A stretch of 64,000 nt of DNA from Trichoplax sp. H2 (lineage: Eukaryota). The notes beneath the pieces are model-generated. The model was not told the DNA's origin. It ran no database searches and saw only the letters and a list, made by a program, of their open reading frames with translations. Of the stretch, positions 1 to 64,000 are shown one piece after another (positions within the stretch are counted from its first letter, which is position 1; each line of letters begins with the position of its first letter). The position numbers and the translations under genes are program-made. Location: contig NOWV01000139.1 in NCBI GenBank assembly GCA_003344405.1, forward strand, positions 124,001 through 188,000. The letters run 5' to 3'.

Positions 1-826
1 ATTACCTGTTGAAAGTATAAATAAAGTTCAAGTATTAGCTAGCAGTATCAAAATGAAGAAATTTGAGAAATCTTGAGTATGATACGCTTTAAGTGATGAT
101 TCATATAGAAAGTAAAGATCTTACCCGCAGAAGTATCACAGGTTCTCGTAGCCAAGTCACAGACAGAATATATATCAAGGCAATGTTCACACTTAGAATG
201 GTTATGTAATCAGTTGGTGATACCATTTTTACAGCGTAAAAGAAGCAAGTATAAGATGCAGCTAAAAAAATGGTTATTGGTATAATTCTGATAATGAATC
301 CTTTCGTAAATTTGCCATGATATTGTAAAATGGACGAATCTTCCCTATTTAAACCATAGGTTAATAAAAAAAGCGCTAAAATCAATTATGTTGCATACTA
401 CGGTTCGTATCATTCCAGTTTGCTTTATGAATACTCTTTAATTCGAGAACATTATTGAATCTCTAGATCTTGAGTACTAATTAATACTGTCAATATACTC
501 ACTTCCACATTTCTTTTAAGGATTTTCCAAATATCATGCCAATTGGACAGTAGAGTGGATAACAGATGACTGTCCATGATCTAGCATACCTAGTACACGT
601 AAATATATGGCAACAAAATGGAGAATTTCAGATAGAATAGAAATAAATATGATTACGTTTTGAACTTACCACGTAGCAAATGCTATAGCAGTAAAATTTC
701 CCGATGTAAGATCGCGGCCAAATTGACCTTCTAGTACTACAGCAACTGCCAGTAGTAGTACTGCGACCAAACCCATTGATGATTTGATCGAGTACGTATT
801 GCAATGTTGTTTGCAAGCTTCATCTT
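1..826 (-). CDS. SLC35F3: SLC35F3/F4-like solute carrier, paralogue 1 (partial; 3' end runs off window, first exon not located)
   Basis: Phase-consistent GT-AG exons 826-670, 589-503, 344-125, 5-1 give ...MGLVAVLLLAVAVVLEGQFG...FATWYARSWTVICYPLY...YTCFFYAVKMVSPTDYITILSVNIALIYILSVTWLREPVILLR. Internal exon sizes (87, 220 nt) are identical to the neighbouring paralogue. Family call is from motif recall; F3 vs F4 orthology is not resolved. Confidence 0.75.
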
Positions 827-3800
827 CTAGATAATTAATAAACAGATAAAACTGATCTCAGTTGCGTAAAGAGTTTTGCAACCGCAAGACCTTTAAACAA
901 GTTGCTAGTTGCCAGTTGTAGTAAAGCCCCAAATACAGTATATCCAAGACTAAGATTGCTAGATTGTACGAAAATAGATGAATTGTATGTGAGATTTTAA
1001 GATTGCATGAATAATATGATTATATTTATTGCTTGATAGTCCGTGATAGTTGTTATGCGAACCGAACATATGCATTAAATTAAAGTTTACAAGAAACTGT
1101 AGTTCTTGCTTCATTCTGATTTTGCTTATGTATGTACTGAATTAAGTAACTTTCTCACTAGAGAAAAATCATATTGAACAATTTTAAAAGTTCCTATATT
1201 CGTGTGATGTAAAAGATTGTAACCGAATGATATGTAAATACATGATCTTGATCGACAGTCGAGTTGATATGAATAACTATAGCACTTTGAAGCTGTTCTG
1301 CTGAGTTTCGAAATTGAATTTCTCCTGTTATATCGTTATTACTTTCTGAAGTTGTTAGTAAGACCACAAGCTGCGCGAATTTTGAAAAATTCGTGCCATT
1401 AATATGAAACATGTCATGGTGTATTATTTATTCTAAAGAAACCCTACTTTTTTACTTTAAAGTTAAAATTCAATTCCTGATATACCGTCACAAACCTTTT
1501 TCCGATATTTGAGTTTGATTTTCGTTTTCTCTCATATTTACTTATAGGATACTAAAGTTATTGATAAATAAAAATGAAATTGCAATTTTTTGATGATTTA
1601 TTAATACGAATTGAACCCGATTCTGAGCTCCTGTATGTACTGAAGTTAGAGATGTTGTTATTAATACACATCCTAATGACTATCACGATCAGGGTTTGTG
1701 TATAATTAAATGCCCCTTGCTATACAGAAAAAAAATTCAAAACCTAAGAAATTCATAAATCTTATTAAGAATTGACTAAGGTCACGTATAAGATATTACA
1801 TTCAACTTTACAATACAATGTTAATGCTTATCTTAAAACTAGAGGTGGCATTATAACGCTGGGAAATGATTGAATAACTGGTTCTGAGACATACTTGATT
1901 GCACTGGAGCTACTTTAAACATACATACTATTATCAATTGCTCATCAATACTCATATATTAATAGTATTAATTTTACTTCCATTGATTAAGTGATAGACA
2001 AAACTACGGCTGGGAGGGAAGAATTACGGTGCTCAATGTTACTAGTTTATTGAATACTCCCAAGGGTGCAAATTTTAAACGAAGATATAAACGGATCATT
2101 TAAGAATGCATTAATAATGTAAATTTACTGTTTAGCAGTACCCCATATCTTTGAATCCTTAGATACTATTGCTACTGGTATCGTGTATCAATAAAGTAAT
2201 GCATTCTCTCGATTGCGCTCCCCTTCGTTAAATCGATAGCAATATCACACGGCTACAATACCATAGAGATTTCATCGTATAAACCTTTCCAATATTTACT
2301 CATAAAAGAATATTCGGGACGTGTTAATGGGTTGATGGTTACGGCATTTAAAATTATGGCACGAAGCCTTCATATTTTGCTATCAGCTACTATATTTTCG
2401 CTAAATCATAATTATAATAAATTGAATACAAAGAATTAATGTAACAGTGGATGAAGTTTTCTAGTCAAAAACTGACTTAACGCAAACAGAATTAAAATTT
2501 TTAATTCCTAGTGTGCATACCAGAAGCTATACAAAAGTTTATATTTTACATTCGTTAAAGTATGAATTTAAAATCATCATCAAACTATTTCGTACTTGTA
2601 AAGTAAAATGAATGATTAGTCTTATTTTATACTAATTTACTGACAATGTGATAGATTGAAAATCAGTACCTGATGGCGGTAAATGGATGTTTGTTGCTGA
2701 TGCTAAATAAGCGTCGAATTAGTCCAGAACCTTAAGTAATGTCAAGGCAATTTAAACAATGTTTGAGTGAGAGATAAGACAGTGGTATTATTTATTTTTC
2801 ACTAGATTGATAATTAGGCGTCTACTCTAGCTTCTTCTATTAATACTAGTATTCAAAAGCTTTTTCTTGAGGCCAAGGAAATCAAGGTACGATAGAGCTT
2901 GTGAATTAGTAATATCTCTTTAAATGAATTGTTGCACTAAGGAAAACTGATCTTGTCAGTTTAATTTGTATATAAGAATAATGTTTAGGATAGAAAACTT
3001 TTTCTTCATTGTCTCATTTTTTTATGCATGTTGATAATTAAATTAATATTGTAAGCATGCGCCTGAAACTGGATAACTTGAAGTTAATAGGCTAATTTTC
3101 TATTTTCAGACTCTTTGTTTATTAATAATTCCGATAGAAGAGCTCAAGGGTGTTGCTTCATGTTGTATATTTATACAGTAATTGCTCTACAGAAAAATTC
3201 ACTGTTAATTGTACTCTTTATGCTGAAGTAAGAATGGTCTACAATGCTGAAAATTAATCGTAATCAATTTGCCGACGATCATAGTTGATTTAATCGCAAT
3301 GAAAGGTTTAGACAAAACATTAGCGGCCGCAATGGTTTCCCTACTACTGTGATTGTAGTTTACTAAAACATCGCGTATCATAATAGCTTTAAAGTCGGAC
3401 CCTCTTTTAAATCATATTTTCTAATATGTAAACCTTGAAGCCAACTTTAAATCACTTAATGTGCTATAAACTGCAATTTTTATATATTTACACCATTTTT
3501 TGCAACCGAGTAGCCAATTAAATATAATATCTAAGCCAAAACTTGTTGATACTTTATGGCGATTACAAAATAGGTTTCCGTCTAAGTCGGATTCCAAATA
3601 ATAACAGCTACCTTGCTTAAAGCAAAATGCCTCACAGTAAGATTTAAAAAGAACTACATTAATATGTTACAACTGAAGCAATGTAATAAGTATAGTATCA
3701 ATTTATTCAAAAACCAGAGATATTATAAAATACTTACGAAGTGATATACCCGTATTATTCTAAATATATTCAGTAAGCTAGATGGATAGCTATATTCTTA

Positions 3801-6665
3801 CAACTGCAAGAATACGCTGAAATAGAACTTGGTTATTTTTAGCTACCAGAATTATTTAAACTAAATGAAAACAGCAATTAAATAATAATTTAGGCAACAC
3901 TGCTAACATTCGTAGCGATTAATATCTAGCTAAGGCTATAACAGGTTAAAGGTCCGAATTATAAGCTAAGATAGTGCTCTACAATACATTTTTATTGTGA
4001 TGTTTGAATACTTTAATGATATGGAAGATATTTTTATTGTAATATAGCTAGAAAATGCAGCTAAATTTGGACAGTAGAGAATGATAAATAGCAGGACAGC
4101 ACTATTAAGTTGTTATGTTTCGAGTTGACTAAAGCTGCAGGATACGTAATTCTGCTACAAATTCTTACCGAATTGGAATCAACATGGATCGAGATCTCTA
4201 GCTTGAATCAGCTACAGAATATTGGTCAGATAGCAATCAGCTTACATCAATTATGCTTTAAATATAATAAAAAGTGAAGCACTTTACTAAGATTTAATGA
4301 AAGTAGTATATTACCTTCCAAACATAAATAGAAAAACAATATATTGAAGTATTTTCAGACAAAATGGATGCGATTGAAAATTTGTCGGTTCAGTTTATAT
4401 ATTTTGTTCTTGGACTCTACCACTGTGCGATAGGATCTATATTAAGCTACAAAATAAACTGTGAATATCTCGGTTCTATTTTTTGTTGCCAAAGTGTCTT
4501 TGATATTTTCTGTACATGAGCCTACTTACAGTAGCTATAGCTATTAATATTGGACTTCTACACGACTGAAGTTCACGTTGAAGATCAATGCTTATTTTGA
4601 AAAAAAATGAAGGATTTTATGGCCTATTACCACGAAGCAAAATACTAGTAAACATCGCGGATTTATAGAAATAAATATTACCTTATACTGGTAGCAAAAT
4701 TTAGAACGGAATTATTTACATGATTGAGCCGGATACTCTACTTTCACTAATACTATCATCTTGGTTTGGAGTATTACATTAACATTGCAATAAGACGTTT
4801 CGAAAGCCTAAAGTTATCTATTGCTCTTCTACTGAATGAACAGTTATTAAATGATACTAAACGAAGAAATACGCTGATGCATAAATTAAATTTTAAAATT
4901 GCATTGGATAAATTTTATTAGCATGGCGAAGCACAATTTATATTAGGAATGAGATTATTACGATTGAAACCACTGTCTTCGAATTCAGCTGCTATAGTAT
5001 TGCAATCTTTTCAATAGAAATATAAAAATAATTTCCAAACAGATAATAGCATTTGGAAATTTGATAAATAGCTTTAGTAATAATCAATGTCATGCGAAAA
5101 TGTGTATACAATATCTTCAAGGTAGAAAAAAATTCTCCTCAATAACAATTCTCTTTGTACCAAAAGTTGACTATAATATTAAAATTTATTTTAGAGTTGA
5201 AATATTCATAACAATTTAACAAATATCTCTTGATTATACTTATAATTACAGCTAGATCGCATCGTATAAAAAAATTCATAAGGTAGCCTTAAGACTGTAC
5301 TTACTGGGTATATTTAATGGACTAAAGTTCTATAATAATCAGTAGATTAAAATTAAGTGTTAATTAACTGATTATCTGATAGATCAGTAAAGCTAAGATC
5401 ATATAGGCTAGATATCAGAAAAAATCTTGAACTTTGCAGTTATTCCCAATTGCTTAAGTGGTAAAAATATACTTCTTGTGATATAACTCAGATAATAAAC
5501 GATCGAATTGTGGATTGCCGATCTGTTTATACTGAATAATCGTTCATATGTTTATGTATCAATGGCACTTTGTGAATATTCATTTTGAATGCCCGCGAGA
5601 ACTTGTAATTTAAATAAAATTTAACATTTAAATTTTCTATTTTTGCATATTAAAGACTTTTAGCAGCGGCGCCTTTGCATAATTAAATATCGAAGATTGG
5701 GTTAATTAATTGTTCTACATTAATTACAATTGCAGTAGTTGATGATTTTTGATCTGACTAGGTATCTAAGAACAGGTTAAGAAACTACTATAAACAATCA
5801 AATTACCAAAATTTCATGAAATACGGTACTCTAGAAACCACCAACACTGAATGAACAAGTACTTCGAATTATGATGGTGCAAAATTAAAATATTTAAGTT
5901 GACTAATAACTTAACCCACGTGGAGACATTAAAATGTTATGATCATTCACAAGATTGATACTTAATGAACAATGACGTACACAATTCTGGGATTTACAAA
6001 TTTTATTGTTTTGAATATGTGCTCAAAATAGCGCAATGAATATACTTAAACAGTTATAATTGGAGAAGGTTAATTAAAAATTTATCTTTAAATAGTATTA
6101 CAGGTTTAGACTAATTCTATGGAAATAATGTATGCGTTAGTCGATAACTATTTATTGCAAAAACAAACGTATATCAGGTACTGCATATTTAGAATATAAC
6201 AGATCGCAACTTCACTCTCATGATACTTGAAAGGCAAAGTAAATTCTGAAATTATTGCTAAGTAATGGCTCTTACAGCACGAAGGATAAAATAAATGTCG
6301 CTCAATTTCAATTAGAAAATACAATTATCAAAATAATTTTTAAATACATTTAATCCGAATATGAACGCACATGCGCAGCTTTGCTATTTAACCTTCTTTA
6401 TCGAGATTTTATACATTTAAAATTTGCAGTATTACGTAAGTACTGTATATATATACATTAATTTCGAAAATCAAATTAAAAAATTAAAAAATACGATTAT
6501 TTTTGTCTTGTATGATTTTAAGGTCGAATTAAATAGAAATGCAGTAGCAAATTATTTTAATTTAACTTAATAAAGATTTTAAAGAATAATATCAAGTATC
6601 TATAGCTGACTCATAAAAGGTAGTTAAAGTATTATTGCAGTATTTATGACCGATATTGTGCAGAA

Positions 6666-8518
6666 TTACAGGGTAACTTTTCTATAGCAGCAAGGAACCA
6701 TCCATCGTGATAGACGACGCGCTTTATCAACTGGAATTAGTAATATGAGGAAGCTTGAACAAATAAGGAATACGCCAAAGATCTTAATGCCATCAAATAT
6801 AATATGACGATATATTACATCCACGAAAGCATTGCCAGGAATACTAAGTAGCATACCAACTGCTACGAATATTGGAAAACTCACGGCAGTACCAAGAAAA
6901 ATTAAAGCACTGACGAGGAGAGAAAATATAGAAGTCACATTGAGCTCATACCAAGGGATAGTTTCCCATTCGATGGTCTCAATCCCAAGTGAAGTCGCTA
7001 CTAAAATTAGTGGCCATGAGAAGAGTACAATAAGAGCGCAAACTACGGTGAGTAAAAGGGAAGCTTGACCAACTGATGGGTCAGGAAGCACAAGCTTTAG
7101 ATATACCTAAAGTCATAATAAAAGTTATAACGTAAGTACTTAAAGAATTAGCCGTTGAAAATACATATTACGTCATATGTCGATAAGTACTGGCTAAGTA
7201 ACATATTTAATCAATAATAAACAAGATAAAATTAAACATTATACCCTGTAGATAGCTGTCAAAACTGCAACAGATAACGAAAAAATGATTCCCAAAATGC
7301 TTGATCCATGTAATCCGTAAGAATAAGCGAAGACGAAAACGCCAGTCATGGCTGCAACCACTGCAATGACCTATGGAAATGTGATTTAAATATTATATTT
7401 ACCTGAGGTTTTCAATGGCAATGTATTATTGTAGAAATATACCAAATAATACAAATTTAATTATATAATTTTATTTATGTAGTAAAACGAAATGTTTCAA
7501 ATTACCCTTAAAGCTAGTAATGGTTCTTTTAACCAATATATCGATAGAATATATATCAGTGCAATGTTGACAGCCATTACAGCTGAACAATCGCTAGGAG
7601 GGCTTATATCCAAGGCATAATAATAAAAGTAATATGCGGAATTATAAATTACGGTCACTGGGAGGACTTTTTTGAAAAAGCCTTGTTTATAATTTCCGTC
7701 TTGCTTCAATACAACACAATCCTCACTGCGAATGGAAAATTATTTTAAGTTTGTTTTTGCCAAACCGATGATTTCATTACAGCTGATCAAATTTAAAGCT
7801 ACCATTTTGATATTAACAGCGATAACAAATAATAATATAATATGCAGTAAGCTGTTTAAGAATTTTAGCATTAGGTAATATCAAGATACTAGAATTCGAA
7901 TAGATAGAGAATAAGTGTCGATTCTAGCTTAATTAAAGGATAATACTTTGTAGACACTCCTTTCTATTAGTAGATTTTTATTCATTACTTGTATCGCACG
8001 CGAAAAATATTTCGCCTCACTGATTTTAATAATCATTGTTGATATATCCAGTTTATGATCTTTATAAGCTAATGACCTATTTCTTTTAAACTGATATAGT
8101 GACTAAAATCCTTGAATCAATTAATGTTAAACTATAATAAAAAGTAGTAAAGACTAATATTTATTTCTATGTGGTGAAAAATAAGACGAACCTCCACATG
8201 GATTTTAGCGATTTGCCAGTCATAAGACCAAATAGGCAGTAGCAAGGATATATTAATATCGAGAAATTTCGTCCATACCTATTATTTATATGAAATATTC
8301 AATTAATTGTCGTCATATTTAGAACATAAGAATAAATTTACTCACCAGGTCGCAAATGTAAAAGCTGTAAAATTTAATGATGCCATAGAATTCGCAAACT
8401 GTATTTCAACTGTACTTGTTATTGCCAATAACAAGACTATCAGGAGGCCTACCCATGTTTTCGCAGAACTGCTACTACTCTTATCAGGTTGCTCACTTTG
8501 TTCTGCTTCTATTATCAT
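6666..8518 (-). CDS. SLC35F3: SLC35F3/F4-like solute carrier, paralogue 2
   Basis: Exons ~8518(or 8508)-8346, 8278-8192, 7725-7506, 7370-7245, 7106-6666. Multi-TM protein with YYYALDISPPSDCSAVMAVNIALIYILSIYWLKEPL and FPIFVAVGMLLSIPGNAFVDV. The start is uncertain: ATG at 8518 or an upstream exon splicing to 8508. Confidence 0.8.
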
Positions 8519-10730
8519 CAATTCAAGATAGTAAATTATCGAGTTTAGCTAGAAAGATATTGAAACCAATCATATCTGATAGGATATCTTAATTTGGAAT
8601 GATGGAACTCTTTAACTACAGAGTAATTCACAGTCATGACAAATGAATATTATTAATACAATATTCTACAGTATCGAAAGGGTCCACTAATATTAATTCG
8701 TACCAAAATTTTCCTAATTAATCTATAACTTAAAACTGAATACGACAGCTAATATAAATATACATGGAGATTTGATGCTAGTATTTAAGACATGGAATAC
8801 TTCGTAGATACTGTCTGCAGCTAAGTAAAGTGCGTGTCTGATTATCATTTATGCTTAGTCTGGTAGAAACTTAATGGCTAAAATTAAAAATTGGGTATTA
8901 GAAGGGAAATAATAAATCGTATGGTAGGCCTCAGTTAATATATTTAATAAGTAAAGTGATCTAGCAAGGTAGATATCATCAAAATATCCTGCTAAACTAC
9001 ATAGATGTCAAAAGGAATTTATTTTCTTTCAGATGTATAATTAAATTAAGAAATTCGTAAATTAACATGATGAACTATCATATTAAAACTCGTAATTCAA
9101 TGGTAAATTTCAAAAAGTCGAAGCAATTGTAGTTGTTAGTAGTCTTATGAAATATTTTCGCTAAAAGTAAATTAAAAAAAATAGCAATGCACATCCATGC
9201 AAAGTATCTATCCAATTCAAGTTAAAGCTACTTATAGTTGTTAACTACATGAAGAAATAAATTCTTAAATAAATTACAAAGTTAAGAGCAATATGGGTAC
9301 ATTCAATTTAAGCTTATGCAGCACATGGATGAGATTCATACATTTAAAATAAACAGAATTTCCTTCCTATAATTTTGATAATGAATGCATACTGCGCTAT
9401 TTATTTATAATAGCTTGTGCTATCGTAGAGTTGATGGGTAACATGTTTCATTTGTAAATCTATGTCAGTCTAGTAAATTTTTGTCGACTTTGTCAGTACT
9501 TTACTTTCACATGTGTAAATTGAGGTTAATCTTACGGTATTATAAAAAATTGATATTAACTCAATTACGACTAGTAGTTAGTCCTAACTGAGTGATAATA
9601 CACTTATGCAGCAGTAGGCACATTGATAGTATTTGATACGTATTACTTTAAACATTGATTTATAGTATTAGCTCCTGATATCTTAAAATATTATTACATG
9701 TTCTATATCCGTTAGCCAGTTCTATATACATTCATGATATTATTAGGATTATTCTAATTATGCTATGCTATTCGAAAGGATAAAAAAATAATTCTATTTT
9801 ATGTACATGTAATAATTTAGTGTATAGTTTGTAATGTGTTCATGATTGATTCGCACCTTTAGGACATTCGAGATCTATGTCGACTTTAACTTGTTTGGTC
9901 ATGTTGATGGTATATTGGTTAGCTAATTTTTTGTAGTGATTTCTTGGAAAATAATAGTTCTAAATTCATGTACAAAATTATAACGTAGAATGCATTAACA
10001 AATCTTTCCGGAAAGGGTAATCTAGTTTTTAAGAATAAATCCACGCTAATGTTAGATTCGGATTGAATGGAGGTATCTGTTATGATTAGAATTATAAAAT
10101 TTTTTTAAGATATCTTTAATTAAATTTCGAAAAATCTACCTTGAGTTGAGCTGATGTTAGGCTTTAACCTTCGTAATTAGAACCGTGATTGAAATTCACG
10201 ATCACGGTAGAAAATGTGGAGTACTTGTTGCTGACGACGTTTATTCGATTTGATCTATCAGTAAGCGTGGCGAGCTTAAATAGTTTCTGCTTCTATAGAA
10301 TACATTGCTATTAAACCGGTTGTTATTTATGTTATTTAAGAGGGCCTGCTGGGTAGTAAGTATCATTCTCACGGTCTTTTTCTGTATATAGATGAGTCTG
10401 TACGAGTCTGTATAATTTAATTTTTAGTAATGTTTAATTTAGCTTGAATATTTCTTTCATACTAGTAACAATGATTCTGTATATTTAGAATTTGCCTTGA
10501 TTAAACTTACTTTGCAAATTCATATTAAGTGCACTTGATATCGCCCATACACGTCAGCATTTTTTCTGATTTCCTATAGTATCATTATAAAATTTCGCTC
10601 ACGCTTGATAAGTTAGCCCTGAAACCAGTTTTCATGCCTGCAACTGGTTTAGTAAACAGGTTTATTATAAGCAAACGGAATGCAAGATAATTAGGCTTTT
10701 AGGATAATATTTTATAATTTAACTACAGCT

Positions 10731-10948
10731 AAAATGCTTTCTAATTGGACAGAATGCCACTTAATGTAACCAAAATGACGTAATCCTATCAACTTTATCA
10801 AGATAAGATTACTAATATTTGAAAATATTTTATAAAATCTAATGACTTCTAAAATGCATTCCAATTGGCAGGATGCTCACTTAATGTAGCCAAAATGATG
10901 CAATTCCGTGAACTTTATCTAGACAGCATCTTTAATATTGTTAAAAAT
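10731..10948. repeat. Diverged tandem duplication, ~120-bp period
   Basis: aaaatgctttctaattggacagaatgccacttaatgtaaccaaaatgacg...aactttatc (10731) vs aaaatgcattccaattggcaggatgctcacttaatgtagccaaaatgatg...aactttatc (10851). Confidence 0.85.
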
Positions 10949-13900
10949 GAGCTGTTCTCATAAAAATGAATAAATCTACCTTGTAAGTTAATAGTATCAT
11001 CTCTCAATTATTTGTTTAGGAATCCATACGAGGCCTTACAATCATAACTAGCTCGTCAATGAAATAATATACAGATGCTATGTAATCAAAGATAGTATCT
11101 GGTTTAATATTACCTTTAACCCTGATAATTTGTATCAGAGTACAATGTCTTTTTATATTTAAAGGCAGATATTAACTCTTATAGATTAACTTAGAAAATA
11201 ATTTTAATTGCACGCTTAAAACCTTCAGAAAGAAAATTTTACTATAAGTTAAAATCAAAGCTGATGATGTAATGATATATCTGCGTGTAAGAGAGCAATT
11301 AAGAAAATTTAGTTGGATGATAAAGTACTGTACATTTTTACATTCCATTTTTGTAGGTTATATCGAATGAAATTATATTGCGATTGTACACTTTTATTTG
11401 GGACATCAAATTATGTCGATAAGAGAATAAAGCATCCTAATAGAATAGAATAGAATGTTGTGTAAATTATCGCATCATGGTGTCGCATTGAAATTCATTC
11501 GTTTAGTAAAACAGGCTATTGTTAGACAATTTGCGTCGAAATGTAATTCTTATATTTGTACAGATGTAAATAATCATCAATACTTAGTAGGCAAGTGCGG
11601 TAATCCTTCACGCAACTTTAATTTTGTTTAACTGTATTGTTACATCAATAAATAAATAAGCGTATACTAATTTCTGAAGGTTATATCTCCTATGGTAGCT
11701 TATAATGATCTAAATGAAATGAAGTTGTTAGGAATTGCAACACCTTAATTATCCTGACCAAGAGAGGCTTCCCGCTACGTCAAAGTCTGGTTTGATCAGA
11801 AATTCTATCGGATACATCATTAAAGCAGCCCTAACATAGCCTCAACTTTCTTGATAAACCTTTCCTGATGATTAAAGGGATCTGGTGTTAGTGCATCTAT
11901 CGCAAATCAGTTTTTACAATGGATAATATCTGTGCTGGATTATTTGGTAGGAATTCAACTAAAGTATGTTTATTTATTCAAATGCTGGTTTACATTTTAT
12001 TAATAACAACTCGTGATAAGCATCGGTTTCTGGCTCTATGTTCATCCAAGTCAAATGGGTCACACAAATTGAGTTATAAGTTTGGAGGACTGACAGGGTA
12101 ATTATTAACGAAAAAGGGTCATTGTTATCTAAATTATTATCAATAGTCAGCAATTGCATTTATCCTTCTTCGAGCTATATAGTCGCCCAACATATTGCCC
12201 AGCTTCGGGATTTACTGCTACTGATAATCTACCATTATGGTGCAATAAGCAAATCTTGCAGTAAATTACACTCTAGACTTTAATGCGTGATTTTGGATGC
12301 TTTCCTTAGTCAGAAGTCATTTTTAGCGGTTAAACTAATCGAAGCTATGTTTAAATCTGTTTTATTAGCCTTAAAAAATTTCGTCAACATTAGCCAAGAA
12401 CAATTTGATTATTATCTATTCTAGAAAAGTTTTAAAGTGAAAAACTGTATGAGTATATTAAGAATAGCTTGCCATATATGCCTATCGGATCATTGGTAAA
12501 TGCCATTCGTCTTCAAGATATAAAAGTAGCTTAATACTCCGATCAGAATTTTTTATTCTAAAAATCCAAAAGTAGTATTGAAACTCTTATAGCCATGGAA
12601 GGTTTTAGTATAGAAAGTTACTGTAGAATAGAAATAGATTTATCTGAAGTATTTAAAATGTGCTTAATCAAAGGTTCAATCTTGGTGTTTGTACTAACGA
12701 ACAAAATTTTAACCATAACCGAGTAGATATTCTAAATAATTATCATTACCCAGTGCCGTTATTTATGCATGGCTTGCTTTGTATCGTTCTCAGCTCATTT
12801 CTGCAGGGGCTAAATTTTATGATGTACAACAAAATATATTAATCATAGCCTCTGCATGTTGACTATGTGCTATATCACATATTGATGTGCAAGATAAGCT
12901 AGACTTGGAAAGGTGGCTAAGCTAACGTTAAATTTCTACCTCATGCGAGATACTGTGTAACGCACTCCCAAAATTTACAATTACCGTACATTACGTACTA
13001 TAAAACTAAAAGGACAATAAATTTATAAATTAATAAGGTAGCTTATGAGACCAAAGTTCTAATTTAAAATATAATTAATTACCTAAGTACATTAGGCTAT
13101 CGGATACATACGGCATGCAAATAGCCATATGCCACCCAATACACGTAGTGGAATTTTGTTCCAGGGTAAGGCATGAAGACATTGTCTATATGTTATAGAT
13201 TAATAGACGCAGGAGTAATTAAATAATAGGAAGGTAAGTATCCGTCTGAATAAAATAAATGTAGACGTGACAGATTGTGTTTACGTATTTTCGGTCTTAC
13301 TATTTGAATATGTGCTTATCGCTGGCAAACATTTGGGTTTATTGCATGAAGGTTACACCGGACTTATAGCTATTTTATCGAAGAGCATCTAACTCTGCAG
13401 ATATTACTCAAAGTATAGAAACACTCAAATCAGAACTTGAAAGCATTGAACATTTTGTGCTGGGTATCATTGCTAGCCACAACAGCAACAAGCAACAAAT
13501 GCTCATGAGTTTTGATGTCTTTCAAAGGTTAGATCTGATGCTCTGTTCTATGCTTTACTGTTCAAATTGCTTGTAGTGCACAAAGAAATTTTAAGCACAA
13601 GCTTGACATCAGGTAGCGTTAAATTTGTATCACCTTGAAAACAGATCATGGATTGCTGTTTAGTCATTTTCTTGTGATAAGTCTACAATTAAAAGCTAAA
13701 ATATCTTCATAACAGCTACTACAATATTTATGAGAGTAATCTGAATACCTACAAATATAAATATACCGAAGACTTTCATATGCAGATGTACAGACATGCA
13801 GACACACAGACTAATCGAAGTATTATTCAAATCAATGCTCTAACTAGTCTAAAAATGATATTTTATATTAAATTACAGCTCCTAATTTAATTTGCATTAA

Positions 13901-14134
13901 AATGTAATTACTTTTTTGAAATCAAGCATATACAGTAGAGATTATTATTTCATAATTAATTTATTTGCAATATATCAGCGTAAGCCATGAAAATGTGAGC
14001 TAGCTATTGTACATATTTTATGTACGATGTAACGGTATTTATAAAAGGATTCTCAAACAAAGTTTGTCAATTATTTCGGATCGGATATCAAAAATTTTTC
14101 CAACGGCTGTTGTGAATCCAAAGCAGAGAAAACG

Positions 14135-16331
14135 ATGCTCTCAGGAATGTCTGGAGAATCAACTAGATCTCTAAAGGCTAGGCGCTCACATTCTCTTGGT
14201 GGGCAGATCAGACCGCAAAGATTAGAACACGATAAAGATGAAGATGTTGATGAAGGAATGGATATTGATGAGAAGACTAGATTGCCGCCACAATCGTCTG
14301 CAAACCGCTTTATGAGTCTCTTTCGTTTTACCAGTCAAAATGGACATCAAGGCATTCCTCGAGAGAGTAGTAGCGAAGGAGATATACGTTCCATTGGCAC
14401 CAACGACAATAGTATCTCTGAAGATGCAAAGAAAGATAAAATAAGAGATGAAATAACTAAGGTTAGACCTTGAGAACAATGTTTCGTACAAGCATTTCCA
14501 AGTATATATATATATACCTTCATAATACAAAAATGCTACATTTCATAGTAACTTGAGTGAATTTATAAGTAACGCGGTTAATCCATCAGTATAACAATAC
14601 AATATTGACAGTATAAAAATTTCAATTTCGTAATATCTTAGCTGGAAGCGGAAATACAAAGTTTACATCAAACGATCGCTCGAAAAGAAGAGTTATTAAC
14701 AAATCTTCGGAAGGAACTAGGAGTTACTACAAATTCGCCCTTTACCCAGTTTAAAGAGAAATTTCAAATGACGTTGTAAGTTGATTGTATCCGGTAAACT
14801 GATCCAGAAACAATACTATTCCATGGTGTGGTATTATGTGTTTATGTCAGTAAGCTTTCCATCAGAGAATTAAATATTCTGCTCTTCTTTACATACATTG
14901 TATCAAGTGTAGCACACATTTAAAGCAAATTTTGGCTTAAGAACAAGCGAAAATTTGAATTCTATTTTTTTACACCTAAGTAATTTATACGACTTATTCA
15001 GTGCCATTAAATGCCTTAGGGACATATGGCAAGATGATGTCATCAATTAGCTTACATTAACCATTTAGCACATCTAGTTGAGCTGTAGGTAGTATAGAAT
15101 TGGTGTCGTTTAGAGATTTGTGACTTTGGAACTAGAATAGCTGTTAGCTATTAGCTTACATTCACATTTAACTGCAGATCTTGTCTATTAACTTCTATCA
15201 CATAAATCGCCATCACTCTTGCACATTTACTTACTCTCATCGCCCTCAACTTTTATATCTTATTGACATATATCTGTTTGCCTATTTTGTAAGATCTGGA
15301 ATTACATCGGAATGTTCTACACTATATACATCGTATTTTACAAGCACCATACTCTTTACTAATGTAACTACTGTAGCTAAATCAAGTTAAAATTATCGCA
15401 GTTTACTTGAATGATTACTCACTGTGTATTATGATGGAATGACCTTGTAATAATCTCCTGCTGTATTACAGTTACTGTACTACAAGAATTAGCTGAAATC
15501 ATTACATATGATCTTTGTCTTTTAATCTAAGAATTAGTTAACCAGCTACGATGCAGCCATTCGTCCAAGCAGATATGCTTGACTAGATTATTTTTCATAC
15601 TTTAGCAATCTGAAGAAGTCCGGGAATCCTGAGCCTATGCAATCACCGCAAGATGAAAACATTACGATGAAAGATCGCTTCAAGTATTTGATTGCTAAAT
15701 TTATAACATAAAAGATAGCACTTTCGACAGTACAATTAGATTTCCTCAGTAAAGACTTTGTGGTAAAATAGTTAATGATGGAAATTGATCCGTTATTTCT
15801 GCTTATTACGAAGGGAAGGTTCAGAAAATACGATGAAAGTGATCGAAGAGAAATTTCAGTCTGCCGGTTCTGCTTTAAAAGTAAGTAATACTTGCTGCTA
15901 AAGTTGGGTCAAGTTAAACCGGTTGTTGTTACTTTGCAGCACTATGAATTGAGTTTCATCCTGTTATTTAATAAACACATAGTATAATGTATTGAATAAT
16001 AAAATTTATAAACAGAACGTGCAGGCATAAGTTTTTATACGAATGTATACCTTCTAACTGGTAGAAAACAAATCGCAACCATTACTTAGATTTAAGTGAT
16101 TAAAGATTCAGCTTTTTCTAAGAATGTAACTAGAGGTTATTCTATAGACTTCACAGATTCTTCATAAACTGACACAATTTAATGTTATCAATATAATGCT
16201 ACGTTGTATTCTAGCTAATCCAAGTTTTACAATAACTTTTCAGAAAGGAAAACCTGATTGAAAGAACTTTTATTTTTCATTATTAGAGATCAATCTGGAG
16301 GAGATCCTTGAGAGCGACTACTGGAACCTAG
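14135..16331 (+). CDS. TPD52: Tumor protein D52 family coiled-coil protein (3' end uncertain)
   Basis: Exons 14135-14461, 14642-14775, 15606-15683, 15814-15880 splice in phase. IRDEITK|LEAEIQSLHQTIARKEELLTNLRKELGV resembles the D52 coiled coil, and EKFQSAGSALK resembles the downstream D52 motif. Last exon is tentatively 16287-16331. Confidence 0.7.
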
Positions 16332-17822
16332 TTCTAAGTGAGAGTGGTGCTTATTTCCATCGCAGGAAAACAGTGGTGCTGTGAAGTATATATGCATAAC
16401 AAAATGCTCAAGTTATCTCTTGAATTTAGATCTACCGGCAAATTACAGAATTTTTATCGACTTGAAACTTGACGAATAAAAGTATGGAGATCAGTTACAG
16501 TCGATTGCCAGGATAAATGTTGCTTATTATTATTGCATCGATTAGTTATTTCGACGACGCACCACTATTTGTGGATTTATATAAAATATTGGACATTAGC
16601 CGTATCTTATATACATATATATACGTATTTGTTGTATGTTATGTTAATATTTATCTGTTACTATATATCCATAAATTAATTAATAAAATTATTCATGAAA
16701 TGATGCTTTTCCTTGCTGCTTTATACCAAATTGTCATACTGTATATAGCTTGCTGAGGGTCAGTGTCGTACTATTACCCAATGATTTAGTAGTTTTGACT
16801 TCATATCTACATGCAAGTTAGAAAAGAACATTACTACAGTTACTGTAAGCCTATGCAATTAGTCACTGATTTATGAAAGTTAGGATGCTCCATAGAACCA
16901 ATACCATTGATTACTACGTACAATAGGAATTCATATATAGATTAAAAGTTTTTATAATTGGGTTTATATTACGAAAGGGTTGCCTACTATGCCTCACTGA
17001 GATTGAAGTACTCGTATGATTATATATGTTATACATCGATATGCCCGTAAACATCAAAATACTCGTATAATGCTCCTAATTTTTATGTTTCATCGAAGCT
17101 GATGGCAAAGAAACCACCGACTCCCAATCATATCCATTGATTATATAATAAGTCACCAGGATTTACCGGAGAAAATTAAAAAAATTAGCCTTTTACTAAA
17201 TATGTAGAGGCAATTAAGAATATTTCGATCAATTATTGTTATTAGTACAGCGCGTGCCTGCTATCGATTTAATGCTCAGATATATACCGACAAATTTATG
17301 CTTTCTAACACTTTGAATAAAATTGGTCGTTACCATAACCATCTCCCACTTATATCGCACCAGAATTATTATATTATCAGAGTATACAGTACAGTAAATT
17401 TCATGCCCTGAAAAGTTTGCGATTACAATCTGACTTCGATAAGTGTCTTACAACTGAGTCTAGTTTGTGTACTACAAGCTCGGTAAAGAACAACTGTAGC
17501 CACTGGTGGCCTAAATAATTATATAATTCTTCGAAAGGAGTAACAAATATGTAAGGTAAATATGTTTCTTGCAAAGAAGTTTAAGCGCCATTGTTAGTTC
17601 CTAACGGTATACGAAAGCAATGGACAACTTTTCGACGTCTAATACACCACTCAAGATCTGATATCGCCTATTTAGTGTATACCCGTAACAACATATATTG
17701 AAATTCAAAGACTAATTCGTTTTCGTAAAATTCATAAAAGTTTATTTTTAAGAGGGGGATAAAAATTTTTGTTTTACAATAATTTCGTAGACTTAATAAC
17801 AATTCAGATCTTTGATTCACGA

Positions 17823-20800
17823 TTACCTCAGTTCCTTTTTCATCCTAGAGTAAAATATATTGCATACAACGATTAGTGATCCAAGACCCAAGAACATTTG
17901 TCTCTTAAACATGTTTATCATGTTTACGCAAAAAATCACGAGCCTTGTAAGTTACCTATCATTGGCAATGGACCTTAGTACTGAAGTTCCGGATACGAAC
18001 GTAATTCCACCAATAACGGCAAGATATTTCAGAGTAGTAAACATATTCTACAATCAAAGAAGTTGCGTTAATATTTACAAATTGAAAATATTCGATACTA
18101 ATTAATGGTATCTTACCAAATTGGTCCAGTAACAGTAATACAGCAAAAAGATGGCTATTTAGGAATTAAAACAGTGTTAGTATACGTGTGTATTATATAG
18201 TTATCTGATTGTTGTTAAGTTATTAAACTAACTTACCACCAACTCCTAAGTGAAAGACGATATTTGGCAACGTAAAGGAAAAATTAGATACATTTGCTCC
18301 GAATAGATTCCACTGTAAAAATTAAAAAATAGGCAATTATAAAAATACTCGAATTAAGTAGCTCTTCATATATTACATCTGTTTCTAAGAAAATGTGATC
18401 TAATCTTAGTCAGTAAGTCTTATAAAACAGAAGAAATACTGGTGGATGTAGATTAATGATATTTGCAATTTGATATTAAAGCTTCCAGAGATAATCATTG
18501 CCCGGCAGCCTTTGTATTGATCAAATTGCAGTATGACATTAACTGTTGCGAAACATGACTGTCTTTNNNNNNNNNNNNNNNNNNNNGCAAAAAATCACGA
18601 GCCTTGTAAGTTACCTATCATTGGCAATGGACCTTAGTACTGAAGTTCCGGATACGAACGTAATTCCACCAATAACGGCAAGATATTTCAGAGTAGTAAA
18701 CATATTCTACAATCAAAGAAGTTGCGTTAATATTTACAAATTGAAAATATTCGATACTAATTAATGGTATCTTACCAAATTGGTCCAGTAACAGTAATAC
18801 AGCAAAAAGATGGCTATTTAGGAATTAAAACAGTGTTAGTATACGTGTGTATTATATAGTTATCTGATTGTTGTTAAGTTATTAAACTAACTTACCACCA
18901 ACTCCTAAGTGAAAGACGATATTTGGCAACGTAAAGGAAAAATTAGATACATTTGCTCCGAATAGATTCCACTGTAAAAATTAAAAAATAGGCAATTATA
19001 AAAATACTCGAATTAAGTAGCTCTTCATATATTACATCTGTTTCTAAGAAAATGTGATCTAATCTTAGTCAGTAAGTCTTATAAAACAGAAGAAATACTG
19101 GTGGATGTAGATTAATGATATTTGCAATTTGATATTAAAGCTTCCAGAGATAATCATTGCCCGGCAGCCTTTGTATTGATCAAATTGCAGTATGACATTA
19201 ACTGTTGCGAAACATGACTGTCTTTCAACTGTTAATGATCACACTTTATACAACAATATTTTCACGTTGATACTAAGTTTCCATCGAAAGGTAGCAAGAA
19301 CGATAACTATAAATTCGAAATACTGCAACAAGCAGCACTTACCATTACAAACATAATCACCAAAGGTGATAAAACTAGTAGGGTGAAAGCCTTAGATACG
19401 AGCTCTGGAGGGCGTTTTTCGGGAACACGGAACACATGCTAAAATCCCCCAAAATTTTTTAGATCAGTGAAAACTGGATACATCGCCTACTCTTATTAAG
19501 TGCATTAATTCAAAAACCTGTATCTCTGGTTTAGAGCTTGGAGGAATTTTTGTCGCAGGAGCCGCAGCACCAGTCGTAGTAAACTTTAGACTAAGACTAC
19601 CCTGGGTGATTCATGTAAAAAACAACATTAAAACTATAATCTCTCTAAAGAATACTGTCCTTTGTAATATACACGATAATAATAATATTGTTGATTATTA
19701 CCACTTTCCAATAAATCTGGTTGGAAAAAGTAGGATCGCCGATAATTACGTCCATAGAGTAGTTACCACTTTGTGAGTAGAAGGTTTTACGGAGTTCGGT
19801 AATGTCCTGATTTTAAGTATTAAAACTGACATTACGATTCNNNNNNNNNNNNNNNNNNNNGCAAAAAATCACGAGCCTTGTAAGTTACCTATCATTGGCA
19901 ATGGACCTTAGTACTGAAGTTCCGGATACGAACGTAATTCCACCAATAACGGCAAGATATTTCAGAGTAGTAAACATATTCTACAATCAAAGAAGTTGCG
20001 TTAATATTTACAAATTGAAAATATTCGATACTAATTAATGGTATCTTACCAAATTGGTCCAGTAACAGTAATACAGCAAAAAGATGGCTATTTAGGAATT
20101 AAAACAGTGTTAGTATACGTGTGTATTATATAGTTATCTGATTGTTGTTAAGTTATTAAACTAACTTACCACCAACTCCTAAGTGAAAGACGATATTTGG
20201 CAACGTAAAGGAAAAATTAGATACATTTGCTCCAAATAGATTCCACTGTAAAAATTAAAAAATAGGCCATTATAAAAATACTCGAATTAAGTAGGTCTTC
20301 ATATATTACATCTGTTTCTAAGAAAATGTGATCTAATCTTAGTCAGTAAGTCTTATAAAACAGAAGAAATACTGGTGGATGTAGATTAATGATATTTGCA
20401 ATTTGATATTAAAGCTTCCAGAGATAATCATTGCCCGGCAGCCTTTGTATTGATCAAATTGCAGTATGACATTAACTGTTGCGAAACATGACTGTCTTTT
20501 AACTGTTAATGATCACACTTTATACAACAATATTTTCACGTTGATACTAAGTTTCCATCGAAAGGTAGCAAGAACGATAACTATAAAGCACTTACCATTA
20601 CAAACATAATCACCAAAGGTGATAAAACTAGTAGGGTGAAAGCCTTAGATACGAGCTCTGGAGGGCGTTTTTCTGGAACACGGAACACATGCTAAAATCC
20701 CCCAAAATTTTTAGATCAGTGAAAACTGGATACATCGCCTACTCTTATTAAGTGCATTAATTCAAAAACCTGTATCTCTGGTTTAGAGCTTGGAGGAATT

Positions 20801-23800
20801 TTTGTCGCAGGAGCCGCAGCACCAGTCGTAGTAAACTTTAGACTAAGACTACCCTGGGTGATTCATGTAAAAAACAACATTAAAACTATAATCTCTCTAA
20901 AGAATAAAGAATACTGTCCTTTGTAATATACACGATAATAATAATATTGTTGATTATTACCACTTTCCAATAAATCTGGTTGGAAAAAGTAGGATCGCCG
21001 ATAATTACGTCCATAGAGTAGTTACCACTTTGTGAGTAGAAGGTTTTACGGAGTTCGGTAATGTCCTGATTTTAAGTATTAAAACTGACATTACGATTCT
21101 GATAAATAAGATTTACTACTATGCAATAGCATACATACCAATTCTAGCGATAGCAATTGTTCATTTCGGTTAGTGAATAAGAAAGAACGATCTACATTAC
21201 ATTTGTCACATGCCAATCTTAAGAAAGCCTGTGTTTATCAAGAATAATTTCATTATTTCCTTTAATTTTATAATTATCATTTTGGGAATTATGGATACAA
21301 TATAAACAATAAAATGATAATATTACTATTGCTAACCTGTTGAGGTACAATTTCCACATTTTTTTCAACATCTTTAACAATAAATTCAATTGCTACATTC
21401 GAATGCTCATCTGCTTGAATATTCGAAGCTAGTCCTTTTGGAAAAGTCGCCCTATAATACAAATTCGACGTGGCAAAAAGATACATGAAATTATTGATAT
21501 AAATTTACTTCAAATATAGAAGTAGTCAAAATTATTACAAGAATGATATAATGTACAAGGGACTATTCTTTCTCGATTACAGTAATACCTGACTGTACCT
21601 AAATTTCAGGTACACACGTACCTTGCTTCTTTCTGTACTGAAGCTTGGTCTATGTCGCTAGTTTTTACTTTGAAGGATTCAACAGCAACATTGACAACCT
21701 TTTTAACTTTAAAGCTAGAGTCTTGTAATCCAATTAATCGTTTATCTTCCACAACAGGTGCAACATTAAAATGAACAGTATAAAATCCACGTTCAGGCTT
21801 CATTTTATTAAAATCAAACTGGTATTCACCAGCTGATTTTTCTACAAGATCTACATCACTTGCGATGGTGTTTCCTTCAGTGGACACAATCGAGGTAGCT
21901 TTGACGTCCATTTTTGGTAAAGGTTTCCCTAAGATATTGCATGCTTTCACCTATATTTCAAAACCATTGGGTTTAGCAAATTAATTGAATAAAATTAGGA
22001 TGTATAGTGATAATTACCAATAAACATAACTATTCAGGCTAAGTTAACTTACGACAATATTTCCATCGTTTTTCCGGATTAGGGCTTGACTAGTCAGGAC
22101 AACGCTTCCGGGAATTTGAAACTATTTATTAACATTTTTAAGTTAGATCACATGTTGACGTCACATTATGCCTCCTTTGATAATTCGAATAGTTATTCAG
22201 TATTAAGTGTGCATTTACAAAAATGAAAATCTACAAAGGAAGTTAACTACCTTGTTTTCAGTAAAAGCCTGAAGCCCAAGAGCAACATAGTATGCGTTTC
22301 TAACGGATCCAACATGCCTCTTGCTAACAATGTAATTGGCAAGCTTAATTGCTTGATCATTGTCAATAGCTGGAGTAAGACCTCTTGCATAGCATAGACG
22401 GTACACTCCCGTAACAAATAAAATCGTATCTCGAATCCCGCCATCAAACTGCAAATACTTATCACCAATTTCATCGGCTTGATTTAGTACTTCTCCTATG
22501 GCATTAGGGATTGTACCAATATCGGCATCTTTTGGTAAGAAAGCTGCGGCATGAAAGGCGAAGCTGTGACTGTCGTTAATATACAAAAAATGACAGTAAA
22601 ACAACAATACAGGTATCTCAATACAGAAAAAGTTGATCATAGTTATGAAATTAATATGTAGTTGTAAATGTTTATTGCATGGTTTATCTCCCTGATTACT
22701 GTCACATAGTGACTACAGGAAACGCAAGGAATATGCAATTGTCGACAGCCTGACGTACTATGATTTCTCGTAGTACGCTAGCACGGCTTGATATCCAATG
22801 CATTGGCTGTGGACTATACTTCATAAAGTTTGTGCGCAAAGGCACTAAGCTCCGTAAGCCAAATGGGCAGCGCCAACAGAGGCCAGTCCGTTGGATGCCC
22901 TCATTGGAAGACTGGTGAAGCAGAAGCTTCAGATGTATTTAAATTAGTTACGATATAAATTTCTAACCTTGCAGTGCTATCATCTTTTTCTAGTGCAGAT
23001 TTCAAGGATTTAACCACCATAGAGGCATCAACTACAAGACAATACAATATCAACATTGTAATTTCATTATCACTGTAACGTTCGTATGCAGACTGCAATC
23101 ACTGAAATTAGGTGTAACATACATAGTAATCAATAGAAAAATTGCTAAATTTATTTCAGTATACCTTTAAGATTGAACTTTGTTAGAGCACCGACAGCTT
23201 GATAAATCAAGAATGTAGTGCGGCCATCAAGTATAACATCATTTAGTACTTTTTGAGCATCTTTTGGGGGTGTCAACTAAAATTTGACATAAAAAGCATT
23301 TAGGTTAGCAAAACATAATCCACAGTAAGCAATGCAAACGTTTTATAATAGTTCTACCGTAGACCTATGATCTGTTAATCTGTTTTTGACTGCACCTTAA
23401 TTCAAAGTACGCGGCGGCATTAAACAGATTACAACGTTCATAATTTTCTCGATAGAAAAACTAGACACTTACGTTGCATTTTAAACTGTCTCCAATAAAC
23501 GCACCAAAATATAAGTTAACGAGATTCGAAGTCATCGATTTCTTGATAAATGCACAAACATCCTAGTAGAAGTTTTATCATCGTCAAGTGAGATAAATAC
23601 TAATACGCTTCGTAAACAGAGTTAAACTAGATTGTATCAAGCTTGGTTAAAGAGTGCTATCTTCTTCTACATACGTATTTAGTCATTAATTTATATCATA
23701 CCTGGTTTTCAGGCACTTTTTCATTGAGTGCTTCAAGACCAACAACAGAATAGTATGCAGTTACTAAATCTTTGTAAGGTTGAGCTGCCTTCAGTTTTTG

Positions 23801-26119
23801 AATTAATTGCAGAAGATCATTTTCTGGCACGACATCAACCTGTAACGCTGAACAGCAGATTACAAAAAGCGAGAGAGCCAAACAAATCCCTACATTGGAA
23901 TCAGCAAATGTATCGTATTACGTAGGATCAAGAAAAATACCTGAGACGTCGTCAAATATTCATTCATCCAATTATATTTGCGTTTAATTTTACACCGTAC
24001 ATTTCCGTTTGGTTCATTACTAAGTATATGATTTCTATAGCTATAGGATACAGCATGGATAAATAGATAAATATTGTAATGTACTTTTCGACTTGTGCTG
24101 CTTTACATTTCACATGTTACGTTTCTGCAAGAGCGAATTAATTACTAATCCCTAAATAATTACGGCTGCAACAGTTTATGCTTACTAGGATATTATCAGA
24201 GTCAATTACAATCTCTCGCGCCAATAAACATTATTCAAGTAACCGGTTGTTAAAAAGTAGATATAAACGAATCAACTGATGTCATCGCTGTATTACATTA
24301 CCCACTACATACTGCCGTCATGAGCGTGTTACAATGTAATCCAAACGTTCGAGAGTACTGATTAATTTAAGCATCAAGCGTAGCGTATACAGCACTGCAG
24401 TAGGCCACTTACGGATGCAAATTACCACAGTTGCGCTACAGTGCGACCTTATCAAGCCTGTTTATCCTTAATTAATCAAACTATGGACAGGACTGTACTG
24501 TACACTATTTCCCGATGTAAAAAAAGTACAAACGAAGGCCCCTACTGACAGGTGTGAGAAAAAATAGACAGTACCGCACGAGTGTACGTACAGTACAATA
24601 CACTGTACGCTACAGTATAGTACTGTATGTATGTACTGTAGGCAAAGAAGATCATTTCCTTCCTTTTTTTTTACCTCCATGATAACGTACTGCTCACGTG
24701 CTCGAAACTCACAAGTGCAGAACAGTACTTTACCATTTATACTGTACGATACACTAGCGGGCGTGAAGGACTACACAAAGGAAAAAATTGAAAAAATCAA
24801 TCAACCGACAGAGTAAAATTTCATAACCACTGGATAGTTCAAAATCACATGTTTTTCAACTAGTCTAGCATTTTTTACCTTTAAATCGCTCTAAAGTACG
24901 TTAATAAGATCCCGTTAACATTCTATAAATTTTATGACGGATTATGGATGAACAATCTATTTTTAATGTGATTCACTCTAAATGGGTAACAAAATTAATT
25001 ACGAAATTAATTTATTGAAAGTCGAGTACGGTATGTAGATAGTGTAGACTAAGTTCTCAAATGCAGTTTTATTCAAATAACGTTTTTTCCATAATATTTC
25101 GTCTATCTACATATGCGAAAGCTGAAGCTAGTTTAAGCAAAATTATCGAAAATCAAGTAATCCCTTACAGCAACCCATCTTAAATCTTTGCGATTCACGG
25201 AACCATTTCATAAGAGACAAAATTTATCTTGAACTCATGGCCAGCTAAACGTGTACGCATTGAGAACTAAGTCAAACGAAATAACTACCTCTTTTGATAC
25301 TATTTTTGCTATTCTTAAGTCAAAAATAAGTTTTGCAATTGATCTGCTATAGACTCGGCACCAGGGAAGTATAAACTTTGTAGTCTGATGGCCTTTAGTG
25401 TACATACAGTACTCACTGTGAACTAAATTTACTGAAAAAATTCAAGCACGCGAAAGGCACGAGACAAAATTGGAGTACTGTTCTGCTAGTTGATCGAAGA
25501 TACCGCAACGACCTTATCTATTCTAGACTATATATTTATCAAGGGGAAGCCATACGTCTTTCAACTGCTACTTCAGCACTGCAATTTAAAATTTTAGGTA
25601 GAACTATAAAGCCTTATGAAAACGTGTTCATATTGTGAATAACTATGCTGATCGCTATACTGGCTAAAAGTCACTACACTACAGTCTATTAGGCTTGATC
25701 GAAGTTTTTTTCTGGATTATTGAATCAGTCTACCAGGAACATTTTAACGTACAGATAATTAAGAGGCCCTGAGTAAAATGCAAAAATTTAACGAACATGA
25801 CATGTGTATTTGAAAATAATTTTCATTAACGGCTAAGGTTGATGAAAGCTTGGGAGTTGCCACGTGGCTAACTTAAAGAAGATTCTCATAGCAAACGAGA
25901 CACGCTCAAACGAAGGATTGATTGTAAAGTGCCGCAATTACTAATTTTTAGTAAGTATAGTTACGAGCATGAAATGCATCGCCTTGCCCATGTTCTACCA
26001 TGACTTACTTTTTAAGGTCTATTTAGTCCATTAAAACTATGAAAAATTCAAATTGCTACTCTTTAAACAGCATCAATGATAAGTAACAACGTCAAATTCA
26101 TACCTCGCGTAGCTGCCAT
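17823..26119 (-). CDS. RPN2: Ribophorin II (oligosaccharyltransferase subunit); 3' exons present in up to three assembled copies
   Basis: Exon 1 26119-26104 (ATG GCA GCT ACG CGA G|gtatga, phase 1) joins 23889-23702 to give the signal peptide MAATRGICLALSLFVICCSA. Further exons are 23562-23473, 23276-23165, 23031-22968, 22569-22252 (LNQADEIGDKYLQFDGG), ~22120-22053, 21950-21622, ~21451-21337, 21228-21139, 21065-20961, 20853-20770 and ~20691-20596 (HVFRVPEKRPP). These are followed by WNLFGANVSNF, YWTNL|NMFTTLKYL and a last exon 17844-17823 (MKKELR*). Confidence 0.93.
18391..18530 (-). ncRNA. H/ACA snoRNA (SNORA4/snR83-like), duplicate assembled copy
   Basis: Same sequence as 20324-20463, in repeat copy 1. 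Confidence 0.7.
19050..19189 (-). ncRNA. H/ACA snoRNA (SNORA4/snR83-like), duplicate assembled copy
   Basis: Same sequence as 20324-20463, in repeat copy 2. Confidence 0.7.
20324..20463 (-). ncRNA. Intronic box H/ACA snoRNA, probable guide for the 18S site equivalent to yeast Psi1290/human Psi1347 (SNORA4/snR83-like)
   Basis: 140 nt, sense to RPN2. Hairpin 1 has an 11-bp stem TGCAATTTGAT/ATCAAATTGCA, then H box ATATCA (20395-20390), hairpin 2 (TAATCT...CAGTA/TACTG...AGATTA) and ACA (20329-20327)+3 nt. Upper stems lie 15 and 14 nt from the boxes. Pocket 2 (TCCAC / ACTAAG) pairs with the conserved 18S sequence CUUAGU-UG-GUGGA. Confidence 0.85.
22666..22908 (-). ncRNA. SNORA73: U17/snR30 (SNORA73) H/ACA snoRNA in RPN2 intron 22570-22967
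   Basis: 5' TCCAATG closes with CATTGGA, followed by H box ATATCA (22794-22789). The 3' domain TGCATATTCCTT...GGGAGATAAACCATGCAATAAACATTT carries m1 (ATATTCCT, 22734-22727), m2 (AAACCAT, 22685-22679) and an ACA box 3 nt from the end. It forms a GC-rich island in an AT-rich intron. Confidence 0.92.
24485..24750. repeat. Degenerate CAGTA/TACTG cluster inside RPN2 intron 1
   Basis: Multiple ctgtactgtac, tacagtac, tagtactgta and cagtact units, plus an E-box tcacgtg. Confidence 0.7.
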
Positions 26120-27018
26120 CTTCCGCTTCGAAAAATAGATAGATCGTCTGCAATGCGCTTATGCTCAGTGTACTGTATTTACAGCCTAGGATCTTGACTA
26201 CCGTACTGTGTATCAGTCACCAGAAGTACAGTACATTGTACACTGTACAGTGTACAGTACTGTAGAGTACAGTATTTTTCTTTTCGTTTACAGTACAGTA
26301 CAGTACTGGACATTAGTACGGTAGCGTACCGTCTGGACAGAGGGCTTTCGCTACATGCTTTAACCTTTAGTTTTGTACAGTACAGTACAGTACAGTACAC
26401 CGAGTTATCAAATACAACTACTGTACAGTGTACAGTATTTCTGCTACACAGTGTACAGTACTGTACTGTACAGTACAGTACATAAAAAGAAGGGTCGCTA
26501 CTGTACAGTACGGTACAGTACAGTACAGCTTACGCACGTGTCGTTAAAACAAACAAACAAACGAAGAACATTACTAATCTACTGTACAACAGTACACAAG
26601 TGTACAGTAGGTACGGTACATACTGTACAGTACAGTCAGTTACAGTACAGTACAGTATTGTACAGTACAGTGGTTTACAGTGTACTGTACTGTACTGTAC
26701 TGTAGTCTTAGACTGTAGTACAGTACAGTCAATTACATGCATACTGAACAATGCATTATGCATTCAGGGATCTGGTACAGGCTGCTTGATTATAATAATG
26801 AGCTAGCTAACCTATGCAGTACAGGATAGTATCTAAAGAAAGCCAGAAAAACAGATTGAGCAATCAGCCTCTGATACTGTACAGTACTGTACTGTACAGT
26901 ACACTGTACACTGTGTACACTGCTGTACTGTGTACAGTATTTTAGGATCACTTCTTTGCGGTAGTTTATTGTACCTGATATAAAAATATAAGTAAACAAT
27001 AAATAGCAAGCTTGTAAA
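26120..27018. promoter_or_regulatory. Bidirectional RPN2/NAPRT promoter region filled with a (CAGTA)n/(TACTG)n array (~26165-26945)
   Basis: Divergent ATGs at 26119 (-) and 27019 (+) with dense pentamer arrays between them. An ETS/YY1-like CGGAAGATGGC overlaps the RPN2 start. Confidence 0.8.
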
Positions 27019-30000
27019 ATGGCTACTAAGATGGTGCATCAAGGAATTGTTCAGCCACTGCTTACAGATTTATATCAGATCACAATGGCATACGCTTACT
27101 GGAAATTTAATAAACAAAGTCAGGCTGCAGTCTTTGAATTATTTTTTCGAAATAACCCATTTAAGGGAGGGTATACAATATTTGCTGGATTGAGTGATTG
27201 CATTGAGTTCGTTTCCAATTTTGCATACAGCAAATCAGGTATGGAGCACACAATTACTACTTGTAGAAGCTATCGCTATAGCTTTTAATAAGACTATGAA
27301 AGCAGACAGTTCCTGTTGAAACTCAGATAGTGTAAATGAATTAGAATATTATTACTTATTCTATCTACGTATTGCCAATGGTATTGCTAAGAACAATACA
27401 CTACTCGGACAGAGTTGCTGTAATCTAGTTTATTTTAATTAATCAACAATGTCTAATTCTGATGGTGCAATAATTACTGTAAATAAATAATAACATGCTT
27501 TAGAAAATAAATTCATCAAATTCTATCAGATATAGACTATGTAAAATCCATACTGCCATCCTCTGTTGAAGAAGAATTCTTTCATTTTCTTTCTGGCATA
27601 CACGGGGACCAGGTTACAATTGCAGCTGTCCCGGAGGGTTCAGTGGTATTTCCCAGAGTGCCTTTGCTAAGAGTTGAAGGTCCTTTAGCTAGTAAGCAAC
27701 TTTATCTGTTGTCCTTGATAATATCCTGAAATAAATTTTCGCGAAATAAAATATCGCAACGTCATTTGTGTTAGCTATTATCAAGAGCATGCAAATTTAG
27801 TGATGCAGTGGCTTTATTAGGTAGGAGTGCAATATACAGTACATCATTTAAACTGCTAACTACTGTTTGTCGCTTTAAATGAATGGTTGCATGCGTAAAA
27901 ATCGTAAACTTTCGTAGCTTAGGCATTTTAAACTGCAGTTACTGAGTACCACACTTGTTGCTAATAAAGAATATAACTTATTAAAAAATTGCAATGTTGA
28001 GTCGACTATGCCAAATTTATGTGCAGTCATGGAATACATTACCACAGTAGAAGAGGACCGTTTTCTAACGAGTAATTTATTATTGGTAGCTTTGAATTCA
28101 TTTATTAATGTTTACCATGACTACAGCATTTATCTTATTGCAAGGGTAGCTGTCCTACTTATGGAAACAACTTTACTTACCCTCGTGAATTATGCAAGGT
28201 AATGCCATCTCTTTTCTTTAATTTAAAAAGTCCTTGATATTAGGCCTCCTAAGAAAGATGAGCTAAAACTAAAAGCATACCATATTTCTGACATAGTTAC
28301 CATTGACTACTGTATCGTCCACAATCATTGGGCGCCATTTCAATTCTTACTAACTAAATTAAAATGACTATGTATTACAGCAGTGTAAATTTTAGAATAT
28401 GTAGGTGTGCTGGAGTTGCAGCTAGTAATATACTGTATACTGTAAGTTACGTTATATTCTTGTATTTGTGACATATCGTACGCGTTCGCAATTATGATAC
28501 TGCATAACACAGTAATATAAATAGTCAGCGTTAATCCAGTCCTGGTCCTAGTGGATTTGTGATGTAGTTATTAATTGGGAATATAAATAAGTGATGCTGC
28601 TAAGAATATAGTAATATGAATCATAGAGTTACGTACAATAAACAATGGACGGTCTATTTGATTATACGGAGACAGCCTTGTAACTACCAACGCAACGAGG
28701 TTTCGCCTAACAGCTGGAAATGATAAACCATTATTCGAATTTGGTTTACGCCGTGCTCAGGGACCGAATGGTGGCTTATCTGCTTCAAGATACTGCTATA
28801 TCGGAGGTTGTTAACATTAAATTGAATCATTTGCCAAATAGTGTGATACTGTCATGCTACTGTATATATTGAAACTCTAGTGTATTAGTTTGGCAACATA
28901 GGCATTGAGTAAAAGACGACAGACATTAGGTTAATAGCCTTTGATTAACTGCATATGCTGTATATCACAGATTATATATGCTATTTTCTAAATCAAGGTT
29001 TCAATGGTACAAGCAATGTTCTGGCCGGAAAACTTTTCTCAATCCCTGTTGTTGGTACTCATTCTCATGCTTTTGTTATGTCCTTTTCTGGCTTAACGGA
29101 TCTTTGTAAAACTCATGTGCAATATGCCACTGGTTCCGATAGCAAGTTGTTTGATTTAAAATGTGGCACACAAAAATGGCTTACTCAAATATCCCCAATG
29201 CTAGACGTAGCGGAGGATGAGATTATCGAAGGTGAATTGGCTGCATTCATTTCTATTGCAATTGCATTTCCTACAAACTTTTTGGCACTTGTTGATACTT
29301 ACGACGTAATCAGGTAAAAATATCTAAACCTCGAAGAGGTGTAACCGCAATATTCGTATTGTGCATGGTGTAGTTCACATTTCTATATTGAATCTGCTAT
29401 CAACGGATTGTATTTATTATATTGTATTTATTATATTTATTATTGGATCAAAATAACATATAATTTGATCGCCTTATCGAACTTAACTGATGTAGAAGTG
29501 GCATACCCTGTTTTTGCGCCGTAACACTTGCATTAGACGAGGCTGGATATCGTGCTAAAGGCATTCGATTAGATTCAGGTGACTTGGCTTATCTTTCAAG
29601 ACAGAGCAGGTGCCAATTTCAACTGTTAGCCGAAAGGTTAGTAAATTATTGCATTGATTTATCACTTCATACTATTGCTGTAGCTGTTGCTGTCAACAAA
29701 ATGGACAGTGGCTAGCGATTTTTAAGCTCTTGATTATCTGATATGAATGGTATATAGGTTAAATAAGCCATGGCTTTCATTATTAACCATAGTTGCTAGT
29801 AATGATATAAATGTGCGGACCATGAATTCCTTAAACCAGCAGGTCTTAATGACTAAATCTAGCTAATTTCAATAATAATAATACAATATTTATGTTAGAG
29901 ATGAATTATTTTTTTGTTACGGTATTCTTTTAGGGTCACCAGATTAATGCATACGGTATTGGAACTCATCTGGTCACTTGCCAAGAACAGCCTGCACTTG

Positions 30001-30761
30001 GCTGCGTATACAAGGTAGTTTATAAGGATCTTTTTTGTAGGTTATTTATAGTAAATGTATGGTTGAAGTTGATTGCTCGTCTAAGCATCACAATTTCATC
30101 TTGATATGAAGTTAGTCGAATTGGACGGTGTTGCTAAAATGAAGTTGACTCAAGAAAGATCTAAATTGTCCTTGCCTGCGAAAAAGAAAGTGTATAGATT
30201 ATTTGGAGAAAATGGTAGTAAAGATAGGATTAATGCTTGCATGATGTAGTTACTTGTTTGATCGGTCATGGGTTAGGATCTCATTGATGTGTAGTAGCTT
30301 AAACGCCGAATTTTTTATAATCTGAAGGTAGCCCATTGGCGGATCTCTTGCAGAAATATGATGAATCACCCCCACTTGTCGATCAGCAAGTACTTTGCTG
30401 TCATCCTTTTCAAGAATCAGAGCGTAAATACATCGTTCCATCTAGAGTAGAAGAGATGAACTGTAACTATTGGATAAAAGGAAAATCATGTAAAGAAATA
30501 CCCAAATTAGTAGATATTCGAAATTATTGTCAAAATCAAGTTAATAGCCTAAGAAGGGATCATCAATTACTTTCGAATTTGAATACGTATAAGGTATCAA
30601 AAATTTCTTCTTGCATCTTTGTACGTATTTGGACGTATGACATTACTGTAAGTCGTTTCTATGTACTGTAGGTTTTTGTTAGCGATGCCTTGTACCAGAC
30701 TATGCATAAACTTTGGGTTGGTGATACTACCATGAGGGAGCCTGGTTCTTATCATGAATGA
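27019..30761 (+). CDS. NAPRT: Nicotinate phosphoribosyltransferase
   Basis: 11 phase-consistent exons: 27019-27238, 27530-27691, 28150-28198, 28676-28806, 28998-29313, 29496-29636, 29758-29842, 29934-30014, 30112-30214, 30328-30593, 30672-30761. Motifs [60 protein letters not shown]. Confidence 0.96.
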
Positions 30762-30982
30762 ATGATCACGGCAATAGGATTTCAATGTCCTGACCCATCA
30801 AATTTTAATCATTTTAATTGGATTTGATACGTGCGTGTATGTTATTATAACATTGTTATCGTTTTTACGTATAAAGTACTGTATATGGTCTCACCAGGTT
30901 TAAATGATGAATGATTTAATTAAAACAATATGCATATAATATGATATCATTTATTTTCTACCTTTACTGATTGCATTAGTAA

Positions 30983-31143
30983 TTAATATACAGTACAGTA
31001 CTGTATAATTAGTAAATGCTACAGAAGCATTTCATTTATTTAATTTTTAGTCTTCGGAGTTATTTAATATACAGTACAGTTCTGTATAATTAGTAAATGC
31101 TACAGAAGTATTTCATTTATTTAATTTTAGTCTTAGGAGTTAT
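30983..31143. repeat. Tandem duplication of ~81 bp downstream of NAPRT
   Basis: ttaatatacagtacagt(a/t)ctgtataattagtaaatgctacagaag(c/t)atttcatttatttaat...tagtctt(c/a)ggagttat occurs twice (30983, 31064). Confidence 0.9.
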
Positions 31144-31624
31144 GGGCCACTTTAGCGTCCAAATACTCTGTATGATATTAAGAGGAGTAAACTGGCCAAG
31201 AATTCGTTATTCCAAAAAAAAAAAATAATATCAAGTAATAATAATATTTATTTATATATTTCAATGAACCAACTACGCTAGACTGAAAAATTGTGAGGTC
31301 ATATTGGAGACATTGAGAATAAGTTGTCGTTTTCTACAGTACTTGGAGAAGACATTATAACCTGTTGGAAGTGTTATCTACTCAACAGAAAGCTATAAAA
31401 ATGTGTTTATGCCTCGTTCAAGTGAGTTAGTATTGGTCACCTAAGTGAGCTCACTTAGGTGGACTCTATTTCTGTCGTTTGTAATTGCAAGCTTCGCTTT
31501 GTAGCAAATACGTATCTAATCTAATACGTATCTATCAGCTATCATCTGGTATACGCACGCGTACACCGAGTCTGCTAAGAGCTAATATTTGCCTGTAATA
31601 TTGCGGGTCATAAAGTGAACGCTT

Positions 31625-32165
31625 ACAGTACAGTACAGTACAGTACTTTATTTTTGACTGAGGTGTACTGTACACTGTAGAGTACTGTACTGTACTGTAC
31701 TGTAGTGTCCAGGTCACCATCGATACAGTAGAGAGAAAAGGCTTTTACAGTACAGTACTGTACAAAATCGTGAAAAAACGAATTAGAATCATTTATTTCA
31801 CCAAAATAAATTATACAGGCATGTTTATGAGAGCTTCTTCTTTCCACACATAGTAATTTTGATGAATTTCGTTGTCAAAATATCGCAAAACATTAGTGTT
31901 GATTTCTCTGAAACGAAAAGGATCACGCTGTACTGTACAGTACAGTACAGTACAGTACAGTACAGTATAGTACAGTACAGTAGTGTACAGTGTACAGTAC
32001 ACTGTACTGTACAGTACACGAATACCTCTGTTGGCGGTACGGTACGGTTGGGAACGGTTCTAGGAAGCAGCGGTTGGTGGTTACATACGATGCCTTTTTT
32101 TTCCATACTGTATCCCTATCATGACCGTACTGTACTGTACTCTACTCTATGGTACTCTGGCACTA
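31625..32165. repeat. (CAGTA)n/(TACTG)n arrays upstream of NKAIN
   Basis: Two blocks (~31625-31765 and ~31928-32150), 0.4-0.95 kb upstream of the NKAIN ATG. Confidence 0.9.
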
Positions 32166-32573
32166 CGGCATGAAGCATACTACTATGTTTTAATATGGTA
32201 GCATCAAAACAGTATACTATACCATTCAACACCTTGAAGCCTTACCATTCTTATATCCCATGTGGCAAATTGCCAGTCACTAACCCCTGTAAAATCTTCC
32301 ATAGTTGGCAGTCAAAGGTGAAGGCTTTTAACTCTGCCGACTGCGGCCATCTACGCGATCATTTACATATTTTGGATATATATTGTATTGCCAGTTGGTG
32401 ATCTAGATCGCTATCGTCGTTGTAAAATAGAAGGAAGAAAAAGGCAAATCAGATCGCCATTTTGTTACGGTGTTGATGATACTGTATTGACTGATTTTAG
32501 AACAGTATTGTAGGATAACTGAGTTGAATTCCACTTTAGAAAGCTTAATACGCGATCCAAAGTGACGGCAAAC

Positions 32574-35500
32574 ATGGCCTGTGGTACGCTAAGAACATGG
32601 ACCATGGCGATCCTCATTTTACAACTGGTATAGTATAAATTCATTTCTTATTTTTGAAAGACTTTTGATTGGATATTTTCCATTCTCCTTGCTTCTAATC
32701 ACAAAATTAATACTAATAAATGGATGATACTCTGTTATTTTACCATCATCTGGCGATAGAGAATGAATCGTCAATCTGCAAAAAAACTCCACTATACGTT
32801 CTACTTCATCAGTGACCTGAATCAATCCGTCGCATACGCATTGACGGTAGAATCAGTTAATTGAATTTTGTAAATAACTTTCCGCTGCTGGTTTTGAACA
32901 AAACTATCTTAATTAATAGAAAGTAAATTGTAGTGTATGGTAGACAGCAAAAAATACACCACATAGAGCAACATTATAGTGGATAATGATCCATTCTATC
33001 GACAGGCTTAGGTATTTATGTTAGAATTAATCTTTCAAGTTGTAACGACGACAACGCCATGTAAAATAGCACAGTAGCTGCAGGATGAATTCTACATTTG
33101 CAATGTTAATCACGATGTACAATATACAGTGGAGATAGATAGGATCTTACAAACACTTTAGCATTTTTCCATCGGAAGCAGTAATCGAAGATCCTGTCAT
33201 GACAAGTATTCGTATTAGTTCCAAATGGGAGTTGTATATTCAATAATTTCGTTTTCAATCGGTCATAAAATAAATTCCATCGGAGAAACCCTTTTTAAAC
33301 AAACAATACTCGATTCCAAGCCAGCCGGGCGTAATCAAATCAAGTGGCTGACTGTAAATTGATTGCAATCATAGCAGTAATCAAAAATACTATTTCGTCA
33401 CCAGTGAAAAATAAACTTTGTGCACCAACTGCTGTTATCACATGGAGTTAAAATATTTCCAACTTCAATTAATGGTGCCTTTCTATCTAAATTATTAATA
33501 GAGAGCCGGTTATTTGTCAGAAACCACTTACTGCAGTTGTGATTACAGTATACTGTACCTTGACAATTTTTATTAATCCGAGGGATCAATCCGCTCATTT
33601 TATTCTTCCTTTATCATTATCTCTTACTATTTCCTTCGTACTTATATTGAATGTACAAAACTTAAAGGAAGAGACGCAATAATATTTGTCGTATGCTGAA
33701 CCTTAATGCACATACTATTTTTTTAAAAAGAAGGTCGTAACATGATTTCAAGAAATCAATTACTGTAATGTGAAAAAGGCATTGACATTCTATCCTAACC
33801 GTAAGCTTATTTCCAATTTGTAAAAGCGCACATTCGAGGAAAGATCAGAACTGATTTCGGAAATCAATTTAAAATTGCGTGACAATATTATGGCCTTGTT
33901 GGCCTTTTCTTTCAAAATATTGCCCAACTGTAAGCTTATTGCAGGTTTTGCTTTGCGGTTTTTACACGAGTGTTAATGAATTTGCGGTACTAATTTATTA
34001 AAACTACGTTGGTTTAGAATTAGTTTAAAATGGCAGCAAGATTTTACTTTTAACTTTGCTCTATGTTGCACTACTTGCAGTACGGAGCGCCATACAAATC
34101 GTAATTCCGTAATATTTATTTTACGCGTATATCGCCGAACTTCAAATTGAGAAACTTTTCACTATTCCTACACTTTCTCTGCAGATTGTACTGACCGTAG
34201 GCGAACATCTTTCCGCATACAGTATTACGATGAAAGATATAGTCTTTCGTTAATTATAATTATATATACGATTCTGTTCAACTTAAAGCATGAATTTATA
34301 TGAACGGTAAGTACTTAGCTGTGTTTAGTTATACAAACAACCCACAATCGACATTCACCTATGATTTACGAGCATAACCATTTTCTTAACTTTATTTGGA
34401 GAAACGGAAATTTTGCTACATTCTGGTTAGATTGAACTAATTTTATGGCCGTCCGTATATAATGGCTAAACCTTACTGAAGTGATGCTACTATTTACAAT
34501 CAATTAATTAAATTGTACTGACTGCAAATAATCACTATTGGATAGGAAATACGCAACGAAAGATATATACAATAGCATGAGTTTAAAGCTGTAAATTGAT
34601 TTCCGATGTACTATTCTGATTGCGACGTTCATCGTCTTACTACTGTAATTTTCACAGTACTATATCTCGCTAATTTCGTCAAGTGTGCATAATTTAATTT
34701 AATTTATTTTGTGCAGTTAGTTAATTTAAAATTGTTCATTCTTGGTTATTTCACCTTATCTTACCAATAAATAATAGATCGAAAGTCTCATACTGTTTGC
34801 AAAGTTGTAAACTTCCTATTATACTTTTACAGCTAAAAAATGAATGGATGACATTTTGACTTTTATCGTTTTGAACAATTGTGAAATCTTTTTTATCGAT
34901 ATTTACGTAACATTTACTGCTTATTATACTGTATATGTCTACTATTACAGAAACTGATTCAAGTTGACGCTTGATTAAATTTTTAGATTTCTCTTCTGGA
35001 ACGTATAACATTCGACTTTATGGGTGCTGTCTGGGCTTTAATTATTGGTAACTTTGTGGCTATCCTTATTACCGTCGTCGGTACTTTCGGAGCTTACCAA
35101 TTCAGACCACGTTATTTGATTATGGTTAGTATTTTTGACATAGTTGGTATTCTCATAAAATAGTTACGGTATGGTCAACATTCGTAATGTTTGTACGGTA
35201 ATGTCATTGCTATTTCTTTCATATTTTTCACGTGTTTCTGTGCCTATATATTAATCCATGTTAAGGAATTCTTTTAGTTGTAACATACACAAATTACAAA
35301 TTTTTAAGCTTTGCATTCTTACATTAATTATGGCATTCAGTACATTCATGCATTAATGCTAATGAGCTATTAATTGCCTCGATTAAATTGATAATTGGAG
35401 CGTTTTAAAGACTGACTTGGGTGAAAAATTCTTTATAATATTTTAGTATCTAATTTGGTCCTTCGCGTGGATTGCTTGCAATGTTGCAGTGATGTTAACC

Positions 35501-36416
35501 TACTTGGAAATCTCCATTTTTAAACAGGTGATTTCAATTTGCGTGTGCGTTAAATCGTTGCTTTGGAAAGTTGTAATCGCCTAGAATCATATAAATTATT
35601 ACAAACTATGATTAAAAGGTTTATTGGCAAATAAAAGGAGATCGCTGACCTTATATGTGACAAAATTAATATCATTGGCTGCTTCTATTTATGATCAATA
35701 ATGCTTTACTTCCTTTTTTTTAGGGTGGCACTATTTTAACAATAAATACGGAAAGCGCAAGTTGGTGGAAAAATAATGGAATTGGCTGCACCGTTGAATA
35801 TGAGTCGAGCTCTCAGACCGGCTCAACGAGTTCGGCAATCATTGCGAAAGTAACAGGATGTATCTTAGAATACAAGGTATGGTAATATCTAAACTTGTAA
35901 TAATTCCTTTAAGAATTTTTCATATTTATACTGACATTTATAGTGATTATTATTATGTTAATTGAGACTATAATTCCGAGATCTGATTTGTTTACGTTAA
36001 AAGAGTTTTTGTTGGGACTGATAACTTTTATTTATTTGTATAATTATAATTAGTATGTTGAGGTCATTCATGCTGGAATCCAATGCTTTTTCTCAGTAAG
36101 TTTACCAAGATTACCGTTGACAATTTTATTATTTGCTCTTGATGAATGCAGCATTAACTGATGAATTAATTATAGGATTCCAGATAGTCATTTTTGGCTA
36201 ATTTTTTGGTCTTTTTTTACTAAAGTTGTTAGGTATCATTATTGGTTCTTGGTTAACTCATCGACTGTACAATCCTAAAGCGAGTAAGTCTGTTTATTTT
36301 GGAACTTCGTTGTTGTCTTTGTGTGCCTAATTATTTTGCTAATTCAATTTCTAGTCGATCAATCTGCCAATAGCGCAAGTTACAGATCAACTAATTTTCA
36401 TTTACAAAATGTGTAA
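32574..36416 (+). CDS. NKAIN: Na+/K+-ATPase beta-subunit interacting protein (NKAIN family)
   Basis: Exons 32574-32627 (MACGTLRTWTMAILILQL), 34987-35124 (ISLLERITFDFMGAVWALIIGNF...GAYQFRPRY), 35447-35527, 35724-35876 (SWWKNNGIGC...GCILEYK), 36054-36095 (YVEVIHAGIQC), 36226-36283, 36355-36416. The extreme 3' end may splice further. The gene is absent from the ORF track because its exons are short. Confidence 0.9.
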
Positions 36417-38070
36417 GAAAACTTTCATATTCTGTATTCCAATATATATGACATATTACTGCATAAGTTACTAACTAGTAAAGGATTCTTACACATTACG
36501 ATTTCACGTGGATTTGTTCATAATAATCCATCTTTCAGTGCATTTACAGTGATGGCATTATATGTAGTCGTTACCCTTTTAGAAATCTAATAATGCTAAC
36601 GAAAATTCACTCTTTGCAATATAGAAATTTGTAAACAATATCGTACTGCACACCACAAGAACACAATTCAGATTGCACCGCTTGATTATGGCTTTGGATG
36701 TCATTAGTTTACGCTAAATATTTTACCGAATCAACTCTATATGCACTATCTATCTGTAATCTTTAGCAATACAGTACATAAACTTTATCATTTTTTATTA
36801 GCAAGACTTGATTTTAAGCTCCAAATTTTGTCAAGATAACTTTCTAACCGTGTTAAACGACAGGTGTATGTATATAATCAATTTTTTTATAACGTTTTGC
36901 ACTATGGGAAAAGTTGCACTCGGATCGATTTTGAACATTAAGCAAAATTGTAGACTTAGTACAATAAGCATTACTGATTTGTACGTCTTAGTAAATGGGT
37001 ATATGAGTGACTTTTATCATAGACGTATGAGTATCAATGAAAATTTATGTAGCTGTTTCATTTATTGTATAGTCTAGTGTTATTATCCGTTAGAAAGTAT
37101 ACTTCAATATTGTGTGATAACTATATTAGTCTTCCAGGCATTGATTTAATATTGTTCATGCTCTCGTTAAAGATTTAGATTAGTAGAGGTCTTCAACCTT
37201 GAATAGATCTTTCGATTCTAATTGTAATCCGAGTTCAATACTCGTATACTCGTACTATATACCGTCAGTTGTATTTATGTTATTTTTAATAATAATAATT
37301 ATTATCACTAGTATTTTAGATGGGGCGTTTTGTAAATCAACTATTAGTTTAACACTTACCAATCAAGACTACTTTGCTGCAAGATATTGTAATCCTTTTT
37401 CAACAGTACTTGTCAGTATGATATCAGAGAAGAATAAAATATTTCGATATCTCTTAATCTAAGAGTATAATAATTTATTTTCGATGTACAAAAGTTATCA
37501 GGGACACGTAGATTATACAATACAGTTACATGAACAGTCGTTATTTATCAAAACAACAAAAAGTAATTGCTGTCATAATTTGGGTAACGTTGCGGAGATG
37601 TCAAAATTCCACTGACATTGGGAGATGAGAATATTTCCATCGTCGCAATAAATAACATACAGATGAATGTAATAGGTTACCTTTCTACATATTACTCTGG
37701 CATCATTTTGTGGCGAAATATGTAAGTTCATGTATTCATCCGACAAAACTTCCGTTAAGATTTTAATATTCCCAAAGTAGATATTCAAAGCTGCGTCGCA
37801 AGCTTCACTTTCAACACAGACGGTTGGCAGCCGTTAGGCGTACATTATCAATAAAATTAATGGGTAAATCCGAAATGCTAGACATTAGGTTTCAGGTTTA
37901 CACATCGCGGTAGTGTCTTGAAACTTGCGTTTTTAAACACTGGATAAAAAATTAGGGAATAAGCCAGGATTCAAAGACTAGTATAAATGACAGTGCCGGT
38001 TCGTTGAAATGAACAGTAATCACAGTCGTTACGAAATTTAATTCGTGCATTTACAATAACTAATTTTCAA

Positions 38071-39190
38071 CTAGTTTTCGGTGCTGACACCATATTTTTC
38101 TTTCATACGATCAAGCTCTGATCTCTTCTTCTCTTTATCCATTTTAGTGAAGGCCTTATTAGACTGATAATATAGAACGACCAAGTAACGATTACAAACG
38201 TTAAAGCCTGATAAATGTTCACATGCGTTCTTGGCATCAAAGATGTCTTCATAAACTACGAAAGCGGTACCTTTCGTATCGGCATTCGTTCCTCTAATAA
38301 ATCAAATATACAGTTCAGTGTACGATAGCAAAAAACTAGATTACTATACCAAGTGTTAGCAATATATTTATGGTAGTACAAGAAGAAATGAGTAACAATT
38401 ATCTAGCAACAACTAATTACAGTATTATCAATCGAACAATTGCCAGGCATAAAATTGATCCAATAGAAGTCAAACATGAATTTTAACCAACTAATTCACA
38501 AATAAGAACTTTATCTGACACATTGAGCATATATATATATAAAAATGCACGTACTACAGACTATCGTACGTATCGCTGACTCGGTGTGTCGGATAAAGTT
38601 CCGATCGTATATCCAATATCATTTAGCGTATTTAGAATATAATACGAGTATACAAACTGCTCACAGTCGGATTTGTCGAATAGCTCCGTATTTGCCAAAA
38701 ATGTCGTACAATTCTTCGCCAGTAATTTTATACGGTAAATTTCTGACGTACAGGATTCGATTGACTTCAGGTGGTAGTCGTATCTAATACGTATAAGAAA
38801 AACATGGAGTTAAACTTGTTATTTCAAAGTTGTAGATTAAGTTGGTTGAATGGATGGATCGTTCCATTTTGCTATGGACTAATAGTAGACTGAACTGAAT
38901 TCTGATGTGCGGAAGTGAGTTATCAATGATGCGATATTGAAGATTTGAAGTTTTGACGTTTACGCAGTGTAGTAAAAAGCTGCACGATCATGGCCAACAT
39001 TGATTGGATTTGATCCAAGAGATCAACTCCGCAATTGGGCATGGACAAGCCGTTACTATTTTTCGGTCATTATTCATCATTCCTAACGAACTTTCCAAGT
39101 ACTTTATGAACTCTAGACTGATTATTCATGAAAGGAAGATTGTTAATGTAGTAGAATTCAACTTACATTGGAACGCTTTTGCATCGCCAT
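38071..39190 (-). CDS. SF3B6: Splicing factor 3B subunit 6 (p14)
   Basis: Exons 39190-39167, 38783-38665, 38293-38071 give 121 aa: [91 protein letters not shown]... Confidence 0.97.
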
Positions 39191-40416
39191 GATCACACTT
39201 GGGAGTTTTTCTGACCACTGACGAGCAACCCTTACGCTGATGGCAGTAGTTACCACCACACGACAGCACAGTACTGTACAGTAGAGTGCGATAGTAGTGT
39301 ATCAAGCACTACCGTGAAGAAAGTGACCGAACTTTTTCTGCGCGTTTGTCTTGCTCAAAGGTAGTACAGAAACTGAAAACAGAGCTGCTGATTGCATACA
39401 GTACAGTAAAAGTCTGGCCAATGCTGTACTATACACTAGTGTACAGTACAGTAGAATGTAACGGACGCTGCATTAGTAACTACTGTACAGTACTGTACAG
39501 TACTTTGCGCAGCATCATTACCATACTGTACAGTGTAGACTGTAATACTGTACAGTACTGTACAGTACTGTACAGTACTGTTAAGTCGTGGGAAGACAAT
39601 GGTACGCATGTACTACTGTACAGTACTGTACTGTAAGTCGTGGGAAGACTACTGTACTGTACTTTGTCTGATACTGTATTGGTATGTACAGTACAGTACA
39701 GTACAGTACAGTACAGTACAGTACAGCACTGTACAGTGTACTGTAGAATGTGTCTCGTTTCCATTCTACAGTACTGTACTGTACTGTACTGTGTGTACCG
39801 TACAGTGTACGTGCGTGCACCTGCAAGGTGAACCAACCTTATTCACCGTAATCATCTGTCAGGGCATACGCATGCGTGGTCGGCAGCCGCAGTAGGAAGA
39901 TTGACGTAACTCGGAAAAAGTCTTTAGACAGTAGTACCTAACTTTTATTGCGTTGGTGCAACGTCTTACTCTTTGAATAATCGCATGAAATTGGAGATAC
40001 AGACTCCTAGAATACAGTAGTGTATCATTCTTTAAGCTAATTACGCTGAGTATCTGAGTAATCGGGGTTATTACCGTATTGCTGGGCCTACTGTACACTG
40101 TACAGTACTGTAGTCTGTAATCTATAGTACTGAGTACAGTACAGTACTGCGTTGAGAGCGACCAGACTACAGTACTATGCACCGTACAGCACAGTCGTAG
40201 TACTGTATGCAGACTGTACTGTACAGTGTACCTGCAAGGTGAACGTAATCCAACGTAATCATCCAACGTAATCATTTGTCAACATGCAGTAAGTAGTTCC
40301 GCTACTGCAGCAGTAGAGGGACGTAGGCAAGCAAAACTTGCAGTGCAGAACATTTCCTTTCTTCCTTAATCTTTCACTTGAAAATATTATTATTCATCGG
40401 TTGTTGAGATAGCCAA
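39191..40416. promoter_or_regulatory. Bidirectional SF3B6/HMGCL promoter region with CAGTA/TACTG arrays (~39265-40230)
   Basis: Divergent ATGs at 39190 (-) and 40417 (+), pentamer arrays, and an NRF1-like palindrome acgcatgcgt at ~39868. Confidence 0.8.
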
Positions 40417-43400
40417 ATGAATAGCAGATACTTATTAAAGAATCAGAGGATACGATCAGGCATTTGGAAGTGGATGAACAACAATGATACTTCCGTTCTT
40501 TGCAAGCGTACTCTCGCAAGTTATGAAAGTTCGGCAAGCAACTCAAAGGTAATGATGAAAATGACATCAACAAGTATGTGTTACCATAAGTGATCTAAGC
40601 AGCGAAATGGCATGCGTTAAAATGGAAAATTCCTACCCTTTGAACAGCATATAGATAATGCAGTATATCATTGACGTTTGGAAAGCAAATTATCGTTCGT
40701 CGCTTCAATAGAATTTGATCTAGTTTATATAACTCAGCTTGCAACAGTTGTCCAAACTGCGGTACGAATCATATGATTATTATACTGTACTGTGTACAGT
40801 ACAGTACTGTGCTGATCACTATCAATCACCATACCCTTCGGGGAAGATGGAATTATAGGATAGAAAGCCTACTTTGCGAGCAATTTGCTTCAGTCATAAC
40901 TCATGACCATCCAAATTAATGACATACTTAGTAGGGTTTTCCACACTGGCCATAGAATGATTGCCACTGTATTTTCGTTATACTGGATAGAATTATATCT
41001 GATTATGGTGCAATTGAAGTTATTAGCATACGGTACAACAATTTTTGAATGACATTGACTATATACAGTATGCACTCGATTACAATAAAGTACTTATAAC
41101 GTATCATGATACATAGTCTACTCTAGCATTAGTTAACATTCTACTGAATTGATAGGACATTAAAGTAATTACTAATTTCATATTTTTTTTATATTACGGT
41201 ATAATTATCACTCTAATAACAGTCCTCTGGCATGCCGGAATATGTCAAAATTGTTGAGGTTGGTCCGCGTGATGGATTACAAAATATAAAGGTAATATGA
41301 CATCAAAAACTTATTGGATCAGAAGTGAATTGGCTTTACAATGTTTTTCTGTTTATTAATTATAAAATGAGTCAAGTTTATACTATACGCTATGTCACAA
41401 AACTATTCGTATTTCACATAGTATTTGAGTCAGCCTTTTCTCAGTATAAGAGTACTTGTAAGTTTATTTGCTTCCTGGGTAGAATATTTTATCAACTACA
41501 GTATTTATTATCACCATGAATTTAAAGTAATGCTTATTAAATTATTCAATGATTTCTCTCGAACTGGAATGATCTAATCGATTGTGTCGGTAATATTATA
41601 GACATTTGTTCCAACCGATGTGAAGATCGAATTAATTAATCGTTTATCAAATACAGGATTACCTGTTGTAGAAGTTACTAGCTTTGTCTCTCCGAAATGG
41701 GTACCACAGGTGACCGATATTACTTAATTAACTGTTTTATCGACGGTATAACTATAAAGTATATCACGTAGGCACAAATGAATTATCTGATTCTTATTAT
41801 GGATATACTGTATATTATAAAGTATTAAGTTGTCTCTGTCTATACCGTACAGCTTTTTACCTCATTGACTGATTAAGATTTCAATTTTGTTTGACGTACT
41901 TGCAAATAGTTAAATATTATATTTGTTGTTACAGATGGCTGATAATGCTGATGTACTGAAAGGTATTGACAAAAATCCAAACGTATCTTACCCAGTTTTA
42001 ACCCCAAATTTGAAAGGATTTTCTTCAGCGGTAAGTTTAAGAAGGACAGTATCGTCTGAGTGCTTACAAACTAAATCAAATAATATAAACGTGCTATTTA
42101 ATTCTCTATTCCGTATTAGTCAGTATATGCTATGATACTGCTTATAAAACAAGTCTATTAAGTTGAGTTATAATCAAATTCATTACCTTGTCGTACTTAA
42201 CATATCCACAATTGTGGTTAGTAAGAATAATTTAGTGCTGTACCATTAAAGTTTCCAGTTACACCTATATGTAACCTGGAATCACTAAATAGCTTGGATT
42301 GATTATAATTTGATTAAAAATTAGATGGAAGCTGGTGCAAAAGAAGTTGCAATATTTGGCGCGGTGTCAGAAACTTTTACAAAGTAGGTAGCAATTCTAC
42401 TAAAATCATATTCCAAATGATACTTATTACAAAGTTATTCATCAACATTATAATAGCGTAATTGCGTAGATTTATAGTTAGTAATTACATGCTGTTACAA
42501 CAGTGTACTACAATCCATGCAGCGTTGCACAAGACTAGTACAAGAAATTCTAGTATATTATGATGAAGCATTCTTAATTATGACGGGGACTATAGTAGGT
42601 GGTTATGCCATCACATTTTTTATAAAAGCATAACATACAACTTCGGATATCAAATTTATATTAGACGCGCCACTTTTCATCTTGTACGATAGCAGATGAT
42701 GCAAAAACTTTGTCTTAGTTCATTGCATTGGAATGATATGAAACAGTCCTGTGTTATGGTCTTTCAATCTCCAAATCATATATAAAAATTTTTCTACACT
42801 AGGAAGAATGTCAACGCTACTATTAAGGACAGTCTCGAAAGTTTTAACAGCCTTTGTGATGAAGCAAAGAAATTAAACATCAAAATTAGAGGGTAAATTC
42901 GTAATCAAGATATCAATCATTTTGATTACCCTGATAAGCTTACATCAAGAATGAAAGTCCATTCAAAGTTGAAAATGTTAGCAATCAATGCCCATTGCAT
43001 TTTGTTCAATACTAGCTATATTTCGTGCGTCCTTGGATGCCCGTATGAAGGGAAAATTGAACCGACAGCAGTAGCAAATGTTAGATATACTTATATGAAA
43101 AAATCTAAGTAGCCGAATGTAGATATTCTTAAATGAATATTTTATTCCGTTAGCTGAATAAAAAACAGCGTTTCCATCGTTAATTTAGGTTGCCAAACAA
43201 TTGATTGATATGGGCTGTTATGAAATTTCTCTCGGCGATACCATCGGAGTTGGTACACCGGGTGAAAATTGCAAATGTGGAATTTTTTTAGTACCATATC
43301 ACGCAAAATAGTAGTATAAACCAATTTTTTTTACCCTTTAGGTTCTATGGCAGCAATGCTGAAAGAAGTGACGAAAGTTGTACCAGCATCTAAGTTAGCC

Positions 43401-44026
43401 GTACATTGCCACGATACATATGGACAAGCTTTAGCTAACATTTTAACAGCTATTCAGGTATGAATACTAAAAGAATAAAATTCTTTGCAAAGCAATATAT
43501 CCATCAAATTTTACAGTATACAGAATGTGTAAAGCAGCCGTCATTGTTTACGTTGTTATTTGCTACGATTGAATTTACAACGGTAAAATTACTGAACTTG
43601 TATGAATGTTCTTAAGCAGTAATTTCAAAATCTAAATTTCGATTTTAGATGGGAGTATCAGTCGTAGATGCGTCAGTAGCAGGATTAGGTGGCTGTCCTT
43701 ACGCTAAGGGCGCTTCGGGTAACGTTGCAACCGAAGATGTGGTTTACATGCTAAATGGATTAAATATAAAAACGGTAAATAAGCATAAATAGCTCAGCTA
43801 ATGTAGCTAAACTAGCAAAGCTAGTATCAATTTAAAGTATGGGCAATGATTGATTGAGAGTGCACGTTATGATGTCATTTGAAAATGAAAATATCGTATT
43901 AACTTTGAATTTACACAATTTCAGGGTGTAGATTTGAATAGCGTAATAGACTCCGCCAAATTTATTACAGATTTTATTGGAATGCGACCAGAATCGAAGG
44001 TGACAAGAGCAATAGCTAAATTATAA
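40417..44026 (+). CDS. HMGCL: Hydroxymethylglutaryl-CoA lyase
   Basis: 11 exons: 40417-40548, 41223-41291, 41602-41709, 41935-42030, 42325-42383, 42803-42892, 43016-43079, 43189-43261, 43342-43457, 43649-43774, 43925-44026. Motifs [65 protein letters not shown]; the protein ends AKL*. Confidence 0.96.
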
Positions 44027-44424
44027 TATAAATCACGTTTGAAAAAGCCAATCGGATAGATAGAGTGCTTTGAATGAATTATCAATTTGTTGCATTTAAT
44101 ATCCTCTATTTTGCATACAGTTTGTAATGTCTTTGCCGACTCGAAACCTTACCATACTAGATAATCATATTAAGCTTTGTGATTGGCTTATCAAAATCTT
44201 GCTTACAATAAGCAAGTAACGACAAATTAATTTTACGAATGAGCCATTCATAAGTTGTTAAATTCCAAAAGACTGATGATTGAAAACCTCAGCCAATTGG
44301 CCAAACTAATTAGTTTGTTGAATTATACCAGATTTTGCCCATGGACAATCGGTTGAATAAATATATCAATAAAAATTTTAGAATAGTAATTTATAGAACG
44401 TCTTGCTAGTTGCGTGACCACCAT

Positions 44425-47400
44425 TTAGGATGTAGGCTTGTTTTTAAGTTCTCTTTCTAATTCGGAATAGTGTTTCAGTAAAGCCACAACATGATGATTT
44501 CCCGATTTTTCAGCATCATCTATGGGAATATTCCCCCACCTAACGAGAAAGTTTTCATTGTAATGAAACAGCCTCCTCAGTACAATAAGCTATCCATAAA
44601 TATAAAGTATATTATTATACAATACACACTAAAATACTATAAAAATTGGCATTACCTGTCCTTTGGATTAGGATTAACTTTGCACACACTAAGGAGGTAT
44701 TTAACGACATTGTAATGACCTACGTAATCAATTGATTTTGACAGCATGAAATTAGACATGTTTGTCTACAGTATCGTAGAGTTAACATAGAGAAATTTTT
44801 ATCACCTTCAGCCGCTGCAACGTGTAAGGCTGTTCGCTGATCATAGTCAATCGCTTCCATATCACCGCATTGGCAATATCTATCATTTAATAATTATAGT
44901 ATCATAACCAAAATGATTGATTGAACGACTGGAAGTTAACTCGATTGTTAATGCGCTACATACCTTTTCAGAGCAGATAAATCGCCACTTGCTGCAGCAG
45001 TAAATATTCTACTGTATTTTAATCCATATACATATTCTGCAGACAATCTCGGATCATTTTTTTCTATGTTTATAAGGCTATCGTAATAATGGAAGTTGAA
45101 TTCTTCCACTAATCTCTGTAGAATGGAAGAAATTATCTACATTGCTCTTTAACGCTATGAGATAAGATTAACAACATTTGACTATACCTTACAAAATTTG
45201 ACTCCACGAACACTATTACTATGATTGTCCAGTAAGGGCGACCAAGTGCAAATTCCCATTACGTTAGGAATAATAATGAATATACCGCCACTAATTCCTG
45301 ATTTTGCTGGTAAACCAACCTACAGCAGATGAAAAATTTTATGCAAAACTTCCTATTTAGATTAGTTCTATCAAGAGTGCCTTTAGATCTTAGTTCATAT
45401 CGAAATTGTATGCACCTCAAATGCAAATCGTCCCGTATAGTCCGACATTCCACAAGAATTCATGACTGATAAGGTATCTCTTACAGCCGTTTCATTAAAC
45501 ACCTAGAGAGGGCAAATTTTATAAGATCAATAGCTACATAAGATACACAGTATAAACGGTAGATATTGTAAAGATTAAAAATAATTTAATTACTACCCTC
45601 TGTTCAGTAGTAGGACAAATTCCTCCATTAGCTAGAGTTGCAGCAATTACTGAAGCGGATTCGCACGTTACTTCAACTGAACAAAGTTGAAAGTACAGAT
45701 CTAATACTTCGTTTAATACTGTACCCGGAGGAAAAGCCTAACAACATTTAATTCCGAATGGTTGCTTGACTAAACCAGTATAAAATTTATTTTATTTGGC
45801 TAATAATATTAAAATTACAGAAAATTGCCATATACCTTCTTTCCAAACATATGATAAGCTAGTGCATAGTTTCGATGCCCGGTTTCCTTTTCGGACAGGA
45901 AACTGAAATTTCGTATATTATATTATTGTTTAAGAATGAATGTCATGCGCAAGATCATACGTCCCGACATAAATTTAACTTAAAGTAGGAATCGACATTG
46001 GATCTTGTATACCCTAATACAATTCCTGCTTACGTCGGTAAATCAAATCCTATATGCTCATTTCCAGCTGCTTGCTTGTATCGGTCTCTGACCTACCAGA
46101 TATGAAAACAATATATTAAAATTTTTGTTAGTTTTATCAACTTAATGACATATGATAGACATTAAATACTATGTTTATACAAAATGTAGCGTACGTGTGT
46201 AAATCTGTCAGCAGGTGGCATATTGGGCTAATTGAAGAAGAGGTGAAAGAGTGTTATTCGTATAATTTACTAATTTAAAATTATGATTGCGATTTTTACT
46301 ATTATTATTTATACGGATAGCTCAAAGACTATAAATTGTTACCTTCATTAATGCACATCCCATTATGCCACCTTGATTTATCAAAGCATTATACGGTTTA
46401 CCTACCAGAAATTGATATTAAATATTTAATTAAATACAGTAGAAGATGTGATAAATTTGCTTTAAGAGCAAAGGAGCTGCAATAAAGAGGAGCAATTTAC
46501 ATGTACGCTTGATGCAAACAATACAACTTACTAGTAAAGTTAAGAAATGACACATTCAGATGTGGGTTAAGCAATTTAACCGCAATGAACTTCTACACAT
46601 ACCCAGAAGTCTTTCATTGTGAGTTATTAATGAAACAAAGGTAAAATATAACATTGGCTACTACAATATAGGATGATCCAAAACAGACTGAATATCTACT
46701 ATTTTATTAAGTTCTACTTGTATGCAAAATGCAAGAAGAGTGCATCTTATGATCCCATATCTTACTATTTAGTAACTATAACGTGCAGTTTACTTTGCGT
46801 ACCTTCTAGATTCATGCTCATATCATGATATCTTCGACCGCTAGGTTCCTGGCCAATAAATTTATGTACCTGTTGTAAGAAACTGATATTACTGTCTTAA
46901 AGTGTTACAGTAAGTAACTGTCTTTGAATATATTGTATATCATATACGAAATACATTTAGTGTGTATTTATAAACGTAATTTATACCACATCTCCTCCAC
47001 GCTCATCTAATATCATTGCATAATTAACACATTTACAGCATGATTGAAGACACCATTTATCTTTGCAATCACCAATGGAAAACCTAAATCAATTTTTACA
47101 AGAGGCCTTATTTAAGAATTAAGATGAGATCTTACAGTAGTATTTGTTGACTTTATCATACAAGTATATATTTAAATTTTTAGTTAACGTAACAGACATA
47201 TTTCTTGTAAGAAATCTTTCGCTATTTATCTTAAGAAAAAGCATATTAGCTACAAAGTCATACTTCATTTAAAAAGATCTTAATGTTGACACTGTATATG
47301 AAATCTTGGTGATTACTAGAGGTAATGAAGAGACATACTAGGTTTGATGCAGGCATACTATGTATAGTTAAAATTTTATGTTACTAGTACCTTTGGCCAT

Positions 47401-49487
47401 CTACAGTACAGACTGCAACACCCCACTTATCAGGTGATAATCGTTCGAGTTGAGGAATGTAATCAGAAAGCTGAAATAGAGAAAAATAAATTATTCGAGT
47501 GAAGGTGTAATTATCATAAGCAGCCAAGTTTCTATTCTATTTTCGATGATATAGCATTTACAGCATTCCTACCTGACCATCATTTATTAATTTCGCTTCA
47601 TGATAGAAATCTTTTAATGTAGAAGTAAATACTTGAAAATCAGGAATGACAAAGTCGCCTTGCAATGCGCGTCGGAGCAAGAATGTGCATTTATTAATGC
47701 ATCTATGATTGATTAATAGTAAATACAAATTCGTAGAGTATCACTCAAAATAGAACAACACGATATTCTAATTTGATAACATATTAAAGCCACAGTATAT
47801 TATATATTTGAGTAGCAATAATCATTATATTACATTGAGATCTACTTTTGCATAAATGACTGGTTCATTTAGAAAAAGCATAATAAAGATTACTTGGAGT
47901 GAAAAAATTTATGAAATATTTTAATTCTTCACTACCAATTTAAATTAGCGATCCAGTGTAACAAATACGGGATACATCCATTATAATGCAGTATCTACTG
48001 CAATGTATATATTTATTTCTGTTCTCTAGATAATTTTCACTTGCACTGTAATACTCGTATGAATATTGAAAGCACAGTAACTACATAATATCGTCCAGAA
48101 ATCCTACGTACACTAATACTCCATACTTTTGCACATTCTGTTTCAAAGCTAAACACTACGAAACTGCAGGGTATACTTATGTCTTCCTTTCCATGTTACA
48201 GTAAAACAAAGATATTATATTATTATCATTAAGTTAGAATTACGAAATCACATGTGCTCGATCCACAACATTTAATGATTTTGATGCTTGATTGAGATCA
48301 TGCATTTTTATATAAAGTTAAAAATTATGTCGTCGCGAAGGATTTTTCACAGTCATTATATTTGATACTATCTCGCTCTGCATTCACAATGTCTAGAAAG
48401 GTAAATTTTTATTCTGGCTATAAAATTTAATTTATCAAATTATTACCTCATACGAGCATTAACATTATTGATAATAACACTGATTATTGTGAAATCAAAT
48501 AGCAGAATCGATGAATTCTGTAATACCTGAGCTTCAAATTCTCAAATTAAATATTTACATTTATTGATATGCTTGCTTAAGATGAAATTTCAATTATCTT
48601 GCTAGGTAGTTTATTCGGTATTCTTACTTTTTGAATGTCTCTATGTTTATAAACCCAGTACGATCTTCTGCCAAGTATGATTTCAGTGCTTTGATTACAG
48701 GTAGTAGGCGCTGATCATTTTCTCGTAATCCGCATTCCTTTATAATCTGAAGCCATAGAAACAATAATTGATCACATGTTTATAATAACTACGCCTATGC
48801 AATGATTGATTTTTCATTGATCTTTTACGAATACAATCATTGCGGGTTTCAGTATATTACTTATTGCAGGATTTAAGAACAAAACCTTTACATTACTTTA
48901 GTGATTAATAACGGAAATGGGATAGTAGGTAATTATTAGTAAAACACTGATAATTTATTCATTCATGTCCACTTGTACAGTCTATTTATTTTTCATTTGA
49001 GTTTACGGAGAGACCAAAAAGCATGAATGAATCAACAAGGTTCTACTCTGACGATTACTATTGGTCTTCTAGTCCTGTAACTCAATTTTGGTGTCGGTTA
49101 AACAATCTTGATCATAACTTAAGTTAATATTGAAAAATGATTGAAATATTTATCTCAATCATCATTAACATTTCCATCAGTTACTGTCATCCATGATCGT
49201 GTTGCAATGAAGCGAAACTTGTGGTGCATTTATCTTTGTAGTACAGTAATGTCAATGCCATAGACAAGAACTTAAAATGTTTTCTTGTTGTGTAGGAATT
49301 TTGTAACCACAATGCACCATTGCGCAATACAGTATATTTCATTTTACAGTATACTAGAAAAGAAAAGACTCCTTGGATTAAGAAGTACCTGTAAGAAATA
49401 GGGAACAGAAATCATCATTTCTCCGTCTCTTGTTTCGCTGTATATATGGAATATTAATTCCATACTTTCTTCTTCTTGCCGATCCAT
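44425..49487 (-). CDS. GLS: Glutaminase, KGA-type (EF-hand-like N-domain, serine-dependent glutaminase domain, C-terminal ankyrin repeats), divergent active site
   Basis: 17 phase-consistent exons from 49487-49389 to ~44539-44425. Motifs [85 protein letters not shown]. Confidence 0.93.
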
Positions 49488-50594
49488 GTTTTACAATTAA
49501 AGTATTATTATGATCAAGCCAGGAGGAAGAGGACAGTACTGCTTTTATACTGTACAGTACAGTTTACAGTGTACAGTACAGATCAGTACAGTACTGTACT
49601 GTAACAGAATACAGTACAGTACTGTACTGGTTTTATACTGTAGTTTATAGTGTACTGTACTGTACTGTACTGTACTGTACTGTACAGTGTACAGTACTGA
49701 TTTTATACTGTATTGTAGTCTACAGTGTACAGTACAGTACAGTACTGTACAGTACTGTACTGTAAGTTAACAAAATACTGTACTGTACAGTGTACAGTAC
49801 GTAATGCACTTAAGATACTGTACAGTACAGTACAGTACAGTAAAAGTACAGTATCTCATAATGGTGTACTGTACTGTACTGTACAGTACTATACAGTACA
49901 TTGAGTACAATCGTGTGTAAAAACTTTGAGTACACTGTACTGTACTGTACTGTACTGTATGTACTGTACAACTATAAATTCCAAATTCTCGGTAGCACAG
50001 TACAGTAAGTACTGTACCATTACTGTGACTCTGTGAGTGTGCAGTAAAGTAAGAAAAAAGGCTGACGCAATCAGACCATGTGTCGCAGTCATATCGAGCA
50101 CGCCCAGACACACTGTACATTGTACAATACCGTACTGTACTGTACAGTATAGTGTACAGTACATACAGTACTGTACAGTACAGTACTGTATTAATGAAAA
50201 CTACAGTACTCTAAATTGCTAAAACCGGAAATCACAGTACTGTACTGTACAGTACATCATCTTGGATACTGTACTGCATGCTAGCGTACTGTACACTGTA
50301 CAGTGTACAGTGCTCGTGAACCACGACAACATTGACCAAGCCGCGAAAGAAGAGCGGGTACCACATTTGTATTTTCCTATGTGCAATGCATTTCCCGTGC
50401 TTATGCTTCGTCGGCTTGTTGAAGATTTTCACAAATAAGCAACAGTGAATTTAAAGAGTAACGCCTCGCCTTATCATTTCAATCATTCAGGATATCTTAA
50501 TCTCCGAGTGGCGTTCAACTACGGCTACTATTTTCTTCGCTCAGTGATTGTGCGATACGATCTTTCGGGAATGTTGATTGTCGCCACCTGAAGC
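49488..50594. promoter_or_regulatory. Bidirectional GLS/PHF20 promoter region with CAGTA/TACTG arrays (~49533-50310)
   Basis: Divergent ATGs at 49487 (-) and 50595 (+), dense pentamer arrays, and an ETS-like accggaaat at ~50224. Confidence 0.78.
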
Positions 50595-53500
50595 ATGGCC
50601 AAGGCGAATAGGTCATCGGTGAGTAATGATATTCAACATTCGCAAACCTACTGGATACATATTGTGCTCGTGTAAAGTAAATGTCTTGAATGCACAAATT
50701 CGTATATTGAGAGTTCAGTTGTCACTCAGCCACTGTTATAAAATGGACATTAGCAAGTATGCCATGCTGTAAAGTAGTAGAAATTCGCCGTAACTGCTAG
50801 ATAGTATAGCCACCATAGAAAGAGGACAAGTGTGCTCCAGTCGACGACGATGTACTGTACGGTATAGCAATAGACATCGGGTTGTCAATTTTGGGGTTGA
50901 TAGATGGAATTGGTTCACTGCCTTAATTCTTACAACACGACGTTATGTTCCTTCCTTTCACTGCTAAATAAGCCGTAGCAGTTGAAATACTATATAGTCT
51001 CCCTATGTTTACAGTGCGAACCATAGAGTATTGCCGCTTTTGGTCAGATTGACAAATGGACACGCTTAGCGCGTGACTAAATGCCTTTAATTAATTAATT
51101 CAATCGGTGAACTAATTCGAAAACAGTGCCACAAAGTTGATAACTCTCCAAGCTTCTGCTACGTTTTAATCTTGAAATTGTAGACTGATTTTAGGCAACT
51201 TATATCATTTACTCCTTTTAATCATCCAATTGTTTAACAAGTTTTTTTTAATGCTGTCCGACGTAATTTTACCATTCCTTATTGGATAGCCTTATTTGAC
51301 TTCAAAGCAACATACATGTAGACAGATGGACGTGCTCACACGTACTGAGTAATGTTACGCGTATCAGTTAATGAGTCATGAAGAGCTAAGTAGTAGTTAC
51401 AAAATAGTGATAAATTACTTAGTAGCACTTGAAGCATTGTCATTAGATATTGTTACTCATCAGCGTTAACTTTTTTGATGTCAATTTTATTTTACAGTTA
51501 AAGAATTATTTATTTATTGTAGTTGGGCCGAATTCTAATGATTTTAATTTTTGTGTTTTGGTAAGAATATTCTCTGATTGATTTGTGCTAAGATCATGCT
51601 GTACGTCATGTTTACAGTACAGTACACCAAGTTGATAGTGGTACAAATCAGTACAGTAGTAAGGGTGACAGTACCGTATACTGTACGGTACTGTATCAGT
51701 TTTTTGCATTCGACATTTACAGTACGTACTGTACAGTGTACAGTATGTACGGTACAGTACAGTACTGTAATGCAGACCTCTACAGTATTATTATACTGCA
51801 CGACATTCTTACAATTCTGACCATAGCTGATGCCGAGACCTGCCCGAGTTAATCCTTTTACTTGAGAGGCCCTCCTGGGTAGGTAGACATGTCATTTAGG
51901 AGGATTGATGCACTCGTCGTAAAAAAAGAAATCGTAACTAAACCTAGTAATAACAAAATAGGTCGACCTAGTTTCGGCAGTAGTACTGCTTAGTACAGTA
52001 GCCTACAGTATATTCAATGATGGACTGATTACTTGCTGGTGTATAGCGTGCATATTTATTGATTGGGCAAAATCGAAATAAGGTGTAGGTTTAGGCAAAC
52101 GAGCGCAAAAACTCGATGCTTTCTAGACTAGCAAAATTGTGTACTATCTCCCTCTATATTATACATTATTCCCGCATTTTAATATACAGCCCTACATAGA
52201 ACACTATAGTATGATCGAGGTTGGTTCACCTGGATTCCTAGCTTTTCCATCAGATTTGCAATGTTGGTGCTGCTTAGGTATAGTACTGTAGTAAAGCCCT
52301 GTGCCGTCACGTCTAGCAGTTTTAGCTATTTCGCCTTAAATTCGCTTGCTTTGAAATACAGCTTAAATTTTTTTTAATATGGTTCACTGTAACATCGAAG
52401 ATGTAGTAAATACGGCATGATTTTCTTGTAATTCATGCTGAAATTGTCTACCTATGAGCTATAGTAAATCTGAGAATTAAAATTTTTTAAAATTAGCGAA
52501 AGTAAATGTAGCCTTAATTGAAGAGATTATTTTCTTGATAAGCCTCCTATTAGTATTTCTTTGCAAGCTGCAGTTCTTAGTAATCATCATGTAATCCGGA
52601 TTGTCAATACACTCGATAATTATTATTATCTTCGATTCTATGTTGGATTTTTTAATTTTGGTGCGCTTTGATTTTGTTGCTGAGATTTTCATTATTATTA
52701 CTATTAACAGAAAAAAATAAAGCCATCTAAACTTACTATACCTCTGGAAGTTGGTACTAGAGTGGAAGCGAAGGACTATTGTGGCAAATGGTAATTTATC
52801 TTGGTTTATAACACTACTTAAAGTTGACGTATAAAGAATAGTTTCAAGTTAAATTCATAAACATGCTGTAATGACATGATGTAACGTTTTATACAAGCTG
52901 GTAGTAAGCAGTCTATACTGACTTTATTCAAAGTAATTGAGCTGTGTGTTATAGGTACAGTAGACGTCTATAGACAACACAGTACATGCATAACATATAT
53001 AAGCTGGAACCAAAAGGATCAATATCTGTTTTGTGCTTGATTGCATGGCGACGTGTAAACAACGACGTGTGCAAGAAAATTGCATAAATGAAGCATGAAT
53101 ATAACGATTGCAAAAGAGTAAATGTGAATCAACGGATCACTTGCTATACTTAATTTATAATTGAAAGATTAAATGTTTGACATTTATAGTAGCCAAAAAA
53201 TTTTACGCCTTTATAGATGCCATGATATTACAATCATTTTGTTTTGTTAACAACTATCTGTTGTTAGAAAAACTCGTAATCAGGTTGTAACCAAGCAACA
53301 AGTTCTTAGCTGCTCGAATGGATTAAAGTTAACATTGCGGAATTACGTTATCTTAAGTAACAAGAATAACTACAAATAAACTTTATTAAATGTGCAATTG
53401 TGTTACTGTGTTTTGATTGGTTCAATGATGCTGCTTATATATGAAATGTCCACGATTTTGCAAATTCATTTACTAATGTTTGGATAATGAATAAGATCCA

Positions 53501-56500
53501 CATTTTTGTCCTCTATTCTGTATTAGCTATCATTGATCCTTTATCAGTTTCTTATGGGCTTGTTTATTGATTTATTGTCACTATTGCGTGCTTTAATCCA
53601 GTATAGATTATTTCTAACTTACTGACCTTATAAGATGCATCGTAGTAATTGATTGATTATGTTGTAGGTATCCATCAAAGATAAAGGATGTTGACGAGAA
53701 AAACCAAGAAGTATTAATTCATTTCGAAGGATGGAGCAGTAGATTTGATGAATGGATTGATTTAAAAAGTTCCAGATTACGTCCCACTGTCAGGACATCT
53801 AGTAGGAAAACTTCATCTACCGCAAGTCCTATCCTGAAGGTATGCATGAAACCGAATAGTAGTAAACTGTAATTCATGTTATTTTGTTAAAATTATCTCA
53901 TAGCGAATGCTAATATCATAGGAATGGCAATGTGGGGAACATGTTTTAGCGCGTTGGTCTGATTGTAGATATTATTCTGGAAAAATCTTAGCAAGGAAGC
54001 AGAATGGTATACACTGAGTTTTTTGGGATTGATATATATATATATATATATTTTCATAAAAATCTTTGATTCCATACATCTTATTAAAGAACCTTCTTCT
54101 GCTTCTTGATTGTTGCACATTAGGATTGTATGAGGTGCTCTTTGATGACGGATATAAAAAGCTTTGTTTGCCAGCTACCATTAAAGAAGACCCACGAAAG
54201 GTAATAATATTATAGGATCAGTGACTAAATCCTAGATAAAAAGTTAACTTATACTATGGAGTACTATGAATGGTTCTTACTTCATTATACGATTTAGTGT
54301 CTCAGCAGTTAATTAGAACAGACTAAAATGTACGTCTATAAACATGCAAAACAAACTTCACTTTATCGATGTTACAAATAAAGGCTGAGTTTGTACATTT
54401 TTCATCTATATTTGTTCTCCAACTTGATTGCGCTGAGTTATTCTTACTCACGATTATAGCCTAAGGTCTCGACAAATAGCACAAAAGTAGATAGAAATTC
54501 ACCAGGATTTGCATCTCGTAATCCTAAATCTTCACGAAGTAGCGCTCGTAGAATGCAATCTCAACGACTGTCTGATGCATCTTCAATCGGACCATATAGT
54601 ATCGATGCAACATCTGAAAGTGAAACTAGTGATGCAACTGATAGCTCGCGTGAGAACAAAAAGACCTTAAGCGCAACGAATTTTATTCACGCCATGGCTA
54701 GAAACCGTGCTACATTGAAATGTGGTAATTTGCGAAAGCATAGTAGCGGCAAGCAGAATGGTCGACCCTTGACAACATCTGCTGGCAGTACAAATTCTAA
54801 TTTGATCTCACCTAGGACTCGTACGTCAGGCTAACCAGTAACTCTGTACAAATGTGTTGTTGAAAAACTCTAGGATATTTTAAAGTGTAACTTGGAGCTA
54901 AATATTTATATTATAGGAAGCAAGAAGCTGGGTATTGACGAAATAGCTTCGAAATTAATAAAACTAGCTAAAACAAGAAAAGACCAAAACCGTAAGTTAT
55001 TGGCATCGACATTATCACTATTATTACTAATCTTAATTTCGTAACTTTCTTTTTCCTTTATACAGATTTGGTGTATGGGCCAGAGTCGAACAAACGCAAT
55101 GGTTAGTTTTGTAGCGTACAATTTTAAAAGTTGATATTCCGGGTAATTTATTTCTGTTTATATTTTTATAGGTGAAAGTAATTCTCTTGGTGAAATTAAT
55201 GGAATTTCCGTGACGAAAAGTAAATTCTGAATGAACAGTCTATCCTAAATGTGTATGAGGATCTTATTGTTATTGCTATCCATTTTTATTTGAATAAAGG
55301 ACCTTTAGCTGAACTGAAGCAGATAAACGCAATAGATAACCGAAACAGTGCAAGTAGTCGACGTTTAAGTTTAAGGCATGATAAAAATGTAAGACTACTG
55401 TAATTTTACCATTATGTATAACTGCCTAGATATTTGGTATTGAATAATTTCGTCCCAATAGCAGAAATCGCAACATCAAAAACGTGATCATAAAGAAGAA
55501 ATCGAAAAAGAGCCTATAAGCACTTTGTGCAAGTGTCCTTTTCCAGGATGCGGGAAAACATTCCGGAAAACAGCTAATTTAGAATCACATCATAGACATT
55601 ACCACGATACGAAGCGGAAGGAAGATAGATCATCAAAACTTAAATTGGGTTGGTTCTCTAGATGTTGTGATATTGGAATGAATTACAATGTGTTGGGATT
55701 GATTTACGATCGTAAAACCTTGTTATGATTAGCGTCAACGAATAGAAAACGATCTGTATCTACTACTGACGTAGAACTCTCCAGGCAGAGAATTAAGCGC
55801 CGCAGAACTAGCGTTCCTCCGCGTAGCAGTTTGGCAAACCATGGTAATTATAAATAATAGTTAAAATTACGCTATTTTGATAAGTAGTGTTGCATTAGCC
55901 AAGATATTCCTAAATCTTTATCTGAATTTTCTTTGATAACATTCAATCTTTTATTTAGACTCAAATATTAAAAATTCAAAACACGCGAGTGATGATGACA
56001 GTAACTCAGATCAAGATATTGTTCGATGCTTATGCGGAAAGAATGAGGAAATGGGTCTGATGTTACAGGTCAGAATTCATTTACTGCTTATAGTAACGTT
56101 ATTTCATAATTGATGGTTGATTGTATTTCGATAATCTTTACAGTGTGAAAAGTGTTTGACTTGGCAGCATACTGAATGCATCGAAGTTGATAGCGATAAC
56201 ATTCCCGTGAACTACCTCTGCTATCTTTGCCTATGCCCTCCAGGTATTGCTTATGAGAAAGAGCATTGTAGTTTGCTCAAACTTGCTTTATAATATTACA
56301 AACTTTGATAATGCCTATATGTTTACTTTCTAACGGTTATTGGTAACCTGATTCAACAACAGGTCAGAGGCAAAGAAGTAAATTTAAGGTTTGTGTTTCT
56401 TTATCGCACTACTTACTTACTTTATTCACAGTAATGTACTTAATGGTGAGGTTGAGATTGACAGAACGCATTGTTTTCCTCTTGGATTTTACAGTATCAC

Positions 56501-57889
56501 AGTAACTGGCAGAAAAGCGGTGTTTTAGCCTCTTTACTTACCGAGCAAAGTAGTGAAAATGTTAAAGCTAGATCACAATTATTACGTCGTTGCGGGAGCC
56601 TTATTGCTGATATGAATGAGATATCGTCAGTTATGCACGGGTTATGGATGAAAGTTAATATGTTTTCAAGGTATTGTATGAATTCACGATATTGATTAAT
56701 TGTAAAAACACTTTTATGAGCTGTCGTAACAGTTTTATTTATTCTTTCATTTACAGTAAGGATAATCATATCGATCTTGAAGATTTTGTAAAGTGCTTAA
56801 ATGTCCGACTTCCATCAGCAATCCGACGTGATGATGAAAAGCTCAAAATTCCTATTGATTCGAATAGTAAGTCAAGTAATGATTGCAGCAAAGATACAAT
56901 CCCGAAAGAAACTCAACAGAACACAATTAAGATGAAAGGTTTTCAGAAAAGCGACTGTAATGTCGATTGCAAGGAACGCACTCCAATTAATAATTGCGTA
57001 TTTAGTACGAATCACAATGTAGTGGATTTGAAATCACCTGATCGTGATCCTGCAATCAACGCAGTCCACGATTCCAACAATCATTCATCGGATATATGTA
57101 AAAGTTCAAATGATCCTAGCTTAAACGGATATTCTAGCCCTCCAAATGATGCTATCGGTAGTAAAATTATTAATGGTTCAGGTGAACAATTAATTGGAAA
57201 TGATTCACTGTTTGCTGATGCTGAAACATGGTTATCTCATTCCGAAGGCAGCTTGTCTTCACTTTTATCTGATCGATTACGCTTATTGATGGACATTAAT
57301 GCGGCTCAAAACCAAGTGAATAACAGTTTCGATATCATAGAAGCAAGATTACACGGTAGCCTGATATAAACTAAATATTAACTTCTATTAATATAACGCT
57401 ATTTTAATTTTCGAATATTTGTAGCAAGTATAGTAATTTTTATAATGTACAGTATAATGGGTATACCCGTATTTAGTACCCTTAACTACAGAAATGATAA
57501 AAATTTAAATGAAATTTAACCACGTTTTATTTGTATTGAAGATATAGAGAGTTCTTCTGAAGATACCGTAACTTCCATTGTTGATCGTACCTTTAAAGCA
57601 GGCAAATCATTGTCGTCATGCAACAATCTTGACAGTCCGATATTAAGTACTAATGCAGGTAACCGTTAAGGAATGATTTAACTGTTACATACTGTATATA
57701 TGATCCTAATTTAATTACAATTTGCTAGATTGTATCAGGACGGTTGTTATAGATGAAAATAAAGCCAGAAGAGCGAGACAAAACAAATGTTTTCGTGACT
57801 GTAGATGGCTTAAATTTAGGAAAACCATTCAAGATCTGCAGTGGTTGAAGTTGTTAGCTGCCATTGTTAATGAACCGTTCAAGGAATAG
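50595..57889 (+). CDS. PHF20: PHF20/PHF20L1-like chromatin reader (tandem Tudor, C2H2 finger, PHD finger)
   Basis: Probable exon 1 is 50595-50618 (MAKANRSS|gtgagt, phase 0). Tudor 1 spans 52711-52790 + 53668-53839 (LEVGTRVEAKDYCGKWYPSKI...HFEGWSSRFDEW); Tudor 2 spans 53922-54006 + 54124-54200 (VLARWSDCRYY...VLFDDG). C2H2 CPFPGCGKTFRKTANLESHHRHYH at ~55534; PHD [28 protein letters not shown]...YLCYLC at ~56021-56230; stop at 57887-57889. Confidence 0.88.
51598..51800. repeat. CAGTA/TACTG cluster inside PHF20 intron 1
   Basis: tacagtacagtac, tactgtacggtactgta and tactgtacagtgtacagta units. Confidence 0.8.
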
Positions 57890-58522
57890 CCGAAATAAAG
57901 TTGAATTCGCATGCAATACCTATGCCAGTTATACGATCTGAAGGATTATAATTTTACTAAAAGTCTTAGGATGTATACGTTTCATAAATCATTTGTACAG
58001 TACCATATGATCACGAAGTCTTACAACTAATTATAGTGTATTCGACATAAGTACTTCTAAGTACGATGTAATTAAATTTGTATAATACTAGATTTTATGA
58101 CATCCGTTGTCAAATTGCTTAGCTAACGGGCTAATGATTTTAATTTAACGTTTTAGCTTTATTTATTTAAGCAATGTTGAATGTTAAGAACTAGCTAATA
58201 AACATGAATTATAAAGCATTAATTCGTGGTATGACCTATGCCTACATGTGCATTTTAGTGGTTTTATAGTAAGCAATTGATAAGTTAGCTCATATAAATT
58301 CGTTTGACAGGCAGTAAAGTAATACTAAAGTTATGTAACAATCTGCAAACATTGAAGATGCTGCATTAAAATAGTGATACGGTTTTATGGAATAATTGTG
58401 CACAGCAAAGATATTTAAGTAATATGACGATGTAAAAACAATATGAAGTGTAATATTCATAGCTTAAGGTAGCAAATAAAATCTTAAAGTTACGGAAACA
58501 ATATACAACTATTTAGACCTAA

Positions 58523-61500
58523 TTACCACAAACCACTAGTGCTTTGTGTCAGTTCACTGTAGGTTATTGATGGCTTTGATTTGTCATAGGATTCTTCGTG
58601 ATCATCAATAGCCCAGTTTTGCAGATTTCCGGTAGCGAAGATTAAATAAAAGGCCATACCAAAGAGGTACATAGCAGCGGAGATATAAAATACAACTTGC
58701 CATTGCTGTCGTGTATGCTGAATCAAGAAAATGAAAGTGCATTGTGATGAAATAATGTGCTGTAAGCGGATAGGGTCTTAGAATCAGAGTTGTTGACAAC
58801 GTGATGCTACTATATTTAAAAGTGTCCATATGAGTGCACTCTCGCAATATTCCATGATAATTAATGGATATACAAGCAGTTTATTCCATCAAATGTGCAT
58901 TAAAATCAGTAAATGGTGTAAGCTGTACGAAAGACTTACCGATACATCGACAATAATCCCTACTATAAACGGACTGATAATACCAGGCAATGTAGCAAAG
59001 CAATTCGTTATTCCCATGAGAACACCGGCATATTGAGGTGCAATGTCTAGATGATTTACGCGGAATCCTCCCGAGCTACCAAATGCTCGACCAGCGACTG
59101 CAACACACATACTGGCTATGGTTAAATTAATTTGTTGACAACCAGTATAGCTCGCTAAAATTAGAAAAATTCCAGGGATTGACAGTCCTACGAATTATAA
59201 AATGAAGATTGATAAAGTGAACAGAGTTTGATGCTGCAATTATATATTTTCGCATAAACAGTTGCACAGTAAAAAGCAGTACATAAAATAAGCAATTAAG
59301 GCAATAAAATTTTGAAAAATTATGTTCATCCCGAATCATTCCAGTTGTGGTTAATACTAGCTTTCATGTAAGTATACGAACCAAGAGTGTTAAATATCTT
59401 TCGCACCGCTGTTACGGAAAGTACACCATTTTTACCAAGCTTATCAGCAAAATACGCCGCAATCGTGTTGATAACCACTAAGACTACGTAAGGAATGGCG
59501 GAAAGTAATCCATTCTAATGCAGTCAATTTGAGTCTTAATTTAGTTAAGACAATGATAATCATTTAAGCTTGAGAAATTAATGAGTTTCATCTTTAGTTA
59601 TCGTTAATAAATAATCCATGAATAAATATCCAGCATTATTGTTGCTACAATTCAACTTTCGACACATTAAGTAATCAAATTAATACTCACTCGTTTAAGA
59701 TCAAAGTTTAAAACCTCTTTGAAGTAAGTAGGTAAACATAACAGTAAAGTATAAGTGCCCCAATTATTGCAAAAGTGCGCTACCGCTATTGCATATACGG
59801 GTAGAGAAGTTGCTATTTTTTTCCAAGGAACGGATTTCGGCTGAAATAATATCAATTACGCTATTAAAATTTAAAAGATTATCAAATCTAAGGATTTACT
59901 ATTGCAGAAAAATATATATTGATTCATTTAGAAACGTTCATATATTAGCTCTAGCATGCAATAATTTTACAGTTATCATGTCATAACTCAAAATTGCGAT
60001 AAGTATCGTTAAATATCGTATGTCAACAGATAAGTAATGCTACAAACGAAATCAGATAATTTTAAATTTCATACCTTTTTCTGAGACAGAGACAGGCCAA
60101 TGGCATCGTGAATGAAAGTCAGCTCTTCCGATGAAATGTAAGGATGCTCGGATGGTGAATCGAATACTAGCAACATCCAGGCTACAAACCATGCTAAACC
60201 GATTCCACCATATATGTAAAAAGTTATTGTCCAACCAAATCGAGCACAGAGGTATCCAGATAAGACTAAGGTAGTTGCCATACCGAAATAAACACCTAAA
60301 GAGAGTAAAATCAAAAATAGACCAGTATCGGTTGGAACACGACTGTTGCTTACAGTCCTACCTGAATACGTAAACGAAGTTAATTTGCTTCTCTCAAATG
60401 GTGGAGCCCAGCGCGCCCAGATAGCGTGCATAGCAGGCAGTCGTACTCCCTGCATAATTAAATATTTATTCATTCTATTCTACATTATCTCCATTTGATT
60501 ATATCTCCTCCATAATATAGAATAAACAAAATACTCAATCCTAAACACATCGTTAAATGTTCTTACCTCTAATATGCCTTGAATTATTTGAGAGGCTATC
60601 ATGAGGCCAACGCTATGACGCACTACGATAGGAGTTAGTATGTTCAAAATTGATGTACCAAGCATAGAATAACCGGATAAACGTTTGCCGCCCCATTTTT
60701 CCGCTAACCATCCACCTGGCACTTGCGTTATGATAAATCCATAGAAAAATGACCCTAATATAATGCCTTATTAGGCAAGTTATAGTAGAATAAAGCAAAA
60801 CCGACACTGTTAATATTTACTGGTACTGTACAGTACAGTACAAGATAACTATTTTATCTTAAAGATTTCTACAGTACTGTATATGTGAATGAATTTTTTT
60901 AAAATTGCGTCGGATTGAGTTATTAGTAACGCAGTTCGTATAGTCTCTTACTTGTAAATTTGAAAATTGAGATGTCGATATATCGCATAGCAATAAAAGT
61001 TAGCTTTACAATAATTAATCGTTTACAACTTACTAGCCAGATCACCAGCAAATAAATCGTTTAAAAATAATGTTAACATGATAAAGTATTGATACTTATC
61101 TCTTAAATGCAACATTGGTCGACGAATTTCGATACAGCACGCATAATGAATTTGATTTTAAACTACTTTTATAAAACTCTTGGAGTCACAACGTCATCAG
61201 CGTTAACTAAGAATACTAACCTCGTAATTTGTGATCCCAGTCGAATTCCCCGATTAACTGAGGAACAATGTGGTTAGGTTAGTACAAAATTAATCACAAT
61301 TCAAATAGCAATTGAAAGGTACAGTACTGTAGCTAGATTGAATATCAAAATTGATAAAAGGGATGCATGATCACATTCAGCTAGAACTACTCGATTGTAG
61401 AATCGTTGGGAGAATTCTATTACTCCATATGTAATATTATTCAACAGAATAAACTTCAATTTCTAAGCTTACCTGTGTTCCAGTGATATTGTACTTTGGG

Positions 61501-61748
61501 CACTCGACCGCCGAACTATTGTAGCTAGTGTCCACAGTGGTATTGGTCATTGCGACCATTACGATACTCAAATTAGCTCGTAAAGCAATATGGCAATAGA
61601 AACCTAGGAATCCCATTAAAGCTAGCACGTATCGTGTTGGCAAACAACGACACTGAGAACAAATTGTATATACACAATTGGTCGATTCCATTGTTACACG
61701 ATTATGTTGACCGCCTAAAAGCGGTTGATTTTCATCCATTCTCACCAT
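58523..61748 (-). CDS. SLC17A5: SLC17 family organic anion transporter (sialin/VGLUT-like)
   Basis: Exons ~61748-61473, ~61258-61222, ~60766-60567, 60449-60362, 60295-60075, ~59840-59691, 59514-59382, ~59187-58940, 58717-58523. Motifs RYVLALMGFLGF..ALRANLS, LGSFFYG...QVPGGWLA, PAMHAIWARWAPPFERSKL, VPWKKIATSLPVYAI, NHLDIAPQYAGVLMGITN. Exact orthology is not resolved. Confidence 0.9.
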
Positions 61749-64000
61749 CTTTGGATCGGATTTTGGATTCCAGTATACTTTTTGAAACGCTTTGGTTATT
61801 CTACTACTGAATCAACACAAAAATACACGCATATAGTAGCACTTGTAAGGATCATCGTTGTGAAAAATTTTTTAATCAGGCTACATGTACTGTACAAGTA
61901 TGTTATCGCTTTTCAGAATCTTCATTCAAACTACTGTAATACGAGAAACTATAAATGTCTTAACCGAAACAATGCTTGACACGCGATAATGACATTTCTT
62001 CAAAATTGCTGTAATAGCTACAAATATTGTAATATCTATTTATTTATTAACCAATAAGTACTATAATAATCTATAATCAATATATATAATCAAGTGAAAT
62101 ATTGTAACGCACTTTGGAAATAGTTCAGCAAAACCTACCGACAACAAGCAGTCTTCAGTAATGATAATAATCTTTAATCTTTACACTGTCAATGCAGTGC
62201 GGCGTTTCAACTTGTGAATAAACTAGGCGTTAATTGAATCCTAATCCTGTACTGTATAATAACTATAAATTGAAAAGTATCCTGTAGTACACTATAATGT
62301 AACTGTAAGTAAACGAATGTTGTCAATCTTGAACAAAGACTCTTTTAAATCATAAATTGCAATTTCATCGTAAAAACAGCACCCTATCAACATCAGTTCC
62401 GCCACCATTGAAGTACAGTTTATATCCTACGGGATATTTTTATGCTTTAGCAGAGGCTGCTACATAGTAGTGGTTCGAGTATTTTGCCGAGCTGTATCTG
62501 TCCTATCTGCTACGTAACCGATCATCGATTGATAACTGAGTTGCGAGATACGGTAATAGCGATGAAAAGCAAACATTGATAACATTACATTTTCATCTAC
62601 AGAACAGTACTATATACTAGATGGACTACTAGATAAAATCCTGTGAGGCTATCAGTAGCGAATCACCTCGCTAATAAAATGCCAATAAGGTATTTAAAAA
62701 TTTTTGATAACTCCTATGATAACATTCTTTGTATTGTACCGCAGTTAGCTACTGCCAATACAGTCGAATATGAAATAACATAGGAAGTTTGTTCTTACGA
62801 TAATGTAAATAGAGAAAGAAACGTGATTATCAATCAGTGCATTAGGAAGAACGATGCTGATAATGCGGTCCGTTTCTTTCTTTGATAGAGCTGAGAAAAT
62901 TCCAATTTTTTTTCCTCGAGTGCAGTAATCCCTCGTTTATCCCGTTCAAATTTTAGCCAATTAACTGCGTATGAATTCCACCTCATCTTTTCCTGCCATG
63001 CTGTCATTTACTGTTAATTAATTTAATTTAGTTTAATCTTAATCCTTAACTTACAGTTAATACTGTATAATCTTTAATCTTTCATCAATATGCCCAACGT
63101 CAAGTCCCTGAATATCAGTCATACTACTGCACCATAGCTTAACAGACATAACCAGGCAACCATAGGTAAACTAGCTCGTTTTCGTTAGAAGTCTTAAGAA
63201 GAGTTAACAGAAAAAATACTGTATCCATTGATATCTCCTAACTTCGCAGATCGATAAGCTAAGAGTAATAATTGTTGCACTATTCGTCAGAAAGGATACC
63301 CTATTAACTTAATACTACAAAACTTTTCTTCATCCATTCTGACTATCATGATCTGATTCAGTCTGGTTCAGTACATTTCCTAAACTTAACGGAGAAGTAC
63401 ATAAACCGCAGGTTCAGCTAGTCAGCCCATAGGAACAAACTGAAAGAAAGAAAAATCTCTTGCCATAGTCCACACTCAATCAAAACTCGTACACTGAAAG
63501 AAAAATAAGGACTATCGGTAGTGGTGAGTACCCTACTGTACTTGTACAGTACATTAGACATAACAATATATTATACAGTTTGAGAATTAAATCGAGACGT
63601 ATTCCTAGCAAATTCATTCAGTATTTTCTTTGCAATTCTTTATTAGCAATAGAGTTCAGTTTATTCTTGACTCCCGTCACATGGTCAGCCCGACACATGG
63701 ACAAAATGATTACATAATGCTTCTAACAGTACCCACTACAGGATGCTGTACGCGGATGTAGTTATGATTTTTAAAAGGTATTCCTTCATAAAGAAATGTC
63801 TTCATATTGGCGTTGATTACCTGCCAGTACTGTAATTATAATTAATCTGCATTCCTTCTTCGGACGTACTTTCAATGTCACAATAGCACAATAATTCACA
63901 GGAAGTAAGGTTAGCGAATCCACAGTAATATCCGACTCCTGCTATTTTTATAGACTTTTATAGTATTTTCGTACTGTTGATACTATGAGAGGATAAATTC

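What the first reader, a model, noticed from the sequence alone, without database searches (positions are those of the whole stretch)
20324..20463. Intronic H/ACA snoRNA with an identifiable 18S rRNA target
Seen: canonical hairpin-H-hairpin-ACA layout with 15/14-nt spacing. Pocket 2 arms ACTAAG and TCCAC pair around the second U of CUUAGU[U]GGUGGA in 18S. Established: that U is yeast Psi1290 (snR83) and human Psi1347 (ACA4/SNORA4, hosted in EIF4A2). Here the host is RPN2. An extra hairpin (GTGTGA.CATTAAC/GTTAATG.TCATAC, ~20464-20518) abuts the 5' end. The pocket 1 target is unassigned.
Basis: partly seen in the sequence, partly recalled or inferred. Interest (0 to 1): 0.7.

Follow-up and report, generated by a model that had tools for sequence, protein, structure and literature searches.

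The report
Intronic H/ACA snoRNA in Trichoplax RPN2
An intron of the ribophorin II gene of the placozoan Trichoplax very probably encodes an ordinary box H/ACA guide RNA for a pseudouridine in 18S rRNA that yeast and human also make, a useful but unsurprising addition to a poorly annotated genome.

Summary
On the minus strand, 20463..20324 has a hairpin, an H box (ATATCA), a second hairpin and ACA three bases from the end. The spacing is 15 and 14 nt.

It lies in sense in a 350-nt intron (20246-20595). RNA contigs show the splice joint. The host is ribophorin II, 99% identical to Trichoplax adhaerens TRIADDRAFT_64329.

The 3' pocket pairs 6+5 (or 7+5) Watson-Crick with UCUUAGU-[UG]-GUGGA. I located this motif in eukaryotic 18S. 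The unpaired U is yeast U1290 = human U1347, guided by snR83 and ACA4.

The layout alone is common by chance, about 14-15 per shuffled window. Layout plus this pairing was never reached in 240 shuffles.

Not shown:
- a stable 140-nt RNA;
- conservation in relatives;
- a target for pocket 1;
- similarity to any Rfam H/ACA family.

The three copies in the window are scaffold redundancy around two N gaps. Another intron of the same gene holds U17/SNORA73.

Verdict: a new member of a known kind, about 85% likely real.

The parts
20324..20463 (-). Predicted mature box H/ACA snoRNA (140 nt): hairpin 1, H box, hairpin 2, ACA + 3 nt
   Evidence: Sequence. Fold z -3.05, 0 of 200 shuffles as stable. The ends are inferred from the box H/ACA rule, not measured.
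20397..20463 (-). 5' hairpin with pocket 1 (arms CAATACA 20452-20446 and AAT 20410-20408); target unassigned
   Evidence: Fold -20.0 kcal/mol, z -3.15, 2 of 200 shuffles as stable. No site of 9 or more pairs in 86 SSU/ITS/5.8S/LSU-start loci. No conserved site in 36 partial LSU loci.
20390..20395 (-). H box ATATCA (fits ANANNA), 15 nt after the upper stem of hairpin 1
   Evidence: Sequence.
20331..20386 (-). 3' hairpin with pocket 2: 5' arm CATCCAC (20381-20375), 3' arm ACTAAGAT (20343-20336), upper stem CAGTA/TACTG, lower stem ATCTA/TAGAT
   Evidence: Folds (z -2.15, 6 of 200 shuffles as stable). In all 86 rDNA loci the only sites of 9 or more pairs lie at this one 18S position: 6+5 or better without G-U at CTTAGT[TG/TC]GTGGA in 46 loci, weaker variants of the same site in 7 more.
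20327..20329 (-). ACA box, 14 nt after the upper stem of hairpin 2, 3 nt before the predicted 3' end
   Evidence: Sequence. The pattern scan gives 0.06 expected per window.
20464..20518 (-). Extra stable hairpin abutting the 5' end, with no box after it; role unknown
   Evidence: -16.6 kcal/mol, z -3.74, 0 of 200 shuffles as stable. The haplotype difference at 20500 falls in an internal loop.
20246..20595 (-). Host intron (350 nt, GT..AG) of ribophorin II; the snoRNA starts 132 nt after the 5' splice site and ends 78 nt before the 3' splice site
   Evidence: Joint 20245|20596 in contigs of RNA runs X5, X6 and X9. The flanking exons are translated and are contiguous in P0004.
22666..22907 (-). 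U17/SNORA73 H/ACA snoRNA in another intron (22572-22969, 398 nt) of the same gene
   Evidence: Rfam RF00045, 86 bits against a gathering score of 74, E 3.5e-19.
18391..18530 (-). Redundant copy of the snoRNA (scaffold overlap, identical)
19050..19189 (-). Redundant copy of the snoRNA on a 1254-nt allelic or overlap contig between two N gaps

Best explanation
A box H/ACA pseudouridylation guide snoRNA of Trichoplax, made from an intron of the ribophorin II (RPN2) pre-mRNA.

Inferred mechanism, from the established H/ACA pathway:
- The H/ACA proteins (dyskerin/Cbf5, Nop10, Nhp2, then Gar1) assemble on the two hairpins during transcription.
- After splicing and debranching, exonucleases trim the intron to the particle, leaving an RNA of about 140 nt.
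- In the nucleolus the 3' pocket pairs with 18S pre-rRNA at UCUUAGU-[UG]-GUGGA.
- This presents the first unpaired U, equivalent to yeast U1290 and human U1347, to dyskerin 14 nt upstream of ACA.

Shown here: the anatomy, the intron, the sense orientation, the host gene, and the pairing and its specificity.

Inferred: accumulation of the RNA, its exact ends, and the modification itself. The 5' pocket has no assigned target.
For: (1) The box and hairpin layout is complete with correct spacings. Each hairpin is more stable than shuffles.

(2) It lies in sense in a verified intron. That intron (350 nt) and the U17 intron (398 nt) are the two longest of the ten mapped in this gene. The others are 73-170 nt.

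(3) The same gene hosts a bona fide H/ACA RNA, U17.

(4) Pocket 2 gives 11-12 Watson-Crick pairs with no G-U. Every site of 9 or more pairs in 86 eukaryotic rDNA loci lies at this one 18S position, with no site elsewhere.

(5) That U is a pseudouridine guided by snR83 in yeast and ACA4 in human. In chicken the guide is likewise 7+5 nt in the 3' hairpin.

(6) Chance controls:
- 7 of 20000 random 8+6 pockets reach 11 or more Watson-Crick pairs with any U of one 18S.
- 0 of 240 shuffled windows had a two-hairpin layout with more than 9 pairs to a conserved U context, against 12 here.

(7) All six polymorphisms seen in the intron lie outside the 140 nt: 20266, 20268, 20295, 20500, 20541 and an indel at 20586/7. 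Under uniform placement the probability is (210/350)^6 = 0.047, which is weak support.
Against: - No Rfam H/ACA family, SNORA4 and snR83 included, matches even at E <= 10 in a 156-nt search.
- Pocket 1 has no target in the rRNA sampled.
- This AT-rich DNA gives 14-15 H/ACA-like layouts per window by chance.
- With a very lax single-hairpin rule, 12 pairs to a conserved U context turned up in 1 of 40 shuffles, and 11 or more in 4 of 40.
- No sequence from another placozoan could be compared, so there is no covariation evidence.
- This species' own 18S was not available. The target motif is exact in 38 of 59 diverse eukaryotes, not in all.
Confidence: 0.85

Rival explanations
1. Chance: an AT-rich intron that happens to fold into an H/ACA-like shape and to match 18S. 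No stable RNA is made.
For: Layouts of this kind arise 14-15 times per shuffled window. A lax single-hairpin scan reaches 11 or more pairs in 4 of 40 shuffles. There is no Rfam hit and no comparative data.
Against: The conjunction of layout and pairing was never approached in 240 shuffles (best 9 against 12). The target is a known guided pseudouridine. The element lies in sense in one of the two oversized introns of a gene that already hosts U17. No variant falls inside it.
Confidence: 0.08
2. A real H/ACA RNA whose mature form keeps the abutting 5' hairpin. It would be about 195 nt (20518-20324) with three hairpins, the extra one serving assembly, stability or protein binding.
For: Hairpin 20518-20464 is the most significant fold of the three (z -3.74, 0 of 200 shuffles). 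It stacks directly on hairpin 1 with no spacer. It is kept in both haplotype versions, whose only difference lies in a loop.
Against: No H or ACA box follows it, so by the known rules no H/ACA protein set would protect it from 5' trimming (established knowledge, not tested). A single significant hairpin in an AT-rich intron can be incidental.
Confidence: 0.1
3. An expressed H/ACA RNA whose 18S complementarity is not used: an orphan, or a guide for another RNA through pocket 1.
For: Pocket 1 is intact but unassigned. Many snoRNAs have orphan pockets (general knowledge).
Against: Pocket 2 has the exact geometry of a working guide for a site that is modified in yeast, chicken and human.
Confidence: 0.04

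Closest known systems
Vertebrate SNORA4 (ACA4), e.g. chicken GGgACA26
   Same: A two-hairpin intronic H/ACA guide. The guide for the same 18S uridine (human U1347, chicken 18S-1305) sits in the 3' hairpin, 7+5 nt in chicken and 7+5 or 6+5 here (PMC2653536 table rows; PMC9715914 passage).
   Different: The host gene is EIF4A2 in chicken and RPN2 here. No similarity is detectable with Rfam covariance models. Xenopus SNORA4 carries an extra element for 28S-Psi4323 (PMC6984369 passage), while pocket 1 here has no assigned target.
Yeast snR83 (RUF3)
   Same: Guides 18S Psi1290, the same nucleotide by triangulation against Um1269, Gm1271 and ac4C1280.
   Different: snR83 also guides Psi1415. Here no second SSU site fits pocket 1. 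No sequence similarity was found.
Trichoplax U17 / SNORA73 (Hertel et al. 2009)
   Same: An H/ACA RNA in an intron of the same RPN2 gene, in the same orientation.
   Different: U17 is a pre-rRNA processing snoRNA recognisable by homology (86 bits). The candidate is a modification guide recognisable only by structure and target.

Membership tests
Box H/ACA snoRNA (class) | Hairpin, hinge with H box (ANANNA), hairpin, and ACA 3 nt from the 3' end | tested here: met
   Sequence and folds. The 3' end itself is inferred.
Box H/ACA snoRNA (class) | Internal pocket with bipartite complementarity around an unpaired U-N, 14-16 nt upstream of the box | tested here: met
   Pocket 2: 6+5 or 7+5 Watson-Crick pairs, 14 nt from ACA. 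Pocket 1: correct spacing (15 nt) but no target found.
Box H/ACA snoRNA (class) | Accumulates as a discrete small RNA bound by dyskerin, Nop10, Nhp2 and Gar1 | not testable with these tools
   Only assembled contigs of standard RNA-seq runs were available. They cannot show a 140-nt RNA or its ends.
Box H/ACA snoRNA (class) | For animal guides: lies in an intron, in sense with the host gene | tested here: met
   Splice joint in 3 of 3 RNA runs. The host protein is contiguous across the intron.
Rfam SNORA4 family | Score at or above the family's gathering threshold, that is, sequence and structure homology | tested here: not met
   No hit at gathering, nor at E <= 10 on 1201 nt or 156 nt.
Rfam SNORA4 family | Guide for 18S U1347 (human numbering) in the 3' hairpin | tested here: met
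snR83 | Two guides, for 18S Psi1290 and Psi1415 | tested here: inconclusive
   The Psi1290-equivalent guide is met. No second SSU site of 9 or more pairs fits pocket 1 in 86 loci, but this species' own 18S was not read.
SNORA73 / U17 (the neighbour at 22666-22907) | Rfam gathering score | tested here: met
   86 bits against 74, full-length model match 1-219.

The most novel reading that the evidence does not exclude
The mature RNA is a three-hairpin H/ACA RNA of about 195 nt. A box-less 5' hairpin (20518-20464) is stacked on the guide domain. This architecture is not described for animal modification guides, and it would occur in one of the earliest-branching animals.
Probability: 0.1. Interest if true: 0.45.

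Novelty: new member of a known kind. Interest (0 to 1): 0.3.

Why it matters
The published non-coding RNA annotation of Trichoplax found only U17 as an unambiguous H/ACA snoRNA. Its Table 3 lists no ACA4 counterpart (PMC2655684, sections 16 and 18 read in full). The paper's web supplement was not seen and may list discarded candidates.

This element would be a first well-supported pseudouridylation guide with a conserved target in Placozoa. It would show that the guide for 18S Psi1290/1347, with its 3'-hairpin position and 7+5 geometry, is shared by fungi, vertebrates and a placozoan. The host gene differs and the rest of the sequence has diverged beyond detection.

It also shows that searching by target finds guides that homology searches miss. 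It is not mechanistically new.

Tried and rejected
- RNA evidence for a stable 140-nt RNA. In runs X5 and X9 no contig covers 20338-20525. In X6 one unspliced contig (20217-20625, depth 7.7) covers the whole intron. The U17 intron is covered by contigs of depth 43-96 in all three runs, and another unspliced intron by depth 10-26. These are assembled contigs of random-primed RNA-seq from one study, so a part without cover says nothing either way. Run X1 laid nothing.
- Whole genome of the window: not held, so this species' own 18S, 28S and snRNAs were not searched.
- Earlier findings of this scan: nothing by place or by sequence. The words query was malformed.
- Relatives. The exon-sized protein search found a single 71%-identical fragment, P0003, from an assembled public run. 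Its DNA could not be fetched, so no placozoan comparison was made.
- Pocket 1 target.
  - No site of 9 or more pairs in 86 SSU/ITS/5.8S/LSU-start loci.
  - Whole metagenome records could not be searched.
  - A scan of genome contigs with a large-subunit primer gave 49 loci. I dropped 13 as archaeal or not LSU-like, judged. The other 36 are mostly partial and cover few 3' domains. They gave one non-conserved 8-pair site.
- A lax single-hairpin target scan of the whole window against four rDNA loci gave hundreds of chance hits and was uninformative.
- One Rfam call with 12 loci failed internally. It was repeated with 4 loci.
- CAB box (UGAG) in the terminal loops: none seen by eye, so nothing points to a Cajal-body RNA.
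- Box C/D reading of the intron: only chance-level Rfam hits.
- Literature on Trichoplax H/ACA guides after 2009: searches listed none.

Full report
**What is there**

On the minus strand, 20463..20324 reads as a textbook box H/ACA RNA.
- Hairpin 1 has an 11-bp lower stem, an internal loop (arms CAATACA and AAT) and an upper stem.
- One base later comes the H box ATATCA.
- Hairpin 2 has a lower stem ATCTA/TAGAT, arms CATCCAC and ACTAAGAT, and an upper stem CAGTA/TACTG.
- One base later comes ACA, then three bases.

The distance from the upper stem to the box is 15 nt in hairpin 1 and 14 nt in hairpin 2.

The 140-mer folds exactly this way. The MFE is -30.2 kcal/mol, z -3.05, with 0 of 200 shuffles as stable. 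Folded alone, hairpin 1 gives z -3.15 and hairpin 2 gives z -2.15.

**Three copies are one**

The same 140 nt occur at 18391-18530 and 19050-19189. This is scaffold redundancy.
- The window has two 20-N gaps, at 18567-18586 and 19841-19860.
- 17928-18566 is identical to 18587-19225.
- The 1254-nt piece between the gaps matches 19861-21099 with five substitutions and three indels.

These are overlapping or allelic contigs that the assembler did not merge, not a tandem gene family.

**Context**

The minus strand carries a ribophorin II gene.
- Pfam finds the Ribophorin_II N-terminal and second domains.
- One exon is 99% identical to TRIADDRAFT_64329 of Trichoplax adhaerens, 634 aa. The window is therefore placozoan.
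- RNA contigs of three RNA-seq runs, all from one study, join 20245 to 20596 and skip 350 nt with GT..AG on the minus strand.
- The flanking exons are contiguous in the reference protein.

The element lies in sense. It starts 132 nt after the 5' splice site and ends 78 nt before the 3' splice site.

The other introns mapped in this gene are 73-170 nt. The only other long one, 22572-22969 (398 nt), contains a full-length match to SNORA73/U17 at 86 bits against a gathering score of 74. So this gene already hosts one H/ACA RNA, and its two oversized introns are the two with H/ACA features.

**Target**

No genome is held for the window, so I fetched eukaryotic rDNA from metagenomes with the published primer NS5.
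- 86 loci were returned. 27 were too short downstream of the primer, which left 59.
- Of those 59, 38 carry the exact 13-mer CTTAGTTGGTGGA 128-135 nt after the primer.
- 12 differ at one base. Seven of these differ only at the unpaired N.
- 9 differ at two or more bases.

Four of the loci were confirmed as SSU_rRNA_eukarya followed by 5.8S and the start of the LSU.

Over all 86 loci, every site with 9 or more pairs to pocket 2 lies at this one 18S position and none lies elsewhere.
- 46 loci give 6+5 or better Watson-Crick pairs with no G-U.
- 7 further loci give weaker variants of the same site.
- The pairing becomes 7+5 when the arm base next to the lower stem is counted.

The context is GGTGGTGGTGCATGGCCGTTCTTAGTTGGTGGAG. 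The yeast positions Um1269, Gm1271, ac4C1280 and Psi1290 come from table rows of PMC5699541. Only the second T of GTTGG fits all four. If the first T were 1290, position 1269 would be a G. That second T is exactly the U that the pocket leaves unpaired.

What the papers say:
- Passages of PMC9045821 and the PMC5699541 table show that snR83 guides Psi1290 and Psi1415.
- A passage of PMC9715914 calls ACA4 the human snR83 homolog acting on U1347, which corresponds to yeast U1290.
- Table rows of PMC2653536 list chicken GGgACA26 as guiding this site with 7+5 nt in its 3' hairpin, from EIF4A2 intron 9.

**Is it more than chance?**

The layout alone is not.
- A scanner asking for two hairpins with stems of 5 bp or more, correct spacings, an H box and ACA finds a mean of 15.0 layouts per dinucleotide-shuffled window in 60 shuffles, and 14.0 in 240 shuffles.
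- It finds 50 in the real de-duplicated window, many of them in repeats near 39.4-40.1 kb and 49.5-50.1 kb.
- A still laxer single-hairpin rule reached 12 pairs to one of 31 conserved U contexts in 1 of 40 shuffles, and 11 or more in 4 of 40.

The conjunction is.
- Among two-hairpin layouts in 240 shuffles, the best pairing to those contexts was 9, reached once. The candidate has 12.
- Random 8+6 pockets reach 11 or more Watson-Crick pairs with any of the 457 U of one 18S in 7 of 20000 trials.
- The bare motif of arms plus ACA is expected 0.06 times per window. That pattern was written after seeing the candidate, so it is not an independent test.

Six polymorphisms were seen in the intron between the two scaffold versions and one RNA contig. 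All fall outside the 140 nt. The probability is 0.047 if placement is uniform, which is weak support. A third difference of that RNA contig is counted but not listed, presumably because it lies near the contig's end.

**What is missing**

- No Rfam H/ACA family matches, even at E <= 10 on 156 nt. The RNA cannot be filed in the SNORA4 or snR83 sequence families. It works like them.
- Pocket 1 (7+3, correct spacing) found no target in the SSU, ITS, 5.8S and LSU-start loci, nor in 36 mostly partial LSU loci. The 3' domains of the LSU, the snRNAs and this species' own rRNA remain untested.
- No relative's DNA could be obtained. A 71%-identical exon fragment exists but could not be fetched.
- The RNA data are assembled contigs and cannot show a small RNA.

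**Comparison and novelty**

Hertel et al. 2009 (PMC2655684; outline, passages, and sections 16 and 18 in full) searched Trichoplax with all human snoRNAs.
- They kept U17, an uncertain U71 and one novel candidate on another scaffold.
- They state that U17 is the only H/ACA snoRNA identifiable unambiguously.
- No ACA4 counterpart is in their Table 3.
- Their web supplement was not seen and may list discarded candidates.

Searches for later work on Trichoplax H/ACA guides listed nothing.

So this is most likely a previously unlisted but entirely conventional guide RNA, a new member of a known kind. The one odd feature is the stable box-less hairpin stacked on its 5' end. I cannot explain it, and only end mapping can tell whether it is part of the RNA.

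**Verdict**

- Observation: confirmed.
- Interpretation: supported.
- Probability of a real snoRNA guiding this site: about 0.85.
- Interest: 0.3.

Noticed in passing
window 22666-22907 (-), in intron 22572-22969: A full-length SNORA73/U17 match (86 bits against a gathering score of 74) lies in another intron of the same ribophorin II gene. RNA contigs of depth 43-96 cover it in all three RNA runs. They differ from the window at 22742, 22753 and 22897 inside the RNA.
   Followed up: partly
window 17928-21099: Scaffold redundancy. Two 20-N gaps (18567-18586 and 19841-19860) separate overlapping or allelic contigs, so about 1.9 kb of the RPN2 gene appears two to three times. A gene model built on this scaffold would be corrupted.
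   Followed up: yes
window 20464-20518 (-): A stable hairpin (-16.6 kcal/mol, z -3.74) lies directly 5' of the snoRNA, with no H or ACA box of its own. It is unexplained.
   Followed up: partly
window about 39400-40100 and 49500-50150, both strands: These repetitive stretches give clusters of H/ACA-like layouts in the lax scanner. They look like low-complexity or tandem repeats, not genes.
   Followed up: no
window 21852 and 22605: RNA contigs of all three runs read A instead of T at 21852, in an RPN2 exon. Two runs lack 14 nt at 22605, in the U17 intron. The runs probably come from a slightly different strain or haplotype than the window.
   Followed up: no
L087-L135 (genome contigs): Many assemblies labelled as bacteria hold small contigs with eukaryote-like large-subunit rRNA. 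L089, for example, has a complete LSU_rRNA_eukarya plus 5.8S in a contig labelled Saccharibacteria MAG. This looks like contamination.
   Followed up: no

What the first reader, a model, noticed from the sequence alone, without database searches (positions are those of the whole stretch)
22666..22908. U17/snR30 rRNA-processing snoRNA hidden in an RPN2 intron
Seen: m1 (AUAUUCCU), m2 (AAACCAU), H and ACA boxes, and a closed 5' domain, ~243 nt in total. Established: U17/snR30 is the essential H/ACA RNA for 18S processing, hosted in SNHG3/RCC1 in mammals and RPS7 in Xenopus. Inference: RPN2 is a lineage-specific host; this is a likely unannotated early-branching animal homologue with m1 ending in U rather than A.
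Basis: partly seen in the sequence, partly recalled or inferred. Interest (0 to 1): 0.8.

Follow-up and report, generated by a model that had tools for sequence, protein, structure and literature searches.

The report
Known U17 snoRNA in placozoan RPN2 intron
The stretch is a genuine copy of U17/snR30, the small nucleolar RNA needed to make 18S ribosomal RNA, sitting in an intron of the ribophorin II gene of the placozoan Trichoplax, and a U17 gene was already reported for this animal in 2009, so it is real but ordinary.

Summary
Rfam's SNORA73 model (RF00045) matches window 22907..22666 on the minus strand over its full length. The score is 86 bits (gathering score 74), E 3.5e-19, and it is the only hit at gathering score in the 64 kb.

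All the named elements are present:
- a closed 5' domain;
- an H box, AUAUCA;
- a 3' hairpin with m1 (AUAUUCCUU) and m2 (AAACCAU) on opposite strands of its internal loop;
- exactly 7 nt between m2 and ACA;
- ACA 3 nt before the end of the match.

The RNA lies in sense orientation in a 398-nt GT..AG intron (22967..22570) of ribophorin II. Spliced RNA contigs confirm that intron.

The host exon is 100% identical to a protein named TRIADDRAFT_64329 of Trichoplax adhaerens. [quoted passage not shown] The U-ending m1 is also known, from C. elegans CeN96.

The only small additions are the name of the host gene, which none of my paper searches returned, and weak RNA support. Still untested are pairing to this species' 18S, discrete ends of a ~242-nt RNA, and whether the host is lineage-specific.

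The parts
22666..22907 (-). U17/snR30 (SNORA73) box H/ACA snoRNA, 242 nt as delimited by the Rfam match. The true 5' and 3' ends were not measured.
   Evidence: RF00045, 86 bits (gathering score 74), E 3.5e-19, model 1-219 of 219; whole-RNA fold z = -2.55, 0 of 200 shuffles fold as well.
22795..22907 (-). 5' domain: two hairpins enclosed by a 6-bp closing stem (CCAAUG/CAUUGG)
   Evidence: fold of the 113 nt alone, -37.6 kcal/mol; 13 of 200 shuffles fold as well, so energy alone is weak evidence. The same closing stem is in the Rfam consensus structure line.
22789..22794 (-). H box AUAUCA (fits ANANNA), 2 nt after the closing stem (one spacer base between)
   Evidence: It is aligned to the model's hinge region.
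22753..22778 (-). Short internal hairpin between the H box and the 3' hairpin (predicted only; not part of the Rfam consensus structure)
   Evidence: minimum-free-energy structure; pair table (G130 pairs with U155).
22674..22740 (-). 3' hairpin: 7-bp basal stem (AUUGCAU/AUGCAAU), internal loop carrying m1 and m2, upper stem and apical stem-loop
   Evidence: second fold; 7 of 200 shuffles fold as well. alignment: no insertion or deletion against the consensus from m1 to the ACA box; two 1-nt insertions in the apical loop (posterior probability mostly * there).
22726..22734 (-). m1 motif AUAUUCCUU (18S rm1 recognition element; ninth base is U)
   Evidence: The same 9-mer is listed for C. elegans CeN96 in PMC7601244 Table 1.
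22679..22685 (-). m2 motif AAACCAU (18S rm2 recognition element), 7 nt upstream of ACA
   Evidence: The 7-nt spacing rule is from PMC2664660.
22669..22671 (-). ACA box, followed by 3 nt (UUU) to the end of the match
22570..22967 (-). Host intron (fourth intron of the ribophorin II gene as mapped here), 398 nt, GT..AG. The snoRNA starts 60 nt after the 5' splice site and ends 96 nt before the 3' splice site.
   Evidence: sequence; the frame is kept across the junction. table 5: joint 22569->22968 skipping 398 nt with CT..AC on the + strand, in RNA runs X9 and X20. (distances).
22968..23031 (-). Ribophorin II exon upstream of the snoRNA intron
   Evidence: joints 22968 and 23031; spliced contig records 8 and 13; tblastn with P0002.
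22251..22569 (-). Ribophorin II exon downstream of the snoRNA intron
   Evidence: Pfam PF05817 Ribophorin_II, E 3e-33. (106 aa, 100% identical to a 634-aa protein named TRIADDRAFT_64329, Trichoplax adhaerens). (joints).

Best explanation
This is the placozoan orthologue of U17/snR30 (Rfam SNORA73), the box H/ACA snoRNA that does not guide pseudouridylation. Instead it docks on expansion segment ES6 of the nascent 18S rRNA through its m1 and m2 motifs, and it is required for the early cleavages that release 18S rRNA.

It is transcribed as part of the ribophorin II (RPN2) pre-mRNA, in the sense strand of a 398-nt intron. After splicing it is most likely trimmed by exonucleases down to the H/ACA core-protein particle, as shown for human and Xenopus U17.

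Shown here: family membership by covariance model and by every sequence-level defining feature; sense orientation in the intron; splicing of that intron; presence of the intron sequence in RNA libraries.

Inferred: a mature ~242-nt RNA, binding by the H/ACA core proteins, pairing to this species' 18S, and function in 18S processing.

It is very probably the same gene that Hertel et al. reported for Trichoplax adhaerens in 2009.
For: -: full-length RF00045 match, 86 bits against a gathering score of 74, E 3.5e-19, the only hit at gathering score in 64 kb.
- m1, m2, H and ACA are all present. m2 lies exactly 7 nt upstream of ACA, the spacing that PMC2664660 calls invariant in snR30/U17 and shows to be functionally important. 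The composite motif occurs once, against 0 of 100 shuffles.
[quoted passage not shown] The 5' domain is closed and holds two hairpins, matching the description of human U17 in PMC7601244.
- the host is ribophorin II, on the same strand, and the reading frame is kept across the intron.
- spliced RNA contigs join 22569 to 22968 in both RNA runs laid (2 of 2, X9 and X20, one study). Contigs containing the intron with the snoRNA are also present in both, at depth 95.9 and 43.2. The spliced contigs have depth 1202.9 and 1010.2.
- the two neighbouring introns are bridged by spliced joints, and their interior bins have depth 0 in both RNA runs.
- tables 3 and 8: DNA-type contigs under two organism codes carry the same intron and snoRNA. 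The 3 variable sites inside the snoRNA leave m1, m2, H and ACA unchanged. Two of them fall in helices and keep the pair (C11>U gives G-U; U155>C turns G-U into G-C). The third is in an unpaired linker of the Rfam structure.
- a U17 gene is already reported for Trichoplax adhaerens.
Against: - No measurement of a discrete ~242-nt RNA. All runs laid are contigs, which cannot show ends, strand or level.
- The intron-containing RNA contigs span the whole intron and reach into one or both flanking exons, so they could be unspliced pre-mRNA.
- In X9 another intron of the gene (23288-23400) also has some cover, at depth 22.9.
- Both RNA runs come from one study.
- The 18S rRNA of this organism is not in the window and no whole genome is held, so m1/rm1 and m2/rm2 pairing was not tested.
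- The 5'-domain alignment has about a dozen non-canonical pairs (NC line). Folding energies of the two domains alone are not exceptional (13 and 7 of 200 shuffles fold as well).
- I could not see the 2009 paper's supplement, so identity with its locus is inferred, not shown.
Confidence: 0.93

Rival explanations
1. A dead copy (retro-pseudogene or decaying duplicate) of U17 that happens to lie in an RPN2 intron, with the working gene elsewhere in the genome.
For: H/ACA snoRNA-derived retrogenes are common in human, and most lie in introns (PMC1802619, abstract only). No whole genome is held here, so I could not count copies.
Against: - All defining elements are intact, including the exact 7-nt m2-ACA spacing.
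- It is in sense orientation in a spliced intron.
- No A-rich tail follows the 3' end in the sequence.
- Variants seen among four runs spare every box and keep helices.
- The 2009 annotation speaks of 'the U17 gene' and says most ncRNAs there are single-copy or in very small copy numbers.
Confidence: 0.04
2. An ordinary pseudouridylation-guide H/ACA snoRNA, or another structured intronic RNA, that only resembles U17.
For: The general H/ACA architecture is shared by all family members. Folding energies of the separate domains are not exceptional.
Against: The score exceeds the curated family threshold by 12 bits, with a full-length alignment. The m1 and m2 motifs, specific to snR30/U17, are present letter for letter at the family-specific place and spacing. 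No other Rfam family reached its threshold.
Confidence: 0.02
3. A chance match in AT-rich intronic DNA.
For: None beyond the general possibility.
Against: E 3.5e-19. 0 of 100 shuffles contain the composite motif. G+C is 46% against 26-30% in the flanks. A near-identical copy is kept under a second organism code.
Confidence: 0.01

Closest known systems
U17 snoRNA of Trichoplax adhaerens reported by Hertel et al. 2009 (NAR 37:1602, PMC2655684)
   Same: Same organism name and same RNA family. [quoted passage not shown] Most likely this very locus.
   Different: The main text gives no coordinates and no host gene name ('ribophorin' occurs 0 times). In its Table 3 only U3 is marked 'Verified', not U17.
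Human U17a/U17b (SNORA73A/B)
   Same: A 5' domain of two stems before the H box, a short internal hairpin, and a 3' hairpin with m1/m2. The length class is similar (207 nt in human, 242 nt here). Both are intron-encoded and, in human, trimmed by exonucleases (PMC7601244).
   Different: The human host is the non-coding U17HG upstream of RCC1, with two copies in two introns. Here the host is a protein-coding gene for a subunit of the ER oligosaccharyltransferase, and one copy was seen in the window. Human m1 ends in A; here it ends in U.
Xenopus laevis U17 (U17XS8)
   Same: Intron-encoded in a protein-coding housekeeping gene, with the same m1 core and the same m2.
   Different: In Xenopus it is repeated in all six introns of ribosomal protein gene S8. 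Here the Rfam scans found it in only one RPN2 intron.
C. elegans CeN96
   Same: Identical 9-nt m1 AUAUUCCUU and m2 AAACCAU; 221 nt (PMC7601244 Table 1).
   Different: A different phylum. I did not look up its genomic context.
Yeast snR30
   Same: The same m1 core, m2 and 7-nt m2-ACA spacing. This is the system in which m1/rm1 and m2/rm2 pairing and its necessity were proven (PMC2664660).
   Different: 606 nt, independently transcribed and capped, with a much enlarged 5' hairpin.

Membership tests
U17/snR30 (Rfam RF00045 SNORA73) | Covariance-model score at or above the curated gathering score (74 bits) | tested here: met
   86.0 bits, E 3.5e-19, model positions 1-219 of 219, not truncated.
U17/snR30 (Rfam RF00045 SNORA73) | Box H/ACA layout: 5' domain, H box (ANANNA), 3' hairpin, ACA three nucleotides from the 3' end | tested here: met
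   H box AUAUCA at 22794..22789 after a closed 5' domain; ACA at 22671..22669 followed by UUU. The position of the real 3' end is inferred from the model, not measured.
U17/snR30 (Rfam RF00045 SNORA73) | [quoted passage not shown] | tested here: met
   m1 directly follows, and m2 directly precedes, the 7-bp basal stem. Allowed variants are from PMC7601244 Table 1.
U17/snR30 (Rfam RF00045 SNORA73) | [quoted passage not shown] | tested here: met
   GCAAUAA (7 nt) lies between m2 and ACA. The rule is read.
U17/snR30 (Rfam RF00045 SNORA73) | m1 and m2 complementary to rm1 and rm2 in ES6 of the same species' 18S rRNA | not testable with these tools
   There is no 18S in the window and no genome is held. 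By inference only: the yeast rm1 core GGAAU is the complement of AUUCC in this m1, and rm1/rm2 are reported as conserved from yeasts to human.
U17/snR30 (Rfam RF00045 SNORA73) | Accumulates as a discrete stable RNA of about 200-240 nt | tested here: inconclusive
   contigs from 2 of 2 RNA runs laid (one study) contain the snoRNA, but they span the whole intron. Contigs cannot show ends or level.
U17/snR30 (Rfam RF00045 SNORA73) | Required for 18S rRNA processing | not testable with these tools
   This needs depletion or mutation experiments.
Intron-encoded animal snoRNA | Sense strand of a spliced intron of a polymerase II host gene, one snoRNA per intron | tested here: met
   host and strand; joint skipping exactly 22570-22967 in X9 and X20; a single Rfam hit in the intron.
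H/ACA snoRNA retro-pseudogene | A-rich tail after the 3' end and decay of the boxes | tested here: not met
   the 3' flank begins ACAACTACATATTAATTT, with no A run. All boxes are intact. Target-site duplications were not searched for.

The most novel reading that the evidence does not exclude
In placozoans the single U17/snR30 gene is hosted by RPN2, a protein-coding gene of the ER N-glycosylation machinery. That differs from the ribosomal-protein host of Xenopus and the non-coding host of mammals. Under this reading the host-snoRNA pairing is a placozoan-specific host switch that no paper I could search names. It would tie the supply of an essential 18S-processing RNA to transcription of a secretory-pathway gene.
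Probability: 0.35. Interest if true: 0.2.

Novelty: already known. Interest (0 to 1): 0.12.

Why it matters
It matters little beyond annotation. U17/snR30 is expected in every eukaryote, host switching of U17 is documented even within vertebrates, and a Trichoplax U17 has been in print since 2009.

- the host gene and intron (ribophorin II, fourth intron), which none of my three searches returned in print;
- confirmation from RNA contigs that this intron is spliced and that its sequence is present in RNA libraries;
- confirmation that the family's 7-nt m2-ACA spacing rule also holds in a placozoan.

The locus could be one data point in a survey of U17 host genes across early-branching animals.

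Tried and rejected
- Whole-genome copy count: no genome is held for this window, so single-copy status rests on the 2009 paper's wording only.
- RPN2 loci of other organisms: 4 loci were confirmed out of 554 pattern matches in metagenome contigs. In all 4 the protein match runs uninterrupted over about 1.5-1.8 kb, so they have no introns and cannot test host conservation. 0 of 4 have any Rfam hit at gathering score. This says nothing either way.
It may hold the locus and the host name.
- Atzorn et al. 2004 (PMC344193): not held. Its content is cited only through the review and the 2009 EMBO J paper.
- Earlier findings of this scan: nothing on this genome, this sequence or this family. The 8 notes returned are unrelated.
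- Sub-threshold Rfam rows: 28 of 29 rows are microRNA-family matches at 21-41 bits against gathering scores of 57-110. Of these, 27 lie in two repeat patches that match on both strands (GTACA-type simple repeats at 26367-26945; a patch at 31612-31768) and one lies at 24581-24633. Rejected as noise.
- Depth comparison between introns as proof of snoRNA accumulation: kept only as a weak hint. Contig depth is one figure per contig, both RNA runs are from one study, and another intron has some cover in X9.
- Plus-strand ORFs across the element (54 and 43 aa): no support, not pursued.

Full report
**Observation.** The score is 86.0 bits against a curated gathering score of 74, with E 3.5e-19 for the whole 64-kb window on both strands against 4227 families, covering model positions 1-219 of 219. 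It is the only hit at gathering score in the window. A more permissive scan of 15000-32000 gave the same hit (E 9.2e-20). The other 28 rows of that scan were microRNA-family matches far below threshold; 27 of them sit in two repeat patches that match on both strands and one sits at 24581-24633.

**Anatomy (minus strand).**
- Nucleotides 1-113 fold on their own into a domain closed by CCAAUG/CAUUGG around two hairpins.
- The H box AUAUCA (ANANNA) follows at 22794..22789.
- A short internal hairpin is predicted at 22778..22753.
- The 3' hairpin (22740..22674) has a 7-bp basal stem AUUGCAU/AUGCAAU, an internal loop, an upper stem and an apical stem-loop.
- m1 (AUAUUCCUU, 22734..22726) and m2 (AAACCAU, 22685..22679) lie on opposite strands of that loop, next to the basal stem.
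- Seven nucleotides (GCAAUAA) separate m2 from ACA (22671..22669), and UUU follows.

Fayet-Lebaron et al. [quoted passage not shown] They show that shortening it by two nucleotides almost abolishes 18S production.

The composite motif m1-N30-55-m2-N7-ACA occurs once in the window, and in 0 of 100 shuffles. The whole RNA folds better than all 200 shuffles (z -2.55). The two domains folded separately are not exceptional (13 and 7 of 200 shuffles fold as well), so the case rests on the covariance model and the motifs, not on energy. The element has 46% G+C in an intron whose flanks have 30% and 26%.

**Host gene.** The flanking minus-strand reading frames match Pfam Ribophorin_II (PF05817, E 3e-33 and 1.6e-6) and Ribophorin_II_2nd (PF23861, E 7.8e-20). 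The sequence shows AG|GTTAGA at 22968|22967 and ...ACGACAG| at 22570|22569, with the codon phase kept across the junction. That makes the intron 22967..22570, 398 nt. The snoRNA starts 60 nt after the 5' splice site and ends 96 nt before the 3' splice site. A tblastn of the 634-aa protein P0002 places this as the fourth intron of the gene.

**Organism.** The downstream exon (106 aa) is 100% identical to a 634-aa protein that one source names 'uncharacterized protein TRIADDRAFT_64329 [Trichoplax adhaerens]' and another 'Dolichyl-diphosphooligos...'. The next best hit has 41% identity. So the window is from Trichoplax adhaerens or a nearly identical placozoan.

**RNA and population evidence.** 20 of the 24 runs listed hold the intron, in 7 studies, under two coded organism labels. 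I laid 4 of those runs.
- *Splicing.* Both RNA runs (X9 and X20, same study) contain a spliced contig joining 22569 to 22968 (skips 398, CT..AC on the + strand), at depth 1202.9 and 1010.2.
- *Intron sequence in RNA.* Both RNA runs also contain a contig carrying the intron with the snoRNA. Record 12 covers 22542-22961 at depth 95.9, and record 7 covers 22542-22992 at depth 43.2.
- *Neighbouring introns.* Both neighbours are bridged by spliced joints (22121->22251 and 23031->23165), and their interior bins have depth 0 in both RNA runs. That fits extra stability of this intron's content.
- *Limits.* This is only a hint. The contigs span the whole intron, contig depth is a single figure, X9 also has depth 22.9 in another intron (23288-23400), and there is one study.
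- *DNA-type contigs.* X1 (organism A, 6467 nt) and X4 (organism B, 3904 nt) carry exons, intron and snoRNA contiguously, with 3 and 4 differences.
- *Variants.* Of the 7 variable places in the 1301 nt laid, 3 lie in the snoRNA. C11>U keeps a pair with G40 as G-U. U155>C turns G130-U155 into G-C. A166>G lies in a linker that is unpaired in the Rfam structure. None touches m1, m2, H or ACA. The numbers are too small for a covariation claim.

**How it most likely works.** Established knowledge comes from two papers. I read passages and section 7 of the review PMC7601244, and passages of PMC2664660.
[quoted passage not shown] This pairing is essential for the early cleavages that yield 18S in yeast.
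- Vertebrate U17 is released from spliced introns by exonucleolytic trimming.

By inference the same applies here: RPN2 transcription, then splicing of intron 4, then trimming to the particle, then docking on ES6.

The yeast rm1 core GGAAU is the exact complement of AUUCC in this m1. I could not test this species' 18S, because it is not in the window and no genome is held.

**Comparison with what is known.** Hertel et al. 2009 (PMC2655684, passages read) already annotated ncRNAs of Trichoplax adhaerens.
- They found 'the U17 gene' with GotohScan at E 1e-16 after BLAST failed.
[quoted passage not shown] - Their main text names no host ('ribophorin' occurs 0 times).
- Their Table 3 marks U3, not U17, as verified.

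The ninth m1 base U is the same as in C. elegans CeN96, and Tetrahymena and Candida glabrata have G (PMC7601244 Table 1). So it is ordinary variation at a known variable position.

The review gives the human host as the non-coding U17HG upstream of RCC1, and the Xenopus host as ribosomal protein gene S8, with a copy in all six introns.

**Searches for the host in print.** 'ribophorin' + 'SNORA73' returned 0 papers. 'ribophorin' + 'U17' + 'snoRNA' returned 0 papers. 'placozoa' + 'snoRNA' + 'U17' returned 1 paper, the 2009 annotation. These searches cover only the held library.

**Rivals.**
- *A dead copy.* Unlikely. All boxes and the critical spacing are intact, the copy is in sense orientation in a spliced intron, no A-rich tail follows, and variants spare the functional elements. 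I could not count genomic copies.
- *An ordinary guide H/ACA RNA.* Excluded by the family-specific motifs and the score.
- *Chance.* Excluded by the E-value and the shuffles.

**Attempt to test host conservation.** Searching metagenome contigs with an RPN2 alignment gave 4 confirmed loci out of 554 pattern matches. All 4 are uninterrupted coding matches, so they have no introns, and none has an Rfam hit. The test was uninformative.

**Verdict.**
- The 'unannotated' claim is not supported.
- The lineage-specific host is plausible but untested.
- Novelty: already known. The host gene name and weak RNA support are small additions.
- Interest is low.

Noticed in passing
window 17955-21113, with runs of 20 N at 18567-18586 and 19841-19860: The 3'-terminal exons of the ribophorin II gene appear two to three times. 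Residues 557-628 of P0002 match at 18321-17955, 18980-18614 and 20254-19888. Residues ~449-575 match at 21113-20596 and 19839-19289. Identical stop-to-stop frames are repeated on either side of the two N gaps. This looks like an assembly or scaffolding duplication rather than biology, but a real tandem duplication is not excluded.
   Followed up: partly
window 26367-26945: A patch of GTACA-type simple repeats (periods 5, 15, 17 and 20) lies between the RPN2 and NAPRT genes. It draws many sub-threshold microRNA-family matches on both strands in the permissive Rfam scan. A second patch at 31612-31768 behaves the same way.
   Followed up: partly
window 27007-27288 (+): The first exon of a nicotinate phosphoribosyltransferase gene (Pfam NAPRTase_N, E 2.7e-18) is transcribed divergently from RPN2. 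About 3 kb lie between the two gene starts.
   Followed up: no
window 22605 (14 nt) and 22627, 22651: In the 3' flank of the snoRNA inside the intron, one RNA-run contig (X20) lacks 14 nt at 22605. Two single-base variants segregate among the runs. So the intron flanks tolerate an indel, while none was seen inside the snoRNA. The numbers are too small for a test.
   Followed up: no

What the first reader, a model, noticed from the sequence alone, without database searches (positions are those of the whole stretch)
26120..50594. Self-complementary CAGTA/TACTG microsatellite fields define every bidirectional promoter
Seen: RPN2/NAPRT (899 bp between ATGs), SF3B6/HMGCL (1226 bp) and GLS/PHF20 (1107 bp) are head-to-head, and each gap is filled with pentamer arrays. 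The arrays flip orientation at palindromic CAGTACTG/CTGTACAG junctions; NKAIN has one upstream too. Dense arrays are absent from exons and convergent 3' spacers. Inference: a repeat-based housekeeping promoter code (CpG-island analogue) that may bind a dedicated factor, exclude nucleosomes, form cruciforms or anchor promoter contacts.
Basis: partly seen in the sequence, partly recalled or inferred. Interest (0 to 1): 0.75.

Follow-up and report, generated by a model that had tools for sequence, protein, structure and literature searches.

The report
Known Trichoplax ACAGT promoter microsatellite fields
The dense GTACA/GTACT repeat fields between head-to-head genes are real, but they are the ACAGT microsatellite that was reported in 2010 as unusually abundant upstream of Trichoplax genes, so this is largely a rediscovery with a few new details.

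Summary
Four dense 0.5-1 kb fields of period-5 repeats lie at 26169-26939, 31624-32158, 39268-40227 and 49533-50311. A 24-nt (GTACW)n pattern matches 20 times in the window and 0 times in 100 shuffles. In the mapped 36.6 kb, 588 of 624 array 10-mers lie in four 5' gaps that make up 14% of the sequence. All 3 head-to-head gene pairs mapped there carry a field. So does one tandem, unidirectional promoter (NKAIN).

The window is Trichoplax adhaerens. The main claim is already in print. Wang et al. 2010 (PMC2871265) reported (ACAGT)n as the dominant microsatellite, with 54% of copies within 1 kb upstream of genes, and proposed a transcription-factor-site role. A 2026 neural-network study links repeating ACAGT to chromatin insulation.

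Three points appear to be new:
- The unit is a palindromic GTAC core on a 5-bp lattice with an A/T spacer (149 A/T against 7 G/C).
- The "orientation flips" are spacer switches, 32% here against 3.7% in such arrays from other sources.
- The fields share no transposon backbone.

Whether the fields bind a factor, exclude nucleosomes or form cruciforms was not tested here. "Every bidirectional promoter" rests on 3 of 3 cases.

The parts
26169..26939 (.). Field F1: 13 short GTACW runs between RPN2 (ATG 26119, minus) and NAPRT (ATG 27020, plus)
   Evidence: It holds 129 array 10-mers. It starts 50 bp from the RPN2 ATG and ends 81 bp from the NAPRT ATG.
31624..32158 (.). Field F2: 9 runs upstream of NKAIN, in a tandem arrangement downstream of the NAPRT 3' end
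   Evidence: NKAIN exon 1 is fixed by the RNA joint 32626 to 34986, and RNA contigs cover 32423-32626.
39268..40227 (.). Field F3: 11 runs between SF3B6 (ATG 39190, minus) and HMGCL (ATG 40417, plus). It includes a 32-bp perfect palindrome at 39546-39577.
   Evidence: RNA joints 38293/38665 and 40546/41221.
49533..50311 (.). Field F4, the densest: 19 runs between GLS (ATG 49487, minus) and a Tudor/PHD gene (ATG 50596, plus). It has higher-order 38-75 bp repeats.
   Evidence: It holds 205 array 10-mers. Folded as single-stranded DNA, z = -14.9.
24492..24650 (.). Degenerate mini-array inside RPN2 intron 1
30983..31143 (.). 81-bp tandem duplication. Each copy carries a 21-bp near-palindromic mini-array (TATACAGTACAGTACTGTATA). 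It lies downstream of NAPRT.
40783..40812 (.). Mini-array in HMGCL intron 1
51610..51790 (.). Small array with GTACG variants, in an intron of the Tudor/PHD gene about 1.1 kb downstream of its ATG
32033..32060 (+). The only ACGG/CCGT cluster in the window (GGCGGTACGGTACGGTTGGGAACGGTT), at the right edge of F2
   Evidence: 1 cluster of at least 3 sites within 30 bp in 64 kb. Also.
26104..26119 (-). RPN2 exon 1 (encodes MAATR plus one base), followed by a GT donor and a roughly 2.2-kb intron
   Evidence: The protein is 100% identical to the annotated T. adhaerens RPN2, which starts MAATRGICL.
40417..40546 (+). HMGCL exon 1
   Evidence: for the sequence. RNA joint 40546 to 41221 in two runs.
32575..32626 (+). 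Coding part of NKAIN exon 1
   Evidence: RNA joint 32626 to 34986 in two runs. Pfam NKAIN hits on downstream exons.

Best explanation
The fields are clusters of the (ACAGT)n microsatellite that is characteristic of the Trichoplax adhaerens genome. They sit in the promoter regions of broadly expressed genes. They are better described as palindromic GTAC cores on a 5-bp lattice separated by a single A or T.

Because the core is its own reverse complement, switching the spacer between A and T "flips" the repeat without moving any core. The lattice therefore reads the same on both strands.

Most likely (inferred, not shown), each field acts as a cluster of many identical binding sites for an unidentified sequence-specific protein, probably a dimer reading a GTAC-centred palindrome. 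That protein would keep the promoter open and insulated, and it would work equally in both directions. This would explain why the fields fill head-to-head gaps.

Shown here or in print: what the repeat is, how strongly it is enriched, where it lies relative to 5' ends, its strand symmetry, and a published in-silico link to insulation. Inferred: protein binding and any effect on chromatin or transcription.
For: Identity and enrichment:
- establish the repeat and its enrichment.
- The organism is T. adhaerens.

Promoter location:
- 588 of 624 array 10-mers in the mapped 36.6 kb lie in four 5' gaps that make up 14% of it.
- The fields start 46-78 bp from the ATGs of RPN2, GLS and SF3B6.
- Introns, which make up most of the region, hold only 36 array 10-mers.

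Genome-wide abundance:
- In a DNA run, summed word depth is about 33 over single-copy sequence but 739 to 10,471 in the bins that hold array fields. Array words therefore occur at very many loci.
- Wang et al. 2010 (Findings section read): ACAGT makes up 78% of 7,233 pentanucleotide repeats; 54% lie within 1 kb upstream of genes; ribosomal-protein genes are enriched.

Link to chromatin:
- The Chimaera paper (passages read) reports repeating ACAGT among motifs found for T. adhaerens chromatin-contact patterns. Its authors say in-silico mutagenesis confirmed that the found motifs affect the predictions.

Constraint-like features:
- Spacers on the lattice are A 87, T 62, G 5, C 2, and there are 7 core mismatches in 223 units.
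- A-to-T spacer switches make up 23 of 73 adjacent pairs here, against 92 of 2,505 in arrays from other sources.
- Each field is 9-19 short runs of 2-8 cores, not one long tract.
- The dominant A-or-T orientation shows no consistent relation to the direction of the nearby gene. That fits a strand-symmetric reader.
Against: - No binding, accessibility or expression data were examined here.
- The insulation link is a neural-network attribution reported in a single sentence.
- Microsatellites grow by slippage, and their purity may simply mean they are young.
- The second organism label that holds the same arrays at the same places differs by only about 0.5%, so conservation there says nothing about constraint.
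- The motif published for loop anchors by Kim et al. 2025 is, according to the Chimaera authors, an ACGG-type motif and not ACAGT. Only one such cluster lies in this window.
- Transcription start sites could not be placed, because RNA contigs break at the repeats.
- The external arrays used for comparison were chosen with the same 24-nt pattern and come from mixed, unidentified organisms.
Confidence: 0.5

Rival explanations
1. The fields are a mutational by-product. Self-complementary pentamer repeats would expand by slippage and hairpin-mediated template switching specifically in the nucleosome-free, negatively supercoiled DNA between or upstream of active promoters. They would be tolerated there without doing anything.
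For: - The arrays show higher-order local duplications: periods of 15-81 bp and a roughly 60-bp direct repeat inside F3.
- The cores are very pure, which fits recent expansion.
- A/T spacer switches far outnumber G/C spacers. Fold-back copying would produce that pattern without selection.
- The fields are strongly self-complementary (z = -14.9 against -1.7 for a control intron).
- (ACAGT)n tracts also occur in unrelated sequence collections.
Against: - Introns and 3' spacers in the same region are almost free of arrays.
- Wang et al. 2010 report that this one motif dominates the microsatellites of a whole genome and is enriched at particular gene classes.
- The fields are many short runs rather than long tracts.
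- The contact-map model assigns the motif an effect.
Confidence: 0.28
2. The repeats are arrays of initiator-like sites. Each ACAGT unit offers a CA+1GT start-site core, an initiator consensus recalled from memory and not checked with any tool here. A two-orientation field would then be a broad, bidirectional platform for dispersed transcription initiation.
For: - The fields end only 46-81 bp from four of the ATGs. Start sites must therefore lie at or inside the field edges, or the 5' UTRs are very short.
- Wang et al. 2010 found ACAGT to be the most abundant pentanucleotide motif in ESTs as well.
- RNA-run contigs from other loci carry array sequence (128 of 203 laid X19 contigs fit only partly).
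Against: - Orientation does not point toward the nearby gene. In F1 the A-type runs lie on the RPN2 side and the T-type runs on the NAPRT side, which is the opposite of what this model predicts.
- For NKAIN, HMGCL and the PHD gene, the transcribed or coding start lies 190-434 bp beyond the last run.
- RNA-library contigs may include DNA.
Confidence: 0.12
3. The fields are remnants or insertions of a DNA transposon, as in the Mutator-type terminal inverted repeats that Kim et al. 2025 proposed for placozoan hub promoters.
For: - Kim et al. 2025 (passages read) report Mutator annotations enriched at hub promoters.
- The fields contain inverted repeats.
- A crude search for 9-11 bp direct repeats flanking 12-bp inverted ends finds 71 candidates, all of which start inside the four fields.
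Against: - With the arrays masked, the gaps share no sequence with each other.
- No transposase domain was found in any ORF scanned.
- The inverted-end and direct-repeat configurations are made of the repeat itself, so they follow trivially from a self-complementary microsatellite.
- Wang et al. 2010 found transposons to be 0.13% of the genome, with 6 MuDR fragments and one miniature-element family of about 20 copies.
Confidence: 0.05
4. The fields act through DNA structure: cruciform or hairpin extrusion at the palindromes marks or opens the promoters.
For: - 44 of the 60 palindromes with arms of at least 8 bp lie in the fields.
- The single-strand folding energy of F4 is far below that of shuffled sequence.
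Against: - The longest perfect palindromes are only 32 bp, with 16-bp arms.
- Long single-orientation runs, such as the A7 run at 39686-39724, cannot extrude on their own.
- No in-vivo structural evidence exists.
Confidence: 0.05

Closest known systems
(ACAGT)n microsatellite of Trichoplax adhaerens (Wang, Zhang, Meyer and Bao 2010, Biol Direct 5:18, PMC2871265)
   Same: It is the same organism, the same pentamer and the same upstream-of-gene location. The authors also suggested that the repeat could be a transcription factor binding site.
   Different: That paper counts perfect repeats genome-wide. In the sections read, it does not describe the GTAC-core/W-spacer lattice, the mixing of orientations, the clustering into 0.5-1 kb fields or the head-to-head gene context. 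Its additional files were not opened.
Repeating ACAGT motif found by the Chimaera neural network in T. adhaerens Micro-C maps (NAR 2026, PMC12817080)
   Same: It is the same motif, tied to chromatin insulation, which in that model occurs at gene starts.
   Different: It is mentioned in one sentence and a figure table, with no anatomy, gene context or link to the 2010 paper in the passages read.
Placozoan group-1 promoter hubs and their loop-anchor motif (Kim et al. 2025, Nature, PMC12221973)
   Same: Both concern housekeeping-type, highly expressed genes grouped along the genome, with a sequence motif at promoters that a hypothetical architectural protein might read.
   Different: Their motif appears only as a figure logo. 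The Chimaera authors equate it with an ACGG repeat that belongs to a transposon, not with ACAGT. The window has only one ACGG cluster. Kim et al. do not mention microsatellites or tandem repeats. Whether the genes here are group-1 genes is unknown.
GA-repeat promoters bound by GAGA factor, and BEAF-32 CGATA clusters at head-to-head housekeeping promoters, in Drosophila (recalled, not checked with a tool)
   Same: In both, short repeated motifs clustered in promoters are read by a dedicated protein that opens chromatin, insulates and tethers promoters.
   Different: The motif and lineage are different, and no binding protein is known here. This is an analogy of mechanism only.
Vertebrate CpG islands
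   Same: Both are a compositional or sequence hallmark of broadly active, often bidirectional promoters.
   Different: The gaps are not enriched for CpG (observed/expected 0.56-0.88 against 0.94 elsewhere). The signal here is a specific repeat, not base composition.

Membership tests
T. adhaerens (ACAGT)n microsatellite (Wang et al. 2010) | Perfect tandem repeats of the ACAGT unit longer than 12 bp | tested here: met
   There are 31 runs of at least 3 exact GTAC cores at 5-bp spacing and 20 matches to a 24-nt pattern.
T. adhaerens (ACAGT)n microsatellite (Wang et al. 2010) | The organism is Trichoplax adhaerens | tested here: met
   An RPN2 exon is 100% identical to TRIADDRAFT_64329, and the annotated N-terminus maps onto the window.
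T. adhaerens (ACAGT)n microsatellite (Wang et al. 2010) | Located within about 1 kb upstream of a gene | tested here: met
   All four fields lie within 46-434 bp of seven mapped ATGs.
Mutator-type transposon with terminal inverted repeats (Kim et al. 2025) | Copies share a family-specific sequence beyond simple repeats | tested here: not met
   After masking the arrays, blastn-short found no match between any of the gaps. The only match was the local 81-bp tandem duplication.
Mutator-type transposon with terminal inverted repeats (Kim et al. 2025) | Terminal inverted repeats flanked by 9-11 bp target-site duplications | tested here: inconclusive
   71 such configurations were found, all starting inside the fields, but every one is built from the repeat itself. 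This was a crude emulation, not a run of EDTA.
Mutator-type transposon with terminal inverted repeats (Kim et al. 2025) | Transposase coding capacity, in autonomous copies | tested here: not met
   No transposase family appeared among the Pfam hits for 524 ORF translations.
Loop-anchor motif of placozoan promoter hubs (Kim et al. 2025) | Match to the published motif logo | not testable with these tools
   The logo exists only in figures. It was not found in the text or in the three readable supplements. By the Chimaera authors' description (ACGG), only one cluster exists in the window, at 32039-32054.
Loop-anchor motif of placozoan promoter hubs (Kim et al. 2025) | Overlap with Micro-C loop anchors and with ATAC and H3K4me3 peaks | not testable with these tools
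CpG island | Raised CpG observed/expected ratio and GC content relative to the genome | tested here: not met
   CpG observed/expected is 0.56-0.88 in the gaps against 0.94 in the rest. GC is 0.39-0.43 against 0.33, which is explained by the 40% GC of the repeat itself.

The most novel reading that the evidence does not exclude
The strand-symmetric GTAC lattice, not a transposon, is the real sequence determinant of placozoan housekeeping promoter hubs. A dimeric architectural protein would read GTAC-centred palindromes in these fields to open, insulate and pair promoters. The "Mutator terminal inverted repeat" annotation at those promoters would then be largely an artefact of structure-based transposon callers run on self-complementary microsatellite fields. 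This reading would reconcile the 2010 finding that transposons are almost absent with the 2025 finding that they are frequent at hub promoters.
Probability: 0.2. Interest if true: 0.7.

Novelty: already known. Interest (0 to 1): 0.33.

Why it matters
Placozoans are a key lineage for understanding how animal gene regulation began. About a third of their genes sit in promoter hubs whose sequence basis is unsettled. The repeat seen here has been known since 2010 to be abundant upstream of genes. It was picked out again in 2026 by a model of chromatin contacts. The 2025 hub paper mentions neither microsatellites nor tandem repeats in its main text.

Three descriptions may concern one element: a lineage-specific promoter microsatellite, an insulation motif and a supposed transposon end. 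Recognising this gives a concrete object to test, namely a GTAC lattice with a 5-bp period and an A/T spacer, and a concrete protein to look for. As a finding in itself it is a rediscovery.

Tried and rejected
- **Whole-genome test:** not possible, because no genome is held for this window.
- **Earlier scan findings:** none by place, words or sequence.
- **Motif letters in Kim et al. 2025:** absent from the text and from the three readable spreadsheets; the PDF supplements cannot be read.
- **Mapping genes in 1-20.8 kb:** Pfam found only two EamA exons. Two protein searches on the longest ORFs found nothing. That part cannot test the claim of "every promoter".
- **Locating transcription start sites from RNA runs:** failed. 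All the runs are kept as contigs, which break at the repeats.
- **Array conservation between the two organism labels:** uninformative, since they differ by about 0.5%.
- **Collection scans for the 24-nt pattern:** these returned 198 loci from mixed sources, none shown to be placozoan. I used them only as a rough comparison for orientation switching. They were selected by the same pattern, so their run lengths are not a fair control.
- **Orientation against gene direction:** no consistent relation.
- **Non-coding RNA genes in the gaps:** none. The only Rfam hit is an intronic snoRNA elsewhere, and there are no tRNAs.
- **Literature searches:**. Only searches yielded relevant papers.
Full report
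**What is there.**
Tandem Repeats Finder shows period-5 arrays of GTACA/TACTG clustered at four places: 26225-26936, 31624-32158, 39481-40147 and 49548-50312. Small arrays lie at 51718-51769 and 60823-60842, and an 81-bp duplication carrying a mini-array lies at 30983-31143. Reading the sequence confirms this.
- A 24-nt pattern, GTAC followed by A or T and repeated, matches 20 times in the window. None of 100 dinucleotide-preserving shuffles had a match.
- 654 ten-mers belong to this repeat language, almost all in those clusters.
- GTAC occurs at 72.6 per kb in the four fields against 4.3 per kb outside and 3.1 per kb expected from composition. The commonest core-to-core distance is 5, followed by 7 and 10.

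**Organism and gene map.**
An RPN2 exon is 100% identical to Trichoplax adhaerens TRIADDRAFT_64329. That protein begins MAATRGICL. This fits a 16-nt first exon with its ATG at 26119 on the minus strand, a GT donor, and a roughly 2.2-kb intron before the exon at about 23.9 kb.

Pfam hits on ORF translations give the following:
- RPN2 on the minus strand, 20889-23917
- NAPRT on the plus strand, 27020-30668
- NKAIN on the plus strand
- an RRM protein on the minus strand, which I take to be SF3B6 from recalled sequence similarity
- an HMGL-like gene on the plus strand
- glutaminase on the minus strand
- a Tudor/PHD gene on the plus strand
- an MFS transporter on the minus strand

RNA-run contigs give splice joints that fix several exons. 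NKAIN exon 1 ends at 32626. An SF3B6 intron spans 38294-38664. HMGCL exon 1 ends at 40546. Several GLS introns are also fixed.

The 1-20.8 kb part could not be mapped. It gave only two EamA exons, and two protein searches found nothing.

**Position relative to genes.**
In the mapped 20.8-57.4 kb, 588 of 624 array ten-mers lie in four 5' gaps totalling 5,140 bp, which is 14% of the region. The other 36 lie in RPN2 intron 1, HMGCL intron 1 and introns of the PHD gene, with one in GLS. The two convergent 3' spacers hold 8 and 0 masked bases.

The fields begin 50, 78 and 46 bp from the ATGs of RPN2, SF3B6 and GLS. They end 81, 190, 285 and 434 bp before the ATGs of NAPRT, HMGCL, the PHD gene and NKAIN.

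All three head-to-head pairs carry a field. The NKAIN field lies between the NAPRT 3' end and the NKAIN 5' end, so a bidirectional arrangement is not required. The MFS gene has only mini-arrays in introns, and no dense field near its upstream exons around 61.5 kb.

**Anatomy.**
Each field is 9-19 short runs of 2-8 cores separated by unique sequence. It is not one long tract.
- In perfect runs the spacer letters are A 58, T 44 and G 2, and 23 of 73 adjacent spacers switch between A and T.
- On a lattice that allows one core mismatch, there are 223 units with 7 core mismatches. The spacers are A 87, T 62, G 5 and C 2.

The flip creates the CAGTACTG and CTGTACAG palindromes without moving any core.

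Point mutation alone would be expected to give more A-to-G than A-to-T changes (general knowledge). The excess of A/T over G/C spacers therefore points either to selection for an A/T spacer or to fold-back copying.

For comparison, I scanned two public collections with the same 24-nt pattern and obtained 198 loci. In these, spacer switches are 92 of 2,505 (3.7%), and most arrays have a single orientation. These loci come from mixed, unidentified organisms and were selected by the pattern itself, so the comparison is rough.

Orientation shows no consistent relation to the direction of the neighbouring gene.

**Self-complementarity.**
The longest perfect palindromes are 32 bp, at 39546-39577 and 49733-49764. 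44 of the 60 palindromes with arms of at least 8 bp lie in the fields. Folded as single-stranded DNA, field F4 reaches -196.8 kcal/mol against -124.3 +/- 4.9 for shuffles (z = -14.9). A control intron gives z = -1.7. This confirms "self-complementary" but does not show cruciforms in vivo.

**Abundance elsewhere in the genome.**
In a DNA run, summed word depth is about 33 over single-copy sequence. In the bins that hold array fields it is 739 to 10,471, with 5,650 contigs laid, and the DNA contigs break at the array edges. The array words therefore occur at very many loci. RNA-run contigs from other loci also carry array sequence, but such libraries can contain DNA.

**Not a transposon copy, not a CpG island.**
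With the arrays masked, the gaps share no sequence with each other, and no transposase domain was found. A crude search for 9-11 bp direct repeats flanking 12-bp inverted ends returns 71 candidates, all starting inside the four fields and all made of the repeat itself. A structure-based transposon caller could therefore be misled here; I did not run EDTA. CpG observed/expected in the gaps is 0.56-0.88 against 0.94 elsewhere.

**What is already in print.**
- **Wang, Zhang, Meyer and Bao 2010** (Biol Direct 5:18, PMC2871265; abstract, Findings and reviewer section read). Pentanucleotides make up 61.8% of 11,697 T. adhaerens microsatellites, and 78% of these are ACAGT. 54% lie within 1 kb and 85% within 5 kb upstream of genes. 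Associated genes are enriched for translation and protein modification. The authors suggest the motif may be a transcription factor binding site. They also report transposons at 0.13% of the genome, with 6 MuDR fragments and one small miniature-element family.
- **The Chimaera paper** (NAR 2026, PMC12817080; passages read). It states that "repeating motifs ACGG and ACAGT" were found for T. adhaerens. It says the former belongs to a transposon already tied to insulation by Kim et al.
- **Kim et al. 2025** (Nature, PMC12221973; passages read). About 3,000 housekeeping-type genes form promoter hubs, with a loop-anchor motif said to lie in Mutator terminal inverted repeats. The logo is only in figures. 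The paper mentions no microsatellite or tandem repeat and does not cite the 2010 paper.
- The window holds one ACGG cluster, at 32039-32054 on the edge of F2.
- Other searches found nothing further.

**Reading.**
The identity and the promoter association are secure and already known. The mechanism is open.

I favour a cluster of binding sites for an unidentified, probably dimeric, protein that reads the GTAC-centred lattice and keeps promoters open and insulated in both directions. The reasons are the sharp restriction to 5' gaps despite abundant intronic DNA, the A/T-only spacer, the many-short-runs architecture and the contact-map model result.

The main rival is a promoter-specific mutational by-product of a self-complementary repeat. 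An initiator-array role and a purely structural role are less likely. A transposon origin is the least supported.

**Verdict.**
As a discovery it is a rediscovery of a 2010 result.

The useful additions are the lattice description, the spacer statistics, the head-to-head context, and the suggestion that three published descriptions may concern one element. One of those descriptions may rest on a transposon mis-annotation. That suggestion is untested.

Noticed in passing
17928-18227, 18587-18886, 19861-20160; 19646-19840 and 20905-21099; N runs at 18567-18586 and 19841-19860: 100% identical blocks start right after each 20-N gap and duplicate RPN2 3' exons (Ribophorin_II_3rd hits at both 19648-19812 and 20889-21071). 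This looks like redundancy from assembly gaps, not a real duplication.
   Followed up: partly
22666-22907 (-): A SNORA73 H/ACA snoRNA (86 bits, E = 3.5e-19) lies inside an RPN2 intron.
   Followed up: no
39815-39875 and 40220-40290: A roughly 60-bp direct repeat (…CCTGCAAGGTGAAC…CGTAATCATYTGTCA…) occurs inside field F3, each copy just after an array run. The second copy lies immediately upstream of the HMGCL transcribed region and may be a duplicated promoter-proximal module.
   Followed up: partly
31438-31461: A 24-bp perfect palindrome that is not part of an array, CACCTAAGTGAGCTCACTTAGGTG, lies about 170 bp upstream of field F2.
   Followed up: no
32549: A 20-nt insertion relative to the window lies in the NKAIN 5' UTR. 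It is present in one RNA-run contig and one DNA-run contig, so it is probably a strain or allele difference.
   Followed up: no
L132/L133, L166, L173 and other loci from genome contigs: Contigs filed under bacterial MAG names (for example Rubritalea sp. and Metamycoplasmataceae) carry long single-orientation (GTACA)n/(GTACT)n tracts of up to 36 units. Whether these contigs are really bacterial was not checked.
   Followed up: no
26508, 26611, 32037, 39795, 51683, 51747: GTACGGTAC/GTACCGTAC variants with a G or C spacer occur 6 times against 0.12 expected. All lie in or next to array fields and resemble the ACGG-type motif named in the literature.
   Followed up: partly
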